A stretch of 64,000 bases of DNA from Candidatus Poribacteria bacterium (GCA_965198235.1 OZ240248.1:4960001-5024000); one strand, 5' to 3'. Positions 1-64,000 are shown, counted from the stretch's first letter. The notes: generated by a model not told the origin, from the sequence alone. Numbers and translations are program-made.

Positions 1-613
1 GGAACACGATGCGAACCTTTACTCTATTGATTCGCTGGAATTCCCAGAATATCCGGAAAAACTGGAGAGGGATGTGGCAAAGACAGGGCTCAGATCCGAG
101 ATGCTCTCCGGCATAGCCAATGTCGGTGGTTATCCGACTGCTATTGCGATTGGCGATGTCGGATTTATAGGCGGCACATGTGGCTCTGTCATCGGCGAAA
201 AGGTTACCCGATGTATTGAGCGCGCCCTTGAGAACAGGTTGCCTTTGGTGATCGTCTCCGTGAGTGGTGGGATGCGAATGCAAGAAGGCACGCTTGCCTT
301 GATGCAGATGGCGAAAACTGCCGCCGCTTGTGCTGAGTATGCTAAGTCGGGGGTCCTTTATATTTCCATTGTCACCGATCCAACGTTTGGCGGAGCGACC
401 GCCAGTTATACTTCACTCGGCGATGTGATTGTTGCTGAGCCGGGTGCGCGGATCGGCTTCGCGGGTCCGTTAGCCGTTGCCAGCCTCCGTGAGGAACTTC
501 CCGAAAACTTTCAGAAAGCAGAATCGTTGCTGGAACATGGATTCATTGACTCGATCGTTCACCGCGCCGATATGCGTCAGATGCTTATAAACCTGATTGC
601 CTTCGCCGCCTAA
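1..613 (+). CDS. accD: Acetyl-CoA carboxylase carboxyltransferase beta subunit, 5'-truncated by window edge
   Basis: Frame open from base 2 (EHDANLYSIDSLEFPEYPEKL...). Motifs SGGMRMQEG, LMQMAKT, DPTFGGATAS, AEPGARIGFAGP, FQKAESLLEHGFID. Confidence 0.93.
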   Translation, partial: EHDANLYSIDSLEFPEYPEKLERDVAKTGLRSEMLSGIANVGGYPTAIAIGDVGFIGGTCGSVIGEKVTRCIERALENRLPLVIVSVSGGMRMQEGTLALMQMAKTAAACAEYAKSGVLYISIVTDPTFGGATASYTSLGDVIVAEPGARIGFAGPLAVASLREELPENFQKAESLLEHGFIDSIVHRADMRQMLINLIAFAA

Positions 614-891
614 TGTATGGACCTGTCTTCTCTCTTTTTCCCCATCGAAAAAATAGAACTTGTGCCTTATACCGCAAATGGACTGATGAACGGGACATGA
701 AACCGTTAATAACTATGGACGTTAATAGAGATGTGTAATTATGACATAATTGCGTGGTGTAAAAAATCCGCGTGCGTCTAACGATCTTACACATTTCGCC
801 TTTGACGAGAGTTGCTAATACTGCATCGAAAACCGAGTATATCATATCGGTGCCCTTAGCAATTTGAATATACACAAAATAGGAATTAAAC

Positions 892-3177
892 ATGCCAAAG
901 TCACTCGTCGTTGTTGAATCGCCGGCGAAAGCGAAAACTATCAAAAAGATTTTAGGTAGGGATTACATTGTTGAATCCTCCGTTGGCCATATCCGCGACC
1001 TCCCACCGAAGGAGCTCGGTGTCGATATTGAGAATGCCTTTGCCCCCAAATATGTCTTGATTCGGGGAAAAGGGAAGGTCGTGAAATCCCTCCAAAGCGA
1101 AGCGCGTAAGGTTGATAATATCTATCTTGCAGCAGATCCAGATCGCGAAGGTGAAGCTATCTGTTGGCATCTTTTTGAGGAACTCAAAAAGACAAAGAAG
1201 CCCATCCACCGGATAACCTACAACGAAGTCACCAAAAACGCAATTTTAGAAGCAATCCAAAAACCGGGCGATATTGATATGGCACTCGTTGATGCGCAAC
1301 AGGCGCGGCGCGTCTTGGATAGGCTCGTTGGATACCAGATTAGCCCTATTTTGTGGCGTAGTGTCAAACCGGGTCTCAGCGCTGGGAGAGTTCAATCCGT
1401 CGCAGTACGACTTATTTGTGAGCGTGAAGCAGAAATTGAGGCGTTTAAACCAGAAGAATACTGGACGCTCACAGCAACATTGACACCGACCAAGATTCAG
1501 CATATCTTCCCCGCAAAGTTACATAAAATTGGGAAAAAGAAGGGCGAAATTAATAACTACGGGTTCCGTATAGACGCAGCGCGTGCCAAAGAACTCGCTG
1601 CAGACGCAAAGACACAGACATTTCTCGTTGAAAAAGTCCAAAAGCGGGAACGGAAACAGAAGCCTGTACCACCGTTTATCACGAGTACCTTACAACAGGA
1701 AGCGTCTCGGAAACTCCGTTTTGTTGCCAAGAGGACGATGCTTATTGCCCAGCAACTCTACGAGGGACTGGAGATTGGCAGCGAGGGATCAATCGGACTC
1801 ATTACCTACATGCGTACCGATTCGACACGGGTTGCCCAAGAAGCACTCCAGGCAGCGAGAGCGTACATTAAAACAACGTTTGGTGATGAATATTTACCCA
1901 ATCGTGCCGTTAATTACCGGAGTAAAAGAGGGGCGCAAGACGCACACGAAGCAATTCGTCCCACCGTGCCGTTGCGAACTCCCACAGACTTGAAGCCGTA
2001 TTTGAGTAATGATCAGCTTCGACTTTATGAACTCATTTGGATGCGGTTTATAGCGAGTCAGATGAATCCAGCTATTTTTGATGGGACAACAATTGATATC
2101 CAAGCAGGCACTTATCTCTTCCGCGCCACCGGTTCAGTCATGAAGTTTCAAGGGTTCAGACGCGTCTATATGGAGGGTAAAGATGACCCTGCTGCCGATG
2201 AGCGTGGATCAGACGAAGAGGATGTCAACTTACCCAATGTTAAAGAAGGGGATACACTCGATCTACGTAAATTAGAACCGAAACAGCATTCTACGCAACC
2301 CCCCCCTCGTTACGGTGAAGCCACGCTTGTCAAAATGCTGGAAGCGAAAGAGATTGGACGTCCGAGTACCTACGCCTCTATTCTGTCAACGGTTCAGGAC
2401 AGAGGATATGTAACCAAAGAACGCGGCAGGCTTCTGCCTACAGATGTTGGAAGGCTCGTTAACGAACTCCTGAAACATGGATTTCCCAACATCGTTGACG
2501 TTGAATTCACAGCAAGAATGGAGGATCAGCTTGATGTCATTGCTGATGGCAAAATTAAGTGGGTAGAGGCGTTAGGGCAGTTTTATCCCGCATTCCAAAC
2601 TGCGCTCAAGGAAGCCCCGGATAGGATGTACGAAGCCCGAAAGGCGATGGAAGAGCAATCGGACGAAAAGTGTGAAAAGTGTGGCGGAAATATGATTGTC
2701 AAATGGGGGAGATATGGGCGGTTTCTGGGCTGTGCCAATTATCCAGAATGTCAGAGTATCAAGCGTTTAACGACCACAGATGACGCTCCTACTGCGGAAC
2801 CGGAGCCGACCGATACTGCGTGTGAAAAGTGTGGTGAACCGATGGTTGTCAGAGTAAGTCGCGCCGGTGCAAAATTTTTGTCGTGTAGTGGATACCCAAA
2901 ATGCAAAAATGCGAAGCCGATTCCAATGGGGATTGACTGTCCGGAGCCTGATTGTGATGGCTACCTTGGTGAACGCCGTAGCCGACGTGGAAAGGTCTTT
3001 TATGGCTGCAGCAACTATCCGAAGTGTGAGTTCTCGACGTGGGATAAACCTGTGCCAGAGCCTTGTCCGAAATGCAGTGCGCCGCTTCTCGTTGAGAAGA
3101 CGGAAAAGGCAAAAGGGAGTGAAGTCGCAACCACGCGTCTTGCCTGTCACAGATCAGAGTGTGACTATACAAAATAG
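892..3177 (+). CDS. topA: DNA topoisomerase I (type IA) with C-terminal C4 zinc ribbons
   Basis: VVESPAKAKTI, DPDREGEAI, SAGRVQS, catalytic ITYMRTDS, GRPSTYASI, repeated CxxC zinc ribbons. Confidence 0.98.
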   Translation: MPKSLVVVESPAKAKTIKKILGRDYIVESSVGHIRDLPPKELGVDIENAFAPKYVLIRGKGKVVKSLQSEARKVDNIYLAADPDREGEAICWHLFEELKKTKKPIHRITYNEVTKNAILEAIQKPGDIDMALVDAQQARRVLDRLVGYQISPILWRSVKPGLSAGRVQSVAVRLICEREAEIEAFKPEEYWTLTATLTPTKIQHIFPAKLHKIGKKKGEINNYGFRIDAARAKELAADAKTQTFLVEKVQKRERKQKPVPPFITSTLQQEASRKLRFVAKRTMLIAQQLYEGLEIGSEGSIGLITYMRTDSTRVAQEALQAARAYIKTTFGDEYLPNRAVNYRSKRGAQDAHEAIRPTVPLRTPTDLKPYLSNDQLRLYELIWMRFIASQMNPAIFDGTTIDIQAGTYLFRATGSVMKFQGFRRVYMEGKDDPAADERGSDEEDVNLPNVKEGDTLDLRKLEPKQHSTQPPPRYGEATLVKMLEAKEIGRPSTYASILSTVQDRGYVTKERGRLLPTDVGRLVNELLKHGFPNIVDVEFTARMEDQLDVIADGKIKWVEALGQFYPAFQTALKEAPDRMYEARKAMEEQSDEKCEKCGGNMIVKWGRYGRFLGCANYPECQSIKRLTTTDDAPTAEPEPTDTACEKCGEPMVVRVSRAGAKFLSCSGYPKCKNAKPIPMGIDCPEPDCDGYLGERRSRRGKVFYGCSNYPKCEFSTWDKPVPEPCPKCSAPLLVEKTEKAKGSEVATTRLACHRSECDYTK

Positions 3178-3292
3178 CCATCGGCAGTCAGCAGTCGGCA
3201 GTCAGCAGAAATAGCCGATAGTCAGTCAATACGCCGAAAGCCGATGGTTTCCGATAACTATTCTTACTGACGGCTGAAAGCCGACAGCCATA
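3175..3292. repeat. Degenerate heptamer tandem repeats forming an imperfect inverted repeat
   Basis: cggcagt/cagcagt units followed by complementary ctgacgg/ctgaaag/ccgacag units between topA and ftsE. Confidence 0.6.
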
Positions 3293-3299
3293 AAAAAAA

Positions 3300-3947
3300 A
3301 TGATACAGTTGCACCAGGTTAGTTTCAGTTATGGAGAACTTAGCGTGCTTGAGAAGGTGAGCCTTCGCGTGGAGCGCGGTGAATTTGTGTTTCTCGTTGG
3401 TCCAAGTGGTTCTGGCAAGACAACACTATTGAGGCTGTTATATGCTGATTTAGACCCAATAGGCGGTGATCTGAGTGTAGTTGGACAACAACTTGCGAGG
3501 TTGGACAAAGTCAGTCTACCCTACTTTCGGCAGAAGATAGGGCTCGTCTTTCAAGATTTCAAGTTCTTAGAAAACAAGACAGTTCGAGAAAATTTGGCAC
3601 TGCCACAGCGACTGATAGGGACTCCAACGCAGTTGATTAAGGAAAATGTCGATAAACTCCTGAATCAGATGGGGTTATATCACCATCACAATGCGCTCCC
3701 ATCAGAAATATCTGGCAACGAGCGACGACGCCTTTCTATAACGAGAGCAATTATCAACAACCCTTTGTTACTGCTTGCGGATGCTCCCACAGAAGGCTTA
3801 GATTTGCGCCTTTCGCTTGAGGTGATGGCACTTCTTGATGCGCTTAACTTTCAGGGGATGACTATTTTCGTCTCCACGAGCGACCGAACCCTCGCCGAGA
3901 AATGTAATAAGCGGATTATTGAACTACGGGATGGCGGCATCCATTGA
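3300..3947 (+). CDS. ftsE: FtsE-like ABC ATP-binding protein with degenerate catalytic motifs
   Basis: Walker A GPSGSGKTTLL, LPYFRQKIGLVFQDFK, adjacent to ftsX. Walker B reads LLADAP and the H-loop reads VSTSD. Confidence 0.85.
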   Translation: MIQLHQVSFSYGELSVLEKVSLRVERGEFVFLVGPSGSGKTTLLRLLYADLDPIGGDLSVVGQQLARLDKVSLPYFRQKIGLVFQDFKFLENKTVRENLALPQRLIGTPTQLIKENVDKLLNQMGLYHHHNALPSEISGNERRRLSITRAIINNPLLLLADAPTEGLDLRLSLEVMALLDALNFQGMTIFVSTSDRTLAEKCNKRIIELRDGGIH

Positions 3948-4044
3948 GTGCGTGTGTCGCCGCGTCTTTAAATTGTTAGGCAAGGCTTCTGCGCCGTACT
4001 ATGGTTCGTTCCCACTGTCGCGAGTGTAAAAAAACACACGAAAA

Positions 4045-4902
4045 ATGCGTTATCACCTTAAGAATGCCATATCCCATATAGCCCGTGCCGGCAGTGCAAG
4101 TGTGATGAGTTTCTTTGGCATCGGTTTCATCACTGTTTTACTTGCTACTTTACTGTTGAACCATTCATTTATATTACAGCAGTCTGAGTTTAAAAGCCAT
4201 GCCCCTACCCTTATCGCGTTTCTAAAAGATACTGTTGATGAGTCAGCCGGACGCACCTTGGTGAGCCAGATAGAAAAAAATGGACAGGTGCTCGCCGTCA
4301 ATTATGCTTCAAAGGCAGAAAGCCTCGCCCGCGGTGAGACCCAGTTCCAGGATTTGGGTATCCTCATTAAAGAGGCATTCGCGGAGACCAGAGGCGTAAA
4401 CCCATTTCCGGCATCCCTCAAAATTTATGTAGACGAAGACTTGATAACGCGTAAAACTTTAGAGCAGATTGTGTTGGGCATTAAAGCGCACAGCGAAATT
4501 GAGGATGTGCTCTTGACGGGGCAGGGTCAGTTGAAGGATCGTTTACGCGATTCAGAGCGTACGACTTTCATCGCCATCGGAATAGCAGTTGTCGTTATCT
4601 GGTTCATTATCGGTTCTGTTATTAACAAAACAGCGATTGCCCGCACAGAGGAGATAGCCCTCATGAAACTCCTCGGCATGTCCCGCCATTATCTCTTCGC
4701 TCCTTTTGTTATTCATGGGCTTTTCCTTGGCAGTTTTGGCGCATTGTGTGGACTTGGCTGCTTTTACGGAATGTTTTATATATTCAAATCTCAATTAGGG
4801 GCGGTCGATTTCCTTACGATCTATCAGTCTATTCTGATTGTTGTCGGTGAAATGATAGTTGGGCTCCTTGCCGGTTTTGTCGCGCAACGGAAGTTTGCGT
4901 AG
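4045..4902 (+). CDS. ftsX: FtsX-like permease
   Basis: N-terminal TM, periplasmic domain with NPFPASL, motif RTEEIALMKLLG...PFVIHG, three C-terminal TMs. Confidence 0.85.
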   Translation: MRYHLKNAISHIARAGSASVMSFFGIGFITVLLATLLLNHSFILQQSEFKSHAPTLIAFLKDTVDESAGRTLVSQIEKNGQVLAVNYASKAESLARGETQFQDLGILIKEAFAETRGVNPFPASLKIYVDEDLITRKTLEQIVLGIKAHSEIEDVLLTGQGQLKDRLRDSERTTFIAIGIAVVVIWFIIGSVINKTAIARTEEIALMKLLGMSRHYLFAPFVIHGLFLGSFGALCGLGCFYGMFYIFKSQLGAVDFLTIYQSILIVVGEMIVGLLAGFVAQRKFA

Positions 4903-5008
4903 CAGTCCACACCTATCACACAAGCGCAACCAACGGGCTCGCTGGATATACGGAACGGAACACCTTTGGCTCTTATACCCTAACCGAACCGCAAGGAAAA
5001 TTAAAAAG

Positions 5009-6901
5009 ATGACAAATCGTGAGATCAGTGCTGTGTTCAGAGCCATCGGATCTCTTTTACAAATCCGCGGTGATGATGCATTTCGTGCGCGAATTTATGA
5101 ACGGGCAGCCGATATAATTGAAGAATTCCCCGATGAATTGGTTTCCAAAGATTCCCAACAAAGCACATCGGGTTATAATAGGGAAGCAGTAGAAAGACTC
5201 CGAGCTACACCCGGCATTGGGAAAGCCATTGAAGACAAGACCGTTGAAATGTTGGAAACCGGACGCTGCAAATTCTATGATGAACTCACCGCAGAAATGG
5301 GAACAGAGATTCTTGAATTGCTCAATCTCCGGGGGGTTGGTGTAAAAACCGTTGGAAGATTCTATCGGGAACTCGGGATCAGGAATCTTGAGGATCTCCG
5401 AGTATTGATTGAAAGCGGACAGATAAGGAACATGAAGGGCATCGGACGGAAAACGCTCCAGATGATAACTGAGAGTTTGGCGTTTCAGGCAGAACAAAGG
5501 AACAAACGTCCGCTATGGCGAATTTTACCCACTGCCGAAGACATTTCCGATCATCTGACGCTATTGATAGATGGCGGCTGGATAAAACGCTACCAATTTA
5601 CAGGTGATTTACGGCGGCATGAAGAGGTTTGTCAAAGTGTAGAGTTGATTGTTGAATGCGAAGATGAAGGAACGTTTCAGTTTGAAAGCGGCATCGTGCC
5701 TGCGCCGCTACAATCAATTCTTGAGCCCCTAAACGCTATTAAAACGACGCAGACCCAGATTGTTTTCAAAACGGACAGTCAGATTCAGTACGTATATGAC
5801 AGCGACAGCCCCAACTTTAATAAAAGACTCATTGAAAAAAGTCCGCGCGAACCGACAGGCGATGTGCGCGACACGCTACCCGTAATTCAATTCTATATTG
5901 ACAGAGATTTTCCGGTATCTGTCTATCTATGTACTGCTGCCACCTACGAAGCGACTCTTTTCTTGACAACCGCGACAGACGCGCACATTGACGCGCTTTC
6001 TGATAACAGTTTTCTGAATCCGACCGGCTTTTGGCATGAAACGCGCGATATGACGGAAGCAGGAATTTATGAAAAACTCGGGATCTCCTATATTCCATCA
6101 GAACTTCGACAGGACAGTGCTTCGATTGAAGCCGCTAAAGAGGGTACTTTGCCAAAACTCGTTGAGTTTACCGATTTACGAGGGGACTTACACGCACATA
6201 CCGATTGGAGTGACGGACGGCATACGCTCCAAGATATGGTGGCGGCGGCGAAAGCAGAGAGGCTTGAGTACTTCGCTATCACTGACCATTCTGTCTCGTC
6301 TACCGTTGCAAATGGTTTAGATCGAGAACGACTTCTGGAACAGATGGCGCGAGTTCGTGAATTGGATGCAAAGGTTGAGGGTATCACAGTCCTCGCAGGT
6401 TCCGAGGTAGATATTCGACGGTACGGCGAGCTGGATTATCCCGATGAAGTTTTAGAACAACTCGATATTGTCGTCGCAAGCGTTCACAGCCATTTCACGC
6501 TAACCGAAGCGGAGATGACTCGGCGCATCGTTCGCGCGATCGAAAATCCGTTTGTCAACATCATCGGTCATCCGACGGGTAGAATGCTCGGACGTAGGCC
6601 GATGTATCCTCTGAATCTTGAGGAGATTATTGAAGCCGCCGCAGAGAATAAGACGGTTTTAGAAATTAACGGCTCGCCGAACCGATTGGATCTCGACCCT
6701 GAATTTGTGCGCATGGCAAAAAAAGCAGGTGTGCTATTGGCAGTCAACACGGATGCGCATGCCATCGGGCAACTCGCGCACCGTCAATCTGGATTAAATG
6801 TTGCCCGTCGCGGGTGGTTGACGAAAACCGAAGTCATCAACACATATACCTTAGAAGAATTGCGCGAGAAATGTTTTTTTAATTTAGCGCCAAGCGTGTA
6901 A
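5009..6901 (+). CDS. polX: PolX/PHP family protein (helix-hairpin-helix, degenerate polymerase domain, PHP exonuclease domain)
   Basis: Start moved to ATG 5009 (MTNREI). FRARIYERAA, PGIGKAI, GVGVKT, YIPSELR, PHP motifs DLHAHTDWSDG, ITDH, GHPTGR, NTDAH. Confidence 0.92.
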   Translation: MTNREISAVFRAIGSLLQIRGDDAFRARIYERAADIIEEFPDELVSKDSQQSTSGYNREAVERLRATPGIGKAIEDKTVEMLETGRCKFYDELTAEMGTEILELLNLRGVGVKTVGRFYRELGIRNLEDLRVLIESGQIRNMKGIGRKTLQMITESLAFQAEQRNKRPLWRILPTAEDISDHLTLLIDGGWIKRYQFTGDLRRHEEVCQSVELIVECEDEGTFQFESGIVPAPLQSILEPLNAIKTTQTQIVFKTDSQIQYVYDSDSPNFNKRLIEKSPREPTGDVRDTLPVIQFYIDRDFPVSVYLCTAATYEATLFLTTATDAHIDALSDNSFLNPTGFWHETRDMTEAGIYEKLGISYIPSELRQDSASIEAAKEGTLPKLVEFTDLRGDLHAHTDWSDGRHTLQDMVAAAKAERLEYFAITDHSVSSTVANGLDRERLLEQMARVRELDAKVEGITVLAGSEVDIRRYGELDYPDEVLEQLDIVVASVHSHFTLTEAEMTRRIVRAIENPFVNIIGHPTGRMLGRRPMYPLNLEEIIEAAAENKTVLEINGSPNRLDLDPEFVRMAKKAGVLLAVNTDAHAIGQLAHRQSGLNVARRGWLTKTEVINTYTLEELREKCFFNLAPSV

Positions 6902-7023
6902 TCAGTATCTTTAGCCAATCACGGGTGTCTTATAAAATCCGCAATGCTGCCGTTGTTGCATTGCTACTGGCTTTGTTGAATAAGAAGAAATAGGACGCGC
7001 TCGTGAAAGGCACACCTACGTTG

Positions 7024-8982
7024 TTATTCTAAAGCCACAAGTTGGGTCAAATGCCAATTTGGATCCTCTAACGCCTCGTAAACGACACCACCCTCCACGT
7101 TGTTAGGCATCGGAAGCCCCAATAGATAACAGAGCGTAGGCGTGACATCAACAACGCGGACCTGCCGCTGCAACGCAACCCCTTGTCGGACCCCGGCACC
7201 CGATAGAATAAATGTAGAGTGCTGCCCGCCGATACCGAAACTCACGGAGGGCAATTGCTTGCCGTGCGCACCATCGAACTCCGGTCGAAGTGCATAGACG
7301 ACATCGCCGACTAAATCGCTGTGTAAATTAAACATCTCTGCATCTGCCCGCGTCACGGCTAACGTAAAGGGGTGTCGTCCGGTCTCTTCGTCCTTGTAAG
7401 TATGCAATGCTGCGATAAGTTCACGTTGCGTTGCTTCATAGTCTTCAGGGGCAACGATTCCATTCGGTTCGCGTCCCGCTAAGTTGATGAAGATATGCAC
7501 TAATCCGACATTGACTGCCCGTGTTTTTGTCCAGTCTATCGCCCCGTTTCCGTCTTTAACGATGAATCCTGTTTCTTCCAGTACCTCTTCAATGTCAACG
7601 GCGCGGAATTGGTTAGGCGTGCCGCCGTGGTCGGAACAGACGAGAACAACGGTATCTTCATCCGCTTGTTCCATCAGTTGCCCAATCATCCGATCTACAG
7701 ATTCATACGTCCGTCGCAAACCCTCAAGACACCGGTGCATTGTCTCTGGTGCTGCGCCGCTGATTTCATCTGCTTGGCTGAGGAAGAAATGGCTGGCGTA
7801 GTCCGGGGCATGGCTTTCCACCATTAGAACATCCCAGTCGTTGTTTTTTGCGAGGTGAGTTGCAACATCGGCGAGACGTTGGTGGTGGTATTCAAGTACC
7901 TCAAAATAGGTATCATCATCCATTTGTCCAAGCGCATCGCGAGCCGGATTTTGAAGGAATGAACCGATTTCAGTGTCAATCGTGGTGGCGATTGTATCTG
8001 GAACCGTGTACCCTTCTCTCGGCCAAATTTGTGGGACGAAGAGTTCAAAAGCGTCCGCTGTTTCGGTGAGCGTCACGAGTTTCATTCGGACGTAACCTTC
8101 CACTTCAGTCGCATCAATTTCAAACGTATCCAGCCACCACTCGCTCCATTCACCGGGACCCAGATCTGCAACGGAGTCGTCTCCAGATCTGCTCCGACAG
8201 ATTCGCACTCGGTCATAGCCGTTATCACCAGAGGCATAAATCAATCCATAAAATGGTTTTGGAATACGTGTTTCATCAGAGGCTTCATCTCTGGAATAGA
8301 TTGAAGGCATTACATCTTCTCTGCCACGCGCCAAAGGTCGGACGGTAAGTTCAACCTCCCGCACGGGTTCTGTGGAGTCAGGCAGAGCATCCCATTCTCC
8401 ATTCTCAACCGATTCAATAGTGACTGGATCAATGTGTTGAACGCCCTGTAGCGCGCTCGGATCGAGGGTCTCAGGATCGCGCTGTCCGCCGATAGGGCGC
8501 GCTGCCCATTTTCCTGCGACAAAGAGATGATACCCAGCAACCTGATGGTGGTTCGAGACCCCAGGTCCTGTTCCTTCGACCTGAATACCAGTCTTGACGG
8601 TGGGGGGCCAAGACATTTCCCATTTCACCAAAATCGGTTTTCCACCGACTCGTTCCACGAGATTCCAGAGGTATTCGGATTGACACAAACCTGTATTAAT
8701 ACCCCATACCGATTTGTCGAGACGTTCTCCGACAGCACGGATGTTAAAATCCATAACCTTATGTGTGCCGGGCCATGAGCCGGTAGAGAGCGCAGTCCAG
8801 CCTGGCGGGGTCAGTGTCGGGAATACTCCAATCATCGGTCGGTAAACGCCTGTTTGGGCTAACTTCGCCATATTCGGAGTATGTCCCCAATCAATCATGT
8901 TCTTGACCAGTTCCATGCTTGCGCCATCCATCCCGATAATGATTGCACGTTTCGCAGGAGCACTTTGAGTGCGTTTTGCCAT
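7024..8982 (-). CDS. Alkaline phosphatase superfamily protein (nucleotide pyrophosphatase/phosphodiesterase type)
   Basis: Start at ATG 8982 after GGAGA. IIIGMDGA, PTLTPPGWTALSTG, VCSDHG, RVVDVTPTL. Confidence 0.85.
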   Translation of the reverse strand: MAKRTQSAPAKRAIIIGMDGASMELVKNMIDWGHTPNMAKLAQTGVYRPMIGVFPTLTPPGWTALSTGSWPGTHKVMDFNIRAVGERLDKSVWGINTGLCQSEYLWNLVERVGGKPILVKWEMSWPPTVKTGIQVEGTGPGVSNHHQVAGYHLFVAGKWAARPIGGQRDPETLDPSALQGVQHIDPVTIESVENGEWDALPDSTEPVREVELTVRPLARGREDVMPSIYSRDEASDETRIPKPFYGLIYASGDNGYDRVRICRSRSGDDSVADLGPGEWSEWWLDTFEIDATEVEGYVRMKLVTLTETADAFELFVPQIWPREGYTVPDTIATTIDTEIGSFLQNPARDALGQMDDDTYFEVLEYHHQRLADVATHLAKNNDWDVLMVESHAPDYASHFFLSQADEISGAAPETMHRCLEGLRRTYESVDRMIGQLMEQADEDTVVLVCSDHGGTPNQFRAVDIEEVLEETGFIVKDGNGAIDWTKTRAVNVGLVHIFINLAGREPNGIVAPEDYEATQRELIAALHTYKDEETGRHPFTLAVTRADAEMFNLHSDLVGDVVYALRPEFDGAHGKQLPSVSFGIGGQHSTFILSGAGVRQGVALQRQVRVVDVTPTLCYLLGLPMPNNVEGGVVYEALEDPNWHLTQLVALE

Positions 8983-9001
8983 AAGATCTTCTCCTTGTTT
9001 G

Positions 9002-10507
9002 TTAAGGAACACGCTGGATATAGATGTCGTAATCTTGTCCGCGCGCGTCGCTCCAAACGACGATAGCCGCGCCACCCTCTGTAGACACAGCTTGCGGCGT
9101 AATTTGTTCTTTGGGGGCATGACAGACAGGGATACCGTTGATTTCCCAAAGTGGCTTTCCATCGGCATCAAGCCGTTGCGCGTAAATTGCATCCTCGGTC
9201 GAATCACCGAAATCTTCGCGATAATCCAGCCAATAGACGACAGTTTCTCCTACCTCACCAGTAGGCACGATTTGAGGGAGACGTTGAACCCCTGCTCCAG
9301 TGCAGACAGGCATACCGCCCTTTTGGAACTGTGCATTTTCGTCGTTCCACAACGCCTCGCCATTTCCGTTGATACGTTGGGCATAGATGTCAGCGAAAAT
9401 ATCCCGTTCGTCCCACCATGCAGCGATAAAACCACCGCTCCCGTCGGGAACACAGGACGGCTGTTGTTGGTTGGCATGCAGTTCGCAGATTGGGATACCG
9501 TCCTTTTCCCATAACGCGTTTCCTTCAGCGGTTATGCGCTGCGCGTAGAGTTGCGCGGTCATATAAAAATTCGGGTCATTACGGTAGTCCGACCAGACGA
9601 AGAACACACCGCCGTTTGCATCGCTGACAGCAAACGGAGCACCTTGGTTGCCGGTTGCTGTACAGACGGAAACTGGACTATTTTCTGCATCATCAACCGA
9701 ATTCCACATAGGACTACCATCTGCTGACAACCGTTGCGCGAAAATGTTCCAATCCGGAGTGCTGATGTCCCACCATGCGAAAATAGCACCGCCTTGCCCA
9801 TCGGCGATTAGAACCGGGTCATACTGATCACCATCGCCACTGTAGACGGGTACACCGTTCGTTTCCCATAGTGGTTTTCCGGTGCTGTCGATCCTTTGGG
9901 CATAAATATCTTGATTTCCGTTCCGCCAATCCTCCCACACAACGATTACGCCACCTTTACCGTCAGCGATAGCGTTTAAATCGTCTTGCAACGTTGGATG
10001 CGTACAGACCGGTGTCCCTTCGGGGTCCCACACTTTGTTTCCATTTGCGTCAATGCGTTGTGCGTAACTGTCCTGATTCCCGTGGCGCGTGTCACCCCAA
10101 ACGAGAATGACACCCCCTTCGCTATCGCTGACAATTAGGGGCCAACTTTGCGAGGAGGGCAGGTCGCAGATTGGGATACCGTTTGCCTCCCAATGAATGT
10201 CACCTGTTGCGCTGATCCGCTGCGCGAAAATATCACGATTCGCGTGTCGGGCATCACTCCACGCGACGATAGCCCCACCTTGCCCGTCGGTAACGAGGAC
10301 AGGAAAGTGTTGTTCGTTCTGCGCTGTGCATAACGGAAGATTTTCTGTCGCGGAGGAGGACCATTCCGCGCTTGCTGTATTTATTACAGTAAACACAGAA
10401 AGGATCGTGAGAGCGAGGCATATCCGGGATTTCAGAAGAGATCTACGGTTTGAGATATAGCACGGGGTGCCGACAGTCTCCCGTATATGCTGAAGAAGGT
10501 AATACAT
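9002..10507 (-). CDS. Secreted protein with eight ~55-aa repeats (predicted beta-propeller); exact start uncertain
   Basis: Signal-like segment ending ASA-E. Repeats of PVC..Q..P....DG.GG..V.W.D.R...DIYAQRI...G..LW..NG. Confidence 0.8.
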   Translation of the reverse strand: MYYLLQHIRETVGTPCYISNRRSLLKSRICLALTILSVFTVINTASAEWSSSATENLPLCTAQNEQHFPVLVTDGQGGAIVAWSDARHANRDIFAQRISATGDIHWEANGIPICDLPSSQSWPLIVSDSEGGVILVWGDTRHGNQDSYAQRIDANGNKVWDPEGTPVCTHPTLQDDLNAIADGKGGVIVVWEDWRNGNQDIYAQRIDSTGKPLWETNGVPVYSGDGDQYDPVLIADGQGGAIFAWWDISTPDWNIFAQRLSADGSPMWNSVDDAENSPVSVCTATGNQGAPFAVSDANGGVFFVWSDYRNDPNFYMTAQLYAQRITAEGNALWEKDGIPICELHANQQQPSCVPDGSGGFIAAWWDERDIFADIYAQRINGNGEALWNDENAQFQKGGMPVCTGAGVQRLPQIVPTGEVGETVVYWLDYREDFGDSTEDAIYAQRLDADGKPLWEINGIPVCHAPKEQITPQAVSTEGGAAIVVWSDARGQDYDIYIQRVP

Positions 10508-10512
10508 TTTTT

Positions 10513-10698
10513 TATAGTAAAATCCACAATTACTTGGACATTACGAGGAGGCGAGGATACTTAGGGGAAATCCGCAGAAATCCGCAGAAATCCGCAGAAA
10601 CACCCTATCAAAAACACCCCTATCAAAAACACCTCGCCAGCGGTGGTGGTGGGTTCGTTCACTGAACAACTGTCTACATATTTTCGGGCTTTACTATA
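10513..10698. mobile_element. Putative MITE with imperfect ~28-bp terminal inverted repeats (TATAGTAAA...TTTACTATA) and internal microsatellites
   Basis: Left tatagtaaaatccacaattacttggaca versus right reverse complement tatagtaaagcccgaaaatatgtagaca. The left end matches the reverse complement of 57760-57789 at 27/30. Confidence 0.55.
10567..10629 (+). repeat. Short tandem repeats (gaaatccgca)x3 and (cacc[c]ctatcaaaaa)x2
   Basis: Read directly from the sequence. Confidence 0.9.
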
Positions 10699-10863
10699 AT
10701 TATGGACTCCTGGGCTGCCTTCCAAATGTCCAGCAAAGACAAATTATACCATTTAAGGCATAATTTCATTTCAGGCAGGTTCCTGGTCTTCCCAGATGGA
10801 TATTCTAAAGTTGTGCCCTAAAATAGAAAAGAGAAAACGTTCAGACCTCGGAGGCAGTTGGGA

Positions 10864-10906
10864 TTCACCGGAAACCATCGTGGAACGTAGTGGAACGATG
10901 ACCAGA
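10864..10906 (+). repeat. Dispersed hairpin repeat, GNA-triloop family
   Basis: catcgt-ggaacgtagtgga-acgatg. 43 nt near-identical (2 mismatches) to 21872-21914. Confidence 0.85.
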
Positions 10907-10930
10907 GGCTCATAGTTAAAAAATTTGGAT

Positions 10931-12565
10931 TTAGATGAGCAGTTCGTCTCCAATTGGGAAGAATTGGTCGGCAATTTGTTGTAGATCCATGGAGGTGTTG
11001 TGTTCAAAAGCGACAACCTCCACCCGTTTGTCTTGTTGCTTGATGAGCTCGGCAAGCGGACAAAAGTCGCCATCACCGCTTGCCAAAATGACGACATCCA
11101 GTGAGCCGAGCATTGAAACGACATCCACTGCAATGCCGACATCCCAGTCACCCTTTGCAGACCCGTCGCCGCGCAAACGTAAGTCTTTACTCTTAATCGT
11201 ATAACCGTTGTGTTCAAGCAGGGACAGGAAACTGGATTGGTTGATTTCGGGTATCTGGACGACATAGGCATAGGCTACCATGAGATACCGTGGTCCAACT
11301 ATCAAATCGAGGAGTTTGATATAGTCGACTCTGCGTCCAAAACGATCTTTGGCGGCGTAAAACATATTTTGAACATCAACGAACACACCGACACGGGGTT
11401 GCTCAGTCGTTAAGTTGTAGGGACTTTGACCTCCGGCGATTTCCTGCGTATCCAGATAAGCGAGAGTTTGACGAATTTGATTCAACGCGCCACGTGCAGC
11501 CTGATGGCAGTTTTCCAGAATATCGAAGTGGCTGTCAAGAGTCGTTTGAAAGTCTTCGAGTCCTTGATGCCCTTTGTAGACTGCCTCCTCAACCAACTTG
11601 AGATCGGTAGTGAAGGTCTCCTTGGCTGCCTTAATTTGTTCATATTCTCTCAGTTGTTCTGCCATCCGTTCTTTTTCAACGAGGAGGTGTTCATGTTCCG
11701 CGGCAAGTTGTTGTAGTTCGGTGGTGTCTTCAATATATTGTGCTATCTGTTCACGAAGTATGTGGTTTTCCTGTTCAAGCGCCTTCAATCGTTTTTCGTT
11801 TCCATGATTTTCCTCCGCTTTCGTTTTTAATCCCTTGTTTTCCTCTAATAGAAAAGCACGTTGTTGATCTAATCGGCTATGTTTTTGCTCAAGCGAGGTA
11901 TAGTCTGCTTTAGAGTCTGCCAATTGCCGTTCAAGGTGCTCGATTTCCTGGACAGGTGCCTCCGACTGTTGTAGTTCGCTTTCTGTGTCGTAAGCGTATT
12001 GAGAGCCAATGCTTTCCAATTGATCGATACTATGGAAGTTTCCGCTCCCATTTGTATATGCCACTTCTATAGATTCGTATGTTGTGTTAAGGAGTTTGTA
12101 GCCGTGCTCAACAACTGCGGTTCGTTGGTCGGTGAGAAGTGCCCAGACGACTTCGCCAAAATCGCCGCCTTCTATGAGGACATCAGACGTTTTGAAAAAC
12201 GTTTCGATTTCGGAGATTTCCATATACCCGACTCGGGAGATCGCAGCCTGCGCCTTTTCAGTAAGAAATTGGCTGACTAACGTGTTGACTTCGGAAGTCA
12301 CACGATCACGATCATCGTGATGGTGTGCCTCCGACGAAGTTTCCGGATTTTTTAGTTCAGGTTTTGCTGTGCCAACGACACCCAAAAACACATCGGCTAA
12401 ATTTACGAGTAATTCTCGCCTTGATAAGGCGTACAGCCGGTCCACATCGAGGACGATGCCGGTAGAGGCACTCAATTGAAAGATCTCTCTTTCATCTAAA
12501 AGTAAGTCGAGAAACCACGTGAGTTGGTCCCGCTGTATATGTAATCTTAAATTTGAGCTTAACAT
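10931..12565 (-). CDS. NYN (LabA/DUF88, PIN-like) domain protein with long coiled coil and unknown N-terminal domain
   Basis: C-terminal VFVDVQNMFY, KGDWDVGIAVD, LASGDGDF. Central E/Q/L/K-rich heptads. Start ATG 12565 preferred. Confidence 0.85.
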   Translation of the reverse strand: MLSSNLRLHIQRDQLTWFLDLLLDEREIFQLSASTGIVLDVDRLYALSRRELLVNLADVFLGVVGTAKPELKNPETSSEAHHHDDRDRVTSEVNTLVSQFLTEKAQAAISRVGYMEISEIETFFKTSDVLIEGGDFGEVVWALLTDQRTAVVEHGYKLLNTTYESIEVAYTNGSGNFHSIDQLESIGSQYAYDTESELQQSEAPVQEIEHLERQLADSKADYTSLEQKHSRLDQQRAFLLEENKGLKTKAEENHGNEKRLKALEQENHILREQIAQYIEDTTELQQLAAEHEHLLVEKERMAEQLREYEQIKAAKETFTTDLKLVEEAVYKGHQGLEDFQTTLDSHFDILENCHQAARGALNQIRQTLAYLDTQEIAGGQSPYNLTTEQPRVGVFVDVQNMFYAAKDRFGRRVDYIKLLDLIVGPRYLMVAYAYVVQIPEINQSSFLSLLEHNGYTIKSKDLRLRGDGSAKGDWDVGIAVDVVSMLGSLDVVILASGDGDFCPLAELIKQQDKRVEVVAFEHNTSMDLQQIADQFFPIGDELLI

Positions 12566-12624
12566 TATTATACTCCGATTTCTCACAGCAAGTTTTGATT
12601 TCAAGCTGCGCTGAAAATGGTAAG

Positions 12625-13932
12625 TTAAATTTTAATAATTTTTTCCTGTCCTTTCTTCACACTGCGCGTTGCGTTGCGTGTGTCAACAACCAGTTGGGCA
12701 TGCTCGACGAGCCAGTCGTAGTCTATAGCACCGTGATCGGTTAGGATGACAACACAATCAACACTTTCTACCAGATCTACTGTTAGAGGTTCTGAGTGAT
12801 AGGTTTCTCTATCATCAAGAGACAGGTTTTTTATATAGGGGTCATGATATAGGAATTCTGCTTTTTTGTCAAGAATTAAACGAATTACTTCGAGTGCAGG
12901 CGATTCTCGAATGTCTCCGATGTCCTTTTTATAAGCGACACCTAAGATTAATAATTTTGCTCCATTCAGTGGTTTACGTTGAAGGTTCAGGGCGTGGATG
13001 ATTTTGTCTAACACGTATTTCGGCATTTCACTGTTAATTTCGGTAGCGAGTTCAATAAATCGAGCGTGGTACTGATACATCTGTGCCTTCCAAGAGAGAT
13101 AGTGCGGGTCAATTGGAATACAGTGTCCACCGAGCCCAGGACCTGGATAGAACGGCATAAATCCGAACGGTTTTGTAGCAGCCGCGTCAATGATTTCCCA
13201 CACGTCCAGATCCATCCTATCACAGATAAGTGCGACCTCATTAATTAAGCCGATGTTGACACTCCGAAACGTGTTTTCTAAGAGTTTCACCATTTCCGCC
13301 GTTTGGGGTGAAGATACTGTGTGTGTTTTACTGATGAACTGTGCGTAGAAGGTTTTCGCGATGTGGGTGCATTGCGGCGTAACACCCCCGATAATTTTAG
13401 GGGTATTTGTCATGAAGTAGGTACTATTTCCCGGCTCAATCCGTTCCGGTGAGTAGGCGAGATAGAAATCGCTTCCTACCTGTTTGGTATTGGGATGGGT
13501 GTTAAGTTTTGGCAGCACGACTTCTTCGGTGGTGCCGGGGTAGGTGGTGCTTTCGAGGATAATCAGTTGTTCGGGATGGAGGTATTGCGCAACTTGCTGG
13601 ACTGCAGCGATGATAAACTGCATGTCGGGAGTTCGGTTTTCACCCAAAGGGGTCGGCACACAGATATTAACTGTGTCCAATTCTCGGAGCACAGAAAAGT
13701 CTGTTGTTATCTGAATCTGCCCGGATGTAATAAGCGGTGCGAGCACTGCGTCGGCGACATCAGGGACATCGGAGATACCCTGTTTCAATCGCTCTATTTT
13801 TTCTGAACAGATATCGATGCCTGTAACTCGGAATCCCACACTCGCAATCGCAACCGCAAGCGGCAGTCCGACATATCCAAGCCCGATAACACCAGCGCGA
13901 GCTGTCCGGGTTTCTATCTTTTCAAGAATCAT
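12625..13932 (-). CDS. Nucleotide-sugar dehydrogenase (UDP-N-acetyl-hexosamine 6-dehydrogenase type)
   Basis: GLGYVGLP, CVPTP, ESTTYPGTT, SPERIEPG, GPGLGGHCIPIDP, DIRESP. Start ATG 13932 (MILEKI). Confidence 0.93.
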   Translation of the reverse strand: MILEKIETRTARAGVIGLGYVGLPLAVAIASVGFRVTGIDICSEKIERLKQGISDVPDVADAVLAPLITSGQIQITTDFSVLRELDTVNICVPTPLGENRTPDMQFIIAAVQQVAQYLHPEQLIILESTTYPGTTEEVVLPKLNTHPNTKQVGSDFYLAYSPERIEPGNSTYFMTNTPKIIGGVTPQCTHIAKTFYAQFISKTHTVSSPQTAEMVKLLENTFRSVNIGLINEVALICDRMDLDVWEIIDAAATKPFGFMPFYPGPGLGGHCIPIDPHYLSWKAQMYQYHARFIELATEINSEMPKYVLDKIIHALNLQRKPLNGAKLLILGVAYKKDIGDIRESPALEVIRLILDKKAEFLYHDPYIKNLSLDDRETYHSEPLTVDLVESVDCVVILTDHGAIDYDWLVEHAQLVVDTRNATRSVKKGQEKIIKI

Positions 13933-14055
13933 TCTTTTAATTTTACCTTGCGGTTCGGTCAGGTAAGTTGGAGATGTGGCGATCTTCCCCGTAGAACTGA
14001 AGAAATACCCAAGCAAAAACCCCTCCACTACGCTACGGGCTACAATTTCAGTTTT

Positions 14056-14637
14056 TCATTCTTTTAATTTCCTGAGCCAGCGCGTTGCTGTGTAAAGATT
14101 TGTGAAGATTTTATCGGGACGGTGTCCATTCTTATCCGCACGCCGACAAGGTTTCATGTTAATGTAGTGGTAATAACTCTCCTGTCCAAGTCCTGTTAAA
14201 ACGAGAAACGTTGTGGTGCCAACACGTCGTCCTGCTTCAATATCTGTGGTCCAATCACCAATCAAATAGGCAGTTGACAGTTCAATGTTATGTTCACGTG
14301 CAGCACGTAGTAACATACCAGGCTTCGGTTTTCGACACTCGCACCCTGCATCGGGATGGTGTGGACAGTAGTAAACAGCATCAATTCTTCCACCTGCTTT
14401 GCTGATTTCGGCAACCATTTGCGAGTGGATATCCGTCAAATTTTCCTCTGAATAGAGTCCTCTCCCGATTCCTGCTTGATTGGTTACTACAATAATTCGA
14501 TAACCATTTTCTGATAATTCTCGGATTGCTTTCCGGGCATTCGGAATGAAGGTGAATTCCGCCCATTTCCGGACATAGCCTTTATTAGGTGGATTCCGGT
14601 TGATAACGCCATCCCGATCCAGAAAAATAGTCTTCAT
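14056..14637 (-). CDS. gmhB: D-glycero-D-manno-heptose 1,7-bisphosphate phosphatase (HAD)
   Basis: FLDRDGVIN, VTNQAGIGRG, CPHHPDAGCECRKPKPG, IGD. Confidence 0.92.
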   Translation of the reverse strand: MKTIFLDRDGVINRNPPNKGYVRKWAEFTFIPNARKAIRELSENGYRIIVVTNQAGIGRGLYSEENLTDIHSQMVAEISKAGGRIDAVYYCPHHPDAGCECRKPKPGMLLRAAREHNIELSTAYLIGDWTTDIEAGRRVGTTTFLVLTGLGQESYYHYINMKPCRRADKNGHRPDKIFTNLYTATRWLRKLKE

Positions 14638-14648
14638 TTTTACTTTCC

Positions 14649-15686
14649 TTACAATCCGGGAACAGAGGCTGCAGTCTCAATAACGTTCAGCAGTTCCTTT
14701 GGTGTGACGGTCGCGCACCCCATCTTACCGACGGCAATCCCGCCCGCGAGGTTAGACAGCATAGCAGCACTACGAAATTCAGCGTCCGCCGCGAGCGCAA
14801 GCGTGAAAGCGGCGACAACCGTGTCCCCTGCGCCTGTAACATCTGTCACGAGGTCTGAATACGGTGGGAGGTGTTCTACTTCTACAGTCCTGTCCGCATT
14901 ACGTTGAAACAGAGACATCCCTTTTGCATCGCGGGTGATTAGCAACGCCTTGAGGGATAACCGGTTCAGAATTTCTTCACCGACAGCAACCAGATCGGAC
15001 ACATCCACGATTTCTTCATGGACAGCGGCACTTGCCTCCTTGTGGTTCGGCGTAACGGCGGTTACACCTTCATAGTGCCAGAAGTTGTTTTGCTTCGGAT
15101 CGACGATAATTGGGATACCGTAAGACTCAGCGTGTTTCATAACACTCTTAATAAGTTGGGCAGTAACTACCCCTTTATCGTAATCAGCGAAGATAATTGC
15201 GTCGCTTGTTGGCAATTGAGAAGCGACAGTGTCCAGTAGGTGTCCCCGTATTTGAGGAGAGATCTCCTGTTTGGATTCCCTGTCAATGCGGAGCAAATGA
15301 TGCCCCGAATCCCGTTCCCGATCTGCGAAGTTCGTAGCGGCACGGGCAATGACACGTGTTTTTGTGCTTGTCGGTCGCTGAGGGTCAGTATAGACCCCGG
15401 TAGTAACGAGATTCATATCGGTTAGCATCCGGACTAACTTTTCGCCTTCCCTGTCCTCACCGATGACACCGACCAAAACCGCGTTGCCGCCTAAGCTTGC
15501 GACGTTCTGGGCGACATTCGCCGCACCACCACATCCGACCTTCTCTGTCGTCGTCTCAAACACTGGAACAGGGGCTTCGGGCGAAATTCGCTTCACATCC
15601 CCCCAGATATATGTGTCTAGGATGACATCACCGATAATCACTACCCGCTTACCTTGAAGTTGTTCAAAAACGGCTTTTAAGTTCAC
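14649..15686 (-). CDS. rfaE1: D-glycero-D-manno-heptose-7-phosphate kinase (PfkB family, HldE domain I)
   Basis: IGDVILDTY, RISPEAPVP, GGAANVA, DYDKGV, DVTGAGDTV. Confidence 0.92.
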   Translation of the reverse strand: MNLKAVFEQLQGKRVVIIGDVILDTYIWGDVKRISPEAPVPVFETTTEKVGCGGAANVAQNVASLGGNAVLVGVIGEDREGEKLVRMLTDMNLVTTGVYTDPQRPTSTKTRVIARAATNFADRERDSGHHLLRIDRESKQEISPQIRGHLLDTVASQLPTSDAIIFADYDKGVVTAQLIKSVMKHAESYGIPIIVDPKQNNFWHYEGVTAVTPNHKEASAAVHEEIVDVSDLVAVGEEILNRLSLKALLITRDAKGMSLFQRNADRTVEVEHLPPYSDLVTDVTGAGDTVVAAFTLALAADAEFRSAAMLSNLAGGIAVGKMGCATVTPKELLNVIETAASVPGL

Positions 15687-16123
15687 AACATTATATTAGC
15701 ATAAATCTGCAGGTTAAAGCAACAAACATTCTTGGCAGAGCAGGATCATTGGGTTTTCCTGTAGGAGGGATCTCCGAATCCCGACTTATTTGGTAGCATC
15801 GACAGAAAACTGAATGGCTATAGCAACGCCTCTCTTCATCAGTGAACAATTCCGAAAAAGAATCGCGCGTTTCATAGTTTTCATAGCAAAATCAGAAAAT
15901 TTCGGATTTTAGAAAAGGCTTTAAACACACACTATGACTGGATTCTGATCAGTTTTCGCCAAAGATTTCTTTCACACCTGCTATGAAATTTTTACAAGCA
16001 AGGAGAGACATCATTCCTCGTGCGGTGTGTGATGCTACGTTCTTACATGTGAAATTCCCCAATATTAACATATTAGAAAATTATACCAATCAAAAAGAAA
16101 GGTGTCAGGGTTTGGGGACGTAT

Positions 16124-16237
16124 ATTGTCTGAATCACGGATTGTCGCGGATGACACGGATTACGCGGATTTTCATTGGTTTCTGTCAGTAATCATTGTCA
16201 GAATCAGGATTTACAGGATTAAAGGATTTATGGGATA
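16124..16237 (+). repeat. Two short arrays of degenerate 8-9-nt ...GGATT repeats
   Basis: attgtctgaatcacggattgtcgcggatgacacggattacgcggattt and attgtcagaatcaggatttacaggattaaaggatttatgggat. Confidence 0.65.
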
Positions 16238-16673
16238 AAAGGGAGGTTTTGATGGTTTCCCTGTGCTGCCGATAGACACGATTCACGGAGGCTTCACGGA
16301 GAATTTTCTAAAGTCAAGCGGTACGTGGGTTCGTGAAACGCAACATATCCTTTCTCCGTGAAAACACGAAATGATAAATTATATTTAACGAAATATCTCA
16401 CTTAAATCCCGCGTCCGTCCACCTTGGTGGATGCGGTTTTCCAAACGCCTGAATCACTCTCAGTGCCTCACTCTTTTCGGTTAGCGTTTGCTACCTCGCC
16501 TTCTTTTGACACCGAAATTTGATACACATAATACAGATGACAATTAGTAACATTTTTTGAAGGAGACCTAACTGTCTTGCAACTAAAGTGGAAAATGAAG
16601 TCAGTAGAAGCCAGCAGGAATATCATCCAAATTATCCAAACTTCAGTAAAAATAAGGCGGATACTCAATTATT

Positions 16674-16946
16674 ATGTTCAGGGCTTTTGCAAAAGGCATT
16701 GGTGTACTCATCTTACTCATAGGCTTTATAGGGTGTGGAGATGCCGAAAAAGTAGGTCCGGTTCCACCTGGAGACTTCCTTGAAATTAATAAAGTCTTAG
16801 ACCAGTGGCGGCAAGGTTATGAGACGGAAGATGTTAACTCTTATATGGGTACTTTCTGGGGAGACGGTTTTCTTTATGTCTCTGATTGGGGGACAGATGG
16901 AGATAAGACGGACGATTTGGAGTTTGATGACATTATTTTAATATAA
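16674..16946 (+). pseudogene. Lipoprotein, probably C-terminally truncated
   Basis: Lipobox FIG-C and GGCGG upstream. Coding-like sequence ends abruptly in an AT-rich tract just before a MITE. Confidence 0.5.
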
Positions 16947-16969
16947 TTAATAAACGCCTATACCAGCGT

Positions 16970-17112
16970 CAGGACTATTTAGTTTTCGGTTCCGATCTTA
17001 GTTTTCGTTCACAGATGTTAAGGTTTTCGCGCAATATCGCGAGCACAGCTCGCTCCTACAGCGGAAAAATGTTCACACATATAAAGTAAATATGTAAAAC
17101 TAAATGACCCTG
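16970..17112. mobile_element. 143-bp MITE with 17-bp TIRs and 10-bp target site duplication (ISAs1-like ends)
   Basis: ATACCAGCGT at 16960-16969 and 17113-17122. TIR caggactatttagtttt versus reverse complement cagggtcatttagtttt (14/17). Confidence 0.85.
17036..17060 (-). repeat. GTAG-type REP palindrome
   Basis: Reverse complement TGTAGGAGCGAGCTGTGCTCGCGAT. Identical 25-mer at 54884-54908. Confidence 0.85.
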
Positions 17113-17250
17113 ATACCAGCGTGGTTTTCCCTTGCATTTCGGGCGACTACCTGATAAAATATTCAGCGGTGTGAAGAAATAACAAAGTACCTGCTTCTGA
17201 AAACCAACACAATGACAAAATCTCCTAAAAAGGATTGATAGTGAATTTCC

Positions 17251-18510
17251 ATGAACAAATCTGCTTTACGAAATCAGTTTTTTGATGGAGTATGCGCCAA
17301 ATGTATTAGCAGCCCAAAACTTTCTCTAAAAAGATTTATACTACTTTTGCTGAGTGTGTTACAACTTAGTCTTTCCGGACTTATTTCCGCTGCGGATTCC
17401 CCCACCGAAAATCCGACTATCGGAAACCCAGAGGCTACACCGAAAGATCCAAAACCCACGGAATTATCTACATATAAATTGCAAGTTGGTGACAGTTTTG
17501 TTGTCACCGTGGACGGCTACCCTGAATATAGCAAAGAGCGAGTCCCTGTGCCGGTTCAACAAGATGGCTATGTCTCTTATCCGCTGATTGGGCTCATCAA
17601 GGCAGCGACTCTCACGGTTTCTGAACTCGAAGCGCAGATGCAGTCCGCTTTTTCAAAGCATCTCCCGACAGCGCGCGTGTTTGTAACGCTCATGAAGCCG
17701 AAACGGACGATTCTTGTGTTCGGTGCTGTCCAGCTTCGCGCACGTGGGAACCTCCATGTGTTTGAAGTCGGGCAGGTGTATCTCCTTCAGGCACTCGCAT
17801 CCGCTGGAATCAACTATGAAGCTGCAGATCTTACGGACATTTCTATCTGGCGGGATGGGAAACTCTATAAAAAGATTGATTACCTTCAGCTCATCGGCGC
17901 AGGTGGTCCCGATGTCCCGTTGAAGGATCATGATACTATCTTTGTTCCGTCTGTCTTTCAGCAAAGACCGGTGCGTGTCATAGGTGCGGTGGTAGCCCCG
18001 GGTGTTTATCCCATAACCGCACCGCAGGTGCCGGCAAGTCAGGTATTGAAAATCGCGGGAGGTTCCAGAACTGATTTCGCAGACTTGCACAAATCAGAAA
18101 TCATCACCAGTAAAGAGCGCATTTTAGTCGATCTCGCTGCAGAGAATATTGAGACAACAATGGGACCCGGAGATACGTTGTATGTCCCGTTGGCGGAAGC
18201 GAAAATTAGTGTTACGGGGGCTGTCGAGAAACCGGGGCAATACGTGATTACTGAACCGGTGCTGCTCGGTCAAGCCATTGCGATGGCAGGTGGGTTCAAC
18301 GAGGAGAGGGCGAATCCCAAAAAATGCTTACTCACGCGGGCAGATGGGACAGAGAAAGAACTGAACTTCGATCAGATGCACTCGGGCGTTTACTTGAACC
18401 CGAAGGATCAGCTCAGAGTCCGTGAAAGAACACGTTTAGATTGGCGAGTCATCACCTTCGCAACATCTTTTGTGAACTTGCTTGTCACAGTCCTGCTCAG
18501 ATACAATTAA
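17251..18510 (+). CDS. Polysaccharide export protein (Poly_export plus SLBB domains, Wza-like)
   Basis: YKLQVGDSF, DGYVSYPLIG, repeated V.GAV..PG.Y SLBB motifs, C-terminal hydrophobic helix, upstream of wzc-like gene. Confidence 0.88.
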   Translation: MNKSALRNQFFDGVCAKCISSPKLSLKRFILLLLSVLQLSLSGLISAADSPTENPTIGNPEATPKDPKPTELSTYKLQVGDSFVVTVDGYPEYSKERVPVPVQQDGYVSYPLIGLIKAATLTVSELEAQMQSAFSKHLPTARVFVTLMKPKRTILVFGAVQLRARGNLHVFEVGQVYLLQALASAGINYEAADLTDISIWRDGKLYKKIDYLQLIGAGGPDVPLKDHDTIFVPSVFQQRPVRVIGAVVAPGVYPITAPQVPASQVLKIAGGSRTDFADLHKSEIITSKERILVDLAAENIETTMGPGDTLYVPLAEAKISVTGAVEKPGQYVITEPVLLGQAIAMAGGFNEERANPKKCLLTRADGTEKELNFDQMHSGVYLNPKDQLRVRERTRLDWRVITFATSFVNLLVTVLLRYN

Positions 18511-18580
18511 TTTTGGGTCCTATGCGGCTGCAAAACACACCTACGAGGCATGAAAATAAGAAAACATAACGAGGTTAGAG

Positions 18581-20941
18581 ATGCCAGAGCCAACCGATAG
18601 GCACTTTGAAGAAATCAGAGAAATTCGATTATCAGACTATTTTTGGATCCTTTTTCGGAATAAATGGAGCGTCCTTCTCATTTTTTTCCTTTCCGTTTTC
18701 GTGGCGTTTCTCATAACCGACCTCACCCAGCCGGTTTACCCATCTGAAACAACCCTTCGAGTCTTAGACGGTCAACCAACTTCTTCGCTACTTTCGCAGT
18801 TGCCGCTACCTGGATTATTAGGCGGTCCATCTTTGGGTGCTTACGCGGCGCAGATACAATCGCGAGATCTCGTGATTGCACCGGCTATCCGTCGACTCAG
18901 AGAGGAAGGACTACTCGATCCATTGCCGGTTCATCGTGGGTGGGTTATCGTGTGGTTTGCGGATTTGTTGAATATTACACTTGCTCAGGATGCGACGGAA
19001 CAGGGCGAACTCACCCTCACTGAGTGGGAAGATTTCTTCGTCAAAACGCTTATTGACGAGGAGTTAAAGGTTGAAGAAACACCCGACGGAAGTGTAATTA
19101 CTGTTACTGTGACACAGCGGACACCGGAACGGGCACAGAACATAGCCAACAAAATTGGGGCTGTGTTTCAAGCGGCTGTCGAAGCGGAAGCCGCTGAAAA
19201 AATGCAGTGGTGGGAAAAGCCGCTCCCACAGACGATGTTGAATCAGACAAGGGATAGCCTCACGAAAGCTGAAGAGGCGTTCTTTAAATTTCAGCAAGAG
19301 TACCCGGAAATTACCTTGAATGCAGAGGGCGGAACACAAGCTCAAATCATTTTGGCACTTCAAGTGAAAGAAAATGAATTGATAGATCTCTTGGTGAGTG
19401 CTGAATTTAGACTGGGGATCTATCAGGCAGAGTTGGGGAACTTGTCACAGAATGTCGTTTCAGAAACAATTGCGCGGAACCCTTCGCATTCCAAACTGCA
19501 AGATAGTTTAAACGAGTATGAAATCGACCGGGCAGAACTTCTTGGCAAGTATGATGAAACGCATCCTGAAGTGGCGGCGATTGATGAAAAAATTAGAGAG
19601 ACAAGAACACGGCTTGATAAAGAAGAGAAAGAGATAAAGAGTACAACCGCTTCCTACAATCCGCTCCATCAGGCACTCACAGAAAAGGTGAATGAGGCGG
19701 AAGCAGCCATTGTCAGCCTAAAGAGACAGAAGGAAGAGGTCGCTGCCAAAATCGCTGCGCACCTTGAGAAACTCGGCAGCTGGTCCCCGACGCAATTGCA
19801 GTTTTATCGACTCAAACGGAATGTCGAAATTTATAACACACAAGTACTGGCTTTAGAAGCGAAGATGCGGGAGGCGGAAATTTTCGCACAGGCACGCACA
19901 GAGAGTATCAAAGTTTTAGATATGGCACGGGCACCCGAAGAACCGTTGAAGCCTCGCCTGAAACTGAATCTCGCTTTGGGTGCTATGGCAGGTATGCTGC
20001 TGGGCTTTACATTCGCTGTAGCGAAAAATTACTTCGACGATACATATCTCCGTTTAGAAGATGCAGTGCGTCAATTGGACGCACTGCCCGAATCGCCAAG
20101 TTTCCTTGGCGTACTTCCGTCCATCAAGAAGCGCAATACGTACCGACTTCCGCTAATTGTTCACGATGCTCCGCAATCAAGGTCGGCTGAGGCGTTTCGT
20201 GTCCTACAAGCGAAGCTGCCGTTTTTGAATCCAGGGGCACCCGTGAGAACAATTCTTGTTACAAGTGCTACTCGGGGCGAAGGGAAAAGCACGATCTCTT
20301 CAAATCTTGCCGTTGCTCTTGCGCAAAGGGGAAGTAGAGTATTATTAATTGATGCCGATATGCGCCGTCCCTCGCAGCACAACACTTTTCCGGGAGAGCA
20401 ACTGCCTCAAGCAGAAGGTGCAGTGGAGACATCTGACGCTGAATTTCCTATCGCGCACGTTGGGGCACGTAAACCTGGGTTGAGTGAAGCCCTTATCCAT
20501 TTAAACTCAGAAAATGGAGACGACATCCTCCAGGCAACAGTCAAGCAAACCGATATTCCTAATTTGCATCTCGTCCCGAGTGGCACTGTGCCACCAAATC
20601 CAATTGAACTTCTCAACTCGGAAATGATGACAGATTGGTTGGAACTTGCAAAATCGGAGTACGATGTGATTGTGATCGACTCGCCGCCGGTCCGTGCTGT
20701 TGCCGATCCGATGATTTTGGCAAACATCGTTGATGCCATCGTCTATGTGTTTGACATTACGAGGACCCGACGATTTGATATACTTACTGGAGTCCGACAT
20801 TTGACAGAAGCCTTTCCGATGAAAGGTATCGGTGTGCTTTGCAACATGATCAATCCGAGGCACGCCAAGTCCTATGGTTATTACAGTCGCCACGGCAACT
20901 ACTATGGGCTCGTAGATGAGGACAGCGAAACCGAATCATAA
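18581..20941 (+). CDS. Polysaccharide chain-length regulator / tyrosine autokinase (Wzc-like)
   Basis: Two TMs, coiled-coil periplasmic domain, AEAFRVL, TSATRGEGKST, IDADMRRP, IDSPP, C-terminal Tyr cluster SYGYYSRHGNYYG. Confidence 0.92.
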   Translation: MPEPTDRHFEEIREIRLSDYFWILFRNKWSVLLIFFLSVFVAFLITDLTQPVYPSETTLRVLDGQPTSSLLSQLPLPGLLGGPSLGAYAAQIQSRDLVIAPAIRRLREEGLLDPLPVHRGWVIVWFADLLNITLAQDATEQGELTLTEWEDFFVKTLIDEELKVEETPDGSVITVTVTQRTPERAQNIANKIGAVFQAAVEAEAAEKMQWWEKPLPQTMLNQTRDSLTKAEEAFFKFQQEYPEITLNAEGGTQAQIILALQVKENELIDLLVSAEFRLGIYQAELGNLSQNVVSETIARNPSHSKLQDSLNEYEIDRAELLGKYDETHPEVAAIDEKIRETRTRLDKEEKEIKSTTASYNPLHQALTEKVNEAEAAIVSLKRQKEEVAAKIAAHLEKLGSWSPTQLQFYRLKRNVEIYNTQVLALEAKMREAEIFAQARTESIKVLDMARAPEEPLKPRLKLNLALGAMAGMLLGFTFAVAKNYFDDTYLRLEDAVRQLDALPESPSFLGVLPSIKKRNTYRLPLIVHDAPQSRSAEAFRVLQAKLPFLNPGAPVRTILVTSATRGEGKSTISSNLAVALAQRGSRVLLIDADMRRPSQHNTFPGEQLPQAEGAVETSDAEFPIAHVGARKPGLSEALIHLNSENGDDILQATVKQTDIPNLHLVPSGTVPPNPIELLNSEMMTDWLELAKSEYDVIVIDSPPVRAVADPMILANIVDAIVYVFDITRTRRFDILTGVRHLTEAFPMKGIGVLCNMINPRHAKSYGYYSRHGNYYGLVDEDSETES

Positions 20942-20989
20942 GTGAAAGGGATTTATAAGGAGAGGGTTCGCAGCACCGTTCCCAGAAGC

Positions 20990-21832
20990 CTACGATTGCA
21001 TCTTTCCTAAACTCGCAGGTGGACGTGATGTCCCTACCAACCCTGCAAGGACAACCATTGTTAAGATATACGGCAAACTGTTTAACAATTGTACTGGAAT
21101 GTCCCATCGGTTCGCGAGTTCCAAAGCAGTGGCAAATCCGAAGAGGAAGCATGCTGCGATGCCGCTCAATGGACGCCAATTTCCGAAGATGATAGCCGCG
21201 AGTGCGAGATAGCCACGTCCTGCTGTCATCCCTTTTGTGAAATAATGAACCTCAGATGCTAAAAAACAGCCGCCGATTCCTGCCAAGATGCCGCTTAGCA
21301 CAACCCCGATATATTGCCATTTCGCCCGACTCAGGCTGAGTGCTGCAAGTGCCTCTGTTGATTCACCCGCTGCACGCAATCGCAAACCCCACGGGGTTTT
21401 AAACAGGAGGATGTGACTCGCCACCATCAACACCGGCAGCACGTAGACGACGAAACTGTACGAACCGATAAATGGCACCTTCCAGTGCGGAAGACCGCCT
21501 ACTTGTTCAGTAGCCGGTAGGAGGTATTCTGTAATTCCTAACGCTAAGATGTTGATACCGACACCTGTGACGATCTGTTCCGCGTGAAAAGTAACCGTTG
21601 CGATAGCGTGTAGTAGGGCTAATAGTAACCCAAAGCCCACCCCTACGAGCAATCCGATCCATACTGAACCCGAAGCCTGTGTCCCGATAACATAACCGAA
21701 AGCCCCAATGAGCATCATACCTTCAAGAGCGAGGTTAATGACCCCGGCGCGCTCCGAATAAATCCCGCCGAGTGCGGCGAACCCCAGCGGTGTCGCCATT
21801 CGCAAAGTACTTGGAATCAGTTCAAAAATCAT
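20990..21832 (-). CDS. Nucleoside/simple-sugar ABC transporter permease (NupC/YufQ type)
   Basis: SERAGVINLALEGMM, GLRLRAAGES, TAGRGYLALAAIIFGNW. Confidence 0.92.
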   Translation of the reverse strand: MIFELIPSTLRMATPLGFAALGGIYSERAGVINLALEGMMLIGAFGYVIGTQASGSVWIGLLVGVGFGLLLALLHAIATVTFHAEQIVTGVGINILALGITEYLLPATEQVGGLPHWKVPFIGSYSFVVYVLPVLMVASHILLFKTPWGLRLRAAGESTEALAALSLSRAKWQYIGVVLSGILAGIGGCFLASEVHYFTKGMTAGRGYLALAAIIFGNWRPLSGIAACFLFGFATALELANRWDIPVQLLNSLPYILTMVVLAGLVGTSRPPASLGKMQS

Positions 21833-21871
21833 AATATTTCATAGTGAGGTCATCAGCACATAAGGGTAGAT

Positions 21872-21914
21872 TTCACCAGAAACCATCGTGAAACGTAGTG
21901 GAACGATGACCAGA
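21872..21914 (+). repeat. Dispersed hairpin repeat, GNA-triloop family
   Basis: catcgt-gaaacgtagtgga-acgatg between the two permease genes. Confidence 0.85.
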
Positions 21915-21916
21915 TT

Positions 21917-23038
21917 CTAATCGTTAGAAAATCGTGAGATGCTTTCTATGCTAACTAACCAGATAATTAGCATGCCTTGACCTGCAAGAAATAAACCGCG
22001 CGGGATTCCCAGCAGAATGTCGATATCCAAGGCGACCTTGTTCAGCAATCCGAACAGAATAGCTGCAGCCAAAATGCCGAAAGAATTGTTTTTGCCCAAA
22101 AGTGCAACTGCAATTCCGGTGAATCCCCACCCGGATGAGAAATTATCCAAAAACCGGTGGCGGTATCCCATGACCTCAGCCACACCTGCTAATCCGGCGA
22201 CCGAACCGCTCAATGCCATCACCCATATAGTCACTGTGCTGGGGTTTATCCCGCCGTAAGCAGCAGCATCTCGCGCATTGCCTACCAAGCGAAGTTCATA
22301 TCCCCAACGGGTATATGTTAAGAAGATATAACAACATACAGTACACCCACAAGCGAGCAGGAAGCTCACGTTTAGCGGATTGCTCCGTGGAAGAACGGGG
22401 AGCAAAGATGCCAATCTTGGGAGCCGTGCCGCTTCATGAATCTGTTGTGTTTGTGGAATCATCTGACCCGGTTCTTGGTAGACGGACGTAACAAGGTAGT
22501 TCATGAGAGCGAATGCAATGAAGTTCATCATAATGGTGTTGATAACTTCATGGGCACCGTATCTCGCCTTTAAGAATCCCGGGATCGCACCCCATCCAGC
22601 ACCGGCAATCATTGCACCACCTATACAGAAAGGGATCAGCAGAAAAGGGGGAAGGTCCAGGTGTATGCCTATCCACGCGGCAGCGAACGCTGCGATATAG
22701 AGTTGCCCTTCGCAACCGATATTAAACAGTCCGCTTTTGTAGCCGATAGCAACAGCGAGTCCTGTAAATATAAGTGGAGTTGCGTTAAACAGGACATAGC
22801 CGAAATCGTCAAAACTTGAGAACCCACTCACAAGGATAACACTATAGAATTCCAATGGATCCTGCCCGCGTATCTGAAGCACAAGCCCACACAAAAGAAA
22901 AAATCCAGCAAGCGCAAGGAGTGACGGTATAAAATTAACGAACAAATGTTTGGCTTGGGATGCTCTGTTCCGCAACAGGGAGGCGAACACTTTTTGAATA
23001 TTCAAGGTTTTCTTGATGTCTCTACTGAAATTTGACAA
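21917..23038 (-). CDS. Nucleoside/simple-sugar ABC transporter permease (NupB/YufP type)
   Basis: ATPLIFTGLAVA, GLFNIGCEGQ, HEVINTIMMN, GFTGIAVALLG. Confidence 0.92.
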   Translation of the reverse strand: MSNFSRDIKKTLNIQKVFASLLRNRASQAKHLFVNFIPSLLALAGFFLLCGLVLQIRGQDPLEFYSVILVSGFSSFDDFGYVLFNATPLIFTGLAVAIGYKSGLFNIGCEGQLYIAAFAAAWIGIHLDLPPFLLIPFCIGGAMIAGAGWGAIPGFLKARYGAHEVINTIMMNFIAFALMNYLVTSVYQEPGQMIPQTQQIHEAARLPRLASLLPVLPRSNPLNVSFLLACGCTVCCYIFLTYTRWGYELRLVGNARDAAAYGGINPSTVTIWVMALSGSVAGLAGVAEVMGYRHRFLDNFSSGWGFTGIAVALLGKNNSFGILAAAILFGLLNKVALDIDILLGIPRGLFLAGQGMLIIWLVSIESISRFSND

Positions 23039-23159
23039 AAAGCCTCAAAACATGTTATTATACGTGATATTAAGTCTATCAGCAACATACCCGTTAGTAT
23101 AGCACAGATGTCGGATTAAAACAATTCACCGGTTAAAAGAAAGGCAGCAACGATTCCCC

Positions 23160-24575
23160 ATGCAGAGAAACAGAGCGAAACTTTCTCATCTTGAAAATGA
23201 AATCACCCCAACCGATCTTCCTGCTGTTTTAGGTGGAACACCAGTCTTTGAAAAAACGCCTGATGCACCCTATCCGAAGTTGGAACAGTGGAGCCAGATG
23301 ACAGAAGAAGAGGCTCAGGTTGTTTACGAAATGACGCTTCGGAACGAACTCTCTGGCGTATCCCCGACTGTTCAAGAATTTGAGCGAACTTGGCGTGAAC
23401 GCCACCAGACCCGATTTGCATTGAGTCTTACCAACGGTACAGCGGCACTACACAGCGCAATGTTTGGACTGGGTGTCGGTCCGGGTGATGAAGTTATCTG
23501 TCCGACCTATACGTGGATGGGATCAATTACACCAGCGTTGACGCTAATGGCAAAGCCTGTTTTCTGTGAAGTGGATCCGAGGACATTGTTAATTGATGTT
23601 GCTGATGTTCGACAGTGTATTACACCCCGAACCAAGGCAATTGTGGCGGTGCATCTGTGGGGCAATGTGTGTGACATGGATGCCCTCATGACACTCAGTG
23701 CAGAGACAGGCGTGCCGGTCATAGAGGATTGTTCTCACGCACATGGTGCCTCTTACAAAGGTGTACCATGTGGCAGCATCGGACAGGCAGGTGCGTGGAG
23801 TTTGCAAGGCAGTAAACCCATTAGTGGTGGCGAAGGTGGAATGCTTGCTACCAACGATGTAGCAGTTTTTGAGAGGGCTTGTCTACTCGGACAAGTCAAT
23901 CGTCCTGCTAACGTTGTCGGAGAAACAGTAGAAGGACTGCGCTATACGCATCTCCCGCCGATGGGGCTTGGTGTTAAATTTCGTGCACATCCGCTTGCTA
24001 TCGGTATTGCTTCGGTGCAGCTGAAGAAACTTGATAAACTCAATGCAAACCGCCGTGCCTTTATACAGGAAATCTCCGACGGGTTGCGGGAGATTGCGGG
24101 TGTTTCTCCTATTGAAACCTATGAAGGTGTTGAGTCAGCCGGATTTTTTGGATTTCCTATCCACTATCACGAGGACGAGATGCATGGGCTGCCGGCACCT
24201 GTGTTCGCTGACACCCTCCGAAAAGAGGGGGTTTTGGCAAATAACAATCCGTACCCACTTGTCGTTGGCGATGGTGTGCCTGTATTTTCAGGGAGCATGC
24301 CGACAAATAGCAATCCGTATCCACTTCTACATACCTTACCGCTCTTCACACACGGACTTGATATGTACATGGACGGTCGCGGTGCCCTCTGCACCAATGA
24401 TATGGGTGGAGAGTTTGAAACCTATGCGCCAGGGGATTTGCCTGTGACTGAAAAAGCTTGTTCGCAGCTTATATTTTTACCGTTGTTGACAGAACCCGTA
24501 ACAGGTGCCGTGTCGGGAATTTTGGATGCTATTCGCAAAGTCTCTTTACACAGCCATCTGATAAATGGTCTCTAA
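23160..24575 (+). CDS. DegT/DnrJ/EryC1/StrS family PLP-dependent aminotransferase
   Basis: NGTAALH, GPGDEVI, VHLWG, IEDCSHAHGA, SLQGSKPISGGEGG. Confidence 0.92.
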   Translation: MQRNRAKLSHLENEITPTDLPAVLGGTPVFEKTPDAPYPKLEQWSQMTEEEAQVVYEMTLRNELSGVSPTVQEFERTWRERHQTRFALSLTNGTAALHSAMFGLGVGPGDEVICPTYTWMGSITPALTLMAKPVFCEVDPRTLLIDVADVRQCITPRTKAIVAVHLWGNVCDMDALMTLSAETGVPVIEDCSHAHGASYKGVPCGSIGQAGAWSLQGSKPISGGEGGMLATNDVAVFERACLLGQVNRPANVVGETVEGLRYTHLPPMGLGVKFRAHPLAIGIASVQLKKLDKLNANRRAFIQEISDGLREIAGVSPIETYEGVESAGFFGFPIHYHEDEMHGLPAPVFADTLRKEGVLANNNPYPLVVGDGVPVFSGSMPTNSNPYPLLHTLPLFTHGLDMYMDGRGALCTNDMGGEFETYAPGDLPVTEKACSQLIFLPLLTEPVTGAVSGILDAIRKVSLHSHLINGL

Positions 24576-24589
24576 CGATTGCTCCTGGG

Positions 24590-24714
24590 CACTGTTCCAC
24601 TACGTTTCGCAGTGGTTTTTGGTTAACCCGCTCCAGGTGCTCAAAGGGTTCCTGACCTTGCCGGTTACCATCGTGGAATGTAATAGAACGATGCTCATAT
24701 TCAATAAATTAAAA
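24590..24714. repeat. Pair of oppositely oriented GNA-triloop hairpin repeats
   Basis: 24590-24614 (reverse complement cactgc-gaaacgtagtgga-acagtg) and 24669-24693 (catcgt-ggaatgtaataga-acgatg). Confidence 0.8.
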
Positions 24715-24715
24715 T

Positions 24716-26380
24716 ATGCCAACGGAATTTTCAGCTCGAACTCGCGCCCAGAATATAGAAATCTTCAAGACTGAACCGTTAGATGTTTTAGTTATCGGTG
24801 GTGGTATCGTCGGTGCGGGTTTAATCCGGGACCTTGCGCTCAACGGTGGCATCAAAGCGGGCTTGATTGAACAAGGCGATTTTGCAAATGGAACGAGTAG
24901 TGCTACCTCACAACTCGTCCATGGTGGATTTCGCTATCTGCTCAAGCGCGATATTGAACTCGTCAAAAAGGCACGTCGGGAGCGTGAAATCCTCCGCCGG
25001 ATCGCGCCGAATCTCATCAAACCGATCCCGTTAGCACTTCTTTGCTACAAAGGCGATCCGTATCCGTTGACAGGCATGCAACTCGCTGCGCATTACTACA
25101 ATTGTCTCTCTAAAACAGATGAAAAGGAGAAGTCAATAGCGATTCGCGATGTACGAAAGATACAGCATCTTGTCGGACCTATTGCCACAAATGCCTTAAA
25201 GGGGTGTGTCCTTTTATGGGATAGCACTGTTGACGATGCGCGATTGACACTCGCAACACTCAAAGATGCCCATCGACACGGGGCTATTGTTGCAAACTAC
25301 GTACGTTTTCATGATTTTGTCGTTCAATCGGAGACTGTTAATGCCAAGAACCGGATGTACAGGATAGTCGCTGAGGATGTTATTACCGGACAGCGTTTTG
25401 AGATTTCGGCTCGGAAAATAGTATCCGCAACGGGACCCTGGAGCGATCATGTATGGCGTAAAGATCCGAGTTACGACGGGACATCGCGCTTGTTGATGGA
25501 AAACGCGAAAGGCATCCATCTCCTCTTACCGCGCTGTGGAAAAGCGGACGACGCTGGTACTTACGGTCTGATAACCTTCACGCAGATGGAAAAGCAGCAT
25601 AGACGGAACCCGCGAGTTATTTTTATTCTACCTGGTGCCCATAATACCTCCATTGTTGGTACCACTGAAACAACACCAGAAGAGGAATTGGCATCAGTCC
25701 GCCCATCAGCGAATGAGGTGACGTATCTGCTCTCGGAAGCCCAGCGAATTTTCCCGAAAAAAACGCTCAATCGAGATGCCATTATCGCTGCCTATGCTGG
25801 TACCCGTCCGCTCATCGCATCAAATCGACATCTACGAGGGTTCGCAAGAACCGGTTTTGTTTCGAGGGAGCATTTGATTACAGAGAGCCCAAGCGGGATA
25901 ATGTATCTCTATGGTGGAAAACTCACCACACACCGCCAGATGGCGGAAGAGACCGTGAACCACCTTGCCGCATTTCTAAACGTCCCCCGCTCCTGTAAGA
26001 CTGCCACTTATCCATTGCCGAATGCAGCTGGGGAGGCATCGGGTGCTGATGCGGAGCGTCTCGTTAAGCGATATGGCGAAGGGTATAGCACGATTCAAAA
26101 ATTCATCACCGAGGATGCGACGCTTGGGGAGCCAGTAACACCATCTCTTCCGTTCACGAAAGCTGAACTTCTCTATGCATATTGGGGTGAAATGGCGATC
26201 ACGCTTGAGGATCTCCTCTGGCGACGCACCCGAATCGGTTGGACACCGGGTCAAGGTGTCGATATAGCCCCCAAAATAGCACAATTCTTGGGTGAGAAAA
26301 ACAATTGGAATGATACCAGAATCGCAGCAGAGGTCGAGACATATCGTGAACGTATCCGTTGGTTAAATTTTAATTTTTAA
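24716..26380 (+). CDS. glpD: FAD-dependent glycerol-3-phosphate dehydrogenase/oxidase
   Basis: IGGGIVGAG, GTSSATSQLVHGGFRYL, DDARL, KGIHL, AGTRPL, SREH, GGKLTTHRQMAE, RRTR. Confidence 0.9.
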   Translation: MPTEFSARTRAQNIEIFKTEPLDVLVIGGGIVGAGLIRDLALNGGIKAGLIEQGDFANGTSSATSQLVHGGFRYLLKRDIELVKKARREREILRRIAPNLIKPIPLALLCYKGDPYPLTGMQLAAHYYNCLSKTDEKEKSIAIRDVRKIQHLVGPIATNALKGCVLLWDSTVDDARLTLATLKDAHRHGAIVANYVRFHDFVVQSETVNAKNRMYRIVAEDVITGQRFEISARKIVSATGPWSDHVWRKDPSYDGTSRLLMENAKGIHLLLPRCGKADDAGTYGLITFTQMEKQHRRNPRVIFILPGAHNTSIVGTTETTPEEELASVRPSANEVTYLLSEAQRIFPKKTLNRDAIIAAYAGTRPLIASNRHLRGFARTGFVSREHLITESPSGIMYLYGGKLTTHRQMAEETVNHLAAFLNVPRSCKTATYPLPNAAGEASGADAERLVKRYGEGYSTIQKFITEDATLGEPVTPSLPFTKAELLYAYWGEMAITLEDLLWRRTRIGWTPGQGVDIAPKIAQFLGEKNNWNDTRIAAEVETYRERIRWLNFNF

Positions 26381-26397
26381 ATAATGCACACCTGGAT

Positions 26398-26620
26398 GCA
26401 GTTCCACTTCGTTTCACTGCGGTTTTCGGTGAATTCCAACCTGATTCAGGTGCTGAAAGGTTTTTTAACTTATTAAATCTGAGCATCGTTCCACTACGTT
26501 CCACGATGGTTCCTGGAGAAGTCGAGAACTTGCTTTAGGTTTTAAAAGGTTAATAACTTTAACGGAACCCTGTGCGAAACGAAGTGGAGCACAGCTCAGA
26601 TTCCAATAGCTAGAAAATTA
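26398..26620. repeat. Cluster of three GNA-triloop hairpin repeats
   Basis: 26398-26420 (-), 26484-26508 (-), 26570-26594 (+). Same loop, different stems. Confidence 0.8.
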
Positions 26621-26625
26621 GAAAA

Positions 26626-27618
26626 ATGGAAGTTTATCGTTGGGAAGACAGGAAATTTGGGAAACTTGAACCTTTGCGTTTTGGCGAGGAACGCGACTTC
26701 GAGGATCTACTCGAAAAGGATGCAACGCTGGTCCTTGGTGAACCTCTTTGCGTTATCAGCAGGCAACCACCTCTTAGCACATCAAAACAGAAGATTGATC
26801 TGCTCGCGCTCGACAGACAGGGCAATTGTGTGATTATTGAACTCAAGCGTGGAAAACCCTCTCGGACAGCAATCACACAAATTTTAGAGTATGCCGCTGG
26901 GATTTCTCAACTTTCTTTTATAGAGTTGGAGACACTCGCGTATCGCTGGTGCCAACAACAGGGTAAAGAGTTTTCCTCCCTTACTGCCCTACACAGTGAA
27001 TTCTTTGGATATGAACCCGGCGATATTCGCAAGTCGGCATTCAATCAAAGACAGCGGTTGGTGCTGGTTTCCGAGGGAGTAGACGCTCGCGTCTTAGAGG
27101 TCGCAGAATATCTACGGGCTCTGGGGCTTGATCTCACCTATATCTCTTATTTTTCCTACCACGCCCCTGATGAAATCTTGGTCGCAACCGAGACCGTTCT
27201 GGGTGGGAAACTCGTCAAAGAGGAAGAGCGAAGTTATGGACACACCACTCAGCAATTTATGACCCTCGTATTGTTCATTGAGATGCTACAGGAGAATGAG
27301 GAACTCTCGCAAATTGCCCATGAATTTTTGGAATATATCGAGGCGTGTGGGGCGACGCTTCGACCTCGCATCGCGAAACTCAGGATGACTTTCGGGGGGC
27401 ACTGGTGGCTCGACACGTATCCCTCAAGAAGGGCGACCCACTTCCGGGTTGATGTCCACGGCGACTTCACACCGCTCCATATTGTTGAGTGCAGAGCCAA
27501 TTTGCCCAATGTAACAGTCAAGAATTTCGGTATCTCTTTTAACATCGCTTCCAAAGCCCATCTTGACTATGCGATTGAGATTTTTGAACGCGTCCGGAAC
27601 TCTATCCTATCTGCATAG
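26626..27618 (+). CDS. NucS-like PD-(D/E)xK endonuclease domain protein
   Basis: EERDFEDLL, KIDLLALDRQGNCVIIELKRG, AITQILEYA. Confidence 0.8.
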   Translation: MEVYRWEDRKFGKLEPLRFGEERDFEDLLEKDATLVLGEPLCVISRQPPLSTSKQKIDLLALDRQGNCVIIELKRGKPSRTAITQILEYAAGISQLSFIELETLAYRWCQQQGKEFSSLTALHSEFFGYEPGDIRKSAFNQRQRLVLVSEGVDARVLEVAEYLRALGLDLTYISYFSYHAPDEILVATETVLGGKLVKEEERSYGHTTQQFMTLVLFIEMLQENEELSQIAHEFLEYIEACGATLRPRIAKLRMTFGGHWWLDTYPSRRATHFRVDVHGDFTPLHIVECRANLPNVTVKNFGISFNIASKAHLDYAIEIFERVRNSILSA

Positions 27619-27726
27619 TTCAAAAATCAGAGGGCCCCGACAACGGATGCACCTATTTAAAAAGCGTACATATCCTTAATCGCGTTGGACTTCACGGAAA
27701 ACCATCGTGAAACGAAATAGTTAAAA

Positions 27727-28749
27727 ATGCGTTTTGCCCACCCTGAATTTCTCCATCTTTTATGGATAGTGCTACCCTTGATACTGTTGCTTCTCTCTGG
27801 ATTACAACAGAAACGCAAAGCACTACAGCGATTCTACAGCAATGTGGACCCGGCACACCTGCAGCGACACAAGGTTCAAGCGGGATTGTTGCTGCTGAGT
27901 TATTTCCTCTTGACGCTTGCAATCGCGCGTCCGCAGTGGGGTGCCAAACCTGAACCCGTTGCGGAACGATTAGATGTTATGCTCGCATTGGATATTTCGA
28001 CCAGTATGCTCGCGGAAGATGAAGAATCCCTTCGACGACTGACCCACGCGAAAGAGGTTATGTTTTCACTATTAGAGGCGCTTAAAGGCGACCGGGTCGG
28101 ATTACTCTACTTTGCTGAAGCGAGTTTCGTGGTATGTCCTTTGACAAGCGACACTCCCACCCTCAGAGAATTCTTGGAGGCGGTAACTGCCGAAACACTG
28201 ACTCACAGCGGGACCCGTATCCGAAACGCTATTGAGACAGCGACCGCTCGACTCAGTTCAAACCAGAACAATACAACAGCAATAGATACCGATTTCGGGG
28301 GGCAAAAGGTCCTGATTCTTTTTACAGATGGGGAGGACCATGGTGAAGAGACGATTGAGGCAGCAAGAACTGCGACTCAGAAGGGGGTGCATATCTATTG
28401 TGTCGGTATTGGGAACGCTATCCAATCTGTACCTATTCCGCTTCCGCGGGACACGACTACGGAAACTGCCCCCTACAAGCGCGATGCCAACGGACAACTC
28501 GTACTAACGGCGTTGGATGAAACTCGTCTGCAAGAAATTGCCGAAGCAGGGAACGGTAGCTACTATCATGCGAATACGGGGATTGTCCAGTTAGCGGAGG
28601 ACTTAGCACGACTCGAAAAACAGAAGTTCAGGATCCGCTCAGATGGCGAATATCAGGAACGGTTTCAATTATTTGTAGTTGGGGCGTTAATTCTGCTTAT
28701 CTGTGAAGTGTTGCACTTTGCGGTATGGTCTCGCGAGCTGCGTCCTTAG
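27727..28749 (+). CDS. VWA domain protein (BatB-like)
   Basis: MRFAHPEFL, ARPQWG, MIDAS DISTSM, DRVGLL, CPLTSD, FTDGEDH, YQERFQ, C-terminal TM. Confidence 0.88.
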   Translation: MRFAHPEFLHLLWIVLPLILLLLSGLQQKRKALQRFYSNVDPAHLQRHKVQAGLLLLSYFLLTLAIARPQWGAKPEPVAERLDVMLALDISTSMLAEDEESLRRLTHAKEVMFSLLEALKGDRVGLLYFAEASFVVCPLTSDTPTLREFLEAVTAETLTHSGTRIRNAIETATARLSSNQNNTTAIDTDFGGQKVLILFTDGEDHGEETIEAARTATQKGVHIYCVGIGNAIQSVPIPLPRDTTTETAPYKRDANGQLVLTALDETRLQEIAEAGNGSYYHANTGIVQLAEDLARLEKQKFRIRSDGEYQERFQLFVVGALILLICEVLHFAVWSRELRP

Positions 28750-28795
28750 AAAAACTGCTGTATGCCAAGTCGTATACGTTCTCACATATTTGATA

Positions 28796-29794
28796 TTACG
28801 CTTTTTTGAGCGTTAATCCACCTGGACGGAAACGCATTAAGAGGATAAGGATAATCCCAAAAATAAGATAGCGTGCGTTACCAAATTGGTATGGGATGAT
28901 GAAGCCGGGTCGCAGAACTTCTCCTAATGATCCGAGAATCGCTGCGCCTATCATTGCGCCTCTTATACTTCCCATACCGCCGAGAACTACCATACAGAGG
29001 ATGAGAATCGACTCCCAAAATTCAAAGAATGGGGCACTGATGTTAACCTGAAATTGTGCGATGAAACCGCCGCCTAACCCGCCGATTGCCGCGCTCACGG
29101 CAAACGCCAATGATTTATAGCGACTGACATTGATGCCCATACTTTCTGCTGCTTGTTCATCTTCACGAATAGCGACCCATGCTCTACCCACGCGAGAATA
29201 TTGCAGTCGATAGGCGATAAAGACGACCAGGAGTAGCAGGATAAGAATATGGTAATAATTGTGCCAATTCTGGTTGAACACTATTCCGAAAAGAGTAGGA
29301 GACGGAATATCACGAAGTTGTCCGTTCGGTGCCCCAATCAACCACTGTTCGTTTTTCACGATACGGAAGAGCAGCTCAGCAAACCCAAAGGTGACAATCG
29401 CAAAGTAATCTCCTGTAAGCCGCAAAGTGGGTGCTCCGCGTAATAATCCCCACAATGCACCATTTAACACGGCGAGGGGGAGGGCAATCCAGTAGGTAAC
29501 TCCAAGTCGAGCCATCAGTAATCCGACCGTATAGCCACCGATAAGATAGAAACCAACGTAGCCCAGATCGAGCAGTCCAGTGAATCCACATACAATATTG
29601 AGTCCGACTGCGAGGAGCATGTAGAGATATGCCCGAACAATAATTCGTAGCATATAATCTCCACTCGGAAGGCCAAGATAGATGTCATACCCTGACAAGA
29701 AAAGGGCTATCGCATCTATAGCATACATCAACAGGGGTAGAAAGCAGACAAATAAACCAAAGATGATATTTTTCGGTGTTAATTTATTTTTCAT
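28796..29794 (-). CDS. livM: Branched-chain amino acid ABC transporter permease
   Basis: GLNIVCGFTGLLDLGYVGF, LRLTGDYFAIVTFGFAE, GRAWVAIREDE, MVVLGGMG. Confidence 0.92.
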   Translation of the reverse strand: MKNKLTPKNIIFGLFVCFLPLLMYAIDAIALFLSGYDIYLGLPSGDYMLRIIVRAYLYMLLAVGLNIVCGFTGLLDLGYVGFYLIGGYTVGLLMARLGVTYWIALPLAVLNGALWGLLRGAPTLRLTGDYFAIVTFGFAELLFRIVKNEQWLIGAPNGQLRDIPSPTLFGIVFNQNWHNYYHILILLLLVVFIAYRLQYSRVGRAWVAIREDEQAAESMGINVSRYKSLAFAVSAAIGGLGGGFIAQFQVNISAPFFEFWESILILCMVVLGGMGSIRGAMIGAAILGSLGEVLRPGFIIPYQFGNARYLIFGIILILLMRFRPGGLTLKKA

Positions 29795-29795
29795 A

Positions 29796-30692
29796 CTAAG
29801 CTCGGTTTCCCGTTGATTTTCCGAACAATCCGGATGGACGAATAACGATCACTGCGATCATGATAATATAGGCAATCGCTAATCGGTACCCTGAGGAGAT
29901 ATATCCGGCTCCAAACACTTCGGCGATTCCGATTATGATGCCGCCGAGCATTGCTCCTGTAACGTTACCTATGCCGCCGAGAACAGCCGCGGCAAAAGCC
30001 GCTACCCCTTTATAGTAGCCCATTGTTGGCGTAACCACTTCGCGTAAACCAACCATTACACCCGCAATTGCCCCTAAAGCAGAACCGATAATAAACGTTA
30101 TAGCAATTACTCGGTTTGTCCTTATCCCCATCAGATTTGCTGCAACCGGATTTTGTGCGCAAGCCCGCATCGCTTTCCCGATTTTGGTCAGGTAAATTAA
30201 CCTGTTTAGGGCAATCATTAAAACCAGTGCCAACAGGATAATAAACACATCCCGATAAGGTAAGGCGGCACCCCCCGGGAGTAGGATCGCGTTTTGACTG
30301 AGAAAGATAGTCGGGAGGGCTTCGGTAGGAAATTGACGTGGACGGGCTGACCAAATCATTCGAGCGAGGTTTTGCAGGGCAAGTGACATACCTATTGCTG
30401 TAATTAACGCCGACAAACGCGGTGCGTTCCGTAGGGGTCGGTAGGCTACCAAGTCAATCAGCATCCCTAACATCCCACATAGAACCATACTCAGTGGCAA
30501 CGCTATCCAAAACGGTATACCGAAGACTGTTATAAGCATGAGTGCGATATAAGCACCGAACATGAAAATTTCGCCATGTGCGAAGTTGATCAGTTGGATA
30601 ATACCATAAACCATGGTATAGCCGACGGCGATGACTGCATAGATGCCGCCAAGCACCAATCCGTTAATAATTTGCTCTAAAAATTGCGCCAT
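29796..30692 (-). CDS. livH: Branched-chain amino acid ABC transporter permease
   Basis: GYTMVYGIIQLINFAHGEIFM, GKAMRA, AAVLGGIG, RPSGLFG. Confidence 0.94.
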   Translation of the reverse strand: MAQFLEQIINGLVLGGIYAVIAVGYTMVYGIIQLINFAHGEIFMFGAYIALMLITVFGIPFWIALPLSMVLCGMLGMLIDLVAYRPLRNAPRLSALITAIGMSLALQNLARMIWSARPRQFPTEALPTIFLSQNAILLPGGAALPYRDVFIILLALVLMIALNRLIYLTKIGKAMRACAQNPVAANLMGIRTNRVIAITFIIGSALGAIAGVMVGLREVVTPTMGYYKGVAAFAAAVLGGIGNVTGAMLGGIIIGIAEVFGAGYISSGYRLAIAYIIMIAVIVIRPSGLFGKSTGNRA

Positions 30693-30787
30693 AATTATTT
30701 TCTTCGGGTATTAGTTTTGTAGAGAGGGCTCTGGTGCCCTCTCATCCGTATTCTATGTGGCTGTAAGAGGGAAAATCTGTTTCAAAA

Positions 30788-31975
30788 TTAATCTAAATCG
30801 AGTAGTTGTTGATCAGCTGCAACAAATTGTCCATCTTTCACAACCTTCACATAAGCCGGTTTATTAACTGTATCACCATTTATATCAAAATAGGTTAACC
30901 CCGTAACCCCTTTGTAGCCTTCTGTGGGCGTGTCCAAGGATGCCAAATGATCACGGATAGCTTTCCGGTTGTCTGCAACGGATGCCTCTGGACTGTAAGT
31001 TTTTCCGATCGTTTCCGCAATCATTCCAACTGCATCATACGTCAAAGCAGCCCACGTGTCGGGTGCCACACCGTGAAGTGCTTCAAAATTAGCTGCCATC
31101 TGTTGTGCGTCTTCCCCTGCTGCCCCAAACGTAAAAGGCGTTGTGAGATAAGTCCCCTCTGCGGAGGAGCCTGCAATTATGAGGAAATCTGGTGAGTCCA
31201 CGCCATCCGCTCCGAAAAACTGTGCTGTGATTCCAGTTTCACGTGCCTGTTTAACAATGAGACCCGCTTCAGCGTAGAGCCCGGAGATAAAAATAGCGTC
31301 TGGGTTTTTGGCTTTAATGCTGGTGAGTTGTGCCTTGAAATCAGTATTGTCTCTCTCATACGCTTCTGAAGCGACGAGGTTAAGTTCTATTTTTTCGGCT
31401 TCTGCGACGAATGCGTTTCTTAAACCGCGCCCATAATCGTCGTTATCAAAAAAAACGGCAACCGATTGAAGATCCGTCAAGACCTTATCAATATATTGGG
31501 CGATGAATTTTCCCTGAAAATCGTCTCTATACAAATTACGGAAAGTCCAGTCGCTCCCCTCACAAACGTTTACAGCCGTTGAGCCAGGAGAAAGTTCGAC
31601 AATACCCGCGCGTTGGTAAATCGGTTTACCGGCTAACGAGCAGGTACTGTTAAAGTGTCCAACGACTGCAAGGATTTGTAAATTACTAGCGATGCGTTCT
31701 GCCACGAGGCTTGCTTCTGATCCTTTGCCGGCATCATCCTCAAAAAGCAGCGTCAACTTCATACCGTTGATTCCACCAGCTTCATTAATCTCTTTTTCTC
31801 GGAGTTCAGCACCGCGTTTGATCATTTCCCCGAATGCTGCTGCGTTCCCCGTAAAGGGAGCTGCTACAGCGACTCTGAGTTCTCTCTGAGATTCCTGTTT
31901 GTCTTTGCTCGCAGGCTGACATCCCCAAGTGGATATAAGTCCCACTATCAATAATATAATAAGCCAATTTCTCAT
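30788..31975 (-). CDS. livK: Branched-chain amino acid ABC transporter substrate-binding lipoprotein
   Basis: Lipobox TWG-C, INEAGGING, VGHFNSTCS, NDDYGRGL, DFKAQLT, YKGVTG. Start ATG 31975 after AAGGAG. Confidence 0.88.
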   Translation of the reverse strand: MRNWLIILLIVGLISTWGCQPASKDKQESQRELRVAVAAPFTGNAAAFGEMIKRGAELREKEINEAGGINGMKLTLLFEDDAGKGSEASLVAERIASNLQILAVVGHFNSTCSLAGKPIYQRAGIVELSPGSTAVNVCEGSDWTFRNLYRDDFQGKFIAQYIDKVLTDLQSVAVFFDNDDYGRGLRNAFVAEAEKIELNLVASEAYERDNTDFKAQLTSIKAKNPDAIFISGLYAEAGLIVKQARETGITAQFFGADGVDSPDFLIIAGSSAEGTYLTTPFTFGAAGEDAQQMAANFEALHGVAPDTWAALTYDAVGMIAETIGKTYSPEASVADNRKAIRDHLASLDTPTEGYKGVTGLTYFDINGDTVNKPAYVKVVKDGQFVAADQQLLDLD

Positions 31976-32054
31976 TTTATTATATACTCCTTTCATTATA
32001 TGGCAAGTCCTGTACGTCGTTAACCTGTATTAAGCCAGTGAGGTTATCGTTATT

Positions 32055-32838
32055 TTATGGTAGGACCTGCCTGAAGTCAATTTTAAATTCCAATTTATCC
32101 TCTTTACCATTTGGATGGACAATCCGAACTTGAGGGACAATGATGCGAATATCTGTGGCGGTGCTCTCAAGTCGATCGAAAATTAAGAAACCGCTCCGTT
32201 TCGCGCCAGAGAACAACTTTGCGTCTTCAAAGATGTGGTCCTCTATCACGATTCGTCCCAACTCAAGTGCTTCAGCATCTATGTAAGACTGAGAGTACCC
32301 ATAGTAAGGATAGTAGCCGTGAGCGGTAGGACTGTAAGGGTAGCCTGCTCTCCCAAGAGTTACGTTCCGAAAGATTTACGTTGTCATAGAGTGAATCAAA
32401 GTAAGCGTTGGATAGATTGGCGTATTGCACGCCATTTCCATCAATGAGGATGGCTGTGTCATCAACTAAGACGCGTCGGTTATCCCGGTTATGGATTGTA
32501 ATGTCGAACACCGTGTAGATAGGTTCAACAGCACCGCTCTTCTCAACCAAGAGATAAGGATTCACCCTCGGCTCCTCAGTGAGTGCGAACAGTTCTACTT
32601 CATCAAACGGTTTAATAGTAACGGCAATTCCCTTCTTTTCGACAGTTGCTGCCCCTGTCTCTGGGTTGATCTGTGCGTTAAAACGTCCTGAGATGGGTTC
32701 CATATAGACATCGACTGAGGGTTGCGGTGGGACAGCACACCCTGCCGATAACATTCCTATTAAGAAAAGCATACCGATTCTGCCTATAATCTGATACCGG
32801 AAGTGGATGCGATCTTTCGTATGGCTCATCAGTCTCAT
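32055..32838 (-). pseudogene. Lipoprotein of unknown function split by a single-base frameshift near 32370
   Basis: Lipobox SAG-C. ...DNVNL continues in the +1 frame as RNVTLGRAGYPYSPTAHGYYPYYGYSQSYIDAEALELGRIVIEDH..., joining ORFs 32272-32838 and 32055-32261. Confidence 0.7.
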
Positions 32839-32937
32839 CCTCCTATGCTATCATATTTTACGTCACGTGCGTTTTATTGTCAAAGATTTTAATTTTCTGG
32901 TGCCAGTCAATCGTGCCAAGCAAAGATTTTGAAAACC

Positions 32938-33558
32938 CTAAAATTCCCATTTCAACAACATGGCGCGGTTGTGCCAGACGAGCACCCCGGTTGCCGTGCC
33001 GATTGCCGCTCCAGTCACCACATCTGAAGTGTAATGCCTTCCCAAATAGATACGCGAGAAACTGACGAGTCCAGCACCGATGTAGAGCGGAATTCGTAAT
33101 TTCGGATACCGATACCCTAAAATTGTTGCAACACTGAACACAATAGACGCATGACCTGACGGTAAGGACGGATTCCCCAACACTTCGTCCAACGGTCGTT
33201 TCCTACCAACCAGTCTTTTCATGCCAAACGTTATAATCCCTGCTCCCATATATGCCGAAGACAGAAGTTTACCTGTTTCCCGATGTGCGTCATTTCCGTA
33301 CGCCATGAGGAGGATAGATGCCCCCATGACTGCTCGATAGTCTCCGAATTTTGAAACCCCTTCCATCATTGTCCACGTCGGTTGCTGGTGTGGTGGCGCA
33401 TCATAGATACGATCAAAGAGTGTTTGATCCCATCTCGATAGAAAGTCTTGAGCATTTGCTTCTAATCCTGCTATAATAGTGCAGAAAACCAGTGCGCATA
33501 AAAGCCATGATTTAAGAGATTTCACTAAGGCATAACTTGTACACTGATACTGCGTCAT
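32938..33558 (-). CDS. PAP2 family phosphatase
   Basis: KRLVGRKRP, PSGH, SRIYLGRHYTSD. Confidence 0.92.
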   Translation of the reverse strand: MTQYQCTSYALVKSLKSWLLCALVFCTIIAGLEANAQDFLSRWDQTLFDRIYDAPPHQQPTWTMMEGVSKFGDYRAVMGASILLMAYGNDAHRETGKLLSSAYMGAGIITFGMKRLVGRKRPLDEVLGNPSLPSGHASIVFSVATILGYRYPKLRIPLYIGAGLVSFSRIYLGRHYTSDVVTGAAIGTATGVLVWHNRAMLLKWEF

Positions 33559-33590
33559 GAAACTTGACCCGCCTATTGTGTTATATCCGT

Positions 33591-34943
33591 GTGATAGACC
33601 CCGTGCTAAAGCATCGGTGCTTCTGCAGGTTTATTCTGTAGAAGCACTTGTGGAATTCAGAAGCGGACTGGACGCTTCAACGCAGATGCCGACAATCCTG
33701 TGAAACAGGACAATCGGTCTTATTTCTGCTAACCCAAAGGAAGCTACCCCTTCCTTGAGAATATTTATCGCAGCGTTCTGGTCTCGGTCAAGGTGCGTCT
33801 GACACCTTGGACACGTCCAGTGCCGATCTGCGAGTGTTAGGTCCTTATTATGGTAATCACAAACACAACACGACTTCGTAGTAGGTGTCCACTTATCAAT
33901 CTTCAGCACAGCGCGGATACGTTTTTTACATTGGTGCTTGAGTTTCTCAAAGAACTCGCCAAACGCAAGATCAGAGACCTGTTTTCCCCACAGTTTTTTC
34001 ATACCCTGAAGGTTCAGGTCTTCAAAGAACAGGATGTCAAACTCTCGGCACAGGTCTATGGCAAGTTTCCAATGGTGATCCGCTCTCTGATTCGCGGTCT
34101 TTTTATGAATGCGTGCAACAGTTTTGCGAGAACGTTCTCGGTTGTGAGAACCTTTAACTTTGCGAGAATGTTCTCGCTGTGCTTTGGCGAGTTGCTTGGC
34201 GTTGTGTCTGTAGAACATCGGAGACGTATACCTTTTAGCGTCACTGCCAGTCAGGAAGTCTTTGATTCCCATATCAAACCCTTCCGCTTTACCGGTCTTG
34301 GGTTCGGGAATGACTTCGCTATAGTCTTCAGTGAGAGTGATATAGATGTCTCCAAGTGCGTCCCTTGTAACGTGAACTTGTTGAATAGCACCTTGTATCT
34401 CACGGTGCAGCGCGAAACGATACCAATGCCCATTCAGGCGGATTTTATACGTTGGATGGTTTCTCTTGTTCTTCTGGGCATCACTGACTTTTTCAAACTT
34501 CACCTGTTCACCAGAGAACGTCATACCCTTATGTTTCTTACACGACTTGAAACGAGGACGACCCCGCTTCAGCGTTTTTATTTCTCTAAAACTTTGGGCT
34601 AACCGTTTGAGAACATTTTGAAGACTCCACGCATACGGGATATTCCAATGCTTGTATTGCGGGAGCTTCTTGAGTTTCGTCAGATGCTTCGACATCTTGG
34701 CATACGAAAGGTCTTTACCATACCTACGGTAATACCTTCGCGAAAGCGCATTGAAATGATTTCGCAGAATGCCACAGATATTCAGGTCATTCTGCAGGCG
34801 TTTCAAATGTTTATCGTGAAAAAGTTTATGTATTGTGTTTCGCATAGTTTATCGAGAAAAACATTCATTTTCTTCAACGTGCTAAAGCAGGTCTCACATC
34901 CCCGACCTAAAGGTTCGGGGTTTTAGACCTAAAGGAAACTTTG
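33591..34943 (-). mobile_element. IS200/IS605-family element carrying tnpB only (IS1341-like)
   Basis: Left end (minus strand) TTAT|CAAAG...AAAACCCCGAACCTTTAGGTCGGG hairpin. Right end GAAGCACCGATGCTTTAGCACGGGGTCTATCAC. No tnpA between the ends. Confidence 0.85.
33631..34845 (-). CDS. tnpB: RNA-guided endonuclease TnpB
   Basis: RPRFKS, RuvC-I GFDMGIKDF, RuvC-II FFEDLNL, zinc finger CCVC...CPRC, RuvC-III DRDQNAAINI. Confidence 0.95.
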   Translation of the reverse strand: MRNTIHKLFHDKHLKRLQNDLNICGILRNHFNALSRRYYRRYGKDLSYAKMSKHLTKLKKLPQYKHWNIPYAWSLQNVLKRLAQSFREIKTLKRGRPRFKSCKKHKGMTFSGEQVKFEKVSDAQKNKRNHPTYKIRLNGHWYRFALHREIQGAIQQVHVTRDALGDIYITLTEDYSEVIPEPKTGKAEGFDMGIKDFLTGSDAKRYTSPMFYRHNAKQLAKAQREHSRKVKGSHNRERSRKTVARIHKKTANQRADHHWKLAIDLCREFDILFFEDLNLQGMKKLWGKQVSDLAFGEFFEKLKHQCKKRIRAVLKIDKWTPTTKSCCVCDYHNKDLTLADRHWTCPRCQTHLDRDQNAAINILKEGVASFGLAEIRPIVLFHRIVGICVEASSPLLNSTSASTE

Positions 34944-34951
34944 ATAATAAG

Positions 34952-35242
34952 ATGCGAATACGCCATGCCATAGTTGAGTACGACCTTGAAGAGGCAGCAG
35001 CGATGCTCGGTATCTCACCGGCAGACCTCAAACAAGCAGTCAGTACTGGACATCTCCAGTATTATTACCGACTCGATGGAGATGACTATCGGTTCCATGA
35101 GGCGAGTCTCCGCTCCAATAAAGACTTGCTCTCGCAGGAAGATTATCTCGCCAAGGTCCTAAACACGAGCTCGTCTTCAGAAACTACCACGGAGCCTGAC
35201 GCATCGGAAGAGGATCCACCGTCCACGCCATCCGATCCATGA
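34952..35242 (+). CDS. Small helix-turn-helix (excisionase/MerR-like) DNA-binding protein
   Basis: YDLEEAAAMLGISPADLKQAVSTGHL, acidic low-complexity tail. Confidence 0.65.
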   Translation: MRIRHAIVEYDLEEAAAMLGISPADLKQAVSTGHLQYYYRLDGDDYRFHEASLRSNKDLLSQEDYLAKVLNTSSSSETTTEPDASEEDPPSTPSDP

Positions 35243-35284
35243 AACGCGCCTGCTGGAAGATCGTTTGAATCCTTTCCATTTCCG

Positions 35285-36094
35285 TTAGTTTGCTTTAAGC
35301 CTGCCCCAGGTAATCGCAAGTTTATCTCGTGCTTCTACGGCGGTCAGTCCTCCGAGACTGTTGTTCATAATATCATTGACTTCTTCCTCTGTCAAACCGC
35401 GTTTCCAGATGTTAAGGTCATCCATCAATCCAGTGAAAGGTCGGTTGTTGTCAATGTTATAGCCGACACGTGCCCCCTGATCCCAATCTCCTGCGATAGG
35501 CGTAGGTACGCGAGCCTTTTCTTCACCGACATTTTCACCGTTGATGTAAAGCACGGCTAATCCCTCTGCTCGGCTGAATGTGCCACCGTAATGTATCCAC
35601 TCATTCGCTTTGTTTTCGCCAGCCCGGATATCGAATAGCGTTGTACCGGGGCTTCGATTGAGCCAACGATAATTTCCGTCCCCCCGTGCTTCTGGATGTA
35701 CAAGCCACGTATTATCGGCTGCACGGGCGTTGAAAATCGCCATATCTGATACGGCTTCAACGTTGAGCCACGCGAGAATACTCATGCCTTCGGTAGGGAT
35801 GTCTTCAGCCTTAATATTGGGACCCTCTAAATCCAAGAAGCTGCCGGATGCGAAATGGGCGGCTTTCCCGAATTTCCCGTCATTTGATTGTGTGACATCT
35901 CCATTAATCTTGCCATCGTAGCCATGTCCGGATTTTTCAACGACAACATCTCCGTTGAAGTCTTCATAATCGAAATACAGTACTAAATCTGGATCTAAAA
36001 CATCAGCTGAAAAAACTTCTACCGTAGGCACACAGAGAGTGCCTATCAGAAGTAAGCACATCAGATAAGGGGTGAGTATAAAGTTCTGTCTCAT
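35285..36094 (-). CDS. Secreted LamG-like jellyroll protein with C-terminal KLAxTWG tail
   Basis: Signal peptide, LVLYFDYED, GKFGKA, LYINGE, FTGLMDDLNIWKRGLT, ends AVEARDKLAITWGRLKAN. Confidence 0.9.
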   Translation of the reverse strand: MRQNFILTPYLMCLLLIGTLCVPTVEVFSADVLDPDLVLYFDYEDFNGDVVVEKSGHGYDGKINGDVTQSNDGKFGKAAHFASGSFLDLEGPNIKAEDIPTEGMSILAWLNVEAVSDMAIFNARAADNTWLVHPEARGDGNYRWLNRSPGTTLFDIRAGENKANEWIHYGGTFSRAEGLAVLYINGENVGEEKARVPTPIAGDWDQGARVGYNIDNNRPFTGLMDDLNIWKRGLTEEEVNDIMNNSLGGLTAVEARDKLAITWGRLKAN

Positions 36095-36168
36095 TTTTCG
36101 AGATACTCCTTTAGATGAACCATTCTTCTATTTTTTTACAACATGTAGCCACTTTCACCGGTCCTGCC

Positions 36169-37005
36169 TCACTTTGATGCCTTAATTTTTCCCCAGGTAG
36201 TCGCCAGTTTGCCGTGTGCTTCCACAGCAAGAAACGCGTCAACACCATCGTTCATAATGATATTGACTTCTTCCTCTGTCAAGCCACGTTTCCAGACGTT
36301 GAGGTCGTCCATCAGTCCAGCGAAGGGGCGGTTGTTGTCAATGTTATAGCCGACGCGTGCCCCGTTGCCCCAGTCTGGTGCAATAGGCGTGCCGATTCGT
36401 GCTTTTTCTTCACCGGCATTTTTTCCATTGATGTAAAGGACGGCTAACCCGTCAGCACGGCTGAACGTGCCAGCGTAATGCTGCCATTGATTCGCCTTGT
36501 TATCTCCAGCACGAATGTCAAAGATAGTCGCGCCGCCAGGACTCCGATTAAGCCAGCGATACCTGCCACTACCGCGTGCCTCTGGATGTACAAGCCATGT
36601 ATTATCCTTTGCACGTGCATTGAAAACTGCCATATCTGCGATGGCTTCAACGTTGATCCACGCGACGATACTCATGCCTTCAGTGGGAATATCCTCAGGC
36701 TTGATATTGGGTCCATCTAAGTCGAGAAAACTTCCGGTTACGAAGTGGGCGGCTTTCCCGAACTTCCCGTCATTCGATTGTGTGACCTTTCCATTAATCG
36801 CACCGTCGTAGCCACGTCCGGATTTTTCAACGACGGTATCACCCTTAAAGTCTTCATAATCGAAGTACAGCACCAAATCCGGATCTAAAACATCAGCTGC
36901 AAAAACTTCTACTGTAGGCACACAGAGAGTGCCTATCAGAAGCAGGCACACCAGATAAGGAATTAGTTTATAAGTCAGGATTGTAAATCTCTGGTTCTGT
37001 TTCAT
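36169..37005 (-). CDS. Secreted LamG-like jellyroll protein, tandem paralog, C-terminal KLAxTWG tail
   Basis: Highly similar to 35285-36094. Ends AVEAHGKLATTWGKIKASK. Confidence 0.9.
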   Translation of the reverse strand: MKQNQRFTILTYKLIPYLVCLLLIGTLCVPTVEVFAADVLDPDLVLYFDYEDFKGDTVVEKSGRGYDGAINGKVTQSNDGKFGKAAHFVTGSFLDLDGPNIKPEDIPTEGMSIVAWINVEAIADMAVFNARAKDNTWLVHPEARGSGRYRWLNRSPGGATIFDIRAGDNKANQWQHYAGTFSRADGLAVLYINGKNAGEEKARIGTPIAPDWGNGARVGYNIDNNRPFAGLMDDLNVWKRGLTEEEVNIIMNDGVDAFLAVEAHGKLATTWGKIKASK

Positions 37006-37205
37006 TTTTTGAGGTACCCTTTAGATGAATCATCCTTCACTTTTTTACAGAACGATTCGCTTATGTTAAAGTTTACCACTTTCCATTCGGGTCTGCAACC
37101 GAAAACCAAAAAAATCTTGATTTTAACTTCACTTTGCGTTAAACTGATTTGGGAAACGAATAGAAAACTGTGTAAAAAAATAAGTTGTTATACGGGAGCG
37201 TTAGG

Positions 37206-37937
37206 TTGCAAAGTGTAGGAATTATTCCAGCACGCTATGCCTCAAGCCGTTTTGAAGGCAAGCCGTTGGTGAATCTGCTCGGGAAGCCGATGGTGCAGCA
37301 TGTTTACGAAAGTGCGTGCCGCGCAAAAACATTAGATGAAGTTATTGTCGCTACGGATGACCAACGGATTTATGATGCCGTAGTACGCTTCGGCGGAAAT
37401 GTGCAGATGACCGGTCAATGTGCGACAGGTACTGAACGAGTAGCCGTCGTTGCAGAGCGCTTGGCATGTGATATTGTTGCCAATATCCAAGGGGACGAAC
37501 CGTTGCTTGAACCTGCACAGATAGACATGATGCTGCAGCCTTTTATTGACAGACCGGAGGTGCAAGTTTGCACGTTAAAACAGCGGATTGAAACTGCTGT
37601 AGATTATCGAGATGTTAACGTCGTTAAAGTCGTTACAGATCTTCAGGGTGATGCGTTGTATTTCTCGCGTGCCTCTATGCCCGGAAAGGTCAGTGAGGCA
37701 GAGTTACATAAGTTCCCAGTGTATCGGCATGTCGGGTTATATGCTTACCGTCGAGAGCGGCTTCTCGCGTTTACGAGGTGGAGCAGTACACCTTACGAAC
37801 TCGCAGAGGGGTTAGAACAATTGCGCTTTTTAGAACACGGTGTCCCTATTCATGTCGTTGAAACGGATACGCCACTTATTGGGGTTGATGTTCCTGCTGA
37901 CTTGGAGCGGGTGAAACAGATCTTGGAGTCTTCATAA
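37206..37937 (+). CDS. kdsB: 3-deoxy-manno-octulosonate cytidylyltransferase
   Basis: IIPARYASSRFEGKPL, ATDD, TGTER, NIQGDEP, ALYFSRA, EGLEQLR. TTG start 37206 after GGGAG. Confidence 0.95.
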   Translation: MQSVGIIPARYASSRFEGKPLVNLLGKPMVQHVYESACRAKTLDEVIVATDDQRIYDAVVRFGGNVQMTGQCATGTERVAVVAERLACDIVANIQGDEPLLEPAQIDMMLQPFIDRPEVQVCTLKQRIETAVDYRDVNVVKVVTDLQGDALYFSRASMPGKVSEAELHKFPVYRHVGLYAYRRERLLAFTRWSSTPYELAEGLEQLRFLEHGVPIHVVETDTPLIGVDVPADLERVKQILESS

Positions 37938-37947
37938 GGAAATTTTC

Positions 37948-39582
37948 ATGACAAAATATATTTTCGTAACGGGCGGGGTTATCTCAGGTATCGGCAAAGG
38001 GATCACGACCGCGTCCCTTGGTAGATTGCTTATCAACCGTGGGTTTAAGGTGATTGTTGTCAAAATCGATCCATACCTCAATGTAGATGCGGGTGTGATG
38101 AACCCGTTCCAACATGGCGAGGTTTTCGTCACCCATGATGGCGCAGAAACCGATCTGGATATAGGGAACTATGAACGGTTTCTCGGCATCGACCTAAATA
38201 AATATTCTAACTTTACTACGGGTTCTGTCTATAGTGAAGTGATTGCAAAAGAGCGGCGAGGGGACTACCTCGGTCAAACCGTGCAACTAATTCCACATAT
38301 TACTGACGAAATCAAACGCCGTATCTATCAGATAGGGAAAGATAACGAAGCCGAAATCGTCATTACGGAGATAGGCGGAACGATTGGTGACTTTGAAATG
38401 CCGCCTTTCGTTGAAGCCATCCGTCAGATGGCTGTTGAGGTTGAGCGCGAGAATACGATGTTCCTCCATGTCTCTCTCATTTATACCTTACCCAATGGCG
38501 AAAGCAAGAGCAAACCAACGCAACATAGCATCCGAAAACTCCAAGAGTTGGGTGTCCAGCCGGATCTATTGTTATGTCGCACCAGCGAGTCGCTGGATGA
38601 GGCATTTCGACAGAAAATCGCGCTCCTCTGTGGTATTAGTGAAAACTATATTTTTGAAGGATTGGACACAAAATGTGTAGATGAAATCCCCCTCAATTTT
38701 GAACGACAAGGCATGGGGCATCTTGTTCTAAAGAGACTCGGACTTGAAGCACGTCCACCGATGGATGCTGAATGGGTCGCAATGGTTGAAAAACTCAAAA
38801 ATCCGAATCGGAAAGCCAGGGTCGCTATTGTTGGAAAATACACAACCGGCAGTGATGCGTATATTAGTGTACAGGAAGCACTCAAGCATGGCGGGATTGC
38901 TAATGAAGCCTCTGTTGAAATTGAGTGGATAGAAGCTGAAGCGCTGACAGAACATCCAAACCTTGATAGTGTTTTTCAGAACGCCGACGGGATACTGGTT
39001 CCAGGCGGGTTCGGCTATCGCGGGATTGAAGGGATGCTGGTTGCCGCACGATACGCCCGTGAAAATAAGATTCCGTATTTGGGATTATGCCTTGGAATGC
39101 AGTGTCTGGTGATTGAGTTTGCTCGACACGTTGCGAAACTAAAAAAAGCAAACAGCACGGAAGTAGATAAAAAAACGCCTTACCCTGTTATAGATTTGAT
39201 GCTTAAACAGCACGCGATAGCTGACCTTGGAGCGACGATGCGCCTCGGAATTTATCCGTGTGTTCTCAAAGAAAACACCAAAAGTTATGCCGCCTATCAA
39301 CAACCAATTATTGTAGAGCGGCACCGTCATCGCTATGAATTGAATAACCAACACCGCTCACAATTAGAATCAGCGGGTCTCTGTTTTAGTGGTCTGTCAC
39401 CGGATGAGAGTCTTGTCGAAATTGCTGAGGTGACCGAACATCCCTGGATGGTAGGTTCACAATTTCATCCCGAATTTCAATCGAAACCACTTGCCCCGCA
39501 TCCGCTTTTCCGAGATTTTATCGCGGCGGTGCTCTCCTGTCAATACAAAGTTAATCACCCAGAAGAGGAAGAGGAAGAATGA
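37948..39582 (+). CDS. pyrG: CTP synthase
   Basis: FVTGGVISGIGKG, DPYLNVDAG, KSKPTQHS, GLCLGMQ, ERHRHRYE, QFHPEF. Confidence 0.98.
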   Translation: MTKYIFVTGGVISGIGKGITTASLGRLLINRGFKVIVVKIDPYLNVDAGVMNPFQHGEVFVTHDGAETDLDIGNYERFLGIDLNKYSNFTTGSVYSEVIAKERRGDYLGQTVQLIPHITDEIKRRIYQIGKDNEAEIVITEIGGTIGDFEMPPFVEAIRQMAVEVERENTMFLHVSLIYTLPNGESKSKPTQHSIRKLQELGVQPDLLLCRTSESLDEAFRQKIALLCGISENYIFEGLDTKCVDEIPLNFERQGMGHLVLKRLGLEARPPMDAEWVAMVEKLKNPNRKARVAIVGKYTTGSDAYISVQEALKHGGIANEASVEIEWIEAEALTEHPNLDSVFQNADGILVPGGFGYRGIEGMLVAARYARENKIPYLGLCLGMQCLVIEFARHVAKLKKANSTEVDKKTPYPVIDLMLKQHAIADLGATMRLGIYPCVLKENTKSYAAYQQPIIVERHRHRYELNNQHRSQLESAGLCFSGLSPDESLVEIAEVTEHPWMVGSQFHPEFQSKPLAPHPLFRDFIAAVLSCQYKVNHPEEEEEE

Positions 39583-40838
39583 ACAACACTGCTACGGTGC
39601 ACTCCCGTGCTTGGTACGGAGACGAGGAACTGACGCTGAATTTTCCGCCCGGTTGGAAAGTAGAGGTATTGGGTCCGAAAGATGCTCCTGCGCTTTCTGA
39701 TGCCCAAATTGAACGAGCATTTGCTGAACCCATCGGCACACCCCGAATTTCGGAACTGGCGAAAGGCAAGAACAGTGCCGCTATTGTCGTGGATGACTTG
39801 AGCCGTCCGACGCCTGCTGCGACAGTTATTCCATTTCTCCTGCGTGAGTTAGTTTCGGCAGGTGTCCCGAAATCCGAGATCCGATTTGTCGTCGGTGGCG
39901 GGTCACATCGTCCTCTCACTGATGAAGAGGTTGCGAAGAAGATAGGACCAGATGTTGCTGCTGAGTATGAAGCGACAAACCACAATTTTATGGGTGGCGA
40001 TTTACGTGCCTTAGGGAACCTTGATAACGGTATGCCTATCTATCTCGACCGCGTCGTTGCAGATGCGGATTTCAAGGTTTGTTTGGGTGGTATCTATCCA
40101 CACGGTTCTGTCGGCTTCGGCGGTGGTGCGAAATTGGTCGTGCCGGGTATTGCGGGTTTCGCGACGATGTTCTATTTTCATACCTTTTCACCGGGACGTG
40201 GGCACGCTGTAATTGAAAGACGGGGCAGTGAACCCGATCATCGCGATTTCTCCGAGGCGGTCGCTGCTGTTCTCGGTCTCGATGTTATCGCCAACGTTGC
40301 GCTCAATAGCCGTCGTGAAATTTGCGGGTTGTTTGTCGGTGATTTTGTGCAGGCGCACCGTAAGGGGGCACACTTCGCTTTGGACACTTACGGCACAGAG
40401 ATACCGGAGGCGAGCCGAAAAGAGACGGATCTCGTTGTGCTTAACTGCTATCCGCTTGATAGCGATCCGATTCAAACGGGCAAGGCTATGTGGGCACTAT
40501 CGCACTTTGAGAAGGCGTACAGGATGGCACTCAACCCCGCAAGTGATGGTATCTGCTACCATGGGTTGTTCGATCAGGTTGATTACGTCCGCTTCGTTCA
40601 GGAGAAGGCGGAAAGGACAGAATCTGAACTTCCTGCACCACAACTCGGAACTCAAGATCAACTGCACGTTTGGTCGGAACACTTTTTGGTAGACGATTTT
40701 TACAAGAAGCATCCCGGTGCGCTCCTCTTCCGAGATCTGGAGAAGTTGATTGCTTTGTTTGCAGAAAACCTCCCGTCACAAGCGAAGGTCGCTGTCCTAC
40801 CATCTGCGGGGATTCAGGTGTTGGCACCGGAGAAATAA
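39579..40838 (+). CDS. LarA-family (lactate racemase-like) protein
   Basis: VVDDLSRPTP, GSHRPL, PHGSVGFGGGAKLVVPGIAG, YPLD. ATGA overlap with pyrG. Confidence 0.85.
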   Translation: MNNTATVHSRAWYGDEELTLNFPPGWKVEVLGPKDAPALSDAQIERAFAEPIGTPRISELAKGKNSAAIVVDDLSRPTPAATVIPFLLRELVSAGVPKSEIRFVVGGGSHRPLTDEEVAKKIGPDVAAEYEATNHNFMGGDLRALGNLDNGMPIYLDRVVADADFKVCLGGIYPHGSVGFGGGAKLVVPGIAGFATMFYFHTFSPGRGHAVIERRGSEPDHRDFSEAVAAVLGLDVIANVALNSRREICGLFVGDFVQAHRKGAHFALDTYGTEIPEASRKETDLVVLNCYPLDSDPIQTGKAMWALSHFEKAYRMALNPASDGICYHGLFDQVDYVRFVQEKAERTESELPAPQLGTQDQLHVWSEHFLVDDFYKKHPGALLFRDLEKLIALFAENLPSQAKVAVLPSAGIQVLAPEK

Positions 40839-40844
40839 AGGCAG

Positions 40845-41381
40845 ATGCTTAAAGAAAGCACGACTATAAAATCCTTCCTCCAGAACATTAACGCCTTCCT
40901 GGGTAAGATTGAAACCGGTTTGCTGTGCCTTATTATCGCAATGATGTTAGGGCTCGCGATCCTCAAAGTCGTCATGCGCTACGTATTCAGTGCAAGTCTA
41001 TTGTGGAGCGACGTAATGCTTCAGCACCTAACCCTTTGGCTCTGCCTCTTGGGTGCTGCACTGGCTACTTGCGAAAAAAGGCACATCAGCATTGATGTGC
41101 TCAGCCGAGTCCTACCCGAAAATATCACGCGCTGGAGCAATCTTGTTGTTAATTGCCTCGCTTTAATTGTCGTTGGGATTTTAGCCTATTACGGCTTTAT
41201 CTTTCTACAGGATGAACAATTGAGCGAGGCTGTATTAATTGGAAGTGTTCCTCTATGGTGGGCGAAGTCTATTATCCCATACGGTTTTGTCCTCATCGGC
41301 ATCCATATGCTCCTTCAGATTGGCATCCATTTAACAGGGGGTAAACATGCTCCACGTACTGTCGAAGGAGAATCGGACTGA
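40845..41381 (+). CDS. TRAP transporter small permease (DctQ)
   Basis: Four TMs, VVMRY, GAALAT..RHISID. Confidence 0.88.
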   Translation: MLKESTTIKSFLQNINAFLGKIETGLLCLIIAMMLGLAILKVVMRYVFSASLLWSDVMLQHLTLWLCLLGAALATCEKRHISIDVLSRVLPENITRWSNLVVNCLALIVVGILAYYGFIFLQDEQLSEAVLIGSVPLWWAKSIIPYGFVLIGIHMLLQIGIHLTGGKHAPRTVEGESD

Positions 41382-42667
41382 TGGGCTTAATAATTGGCAT
41401 TGGATTGGTGGGATTCGCGCTTTTCGGCGGTGCACTTTTCGCCTTACTGGGTGGGGCTTCGATTATCGGATACGCTACAGCGGGCGAACCGATTTCAACA
41501 ATTCTGATCGATTTCAATCGGCTCACACGGAACTCGACTATTTTGATTATCCCGCTCTTCACTTTTGCGGGGTATATAGTCGCTGAAGGGAAGGCACCCC
41601 AACGGTTGGTTGCGTTTGCGCGCGCGAGTGTTGGTTGGCTACCGGGTGGTATTGCTGTCGTCGTGCTCTTTACGTGTGCGTTCTTTACAACTTTCACAGG
41701 TGCATCCGGCATAACGATTATCGCCCTCGGTGGATTGCTCTATCCAATTCTGCGGCAGACGTATAATGAAAGATTTTCACTCGGCTTGGTGACGGCTTCT
41801 GGGAGTATAGGGTTGTTGTTTCCTCCGAGTGTCCCACTTATCCTTTACGCGATTATCGCCCAAGTCCGTATCGACAGGATGTTCCTTGCAGGTATTTTCC
41901 CCGGGATTCTTATTCTCGTTATACTGAGCTTTTATAGTTGCGGGTGGAGTCTCTTCAAACGGACTGAGACAACTCCGTTTGATTGGAGAGTTTTCCTGCG
42001 AACGCTCTGGGAAGCGAAGTGGGAACTGCTGCTGCCGTTTATTGTGTTGGGTGGTATCGTATCCGGTAAAGTTACACTGGACGAAGCGGCTGCGCTAACA
42101 GCTATCTATGCCTGTGTCGTGGAGGTTGGCATCCACCGTTCCATTTCGTTGAGAGTGTTGCCGCGTATCGTCAAAGAGAGTACGTTGCTTGTAGGCGCAA
42201 TCCTCATCATTCTCGGTATCGCTTTAGGGTTGACAAACTACCTAATCACGCTTGACGTGCCTACGGCTGTCCTTGACTGGATTCAGTCAACAACGGAAAG
42301 CCGCGTCATCACACTTATTGGGCTCAATATTTTCCTACTGATTGTTGGGTGTCTGATGGACATCTTTTCGGCGGTGATTATTGTTGTGCCGTTGCTGCTT
42401 CCTATCGCTGAACAATTTGGTATTGACAAGGCGCATCTCGGTATTATTGTTTTAACGAACCTTGAAATCGGTTATTTGACACCGCCAGTCGGAATGAACC
42501 TGTTTATTTCAAGCATGAAGTTTGATCGGTCTGTCCTGTTGCTTTACCGCTCTGTGCTATTGTTCATTGCATTGCTGCTCGTAGCGCTCATATTGGTGAC
42601 GTATGTCCCAGAGTTGAGTCTGTGGCTACCGGAAGCTCTTGGGAAAACATCTCAACCGCTTTTGTAA
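41381..42667 (+). CDS. TRAP transporter large permease (DctM)
   Basis: IPLFTFAG, GSIGLLFPPS, GCLMD, GYLTPPVGMNLF, PELSLWLP. Confidence 0.93.
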   Translation: MGLIIGIGLVGFALFGGALFALLGGASIIGYATAGEPISTILIDFNRLTRNSTILIIPLFTFAGYIVAEGKAPQRLVAFARASVGWLPGGIAVVVLFTCAFFTTFTGASGITIIALGGLLYPILRQTYNERFSLGLVTASGSIGLLFPPSVPLILYAIIAQVRIDRMFLAGIFPGILILVILSFYSCGWSLFKRTETTPFDWRVFLRTLWEAKWELLLPFIVLGGIVSGKVTLDEAAALTAIYACVVEVGIHRSISLRVLPRIVKESTLLVGAILIILGIALGLTNYLITLDVPTAVLDWIQSTTESRVITLIGLNIFLLIVGCLMDIFSAVIIVVPLLLPIAEQFGIDKAHLGIIVLTNLEIGYLTPPVGMNLFISSMKFDRSVLLLYRSVLLFIALLLVALILVTYVPELSLWLPEALGKTSQPLL

Positions 42668-42679
42668 ATTCAGCAAAAT

Positions 42680-42714
42680 AAATAAGTCTGGTGATAGAAT
42701 CACCAGACTTATTT
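42680..42714. terminator. Perfect 16-bp hairpin between convergent genes, likely bidirectional terminator
   Basis: aaataagtctggtgat-aga-atcaccagacttattt with A/T-rich flanks. Confidence 0.65.
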
Positions 42715-42784
42715 TTAATATTTGTGCTGTAATAATACAGTTTGAATACCGGTATTCAGTAACAGGGCTGATTCAGCTGCAGAG

Positions 42785-43579
42785 TTATTTTCTTTCTTTC
42801 AGTTCACCCCATGTAACAGCCAGTTTTCCCGCCGCTTCGACATCCAAACTAATATCCATCATCTCGTTAATCTCATTTTCGTCAAGGGCACGTTGCCAAA
42901 ATGAAATCTCGTCAATAATCCCCTCAGCACCGTTTGTCATCGCGACATATTTGATCGTTTCCCAACCGAATCTCGGTTTTTCATGCAGGGCAGGGAAGCC
43001 ACCGGTAATTTTACGACTGTTCGCTGCTTCTTTACCGTCGATGTAGAGGAAGGGAACTTCACCGGCGAAATCCCATGTCACAGCACAGTGAAACCACACA
43101 TCTTTTTTGATGATGCCTGTCGGGTCGAATTCAATATCTTGCCAATCTGCGTCATCGGCGGCTTCAAAATAGAATCCGAAGTCTTCGGGGTTGATGTCAG
43201 CGTGATTCGCTCCCTTGGAGACGAAGAAGTAGATAGGTCCGAAACTGGCATCAAAGATGCGATAATCGTCGCCATCCTTGCCATCCCAATCCGGTTTGAA
43301 CCAGAAGAGCAGACTGCCTGCCTCGGTGATAACGTTGGGGACTTCCATGAAAGCCTCTGCGCCTCTCAGGGAAATTCCGGCGGCATATTTGCCTTCGCCA
43401 GCCACCCATTTTGCCGCGCCGCTAAACGCTCCATCGTTTCCGTTACCTGTACCATCAATTGCTTTGTTTCCACTACCTTCGCCGATCCACAAGAGCAGAT
43501 CCTTATCGCCGGGGATTCCTGCGAATGAAGAAGAGATGGCAAATACACTGATAAACAGAATCAAGTAAATCTGTCTCAT
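42785..43579 (-). CDS. Secreted LamG-like jellyroll protein with C-terminal KLAxTWG tail
   Basis: Signal peptide ending SFA, WFHCAVTWD, LYIDG, GIIDEISFWQRALD, ends DVEAAGKLAVTWGELKERK. Confidence 0.9.
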   Translation of the reverse strand: MRQIYLILFISVFAISSSFAGIPGDKDLLLWIGEGSGNKAIDGTGNGNDGAFSGAAKWVAGEGKYAAGISLRGAEAFMEVPNVITEAGSLLFWFKPDWDGKDGDDYRIFDASFGPIYFFVSKGANHADINPEDFGFYFEAADDADWQDIEFDPTGIIKKDVWFHCAVTWDFAGEVPFLYIDGKEAANSRKITGGFPALHEKPRFGWETIKYVAMTNGAEGIIDEISFWQRALDENEINEMMDISLDVEAAGKLAVTWGELKERK

Positions 43580-43643
43580 GACCTCTTATTAACCTCCCAA
43601 TGTTCAAATTTTGAGAGGATTGTAGCAGAAATCATAAATTAAG

Positions 43644-43901
43644 TCAATTGCTTTTCTTTCGCTCTGTGGTTTCTTGTTCAGGAGATGTCTCTGGCGCAGC
43701 TTTCTGCGTCGCTCTCACAGCTCCTGCCCCGTGTAAGAGTCGTTTTGGAACTGGTTGTGGTTGCGATGATACTGGACTTAATTTTGGACGGGGTCGAAAC
43801 TGTGGAAGCGGTCCCGGTGGCTCGTAAGTCGTATGTATTGGGCGTTGGCCTATTGAATGCCCAATGACGTGTTCTCTGTTTTCAACGGGTTGCTCTTTCA
43901 T
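43644..43901 (-). CDS. Small Pro-rich hypothetical protein
   Basis: ATGA start/stop overlap with the upstream 2TM gene. Confidence 0.55.
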   Translation of the reverse strand: MKEQPVENREHVIGHSIGQRPIHTTYEPPGPLPQFRPRPKLSPVSSQPQPVPKRLLHGAGAVRATQKAAPETSPEQETTERKKSN

Positions 43902-44428
43902 ACAATCATATCTCCCATCTGTTGGTTCAACTTTTCTTGAACCTTCTGGCGGTGTCTACGCGTCAAAAGAAAATCGTCCTTTAGCATTTGCGAACCCACC
44001 AATAACCACTCTCGGTACTGTTCAAATGTGGTTTTGAATTGCTCTAATGGGAAGTCGGGATTGGCTTCCATTTCGTAGATAAACCGCTCCAGATTGAGGC
44101 GTAAGCTCTTAAAATACTGCGCATTGTGACTCAAATCTGCGACACGGTCCGAAACCTTAAGAATAACATGCAGAAGTGCAAAAAAGGCAGCACATCCTGC
44201 GATGAGTAGCCACGTTACTTTTCCTGCTGGTGTGCCCCATGCCATCCATCCGACCATGACTGAGGCGATAGTGGCGACAGTCACGGTGCTTTTGATGACT
44301 CCGTCTACGGGTCTCCACATTTGAAGTGCTGAAGTCATGAGGCTTTCGGTGTAAGCAACGCGGTAGAAGGTTTCAAGTGATGTCTGCCAGAGAAGGTCTT
44401 TCTGATAGTCTGCAGCTGTCCTGTCCAT
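43898..44428 (-). CDS. Two-TM helical protein resembling SLATT effector domains
   Basis: Helix, two closely spaced TMs, C-terminal helical region (YFKSLRLNLERF). Start ATG 44428 after AAGGAG. Confidence 0.6.
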   Translation of the reverse strand: MDRTAADYQKDLLWQTSLETFYRVAYTESLMTSALQMWRPVDGVIKSTVTVATIASVMVGWMAWGTPAGKVTWLLIAGCAAFFALLHVILKVSDRVADLSHNAQYFKSLRLNLERFIYEMEANPDFPLEQFKTTFEQYREWLLVGSQMLKDDFLLTRRHRQKVQEKLNQQMGDMIV

Positions 44429-44678
44429 TATATGGATCTCCTTTGGGGAATGCATTCCGTTACAGTAGTAGGTACCTTGTGTGCAATCACATAGGTTTAA
44501 TATGTTATTAGGTAACGAAAGAATTAGGAATTCGGTAACAGACTTTTTAATTTTCCTTGCGGTTAAATGAAGTGGGTCAGTACATTAACACCCTTCGCTT
44601 TAGAGTCGCCCTCCATTTCATTACGGGCTTGCGATCTTGGGCCAAGAAGACAGAGGAATAGTTTCGATCAATTCACGG

Positions 44679-45821
44679 TTACACACGGTAATGCTTTAGC
44701 AGTTCCCAGTTCGGAACAAAGCCGATACCGGGGCGAGTTGGAACTGTGACATGTCCGTCGGATTCTAAAACCATCGTTGGGAGAAACATTTCGCCTCGTA
44801 ATGGGTCAACGGCGGGCGGGTAATACTCTAACATCAAACCGTTATCTCGACTTGCAGCGATATGGATTTGCAATTCTTGTGCCCCGTGCGGGGCAATTGA
44901 CTTTTCGGCTGTCAATGCTTCTTCTACGACCTGCAATGCCGGCTCATAGCCAGGGAGGATGGCGACATCCAGATTGAAAACGTCCGCGCCTTCATAATCA
45001 ATGAGGATTTGGAAATAGTGTAACCCGTATCCGTTTTCTCCGGTGGCAATTTGTATCCCATAATCTTGTGCTATTTCGCGCAGTGCCTTGTGTCCTCTGT
45101 AATCGTGGCTGTGGATTGGTTCTTCAAACCAGAAAATGTCGTTCGCCTGAAGCGCAGGAAGGCATTCGCACGCCTTTTCAACCGACCATGCACAATTCGC
45201 GTCCACCATTAGGGTTGTATCGGGACCGACGGTTTCGCGGACCGCCTCAATCCGTTTGATGTCCATTTCAAGTCCTGCCTCTGGATCCCCAATCTTCATC
45301 TTGACTGCGGTAGCATTGAATTCGTTTATGTTGCGCGCCATTTCCTCGCGAAGTTCATCAAACCCCTTACCTCTACCGTAATAGCCACCGGCAATGTATG
45401 TGCGGATACGTTCTTGCGTGCCGCCAAGTAGCGCGTGAACGGATTTTTCTTCTATTTTCCCGCGGATATCCCAACACGCTTGATTTATCGCTGCCAAAAC
45501 CTGCGTATGATAGCCGCCGGGTCCGTAGATTTTGTAGTTCTCGGCTAACCGCGAGACGTAAGCCGTATCCGTTACATCGCGCCCAATCAAGGTGGGACGG
45601 AACAAATCTACAAACATTGGGAACAGATGGAGGGGACGGGTCGCAGCGGTTCCACCATTGAAGCCGTATCCGACTAAGGTGTCAATTCCATTTTGGGCGG
45701 TAACTTTTATCAGATGGAGCCTACCTTTATCGTAGACATGCATCCCGTTCCAAATCGGTGGCTTGTCCCATTCGTAAAGTTCGCTTTCAATGGCAACGAT
45801 TTTGAAAGAGTGTGGAGGCAT
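44679..45821 (-). CDS. Mandelate racemase/muconate lactonizing enzyme family (enolase superfamily)
   Basis: CWDIRGK, KMKIG, LMVDAN, WFEEP, ATGEN, IAPH, RPGIG. Confidence 0.9.
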   Translation of the reverse strand: MPPHSFKIVAIESELYEWDKPPIWNGMHVYDKGRLHLIKVTAQNGIDTLVGYGFNGGTAATRPLHLFPMFVDLFRPTLIGRDVTDTAYVSRLAENYKIYGPGGYHTQVLAAINQACWDIRGKIEEKSVHALLGGTQERIRTYIAGGYYGRGKGFDELREEMARNINEFNATAVKMKIGDPEAGLEMDIKRIEAVRETVGPDTTLMVDANCAWSVEKACECLPALQANDIFWFEEPIHSHDYRGHKALREIAQDYGIQIATGENGYGLHYFQILIDYEGADVFNLDVAILPGYEPALQVVEEALTAEKSIAPHGAQELQIHIAASRDNGLMLEYYPPAVDPLRGEMFLPTMVLESDGHVTVPTRPGIGFVPNWELLKHYRV

Positions 45822-45827
45822 TATCTT

Positions 45828-47048
45828 TTACTGTCCCTCCGTTATTAGTGGCGGTTTTGCGGCGAAAATTGTCAAACGCAATTCCTCGTCAAATAGTTCG
45901 TATAGAGGTGTTTTTCCGCTCAGGGTTTCGCTTTCGTTCAAGATGATGCCGACACCTTCCCCTCGGCGTTCTAAAAAATGTCGTCGAGTTACCTGTCTCC
46001 GCATGTTGTCGTCGAGTGTAATTTCCGAAAGCAGGCGTGCAAGGAGTTCGTTGCGTGTAGCTTGACTGTAGCGTAGGTTGTCTACCGTCACTGTATTTGC
46101 CAATGCTCCCGGTGAATAAAGTTCCAGTCGGTCATCAAACATAAACAGCCGTATTTTTGATCCCGTTTTTGAATAATCTCTATGCACAACGGCGTTGACG
46201 ATCGCCTCAAACACGGCGCGCATGCTGTATTCGGGGTAATCTATTCTGCCGATGTCCTTTCGCGCGGCGACTGCATTGTATCTTTCAACAAATCTCATGG
46301 TATTTATGATTTGTTGGTCCAATGGTCCCTTAAAGTCCTTAGCATCAAGTTGGTAATTCGCGTCCCTTTCCTTACTGAGATAAAAAACGGCTTGGATGAA
46401 ACTGTTGTAAAGGTAGTCATCAGGGGTATCATGACACATCAAGACACCGGCTACAGAGGCACGGATTTCCTGACCTTCCTTGACGAGCAGATGTCTTTTC
46501 AGCAGTAAGTCATCTATCTCATCTTCTGTGGCACCTTCTGTGATAAATCGTTGATAGAGGTCTTTCCTTAATGTGCCTTTATGCGTGTTCGGCACGAACT
46601 GTTCATCGAAAGTGATAATACGCGCCTGCGATCGAGTTTGGAACAGCCGTGCTAACTGCTCGGTGGGCATTTCCCTTTTGCTACTTCCTTGGCGAACAAA
46701 GTAACCGTTAGAGGTTTTGTGGACAAACAGACTCCTCGGCACCTCTATTTTTAACAGATTTTTGTCATTAATCCGCAGTTTTTCTGTAAAGATGAGAACT
46801 ATCGGATCAATGCTGTCTTGGCATATTTCGACGACTGCTTTCTCCACATCACCCAGTTCTTGCCGGTCAATCCCGATGATTTCACCATCGTTATCAACTC
46901 CAATGAGGATCACCCCCCCTTTGGCGTTGGCAAAAGCGGCGATCTCGTCGGCCAGGCTATTTCTGTGCGGCAGCTCTCTTTTGAATTCAATCGTTGCATC
47001 TTCGCCGAGATATATTTTTTCTATGAGTTCAGTCAAACTGTCAAACAT
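45828..47048 (-). CDS. Schlafen/AlbA_2 domain protein with C-terminal HATPase_c_4-like domain
   Basis: GEDATIEFK, IAAFANAKGGVILIGV, EAIVNAVVHRDY, SPGAL, RNELLA, ERRGEG. Confidence 0.9.
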   Translation of the reverse strand: MFDSLTELIEKIYLGEDATIEFKRELPHRNSLADEIAAFANAKGGVILIGVDNDGEIIGIDRQELGDVEKAVVEICQDSIDPIVLIFTEKLRINDKNLLKIEVPRSLFVHKTSNGYFVRQGSSKREMPTEQLARLFQTRSQARIITFDEQFVPNTHKGTLRKDLYQRFITEGATEDEIDDLLLKRHLLVKEGQEIRASVAGVLMCHDTPDDYLYNSFIQAVFYLSKERDANYQLDAKDFKGPLDQQIINTMRFVERYNAVAARKDIGRIDYPEYSMRAVFEAIVNAVVHRDYSKTGSKIRLFMFDDRLELYSPGALANTVTVDNLRYSQATRNELLARLLSEITLDDNMRRQVTRRHFLERRGEGVGIILNESETLSGKTPLYELFDEELRLTIFAAKPPLITEGQ

Positions 47049-47110
47049 CGCTAATTATTCAGGAGTAGTGGACAATAGTGAACTATGCACCTTTAAATTG
47101 TGAGAAGAAT

Positions 47111-47171
47111 GGTTCGTAGTGAGGCGATTTATCGCCTCTATCAAGGCGCAATGAATTGCGCCACTACAAAC
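47111..47171. repeat. Inverted doublet of GTAG-type REPs
   Basis: gtagtgaggcgatttatcgcctc ... ggcgcaatgaattgcgccactac. Related doublet at 57584-57659. Confidence 0.75.
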
Positions 47172-47696
47172 AAATCCTAATTTTAGACTGGACAGTCCAG
47201 TAGTGGTTCAATTCTGGAAGACAGAATAGACGCTGAATAGAACAGCATTCTTGGGCACGAGAAAGCCTTAGTCTTGCTGGTTTGCGTATGCAATTGCAAT
47301 ATTATAACACAAAAATCGGAAATGCGTGAATCCTAATTCGTTTTTCATTTTTTTTAAGCCTTTTTTTGTGAATTCAGTCTAAGGATTCATTATTTGTACC
47401 GAGCGCACGTTTTTTACGTTAAATTCCCGTAAATTGGAAGTGTTTAGAGGAGTTTGGAATGTCGAAATTGACAAGGGAAAGTGTCGTAAAACTGGTAAAT
47501 GTGAGAAAGACTGCCCTCTACAATGCGATGGGATGTCGGCACGGTAGTATTCACTATAGACGTTCAAAGTCGGAAAATAATCGACATAGCAGCATTGCAA
47601 CGCTCCTATGGTATGCTATCAGCGCGCTTCCCAGACGAAAATAATGGAAAGAAGCGAGGTTCGGAAACCCCGCTAACAAGTAGCGCAATGGGTTTG

Positions 47697-48377
47697 TCAA
47701 TTCAGTGTTTCAATCCATTCACTGAGCACCCGTGCCATCTCTACGAAAACGTCTTCTTCCGTTTTGCGCGAGCGTTTTAGTACTTTGAACCCGTGATCCG
47801 CCGTATCCAGTAGATGTAAGGTCGCCTTGTCGCCAAGGTTTTCGCAGACTGGAGCTAACAGGTCGAGGACCGCCAATTTGTCGCGGGTACCGGACAGGAA
47901 CAGCATCGGCACGGTAACATCGTCAAGATGCTCTGCGCGTTCCGTTCCCTCTCTTCCAGAAGGGTGTAGCGGGAAGGCGAAGAATACGAGACCTCGGACG
48001 TGTTCGATCGGGGCTTCTGCGGCTGTGAGCGAAGACATACGTCCACTATAGGAATGTCCCCCAACGAGAATTGATAAATTATTGGCAGCCTCGTGTGCAG
48101 CTGCAACCGCAGATCGCACTGTTGCCAGAGCCACGGCTTGCGATTCCCTCCCACCGCCGCCACGTTCCATGTAAGGGAACTGATAACGGAATGTGGCGAT
48201 TCCTATATCTGCCAACCGTTCAGCGATTGTCTGGAGTGTTGAATGTCTCATAGTCGTACCTGCGCCGTGTCCGAGCACCAACAGCCATTTCGCGTCGTCT
48301 GGAAGTATCAGTATTGAGGAGACCTCGCCTTTTTCTGGCGTTGCGATGAACTTCGATTCAATTGTTTCATAACTCAT
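47697..48377 (-). CDS. Alpha/beta hydrolase (KANL3/Tex30-like)
   Basis: LGHGAG, FPYM, GGHSYSGR, FPLHP, GTRD, ADHGF. Confidence 0.88.
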   Translation of the reverse strand: MSYETIESKFIATPEKGEVSSILILPDDAKWLLVLGHGAGTTMRHSTLQTIAERLADIGIATFRYQFPYMERGGGGRESQAVALATVRSAVAAAHEAANNLSILVGGHSYSGRMSSLTAAEAPIEHVRGLVFFAFPLHPSGREGTERAEHLDDVTVPMLFLSGTRDKLAVLDLLAPVCENLGDKATLHLLDTADHGFKVLKRSRKTEEDVFVEMARVLSEWIETLN

Positions 48378-48403
48378 TTTCTACACCTCTCAAATCAAAA
48401 TAC

Positions 48404-48660
48404 TTGACATACTCCCACAACTAAAGCAGTGGGAGTCTGAGAGAATCCATCGCTTTTCTGTGTGGATTGTGGGGTTCCGACTTCGGATGAAGCCTACGAA
48501 AGTTGCTTGCGATCACAAGTCTGACACCTTCTAACCCAAAGGTTGATGCCCCAACCTTGAGAATGTTTATCGCAGCGTTTACGTCGCGATGATGTTTTCG
48601 TTTGCAACCGCTACACTGCCACTTGCGAACCTCTAAGTCTATCAGCATATTAACGTGGTT
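48404..48660 (-). mobile_element. IS200/IS605 remnant: 3' end of tnpB plus intact right end
   Basis: KWQCSGC..HHRDVNAAINILKVGAST, then hairpin CTCCCACTGCTTTAGTTGTGGGAG-TATGTCAA. Confidence 0.85.
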
Positions 48661-48661
48661 T

Positions 48662-49300
48662 TTATCCGGCACTTAAACACTGCTGCACAATATCTCGGTA
48701 GGTTTCTAATCCGACTGTCTTCAACCCTTTCACCTTTGCGAGATCGTCCCATCGCCGTAAGCTGAGCGCGTCTCGGAAATGGGGGATCTGTTCAAAGGCG
48801 TTTCGCTCCTCATCCGACAGGATACCCCCTTGGAGTTTGAGACTCCTTTTTGATGCCTCGGATAACCCGTCATAGTAAGATGCATCGGTTGTACACAAGT
48901 ACCTTTTCGCCGGAACGTGCAGCCGGACCGGTGTTGTAACCGCTTCTGGAAAAAAGGGTTCCAGATACTGCGCGCCGACCTCCTCATGAGTCAGATCCGT
49001 GTCGAGAAAGGCTTTATCAGCATTATGTTCATCTAAGATGATATGCCCGATGTCGTGGAGTAATGCGCCCGTAATCAGCGTGGGACTTGCGTCGTTCCGA
49101 TGTGCGAGGGCGGCGCATTGGAGCGCGTGCTCTAACTGCGTCACGACTTCATCGTAGAACGATTGCCCGCGTTTTTCCATATAACTGAACAGCGTGCCAA
49201 TCTTTTGTTCTGCTGTCCCACTTCTCATTTTCTGCGCGAGACTTGGATCAATGTACTTTTCAATGTCGCTTGAAAGCAGAGATTTGTTATCAAAAGTCAT
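48662..49300 (-). CDS. phnZ: HD-domain diiron oxygenase of phosphonate catabolism (PhnZ/TmpB type)
   Basis: VTQLEHALQCA, ALLHDIGH, HEEVGA, HVPAKRYLC, LSEASKRSL..QGG, LRRWDD.AK. Confidence 0.85.
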   Translation of the reverse strand: MTFDNKSLLSSDIEKYIDPSLAQKMRSGTAEQKIGTLFSYMEKRGQSFYDEVVTQLEHALQCAALAHRNDASPTLITGALLHDIGHIILDEHNADKAFLDTDLTHEEVGAQYLEPFFPEAVTTPVRLHVPAKRYLCTTDASYYDGLSEASKRSLKLQGGILSDEERNAFEQIPHFRDALSLRRWDDLAKVKGLKTVGLETYRDIVQQCLSAG

Positions 49301-50075
49301 GATTCACCGATTTCCCTTGAAAATGTGCGATTTTGCTAATTTGTTTGTCCCGGTTTGAGCCATCTTTTGCGTATTGCAAGAAAGCCTGCCGTTTGTCTGC
49401 GTAATACTGCTCACGCCAGTCGCCTTGGGAACTGGCGTTGTAGGTGAGATAGATAATTCGTCTCGGTTGGTCTGAACGGTTTGTAGGACTCTTGTGCGGG
49501 ATGTACGATCCGAAGAGGAGAATATCCCCCGGATCTGTCGGTACGGCGACCCACTCCATCGTCGAAGCGGTTTCAGGGGCGACACACCCCTTTTCGTCCA
49601 ATGCGATGAACCCTTCTTGGTGTCTGCCTGCGGCAAAAGAGAGGCAGCCGCTTTCCGGAGTCGCTGAATCCACCGAAATTAGACAGGTGATATGGAAGTT
49701 GACGAACTCGTAAGCGGGCGCGTCCTGATGCGCCGCGTAGCCACCGCCGCCGGGATACTTGTAATTGATTTTCTCTTTGTAGAGCACCGCTGGTTCTTCC
49801 ATCAACTCGGAAACGACATCTAACACTTTGCCACGCGTCACGGTGGCTTTCATACCGGTGTGGTACGGCACAAAATTTTCTGAACGAGAGAGTCGCGCAC
49901 CATCCCGTGTAGATTCGTAGTGATGCATCCACTTATCGGGTGTCGGTTCCCAACCCGAAATTTCAGAGACCCACGCCTGTAGATCGTCCACCTCTTCAGT
50001 GGAGAAGAAGCCCAGAACTTTCAAGTAGCCGTTGGTTTTCCAATCTCGGTGGAGTTCGGAATTAAGGTAAGACAT
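49290..50075 (-). CDS. phnY: Fe(II)/2-oxoglutarate dioxygenase, PhyH family (PhnY type)
   Basis: KEKINYKYPGGGGYAAHQD, PHKS..N.S..PRR..YLTYN. Overlaps phnZ. Start ATG 50075 after AAGAGG. Confidence 0.8.
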   Translation of the reverse strand: MSYLNSELHRDWKTNGYLKVLGFFSTEEVDDLQAWVSEISGWEPTPDKWMHHYESTRDGARLSRSENFVPYHTGMKATVTRGKVLDVVSELMEEPAVLYKEKINYKYPGGGGYAAHQDAPAYEFVNFHITCLISVDSATPESGCLSFAAGRHQEGFIALDEKGCVAPETASTMEWVAVPTDPGDILLFGSYIPHKSPTNRSDQPRRIIYLTYNASSQGDWREQYYADKRQAFLQYAKDGSNRDKQISKIAHFQGKSVNHDF

Positions 50076-50232
50076 AATCCTCTTCTTTGCGAATAATCCT
50101 GTTGTTCTGCAAGTATAGCGTGCAGGCACTCTTTTGTCAAATTTTAGGGGTTTTGGTGCGGATCCGTTCAAAAAGGAGTGCGCATGCGACCTCCCAAGGA
50201 GTTCGGAGGCCGCACCAATTGGATTAAGGAGT

Positions 50233-52032
50233 TTAATCTGGGTTGGCATTGAATTGGAGGACGTTCATCGTGTTGTCAACTGCCATTTGGTAACTCCATC
50301 CACCTGTGTAGTCCCCTGAATGGACAGTTACGGTATTCCATCCTGCTTTCAGCGGTAATTCAACATAGGCTCTACCGGAAAACAGATGCTCTCCAGGTCT
50401 CGCTGCAGTACTCAACTCAACGCCGTTAATGAAGAGTCTGCCGAGGTTGCTTCCCCAACGGATTTCTGCAAAAACCTTCCGTGCGTCAGGGCTTTTGATG
50501 TGGGTTACCCCATAAGCGGATGCCCACTCAGGCTTATCAAAAACCCCATCCAAGTTAACGGATCCCGAATCAACGTGGTGTTCCTGCCACTGGATGTCTC
50601 CATGCTTCCCTTGGTAGGTTTTATCAGCAGACTTGTCGTATGTGGGTGGGATTTCAGCGACGAAATCCGACGGAACGATATTCGATGCAGCAAGTTCCTC
50701 TGGAACATCAAGCCTGAAGGTACCAAGAAGCATCCAATCGGTGAGTTGCTGCATCACCGATGGTTCAACCGGATAAACCATTTCGGTTCGCCGGTACAGT
50801 TGTTCACCACCGTACAGCACAGAATAGTCATAAATTGGCAAAGGCAGCAGTGCCTCCGATGCTGCAGAGAGAACAACACTTCCTGTCGCGTCCTGCCCGG
50901 GTTTGAGAACAAATGCAAGCTGATTTGGTGCTATTTGCCAGTTTTCACTTGAATGGAAAACGAGGTCGACCTCGACATCTTTTTCCAACTTATTTTTCAA
51001 CGCGATTTCAAGTTTTCCATTAGAAGAGAGAAGTTCCGGTTCAATTTTAAGTTGAGACTTAAGTGTGATTAAATCTCTGAGTTTCTCTTTGAATTCAGCA
51101 GTTGAAAGGTCAGCAGAATAGATGTTTCCAGGTTCAACGATAGCGACATTAATTTCGTTTCCATCTACTGTCACGATACTGTAATGATCAAAGGCACCGT
51201 ATTCCCGCACTTCTCGCTGTGTGAATCCACCACCTGTTGCGCCGAGTACGAAGTATCGCCGGTCGTTGCGCGTGTGCAACGTCAAGTTATGATAGTGTCC
51301 AGCGAACACGGTGTATGCCCGATCGGCGAGTGCATCTTCAAATTGTGACCAGCCGGAGTCTTCATGTAGCCATGCCGGTTTGTGTAGCATGACGAAGGTA
51401 TGGCGTACATCCTTGTGCTGCACTAATTTGTCCGTTATATATGCGATCTGGGCATCGCCAAACCATGTTCCTGTCCATCCCTCACTGTCTTCAGGTAGAC
51501 TGTGTTTTTCTTCTGTGTTGAGTAGGAGAAATAGACAGCCTTTATAGGTAAATGCTGAATAGGTGCGTCCAAGATGTTTCTGCCAATAGTCGTACATCAT
51601 CGGATTTGTAATATCGTGATTGCCCGGCAGCGGCAGAAATGGGACGATTAGATCGGATTCGTGTTGCCAGAATTCTTTCCATTCCGTTTCGACCTGCGCC
51701 ACGTCACTTGTATACCCTTGTATCAAATCCCCCACCATAATGGCGAAGTCGGGTTTCAGAACATTGATTTCATCGATTGCCCGGTCAAATATGTGCCACT
51801 TGTCGTAACCTCCTCCTGTTTTATCACCGATAATAGCGAAACTGAACTTGTCTGGATCGTCCGAGAATGGACGTTCAACGATCGGCATTCGCTCTGGAAA
51901 ATTGGGTGTTTGGGCGGTGACTATAGTGATAGTGCCAAGGATAAGGGCAAGGCATAAAACAAGGCCTGCTGCAATTTTAGCGAAACTTAACGATTTCCAA
52001 GATTGCGCCGTCTGTTTATACGTACGAAACAT
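50233..52032 (-). CDS. Secreted calcineurin-like metallophosphoesterase with C-terminal beta-rich domains
   Basis: IGD, GDLIQG, GNHD, MLHKP, FAGHYH, N-terminal signal sequence. Confidence 0.88.
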   Translation of the reverse strand: MFRTYKQTAQSWKSLSFAKIAAGLVLCLALILGTITIVTAQTPNFPERMPIVERPFSDDPDKFSFAIIGDKTGGGYDKWHIFDRAIDEINVLKPDFAIMVGDLIQGYTSDVAQVETEWKEFWQHESDLIVPFLPLPGNHDITNPMMYDYWQKHLGRTYSAFTYKGCLFLLLNTEEKHSLPEDSEGWTGTWFGDAQIAYITDKLVQHKDVRHTFVMLHKPAWLHEDSGWSQFEDALADRAYTVFAGHYHNLTLHTRNDRRYFVLGATGGGFTQREVREYGAFDHYSIVTVDGNEINVAIVEPGNIYSADLSTAEFKEKLRDLITLKSQLKIEPELLSSNGKLEIALKNKLEKDVEVDLVFHSSENWQIAPNQLAFVLKPGQDATGSVVLSAASEALLPLPIYDYSVLYGGEQLYRRTEMVYPVEPSVMQQLTDWMLLGTFRLDVPEELAASNIVPSDFVAEIPPTYDKSADKTYQGKHGDIQWQEHHVDSGSVNLDGVFDKPEWASAYGVTHIKSPDARKVFAEIRWGSNLGRLFINGVELSTAARPGEHLFSGRAYVELPLKAGWNTVTVHSGDYTGGWSYQMAVDNTMNVLQFNANPD

Positions 52033-52380
52033 TTAATTTTCAGCCTCCTCTGAATGCGGGGTAAAGGTTCTCACTAATTTCCTTTGTTTCAACAGCGTCA
52101 CGTGTTGAAAACTCTATCAATGCTGTGTCGGTGTCATGAAAATACGTCACTTTCACTGGGGTTCTCCCTTAAAATTCCTGTCGAAAAAGGCGTTATGAAG
52201 GATGCGGCATAAAAACCATCTCACTTTCAAAAAACGGGCATTTAGATTTTAAAGATAGGATAGAGTATCTACACAAATTGCGTGTATCTGCTGGCTGACG
52301 AGGTTTTCAACTTTGCCTTTTTCTACACAGTTCATGGAAGTGTCTGTAGCTACCACAGGCAACTACAGACATTCACTGCA

Positions 52381-53034
52381 TTAAATCGAAAAACTACCGA
52401 CAAAGACGTTGTTCTCTGTGCCACTTTGCTGCCATGTCACCGGGAGGTGAGTGTCCTTATAGCGATAAACTTCGGATTTACCGACAATGGCGTTCTGAAT
52501 CGTTGTCAGCGGTTTGTACCAGATCTGATGGGGTTGTGTACATCCGGCACACGGATAGCGGTTGGCAGAAAGTTTGAGAACTTCGCCAACGGTTACATCA
52601 TATTTGGTGCCTTTTTTCGTGAATTCAATGGAAGCGGTCTGGGTCGCGACGACTCCGCCCAAAACATCAGCGTATTTCGTCGTGAGCATATCGCTGAGCG
52701 CGGCACGCTGTTCCGGCGTAGTGCTTGGATCCATGTACAGTACACTCTTACGGGTTTTGGTCTCGATTGCCAAGTTGTTTTTCGCACTAACGACGGCGAC
52801 GACGGTTAGGTTCTCCAGCGAAACGTCATTCCAACTTCCATTCTGAACGTTCCAGACCAGGGTTGCCTCTCTGCCACCTTCCACATATTCGGCACCAAAG
52901 TGGCATGCCCCGACATAAACACTCGCAGAACGGGCTTCAATGTATTCGCCTTGCACAGTAGGTGATTCGGTCGCAAAAGCGAAACCTGCTATGAAGGTCA
53001 GCGCGAGTATTGTCAAAACAAAGATATTTCTCAT
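52381..53034 (-). CDS. Secreted DUF1326-like protein
   Basis: Signal peptide ending AFA, GEYIEARSASVYVGACH, PEQRAAL. Start ATG 53034 after GGGAG. Confidence 0.7.
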   Translation of the reverse strand: MRNIFVLTILALTFIAGFAFATESPTVQGEYIEARSASVYVGACHFGAEYVEGGREATLVWNVQNGSWNDVSLENLTVVAVVSAKNNLAIETKTRKSVLYMDPSTTPEQRAALSDMLTTKYADVLGGVVATQTASIEFTKKGTKYDVTVGEVLKLSANRYPCAGCTQPHQIWYKPLTTIQNAIVGKSEVYRYKDTHLPVTWQQSGTENNVFVGSFSI

Positions 53035-53317
53035 CTTGATTTCTCCCTTTTTTTGGGGATTTACCTTACTAAACACAATAGTAACATTATAGCCATTTAA
53101 CCTTAACCCTTATTATATCTTAAATAAATTAAAAAAGCAATCTTTTTTATAATTGTTTATTTACCCCATTTTTTATAGGAGGTTTGTGTTGAAAAGGTAT
53201 TGATAGAAAATGTATAGGAAAGTCAGGACTAAATTTAAACGGATCATTACTATATTTTTCCTTACATCTGGGACGGTTAAAAGACCACACCTCCCTGGAA
53301 TTAGGACTGAGGTAGCG

Positions 53318-54172
53318 TTATTTCCCGGCTTCCGCTAATAGGCGATGGAGCGTTCCGCCTAAAATCTCTGCTTTGTCTGCCTCTGGAATAAACGTACAGT
53401 GTGTTCGGAACGCCTCAAGCGCGTGTTGATAGGTCATAAAGTTCCGAACAACTGGGTAGTCGGACCCCCAACAGAGACGACCGGGACCGAAGTGTTCATA
53501 GAGTGCGCGCACAATCCAGTGCGTATCTGATTGTGGATAATCCCACGAGACCTGTGAGACATAAGCGAAACCCGACATCTTGATATGAATGTTCGGCACG
53601 TTTCCCGATGCAAGCACCTGCTTGAGTTGTGGATACGGATACTCTTCACCGGCTCGCGCACCACCCATGTGATGGCACAGAAATGGCACAGTCGGGAACT
53701 GCGCTGCGAGTTTTCCGAGTGCCTCGTGCTGATGGCTTCCCATAGCGATGCTGGCGATTAGCCCTAATTCGGCGGTCGTTTGGAAGAAACGTTGCCCTTC
53801 CTCTGAAAAGAACCAACTCCCATCGTCATCACCTCTGAGATAGTGGGTATAGCCTTTGAGGGCGTACGCTTCCGCTGCAGTTTTCAATCGATCAGCTGCA
53901 CCATCCGTATGATACGTCTCTGTCCATGAGCAGTCCACATCAGCGAATTGGATGAGCCGCTCAGGGTAGCGTTTGACGCACGCTGCGACGTAATCGTTGT
54001 TTTCGGGGTTCCGATCGATGCGTGCGCAGATAAGCACAGCCCTGTCGATGTCGTGCAGATCCATTTCGTGGAGCAGTTGTTCAACCTTGCCACGGCTCTC
54101 ATCATCAGGAACGGGCGGTTGATAGGGCCACCGGGGCCATGCGTGGGTATGTGAATCAATTATTATCGTCAT
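53318..54172 (-). CDS. Amidohydrolase family 2 protein
   Basis: IDSHTH, CHHMG, KMSG, WGSDYP. Confidence 0.9.
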   Translation of the reverse strand: MTIIIDSHTHAWPRWPYQPPVPDDESRGKVEQLLHEMDLHDIDRAVLICARIDRNPENNDYVAACVKRYPERLIQFADVDCSWTETYHTDGAADRLKTAAEAYALKGYTHYLRGDDDGSWFFSEEGQRFFQTTAELGLIASIAMGSHQHEALGKLAAQFPTVPFLCHHMGGARAGEEYPYPQLKQVLASGNVPNIHIKMSGFAYVSQVSWDYPQSDTHWIVRALYEHFGPGRLCWGSDYPVVRNFMTYQHALEAFRTHCTFIPEADKAEILGGTLHRLLAEAGK

Positions 54173-54362
54173 TTCTCATCCTGTGCAGCACACTACACAA
54201 ATGTCGCCCCGCTGGGGCTAAAGAGCATATATTCACAGCACATTCTATAGACGCCTTGAAAGGTATTTCCACCTGAGAACGCGCTTCCTGTTGTGAAAAA
54301 TACGTCCATTTTTCTAAAATTGACACCTATGGTGCGTTTGTCCCTCAACTCCGTTGGAATTT

Positions 54363-54782
54363 CTAAGGGCTTATAATGTATTTTTGCTTAAGTGCTTCTA
54401 TTTCTCGTGACAATTCTTCTATTTTTCTGTCTTGTGCCCGTTCGTTTTGTCCCCGCCACGCGATGATAATCTGCGGGATGCCTACAGTTACAACAATGAG
54501 AATTATGAGCGCGGATACGAATCCTATGACCAAGGTAAGCCGTTTGTCAAAACTCTCAAATTTGGTGTCAACATACCCTTTCATATTCAACTCGGATTTC
54601 GCTATTTCTTCTCTGAGCCGCGTCTCAGATGCAGCAATTTCTTTTCTGAGCTGCGTCTCAGATGCAGAAACCTCCTCTTTAACAATCAAACGAATTTTGT
54701 CAAGATCTTGAGAAGTTAAGTCCCCAACGGCGGATGGCACGATCACCAAAAATGCAGTATAGAAAAATATAGTAAATTTCAT
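54363..54782 (-). CDS. Small coiled-coil membrane protein with 11-aa repeats
   Basis: Signal-like N-terminus, SASETQLRKEI/AASETRLREEI, C-terminal TM. Start ATG 54782 after AAGGAG. Confidence 0.7.
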   Translation of the reverse strand: MKFTIFFYTAFLVIVPSAVGDLTSQDLDKIRLIVKEEVSASETQLRKEIAASETRLREEIAKSELNMKGYVDTKFESFDKRLTLVIGFVSALIILIVVTVGIPQIIIAWRGQNERAQDRKIEELSREIEALKQKYIISP

Positions 54783-54883
54783 CACAAACTCCTTTTTCAC
54801 ATATAGTACATCACATTTTTGGGACTTTGTCAACTTGAAATTTGATTTGGGGTCGGGGCTATTCGTTTTCAGCGGTCAGTAAG

Positions 54884-54908
54884 ATCGCGAGCACAGCTCG
54901 CTCCTACA
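54884..54908 (-). repeat. GTAG-type REP palindrome
   Basis: Identical to 17036-17060. Confidence 0.85.
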
Positions 54909-54917
54909 ACAAACGGT

Positions 54918-56447
54918 TCACTTTAATCCCAGCATCAGGGCACCCAACTCTTGTTTGTTTGTTTCTGCAGGCTTCACAACACCGACAATTTTGCCATCGT
55001 ACATCACTGCGATCCTGTCGCTAAGGTGAAGGAGTTCGTCTAATTCAGAGGAGACGAGTAAAACGGCTTTGGCGCGGTTACGGGCATGAATAAGCCGTGT
55101 GTGGACGAATTCCGCTGCATGGATGTCTAAGCCTCGTGTTGGGTGCGCAGCAATGATAACTTCAGGATGTGCCTCTAACTCGCGCGCGACGACGACCTTC
55201 TGCTGATTCCCACCGGAAAGGGTCCGTATCGGATCTGTGATATCTCCAACACGAATTTGGTATTTGTCGAGGGCATTCAGTGCATACCGTTGAATTGATT
55301 TTCGCTGAAGCAGTTCATAGCGGCAGAATCGACTGTGTTTATGATGTCCGATGATGAAGTTATCGTCAATTCGGTCGTTCAAACTAATACCGTGTCGGTG
55401 TCTATCGGCGGGGACGTGCGCGATCGGTTCCCCGTTTAGCGTGAGCCTACCGCTATCAATCTGCCGTAACCCTGTCAGGACCTGAACGAGTTCCATTTGT
55501 CCGTTCCCTTCCACGCCTGCTATGCCGACAATTTCACCGGGGAACACCTCAAGGTTAACTTCGTTGAGATGTCGTTTGTTGGACGCTCTATTTGTCAGGA
55601 CCTTTTTCCATTTATGCCTTCTTATAACGTCAGAACCTCCAGTGAGTGTGACGTTTTCCAAACGGAGCAGAGGTGTTGCGCCTGTCGTCTGTTCTCGCGT
55701 CACAGAGGCAGGGATAACAGGTTCGCCGAGAATTATTTCCGCCAACGTTGCCGGATCGGTATCGTCGATCGGACAGGAGGCGACGGCTTGCCCGCGTCGC
55801 ATTACCGTGACGGTGTCGGCGATTGCCATCACTTCATCGAGTTTGTGTGTGATGATAATGAGGCTTTTCCCTTCACTTTTGAGGTTGCGCATACAATTAA
55901 AAAGTCCTTCGACCTCTTGTGGTGCGAGCACGGCTGTCGGTTCATCCATGATGAGGATGTCTGCACCGTGGTAGAGGACTTTCAGGATTTCGGTGTGTTG
56001 TTGTGCACCAATCGGCAGAGATTCAACAGAGGTGTTCAGTGGTACATCGAAACCGAGCTGCGCTGCAAGCACTGCAATCTGTTCTCCTGCCTGTTGATAA
56101 TCAAGGAGCGCACCAAATTTGCGAGGCTCTTTGGCAAGGACGATGTTTTGAAGAGCCGTGAAGACGGGAATGAGCGTGAAGTGCTGCTGGACCATTCCCA
56201 AACCGAGGTGCATCGCGCGCCGTGGCGAGGAGATAATTACGGCACGTCCATCGACGAAAATCTCGCCTGCATCGGGTTGATACAGACCGTAGAGGATTTT
56301 CATCAGGGTAGACTTGCCTGCTCCGTTTTCGCCAACAATCGCGTGGATCTCACCCCGATGGAGCGTGAAATCTACAGCGTCGTTTGCCTGCACTTGTCCA
56401 AAATGCTTGCTGATGCCACGCATCTTGATGATTGGTGGATGTGTCAT
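54918..56447 (-). CDS. Nucleoside/simple-sugar ABC transporter ATP-binding protein (two NBDs)
   Basis: GENGAGKSTLM, MDEPTAVL, ITHKL, GVEGNGQ, LSGGNQQK, PTRGLD. Confidence 0.93.
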   Translation of the reverse strand: MTHPPIIKMRGISKHFGQVQANDAVDFTLHRGEIHAIVGENGAGKSTLMKILYGLYQPDAGEIFVDGRAVIISSPRRAMHLGLGMVQQHFTLIPVFTALQNIVLAKEPRKFGALLDYQQAGEQIAVLAAQLGFDVPLNTSVESLPIGAQQHTEILKVLYHGADILIMDEPTAVLAPQEVEGLFNCMRNLKSEGKSLIIITHKLDEVMAIADTVTVMRRGQAVASCPIDDTDPATLAEIILGEPVIPASVTREQTTGATPLLRLENVTLTGGSDVIRRHKWKKVLTNRASNKRHLNEVNLEVFPGEIVGIAGVEGNGQMELVQVLTGLRQIDSGRLTLNGEPIAHVPADRHRHGISLNDRIDDNFIIGHHKHSRFCRYELLQRKSIQRYALNALDKYQIRVGDITDPIRTLSGGNQQKVVVARELEAHPEVIIAAHPTRGLDIHAAEFVHTRLIHARNRAKAVLLVSSELDELLHLSDRIAVMYDGKIVGVVKPAETNKQELGALMLGLK

Positions 56448-56449
56448 CT

Positions 56450-57427
56450 CTACTGCCGTTCGTATGGGACAATAATGTCGCCCGAGATAATTTTCGCTTT
56501 AAATGCTTCGACCTGTTCCAAAATCTCGTCCGGGAGAAGGGCACGGTTGACATCATCAACGATGTACTCAACACCCCCCTCTTTAAGCCCGTAATTTTTC
56601 AAACCGCCAGAGAAATTCCCTTCTTGGACGCTCTTTATCGTCTCATAAACCGATATTTCCACGCCTTTGATAACACTCGTGAGGACTAAACCGGGGGCGA
56701 GGTTGTTACCGTTAGAATCGACCCAGATAATAGATTTTTGTGTCGCTTTTGCTGCCTCAAGAACACCCAGACCACTCGCACCTGCAGCCGCAAGGATAAT
56801 GTCAATTCCACGGTTGTATTGCGTGAGAGCGAGTTCTTTCGCTTTCGCTGGATCGTTGAATGCTTGCGGTGTAACACCTACGTAATCCGCTACCAGTTCA
56901 AGATCGGGATTTGTTGCCTTAATACCGGCGCGATAGCCGATTTCAAAAGCCTCAACCAGCGGCACCTTCATCCCTCCGATGAAACCTATCTGCTTTGTCT
57001 CTGTTTTCAACGCTGAAATGACCCCTGCGAGAAATGTGCCTTCGTGTGCTCGGTAGGTCAGCGAGGCGACGTTGGGTTGTTCTATGACTGCGTCGATAAG
57101 CGCGAACTTAACATCCGGGAAATCGCTTGAGACACGATTCATCGGTTCTTGAAAAAGGAAACCGACCCCGATGATAAGATCGTATTTCAGTTTCGCGAGC
57201 CTGCGGAGCGTCAACTCGGTATCTGTGCTGAGGCTTGGGGTAACCTCTGTGAGTTTAAATCCCCATTCGTCTTCTGCTTTTTTCGCGCCTGCGTAGGCGG
57301 CATCACAGAATGAGAGATCGCCGCGCCCGGTGACATCGTAGATGAGACCGACTTTCAGTGCCGCGGATGCCGTTTCTATCATAGCAAAGCATACGATAAA
57401 AAGTGTGATTAAAATCCTTATACGCAA
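56450..57427 (-). CDS. BMP family ABC transporter substrate-binding protein
   Basis: GRGDLSF, IIGVGF, IGFIGG, FNDPAKAKE, AAGASGLG, IWVDS. Confidence 0.92.
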   Translation of the reverse strand: MRIRILITLFIVCFAMIETASAALKVGLIYDVTGRGDLSFCDAAYAGAKKAEDEWGFKLTEVTPSLSTDTELTLRRLAKLKYDLIIGVGFLFQEPMNRVSSDFPDVKFALIDAVIEQPNVASLTYRAHEGTFLAGVISALKTETKQIGFIGGMKVPLVEAFEIGYRAGIKATNPDLELVADYVGVTPQAFNDPAKAKELALTQYNRGIDIILAAAGASGLGVLEAAKATQKSIIWVDSNGNNLAPGLVLTSVIKGVEISVYETIKSVQEGNFSGGLKNYGLKEGGVEYIVDDVNRALLPDEILEQVEAFKAKIISGDIIVPYERQ

Positions 57428-57583
57428 AATGTTTTCCTTTCTAATTCCGTAGTTCTATGATGGAGAGAGCCTAAGACTATCTCAATACTATTTAACATAC
57501 ACGATAATTGGGTCAAATGCAAGTGTTATTGTGGTTCTAATGCCCTTGTGAAGCTATTTGGTTTTTCATACTTCAAGTTAGTC

Positions 57584-57789
57584 GGTTCGTAGTAGGGAAA
57601 CCATTCATTGCCCGTTATACACAGTTTTAGAACGTGCGATGAATCGCACGACTACAAACACATTCCCTCGTAGTCTGAAAACTATTTATTATCTGTTAAT
57701 TCCGAGCAATCCGATACGCGGAAGAGTCGGGGTTAGAAACCCCTCCCACAAGGTATTAAAATGTCCAAGTAATTCTATATTTTACTATA
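57584..57789. repeat. Composite repeat region: REP doublet, single REP and MITE-like end
   Basis: GTAG doublet 57584-57659, REP 57725-57749, end motif 57760-57789 matching 10513-10542. Confidence 0.65.
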
Positions 57790-57931
57790 AATACCCTAAC
57801 ATTCTTGAAGTTAATGTTGACTTTTTTGATTTTTAACGTTATTCTATTTGTAGGATTTCTGCTATCACTACGATGACAGAAATGTATCGACAAGTTCTAA
57901 ATTGTATTGACGGAAAACAGGAGGAGAAGAT

Positions 57932-58615
57932 ATGAGAATGGCTATTAGATTCTCAAAGTTAATCGTCTTGAATCTCATCGTGCTTTTGGGGGTCGCGTTT
58001 TCGCTACCAACTTTCGCAGGCACCCAATTGTGGGACTTTGAGGAAAAGCACGATGACTGGAAAGTCGCGAACGGAAATTGGGAAATCAAGGGCGGTATCT
58101 ACCAACTCGAAAGAGGCGGTAGAGCCGAACATTCTCTCGTCGGCGAAGAGGACTGGGACGACTACACCGTCGAAGCCAAGATCCGGATGGACGAAGGCAA
58201 TTGGGCAGGCTTAATCTTTCGAGCACAAAGTGAGCATGAGTATTACATCTACTACCTGAACGTTCCGAACAACAAGTCTGAGCTTTGGCGGCATAACAAA
58301 GGGGCGTGGGATTCGCGTGTCGCGATTACCAGTAATATTCCCGCCACTAAAAAAGTGAAGATAGAGAACGAAGAGTGGTATGATGTTAAAGTAATCGTTG
58401 AAGACGGTATCTTCCAACTGCATATCAACGGTGAACTTCAGAGTGAACAGAAAGACGATGCCTACAAAACCGGCAAGATCGGTGTGTGGGGATGGGAAAC
58501 CGCCGCGAGTTTTGATGATGTCACTATTACCGGCGATAATGTCATAGATACCCTTGCCGTTGATGCGAATCACAAGCTCGCAACAACATGGGGTCGCCTC
58601 AAACGGGTCTATTAA
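57932..58615 (+). CDS. Secreted DUF1080 (3-keto-disaccharide hydrolase-like) protein with C-terminal KLAxTWG tail
   Basis: Signal peptide ending TFA, WDDYTVEAK, AGLIFRAQ, GKIGVW, FDDVTI, ends AVDANHKLATTWGRLKRVY. Confidence 0.85.
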   Translation: MRMAIRFSKLIVLNLIVLLGVAFSLPTFAGTQLWDFEEKHDDWKVANGNWEIKGGIYQLERGGRAEHSLVGEEDWDDYTVEAKIRMDEGNWAGLIFRAQSEHEYYIYYLNVPNNKSELWRHNKGAWDSRVAITSNIPATKKVKIENEEWYDVKVIVEDGIFQLHINGELQSEQKDDAYKTGKIGVWGWETAASFDDVTITGDNVIDTLAVDANHKLATTWGRLKRVY

Positions 58616-58766
58616 TTTTCGGTAAAGTTCAGCCTCAGAAGTTTTCTACACGAAAACCTTGTTGAAGACTTTTGAGGCAACCTTAATTTGGGCTTGTAGC
58701 CACGCTTAAGCATTTTCAAAGCGGTCTTCGGACAGGTTATCAAATATGGTTAGAAGGAGTGGTTTG

Positions 58767-59435
58767 ATGAAATATCTTTTTTCAATCGTTGTAAGTTGGT
58801 GTTTTCTCGTACTCGTAGCCTCCTTCGCTTTTGCGGGAGAGCAAGTATGGTCATTTGAAGCGGATGCAGACGACTGGGAACCTGCTAACGGTTCTTGGAG
58901 TATTGAAGATGGCATTTATAAACTCGCCAAAGGCGGTAGAGCCGAGCACTCTCTCGTCGGTGACGCTGAGTGGGAGGACTACACTGTTGAGGCGAAGGTT
59001 CGGCTTGATGAGGGAAATTGGGCAGGTGTTGTGTTTCGCGCCCAAAGCGAGATGGAATACTATGTTTACTATCTCAATGTCCCGAATAACAAAACTGAGC
59101 TATGGCGACATAAGACAGGGGCATGGGACGCTCGTGACAAGATCGGCGAACTCGCCGGAGCTAACATAACTGTCGCGAACGGCGAATGGTTTGACATGCG
59201 AATCGTCTTAGAAGGCACTTCGATGAAACTCTGGATTAACGGTGAAGACCAGGGTGAACTTAAGGATGAAACCGGTGCTGGATACCCCGCCGGGCAAGCC
59301 GGTGTCTGGGCGTGGGAAACTGCCGCGAGTTTTGATGATGTCACGGTCTCTGGAGACGCTATCGTCGGTCTTACTCCGGTGGAGCCGCAGGATAAATTGG
59401 CGACGACATGGGGACGTATTAAACAACGTTTTTAG
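58767..59435 (+). CDS. Secreted DUF1080-like protein, tandem paralog, C-terminal KLAxTWG tail
   Basis: Paralog of 57932-58615. Start ATG 58767 after AAGGAG. Ends PVEPQDKLATTWGRIKQRF. Confidence 0.85.
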   Translation: MKYLFSIVVSWCFLVLVASFAFAGEQVWSFEADADDWEPANGSWSIEDGIYKLAKGGRAEHSLVGDAEWEDYTVEAKVRLDEGNWAGVVFRAQSEMEYYVYYLNVPNNKTELWRHKTGAWDARDKIGELAGANITVANGEWFDMRIVLEGTSMKLWINGEDQGELKDETGAGYPAGQAGVWAWETAASFDDVTVSGDAIVGLTPVEPQDKLATTWGRIKQRF

Positions 59436-59470
59436 GTGGTGTTTCCATTTCACCGCTGGGACGGTAGCAA

Positions 59471-61322
59471 GTGGTACGGAAACTTTCCTATTACACAGTC
59501 GTGTTGGTGGTGCTTGTCATGTGCTACCTTACCTTCTGGCAAGTTCCGAGCGCGTTCTGCCAAGAAAGTAGGTCCTGACGACATCACAGCACAGATTCGT
59601 GCTTATAAGGCGGAGCTGGCTGTTGATAGTGCTCAGGTTAAAACTCGACTGCAGCTCGCGAAAGTGTATCTCCAAATTGAGGCTTACACGGGAGCAGTTG
59701 ACGAGTATCATCGAGTCATAGCATTGATGGAAGCGAAGGCAGTTCCGGGAAGCGAAGAGATTGGGCACAACTCAGATATTTCCGCCGCCTACTACGGTTT
59801 GGGGTTGGCATATACCGGACTCGAAAAATTTGAAGACGCCGTAACTGCATATCAGCGTGCCATTGGGTTCGTTCCCGATTGGGCATATACACATGCAGCT
59901 TTGGCGAGTGCTTACGCGAACATGCACCGTTACGCCGAAGCACTCGACGCTTACAAAGTGGCGAACGCTTTGGACCCGAACGATGAGATGATTCATCATC
60001 AACTCGGGAATGTCTATAGCAAACGTGGCGAACGTTCAGCAGCGATGCAGCATCAGCAACGTGCGATTGCCATTTCACCGGAATTCGCGGCTGCGCACTA
60101 TCAGTTAGGGCTCCTCTACGCACAAGAAAAACGGTGGACTGACGCGATCGCGTCGTATCGGACCGCGTATGCACACGATGAGACGTTAGTTGAGGCACTC
60201 TATAATCTTGCACAGGCATCCCTTCGCGCTGGGAATGCATCGGCAGCGCGTGAGCAGATGGCACTCTTTGAGGAACGAAAAGCCGCCCTGATACCTCTGC
60301 ACCAGTTGCGAGGCGCGTTGCAGCGGACGCAAGATACAAGTGAACGCGCCCAGATTCTCACCAACATTGCGAGGCTTTATCTCAAAAACGGGTTTTACGA
60401 GAAAGCAGTCTGGGAGTACCAAAAAGCACTTGGGATGAACGCACAACTTGCACCTGCTCACAACGGCTTGGGTATCGCTTATACGATGCTTGAGAAATAC
60501 TCGGAAGCCGTTACTGCACAGCAGAAAGCGTTGGCACTCCAACCGAATTTCGCGAAGGCATACGCTGGACTCGGTTTAGTATATTTCAGGCAGAATAAGG
60601 CAGAATCCGCACTGGAACATTACCGACACGCAGTCGCTTTGGAGCCCCAATTTTTGGAGGCGAATCTGAAGATTGGAATAATTCTGCTGAATCAGAAGCG
60701 TTATGCGGAGGCAATTGATACGTATCTGGCAATCCTTGAAATTAAGCCCGACGATCCTGAGATATACCACAACTTGGGATTATGCTATGCGCATCAGGCG
60801 AAAGCTGCACGTGACACGCGCCGATCTCCTGAAGATTTGACGGTTTCTGCATTGGAGGCACTTGAAAAGGCGGTTGCGCTTTCGTTATCTGACACCGATA
60901 ATTCAAACGAGGCGGAGCAATTACCTATTCAGCCCCCGTTTTTGACGGAGACCTACTATCTCATCGGTGAACTTCAAGCGAGTCAAGGGGATTTTGATGC
61001 GGCGGAGACAGCTTACCTAACGTCCGGCTTGCCGAAGGCGTATCATGCCCTTGCACAGTTAAGGGCAAAGTTTGCAAAGAAAAATAAAGAAAACGGCAAA
61101 CGTGGTGTGGATTTAGAAACCGCTCGGCGTTATGTTCAGGAAGCTATCCGCTTGGATCCGAACGTCGCGAGTTATTACAATACGCTCGCCCTCATTGATT
61201 TTCGGCGCGGCGATCATTCACAGGCAGAGAAAGCGATCCGAAAAGCGTTGGAACTTGAACCGGAAAATCGAAACTATCAACAGGGGTTAAAACAGATTTC
61301 TGGTAAATTAATGGCTGATTAA
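59471..61322 (+). CDS. Multi-TPR protein; signal peptide apparently separated by a frameshift near 59573
   Basis: Many TPR units (AAYYGLGLAY, AAHYQLGLLY, IYHNLGLCY). GTG 59471 frame encodes MVRKLSYYTVVLVVLVMCYLTFWQVPSAFCQESRS-stop, one base out of register with PDDITAQ... Confidence 0.8.
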
Positions 61323-61407
61323 ACACACGACGTAGAGTGAAATTGACAGATTTTCTTGGTTACGAAAAAGCGCACTTATCTGAAAGTAGAAGATAGAAAG
61401 GATTCGC

Positions 61408-62853
61408 ATGGCATACGACAGTCTCGCAGAGTTTGTCAAAACCTTGGATCGAGCAGGCGAACTCAAACGGATTAAAACAATTGTATCACCGGACTTGGAA
61501 ATCGCTGAAATCACCGACCGGGTGAGTAAAGCAGAGGGTCCCGCGCTTCTCTTTGAAAAGGTTGAAGGCAGTCGAATGCCGCTCCTGATTAATACTTACG
61601 GCTCTTATCAGCGAATGGCGATGGCACTCGGTGTCGATGATCTCGGGCAGATTGCGGCGGAAATTGAGGGTATGATTAAATTGGGACCGCCGGATTCCCT
61701 TCTCGATAAAATAAAAATTCTCCGACTGCTATCGCAATTGACGAACTTCCCTCCCAAGACGGTGAAAAAAGGCGCGTGTCAAGAGGTCGTCCTTACCGGT
61801 GAGGAGGCATCCTTAGATATATTGCCGCTCATTAAATGCTGGCCCCTTGACGCAGATAAATACATCACCTTACCCCAGGTTTTCACGCATAGCCTTAAAA
61901 CGGGTCAACGTAACGTTGGTACATATCGTTTACAGAAAATAACGCCGCACGCTTTAGCGATGCATTGGCAAATTCACCACGATGGTGCCGCACATCATCG
62001 TGAATATCGGCAAGCGGTGCAACAGATGCCCGTCGCAATCGCACTCGGCGGAGATCCAGTGATGTCTTATATCGGCACAGCACCTCTTCCATCTGGGATT
62101 GATGAACTCCTATTCGCGGGGTTTCTCCGAAAATCGAATGTGCAGATGGTGCCTGCCAAGACGATTGATATGCTCGTGCCTGCAGATGCGGACATCGTGA
62201 TTGAAGGGTACATTGAGCCAAATGAAACCTGTATAGAAGGACCCTTCGGCGACCATACGGGATTTTATTCCTTGGCAGATGAGTACCCGCTCCTTCACAT
62301 CACGGCGATTACGCACCGTAAAAATCCCATCTATCAGACGATCATCGTCGGTAAACCGCCGATGGAGGATTGCTACATGGGTAAGGCGACTGAGCGGATC
62401 TTCATGCCGTTGATTAAAACGCAGCTGCCAGAACTCGTCGATATGAATCTACCTTTGTTTGGTGTATTTCACAATTTTGCCCTGATTTCTATTGACAAAC
62501 GCTACCCGTACCAGGCAAAGAAGATTATGCACAGCTTGTGGGGGCTTGGGCAGTTAATGTTTAGCAAAATTATCATCGTTGTTGATAAAGAGGTTAACGT
62601 TCAGAATGTCGAAGAGGTGCTTTTTTATGTCGGCAGCAATGTCGATCCAAAAAGGGATGTGACGATTGTCGAGGGACCTGTCGATGTGCTGGATCACGCC
62701 GCACCACTTATGGGTGCGGGATCGAAGATGGGCATTGATGCAACAACGAAATGGGCGGAGGAAGGGTATCAACGCGAGTGGCCTCAGGAGATACTAATGT
62801 CTGACGAGGTGATTGCGTTGGTCGATGAAAAGTGGAAAAAATACGGTTTTTAA
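61408..62853 (+). CDS. UbiD-family decarboxylase (menaquinone biosynthesis type)
   Basis: GPALLFE, NVGTYR, EGPFGDHTGFY, GKPPMED, KMGIDAT. Confidence 0.92.
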   Translation: MAYDSLAEFVKTLDRAGELKRIKTIVSPDLEIAEITDRVSKAEGPALLFEKVEGSRMPLLINTYGSYQRMAMALGVDDLGQIAAEIEGMIKLGPPDSLLDKIKILRLLSQLTNFPPKTVKKGACQEVVLTGEEASLDILPLIKCWPLDADKYITLPQVFTHSLKTGQRNVGTYRLQKITPHALAMHWQIHHDGAAHHREYRQAVQQMPVAIALGGDPVMSYIGTAPLPSGIDELLFAGFLRKSNVQMVPAKTIDMLVPADADIVIEGYIEPNETCIEGPFGDHTGFYSLADEYPLLHITAITHRKNPIYQTIIVGKPPMEDCYMGKATERIFMPLIKTQLPELVDMNLPLFGVFHNFALISIDKRYPYQAKKIMHSLWGLGQLMFSKIIIVVDKEVNVQNVEEVLFYVGSNVDPKRDVTIVEGPVDVLDHAAPLMGAGSKMGIDATTKWAEEGYQREWPQEILMSDEVIALVDEKWKKYGF

Positions 62854-63057
62854 TTTATTGCTTCTGGGCCGCTCTCCATTACATTACGAGCGGGTTTCTG
62901 GTTAAATCTATACTGGATTTGGGAATTTTGACGTTCCTTCGAGAAAACATGAAACCCTTAGCCTGCAACAACGGCGCGGGCGGATTTGAGAAACATGCGC
63001 AATGGACATAACGATCATTGTTTAACCGCAAGGAAAATTAAAAAAAGGAGTAAAGCC

Positions 63058-64000
63058 ATGGGAGAAACGATTTACGATGTTGCGGTGATTGGCGCGGGAC
63101 CCGCTGGCGCGCAAGCGGCGGTTTCAGCGAGCCATCAAATGCGGCATGTTTTGGTGCTGCACTCAGGAAAGGTAAGTTTTAGTCGGGGTCGCGCTTACTG
63201 GTCAAAGTCCGTAGAGATTGAAGATGCTCCGGTCTTTCCCGGTATTATTGGACCTCACTTTGCGAAGGAACTCATGAAATGGATGGAGAGCCGACCTGTC
63301 CTCGATTTCATGCTGGGTTCGGAGAAACGCAAGACTGGTATTGATATACGCGATGGAATGGTCACGAAACTCACACGGAACGGCGACCTATTTGAAGTCG
63401 AAGCATCCGCAAAAACGCTGAAACAAAATACACCTCCGGAGATGGCATCTTTTAAATCTCGCACCGTCGTTGTTGCCGCTGGATTTGATGATAAGTGGCC
63501 CGATATTGAGTTTGAACCGGATGCTGAGCGTTTATATAAACAGTATGTTACGGTATTTCGCTATGCAGGCAACCGAAAAGGGTGGCACGTCTGTATCCGT
63601 TGTGATGGACATCTGCATGTCAACGAGCATCTTGCGCTCCTCGGTGTTGGGGACTACATCTACGAGGCAGCGATTGGGGCACAGGATTTTACAGATAAAA
63701 TTACAATTCTAACAAACGGCAGACCGCATGGTATGTCACCACCTGTGTTGGAGCAGGTAAAGGCACGTAAAATTAATATCATTGAAACAAAGATTAAACG
63801 GCATATTGGTGAAAAAACGAATCTCTTGGGATTTGAGATGGTTGATGGGAGCGAATTGTTTTTCCACGGTTTCCTCGTTGATGAAGGACTCATCCCGAAC
63901 ACAAAGTTTCTCGAGGGGTGGGATTATCAGAGAGATGAGGAAGGCTTAATTGTCGCAAACGAGGATATGCAGATGTTGGATAGCAATGGGGAGCCGATTC
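63058..64000 (+). CDS. Thioredoxin reductase-like NAD(P)/FAD oxidoreductase, 3'-truncated by window edge
   Basis: Absent from the ORF track. ATG after AAGGAG, YDVAVIGAGPAG, VVAAG, CIRCDG redox motif, frame open to the window end. Confidence 0.88.
   Translation, partial: MGETIYDVAVIGAGPAGAQAAVSASHQMRHVLVLHSGKVSFSRGRAYWSKSVEIEDAPVFPGIIGPHFAKELMKWMESRPVLDFMLGSEKRKTGIDIRDGMVTKLTRNGDLFEVEASAKTLKQNTPPEMASFKSRTVVVAAGFDDKWPDIEFEPDAERLYKQYVTVFRYAGNRKGWHVCIRCDGHLHVNEHLALLGVGDYIYEAAIGAQDFTDKITILTNGRPHGMSPPVLEQVKARKINIIETKIKRHIGEKTNLLGFEMVDGSELFFHGFLVDEGLIPNTKFLEGWDYQRDEEGLIVANEDMQMLDSNGEPI

Follow-up and report, generated by a model that had tools for sequence, protein, structure and literature searches.

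A portable C-terminal tag that probably marks exported proteins of Poribacteria for a placement step in the cell envelope

Introduction

C-terminal sorting tags have repeatedly pointed the way to dedicated envelope machines: LPXTG, PEP-CTERM and the CTD of type IX secretion (T9SS) led to one each. PEP-CTERM, GlyGly-CTERM and LPXTG tags, the partners of exosortase, rhombosortase and sortase, contain a transmembrane helix in addition to a P-E-P, Gly-Gly or LPXTG motif; PEP-CTERM also has an Arg-rich end and LPXTG a basic tail. In the T9SS type A CTD (TIGR04183, Pfam Por_Secre_tail) the signal is an Ig-like domain that is folded as a beta-sandwich, and the TIGR04183 model comprises 72 positions. 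T9SS further consists of a translocon, a shuttle, a sortase and a motor, with the components SprA/Sov, PorV, PorU, GldLM and GldKN. Other C-terminal elements serve docking or anchoring. Dockerins are duplicated calcium-binding domains of about 70 amino acids (aa). The PTS1-PEX5 and the encapsulin cargo-loading systems act on cytoplasmic proteins. PBP5, a periplasmic protein, is anchored by a C-terminal amphipathic helix, and Braun's lipoprotein (Lpp) is joined to peptidoglycan via its C-terminal lysine by L,D-transpeptidases.

Poribacteria are uncultivated sponge symbionts that dominate many marine sponge microbiomes. We here describe a short C-terminal tail of their exported proteins. As judged by sequence comparison, it matches no known sorting signal. 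Scans of Pfam and NCBIfam yielded no family model for it, which agrees with its initial annotation as uncharacterised; nor did we find a match in the PDB or a paper on it in the literature.

Five tagged proteins in the window

The window, i.e., the whole stretch of 64,000 nucleotides that was analysed, contains five open reading frames (ORFs) that start with a signal peptide and share the tail. They had been described before, and all five are present at the coordinates then given, with tails exactly as quoted. Three of them are encoded on the minus strand and are LamG proteins (Pfam Laminin_G_3): a protein of 269 aa (35285..36094), the last 20 codons of which (35288..35347) encode the tag LTAVEARDKLAITWGRLKAN; one of 278 aa (36169..37005) with the tag LAVEAHGKLATTWGKIKASK (36172..36231); and a divergent one of 264 aa (42785..43579) with the tag LDVEAAGKLAVTWGELKERK (42788..42847). 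The remaining two, on the plus strand, are 3-keto-disaccharide-hydrolase-like (DUF1080, Pfam 3keto-disac_hyd). The first has 227 aa (57932..58615) and ends in LAVDANHKLATTWGRLKRVY (58553..58612), the second has 229 aa (58746..59435) and ends in TPVEPQDKLATTWGRIKQRF (59373..59432). Pfam thus bears out the division into two passenger families, and all five tags are recovered as profile matches. The fifth ORF has its first Met at 58746; the start annotated earlier, 58767, is the second Met, would yield 222 aa and is favoured by orthologues of just this length.

A logo of 95 tails reveals a core of 17 residues, L-[AP]-V-[ED]-P-x-G-K-L-[AT]-T-T-W-[GA]-x-[LI]-K, followed by 1-7 variable residues; tag length is 17-25 residues. 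The Trp is conserved in 146 of 147 aligned carriers. The position of the last Lys holds this residue in 137/137 aligned carriers of the genome and in 149/149 representatives, never Arg, and the first Lys is replaced by Arg in 6 of 148. Behind the last Lys, the residues vary in number and identity, with many R, K and Q among them. Summed from the first Lys to the end of the protein, the net charge averages +2.7. The tag uses six codons for Leu and four for Thr, with a third-position identity of about 0.25. Since synonymous codons are free to vary, selection acts on the peptide and not on a DNA repeat.

The tail had been claimed to be better conserved than the adjacent domains. This holds across families and also among orthologues, where the tail accounts for 6 of 10 (set A1) and 6 of 7 (set A3) invariant columns. 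It does not hold for two LamG proteins that arose by recent duplication: over their whole length they are 80% identical but, as counted from their sequences, they agree in only 11 of 16 positions of the tail core. The fixed Trp and last Lys, the variable trailing residues and the free choice of codons would be typical of many ligands that have one common reader.

Occurrence in the genome and in the phylum

The genome to which the window belongs (5.17 Mb, 96.3% complete) has about 4,500 crudely called genes. A profile built from the tails matched 149 of its 98,636 ORFs, 148 of them at most 10 residues from the ORF end. A loose regular expression gave 113 matches in six frames, of which 103 are within six residues of the stop. 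Among the best 150 profile matches in 1.84 billion representative proteins, 146 are likewise at most 10 residues from the end; of the other four, one is a Calx-beta false positive. The frequency of the motif at C-termini is far above chance; the tail is confined to this position, as the initial annotation had proposed.

The tag is also linked to signal peptides. By a crude test, a signal peptide is found in 125 of the 131 carriers of at least 150 aa, vs 760 of 2247 other genes (150-400 aa), and the six carriers that fail the test look N-terminally truncated. A lipobox is seen in only two of the 131. Six called tag genes are shorter than 150 aa, and 11 significant profile ORFs lie outside the gene calls, 10 of them with 121 aa or less. 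With some 150 carriers per genome, roughly 3% of the crudely called genes are tagged. The products have mostly 230-300 aa, and their annotations do not go beyond "hypothetical" or LamG.

In the phylum Candidatus Poribacteria, a strict DNA pattern of the tag has matches in 173 of the 176 genomes; the reversed pattern, used as control, has 0 matches in each of the 176. The three genomes that lack a strict match have 36-58 profile hits each, so that DNA pattern and profile together detect the tag in 176/176. Because no genome of the phylum is devoid of the tag, phyletic profiling within the phylum is impossible. The named sources of strong profile matches are all Poribacteria or a sponge assembly.

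Clustered by BLAST, the passengers of the regular-expression set (95 carriers) form 27 groups. Laminin_G_3 paralogues make up 80 of 148 carriers. A Pfam scan of 48 carriers, i.e., the five window proteins and 43 from outside the LamG cluster, detected Laminin_G_3, 3keto-disac_hyd (DUF1080), the propellers PD40 and Kelch, CBM9_1, NPCBM and Big_12+LTD; 21 of the 43 match no Pfam family. The tag is thus portable, being carried by at least seven unrelated Pfam families. The earlier caveat that both passenger families of the window are concanavalin (ConA)-like has been overtaken, since beta-propellers, CBM9, NPCBM and Ig-like proteins are also tagged. With propeller, CBM9, NPCBM, Big_12+LTD and no-family passengers, the tail cannot be part of the ConA-like fold.

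Predicted structure

Two AlphaFold2 models bear on the expectation that the tail is detached from the domain. In the DUF1080-like protein (58746..59435), the domain (residues 31-203) is modelled with a pLDDT >90; it is followed by a linker (204-213) and the tag (214-228) with a pLDDT <50. In the 278-aa LamG protein (36169..37005), the tag is a low-confidence extension, its pLDDT falling from 59 to 52. In both models the tag is placed beyond the last strand, unpacked and with low confidence, and is predicted to be detached from its passenger. The logo and the models also agree with the initial annotation in that the tail lacks a transmembrane stretch and does not form a folded CTD.

The proposed amphipathic helix finds no support in the data. 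The helical hydrophobic moment of the tails is 0.31, vs 0.29 +/- 0.14 for shuffled tails, and the helix drawn by AlphaFold2 has a pLDDT <60. Nor is an amphipathic strand indicated (0.33 vs 0.29 +/- 0.16 shuffled).

Comparison with known tags and anchors

Like PEP-CTERM, GlyGly-CTERM and LPXTG, the tag combines a short motif near the C-terminus (V-E-P recalls P-E-P) with a spacer and basic residues, occurs on dozens of carriers per genome and is lineage-specific. Unlike in these systems, its spacer is the polar K-L-A-T-T-W-G-x-L-K and not a transmembrane helix. PEP-CTERM is rejected: behind V-[ED]-P, the 95 tails continue as K-L-[AT]-T-T-W-G-x-[LI]-K and show no hydrophobic span. The exosortase family (EpsH, PF09721) has 0 matches in the 96.3%-complete genome, the control being positive in Methanocaldococcus. 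LPXTG fails too, as the tails contain neither LPXTG nor a transmembrane stretch; sortase (PF04203) has 0 matches in the genome, with positive controls in three Gram-positive genomes. The lack of a transmembrane segment also speaks against GlyGly-CTERM and rhombosortase.

The dockerin-cohesin pair of the cellulosome offers a different analogy, one conserved C-terminal module on many carbohydrate-related proteins that would dock to a shared scaffold. The tag is, however, far shorter than the calcium-binding dockerins, and no dockerin family turned up in the 48 Pfam-scanned carriers. The peptides recognised by PEX5 (PTS1) or used for encapsulin loading resemble the tag in that they are short, unstructured, conserved and C-terminal, have a variable linker and serve many cargo folds. 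In contrast to their cargo, tag carriers have signal peptides, and the extreme C-terminus of the tag is variable. PBP5 and Braun's lipoprotein are Sec-exported proteins that are kept at a layer of the envelope by their C-terminus, and the tag has an invariant Lys. Yet a PBP5-type in-plane anchor is at variance with the helical moment, which does not exceed that of shuffled tails, and with a sequence far more constrained than that of known in-plane anchors. An Lpp-type tether, in which Lys comes last, is at variance with the 1-7 residues that follow the invariant Lys in 95/95 tails.

A further comparison is with the T9SS type A CTD. It is likewise a C-terminal signal of a diderm, occurs together with Sec signal peptides on many unrelated passengers and ends in [LI]-K. 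It differs by being a folded domain, while the tag is short and unfolded in the models. In the genome studied here, moreover, the CTD is found on large proteins, the tag on small ones.

How the tag may work

The tag probably marks exported proteins for a placement step in the cell envelope. The carriers, mostly small single-domain, beta-rich binding modules, would cross the inner membrane by means of ordinary type-I signal peptides. The passenger domain would fold in the periplasm, and the 17-residue tag and the little conserved linker before it, some 10 residues long, would stay exposed and unstructured. The tag could then be read by one conserved envelope partner common to all ~150 carriers, which would mainly contact the V-E-P segment and the two invariant residues, Trp and the last Lys. 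The modules would in this way be placed or held at one shared site, either in the envelope or at the cell surface. As the initial annotation proposed, the reader might be a translocase, a protease or a scaffold, and the tag might be cleaved near AV(E/D). That the tail is such a portable recognition tag, acting after Sec export, with one shared partner and a common placement, has in our judgement about an even chance. We infer the protein nature of the partner, localisation as the outcome and the final site of the carriers.

Might the reader belong to a known machine? T9SS-like genes are the only machinery for reading C-terminal signals that is seen in the genome. An SprA-like gene (2,239 aa) is found here and in 173 of the 176 phylum genomes. 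The genome further encodes seven PorV-like ORFs, the best of which has Pfam PF19572 and the NCBI name "PorV/PorQ family protein", three PorU-like proteins and 23 proteins with the TIGR04183 CTD. The tag could accordingly be a miniature type IX secretion signal, by which a PorV-like shuttle, an SprA-like translocon and perhaps PorU-like processing bring the modules to the surface. The two signals share their C-terminal position on proteins with signal peptides and the final [LI]-K; the carriers are split by size, CTD proteins being open frames of 547-2241 aa and tag proteins the small ones. We nevertheless regard a miniature T9SS signal as unlikely. None of the five window proteins is hit by TIGR04183 in an NCBIfam scan (E up to 1), and the tag, with its 17-25 aa, has no fold in the AlphaFold2 models. 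T9SS recognition makes use of a large surface of a folded CTD, which buries about 1,850 Å2 on PorV loops and SprA (PMC10994853). A 17-residue peptide cannot reproduce such an interface, which also weighs against a shared reader. The SprA-, PorV- and PorU-like matches are all below the curated cut-offs, the GldK matches are generic FGE-sulfatase domains, and GldM has 0 matches in the genome in a search that is silent in control genomes too. In the genome, the SprA-like gene has a tag gene on either side, but such linkage is absent in 5/5 other families examined, which again argues against a shared reader as well. Finally, the tag is not a general feature of T9SS, because all the named strong-match sources are Poribacteria or a sponge assembly. 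If the tag is indeed recognised as proposed above, the chance that an SprA-, PorV- or PorU-like gene product is the reader is about one in three.

It is of similarly low probability that the tag anchors the carriers to the envelope without any protein reader. A cationic peptide, Lys-Trp-Lys, might itself bind LPS, peptidoglycan or a membrane surface, or the invariant Lys might be attached covalently, for which Braun's lipoprotein provides the model. The positive net charge and the basic, Gln-containing trailing residues comply with this idea; a last Lys that is never Arg fits a chemical role of its epsilon-amino group, and an invariant Trp suits binding to a membrane interface or a glycan. A hydrophobic moment at the shuffled level, be it for helix or strand, does not. 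An invariance over 17 positions throughout the phylum would exceed what binding to lipid or LPS usually demands, and the Lys is not terminal as in Lpp.

Still less probable is that the tag mediates association between carriers, with homo- or hetero-oligomers forming multivalent lectin-like assemblies and no role in sorting. AlphaFold2 does draw the tag as a free C-terminal helix, and multivalency might well help passengers that are mostly single binding modules. The helix is, however, of low confidence, comprises only about 14 residues and lacks a heptad pattern as well as a hydrophobic moment above the shuffled level; invariant Trp-Gly and Lys would also be atypical of bundling helices. Just as improbable is a tag with no placement role, either a mark for turnover or quality control, read by a protease of the periplasm, or a relic that spread as its family duplicated. 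Tag-only short ORFs and fragments do exist, and much of the count comes from the expanding Laminin_G_3 family, but the tag is found on seven or more unrelated families, is missing from no genome of the phylum, contains most of the invariant orthologue columns and is variable precisely at the extreme C-terminus, the part recognised by tail-specific proteases and PDZ domains.

It is conceivable, though we lean towards doubt, that Poribacteria own a novel pathway of envelope sorting or attachment, in which an unstructured tag of 17 residues, lacking both transmembrane helix and folded domain, is read by a phylum-specific receptor or enzyme. Some 3% of the proteome, a rich collection of small glycan-binding modules, would thus be routed to the surface and into contact with the sponge matrix. 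In any case, searching for the tag yields a defined set of proteins of an uncultivated symbiont that probably belong to the envelope or the surface, and the peptide can serve as bait for finding the receptor. If the receptor were new, it would represent a sorting principle that works with neither a transmembrane anchor nor a folded signal domain. Even a mere docking peptide would show how Poribacteria organise their large set of lectin-like modules.

Gene neighbourhood and possible expression

The neighbourhoods of the tag genes in the genome do not single out a partner. They are enriched only for a mixture of exported and repeat proteins: TPR, FG-GAP/ASPIC, FGE-sulfatase, sulfatases and ECF-sigma fusions.

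Sponge metatranscriptome contigs from four libraries of one study match both DUF1080-type window genes exactly, DNA carry-over being possible. They cover the gene at 57932..58615, and an identical contig spans 59231-59450, including the tag-coding end of the gene at 58746..59435. These contigs hint at expression of the two tag genes.

The C-terminal tag and its carriers

Five open reading frames (ORFs) of the window had been described in the initial annotation as secreted proteins with a common tail. All of them are present, with tails that agree letter for letter: 35285-36094, 36169-37005 and 42785-43579 on the minus strand, and 57932-58615 and 58746-59435 on the plus strand. By Pfam, the first three are Laminin_G_3 (LamG) proteins and the last two belong to 3keto-disac_hyd, formerly DUF1080. 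Only the start of the fifth needs a comment: 58746 is possible too, while the original choice, 58767, is favoured by orthologues of 222 aa. An NCBIfam scan of the five proteins revealed no matching sorting-domain model. Two of the genes are identical to contigs in sponge metatranscriptomes (four libraries of a single study); the identity includes 59231-59450, which spans one tag, and some bins of the stretch stay uncovered. These contigs lend weak support to expression, DNA carry-over in RNA libraries being the alternative source.

The tag is by no means confined to the window. The assembly comprises 5.17 Mb in two contigs (coordinates in it are prefixed C1:), and a loose regular expression for the motif has 113 six-frame matches in it, 103 of them at most 6 residues from a stop codon. 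The motif lies no more than 10 residues before the stop in 106 ORFs, of which 95 have at least 150 aa. A profile HMM made from 48 tails (alignment A2) and run on all 98,636 stop-to-stop ORFs yielded 149 matches at i-E up to 0.01. The initial annotation had proposed such a scan as a test of confinement to C-termini, and confinement is what it shows: 148 of the 149 are within 10 residues of the ORF end, and 40 of 44 weaker matches are also terminal. Laminin_G_3 is matched 97 times in the genome, 80 times inside tail ORFs; of the remaining 17, about 12 have diverged tails, as judged by eye, and about four have none. Since these 12 or so have to be added, the true number of carriers is near 160 among approximately 4,470 crudely called genes.

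Some ORFs of 31-125 aa hold little beyond the tag, and split LamG fragments also occur (C1:1834170-1834307, 3268063-3268158, 865403-865501 and 3010604-3011551 are examples from this short or split set). Decay or a frameshift probably accounts for them. An in-frame TGA lies within the Laminin_G_3 match C1:1297620-1298057.

In 95 tails the core reads L-[AP]-V-[ED]-[PA]-x-[GD]-K-L-[AT]-T-T-W-G-x-[LI]-K. Before it come about 10 weakly conserved residues with many G, E, D and S, and after it 1-7 variable ones (mode 3) with many R, Q, S, A and K. Tryptophan is found in 146 of 147 aligned carriers. The last lysine is lysine in 137 of 137 aligned tails of the genome and in 149 of 149 best database matches, never arginine; the first is replaced by arginine in 6 of 148. 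The invariance of this lysine and of the tryptophan are new observations. A variant with Trp-Ala in place of Trp-Gly is picked up by the profile as well (Ala 26 versus Gly 111 in the profile alignment). Examples of it and of a rare Trp-Ser form are C1:979141-979980 (minus strand), C1:3548275-3550023 and C1:4008351-4009193; they sit on the same kinds of protein as the Trp-Gly tag. Among tag copies leucine is encoded by six codons and threonine by four. Identity at third positions is about 25%, in contrast to the fixed first and second positions; the selection, therefore, is on the peptide.

The tag has no membrane-spanning hydrophobic stretch, and its mean net charge from the first lysine to the end is +2.7. 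The amphipathic helix initially inferred for it is not supported: the helical moment is 0.31 versus 0.29 ± 0.14 in shuffled tails, and the moment as a strand is no more telling (0.33 versus 0.29 ± 0.16).

Passengers and fold

Among carriers with 150 aa or more, 125 of 131 passed a crude signal-peptide test; among other genes 150-400 aa long, the figure is 760 of 2247. The difference is in line with the supposed restriction of the tag to signal-peptide proteins. The six failing carriers look N-terminally truncated. A lipobox-like motif is present in only two of the 131.

The passengers, i.e., the carriers minus their tags, are, with few exceptions, small binding modules that lack catalytic domains. 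The median length of a carrier is 263 aa, and few exceed 400 aa. BLAST sorts the passengers of 95 carriers into 27 clusters, the LamG group being the largest (50) and the DUF1080 group the next (11). Pfam was consulted for 43 carriers from outside the LamG cluster. It disclosed PD40 propellers in three, Kelch propellers in two, CBM9 in two, NPCBM in one, Big_12 plus a Lamin-tail domain in one protein of 744 aa, a further Laminin_G_3 in three and DUF1080 above the cut-off in four; F5/8-type-C and DUF4960 gave weak matches only. In 21 of the 43, no Pfam family was detected at E up to 0.01. In view of this diversity, the suspicion that the tag occurs only on ConA-like folds can be dropped: propellers, CBM9, NPCBM and Big_12 carry it as well.

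The anticipated detachment of the tag from its domain is seen in both AlphaFold2 models. In the DUF1080 protein (31-sequence alignment), residues 31-203 have a pLDDT above 90, whereas the linker 204-213 and the tag 214-228 stay below 50, the tag taking the shape of a free helix. With 21 sequences, the model of the LamG protein has a confident domain with the usual C-terminal helix to about residue 260, which the tag, 261-278, prolongs at a pLDDT dropping from 59 to 52. In neither model is the tag packed against the domain. Columns invariant among orthologues are mostly those of the tag: 6 of 10 in alignment A1 and 6 of 7 in alignment A3.

Distribution

A strict DNA pattern encoding V-x4-K-L-x-T-T-W-G-x-[LIVMF]-K was searched for, with the same pattern read backwards as control. 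Every one of 41 relatives has a match, as do 173 of the phylum's 176 genomes, and the control is zero throughout; genomes of the own genus mostly have 25-60 matches each. The three genomes without a match hold 36-58 profile matches each; therefore, the tag is present in 176 of 176 genomes. For phyletic profiling within the phylum, these three thus do not provide a tag-negative set, and the approach was given up.

A wider scan covered one genome per species of bacteria and archaea. Among the 80 matches listed, of 129 stretches, 74 are from Candidatus Poribacteria; the other six come from two MAGs labelled “uncultured bacterium”, whose tags number 85 and 147, and from the two MAGs that follow. 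A match in a Cyclobacteriaceae MAG is due to chance: the ORF is tiny, and the genome has no profile match. A 1.9-Mb MAG labelled Pseudomonadota has only four tags. At least two of these, both genuine tag ORFs, lie on one contig, JAPPIL010000222.1, which is probably a mis-binned fragment of Poribacteria.

Among 1.84 billion representative proteins, the profile has 554 matches at E up to 0.001. In 146 of the best 150 of these, the tag is at most 10 residues from the C-terminus; the other four are one Calx-beta repeat false positive and three proteins with 11-27 extra residues. Named members of ten match clusters come from Candidatus Poribacteria or a sponge (Geodia barretti) assembly; the annotations, in those sources that supply one, are hypothetical protein, DUF4960 domain-containing protein or N-acetylneuraminic acid mutarotase.

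No characterised family model covers the tag in Pfam, NCBIfam or PDB, as had been presumed. When 48 tails were run on their own against NCBIfam at E up to 10, a single chance match came up, and the profile search of PDB gave chance-level matches only (E 0.2-1), e.g., an internal EPGGRLPTTWGSL in a beta-glucosidase. Literature searches for the motif strings, and for Poribacteria in connection with LamG or DUF1080 proteins or such a tag, found none.

Possible functions of the tag

The peptide is short, exposed, extremely constrained, C-terminal, almost always linked to signal peptides, attached to many unrelated folds and universal in the phylum. This pattern is the signature of a signal that is common to many ligands and read by one partner. 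The most likely reading, to which we give moderate confidence, is therefore a recognition tag that acts after Sec in envelope sorting or docking. It is a candidate C-terminal tag of the sorting or docking kind.

The tag has its position, portability and lineage-specific expansion in common with sorting signals known from other C-termini, yet it fails the defining features of every family tested. Transmembrane-type tags need a transmembrane helix, which is missing here, and neither exosortase (PF09721) nor sortase (PF04203) was found in the genome, which is 96.3% complete. There is no dockerin domain either, and an amphipathic anchor is at odds with an amphipathicity not above chance.

The tag might also anchor its carriers to LPS or peptidoglycan, directly or covalently, by making use of the lysine that is never arginine and of the invariant tryptophan. 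In a terminal-lysine tether, however, the lysine is the last residue, which that of the tag is not; we consider an anchor unlikely.

Equally unlikely is a miniature T9SS signal. The ordinary T9SS CTD is folded, the tag is not. The CTD reportedly buries about 1,850 Å2 on PorV loops and SprA (PMC10994853), which a peptide of 17 residues cannot achieve. An ordinary type A CTD occurs in the genome as well: 23 proteins exceed the TIGR04183 cut-off (open frames of 547-2241 aa), most of them ending in TRKM[LV]I[LMRK]K with nothing after the lysine, and none of the 23 has the tag.

The T9SS-like genes themselves all lie outside the window and below curated cut-offs. They comprise a SprA-like ORF of 2,239 aa (C1:981354-988073), present in 173 of the phylum's 176 genomes, seven PorV-like ORFs, the best being C1:3831533-3832657 (Pfam PF19572), and three PorU-like proteins (C1:1017118-1022058, 2769254-2774305 and 3175983-3180257). 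The best PorV-like protein is named a PorV/PorQ family protein in NCBI Poribacteria records, and its best 120 homologues listed are 84-95% identical to it. A PorV-like ORF directly follows the first PorU-like gene. GldM has no match in the genome, but the model is silent in control genomes as well, and the GldK model matches generic FGE-sulfatase domains. An early single-cell study of 2014 had TIGR04183 matches on poribacterial repeat proteins and reported finding no Por structural genes (PMC3909097); the present genomes do hold SprA-, PorV- and PorU-like genes. Their sole link to the tag is co-occurrence in a phylum where both are universal. In this genome, two tag genes flank the SprA-like gene; within about 1.5 kb of its orthologue none is seen in five of five other families, and the linkage was treated as chance. 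That the reader of a recognition tag belongs to this T9SS-like set is possible, if rather doubtful.

Self-association of the carriers via the tag, or a turnover mark or family relic, is in each case still less probable.

Gene neighbourhood

Neighbours up to three positions away from a tag gene were grouped by BLAST. A single cluster is enriched: 57 of its 218 members are neighbours of tags (p = 4e-7). An adjacent member exists for 25 of 137 tag genes, versus 12.4 ± 3.3 for random genes. As one machinery it is ruled out: Pfam, run on 21 of 27 adjacent partners, discloses a single-linkage mixture of exported proteins, repeat proteins and sulfatase-related genes, with TPR, FG-GAP/ASPIC, FGE-sulfatase, sulfatase, ECF-sigma fusions, WD40 and BNR among them.

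The GldK model finds about 13 FGE-sulfatase (SUMF1-like) genes, and four directly adjoin tag genes (C1:1354615-1355526, 3877165-3878046, 863266-864456 and 3284485-3285429); sulfatase genes are likewise among the neighbours. This proximity may reflect a shared role in the use of sulfated glycans. A recognition tag that would hold glycan-binding modules at the cell surface fits the passengers and the surroundings of sulfatase and exported-protein genes.

Two ORFs of about 970 aa, C1:1829851-1832772 and C1:2070235-2073138, each carry an ECF sigma-70 region joined with BNR/sortilin-like beta-propeller repeats; one adjoins a Kelch tag gene, the other a LamG tag gene. In the window, a TPR-repeat ORF of 628 aa (59436-61322, plus strand) begins with the very base that follows the stop of the second DUF1080 tag gene; this junction suggests that the two are co-transcribed. 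Several further tag genes adjoin TPR genes; these are so numerous in the genome that the link may be chance. Beside the LamG pair lies an ORF of 404 aa (33631-34845, minus strand), which by eye resembles TnpB of the IS200/IS605 type because of a Cys-x2-Cys ... Cys-x2-Cys near its C-terminus. Similar ORFs form a BLAST cluster of 33 in the genome, five of them within three genes of tag genes.
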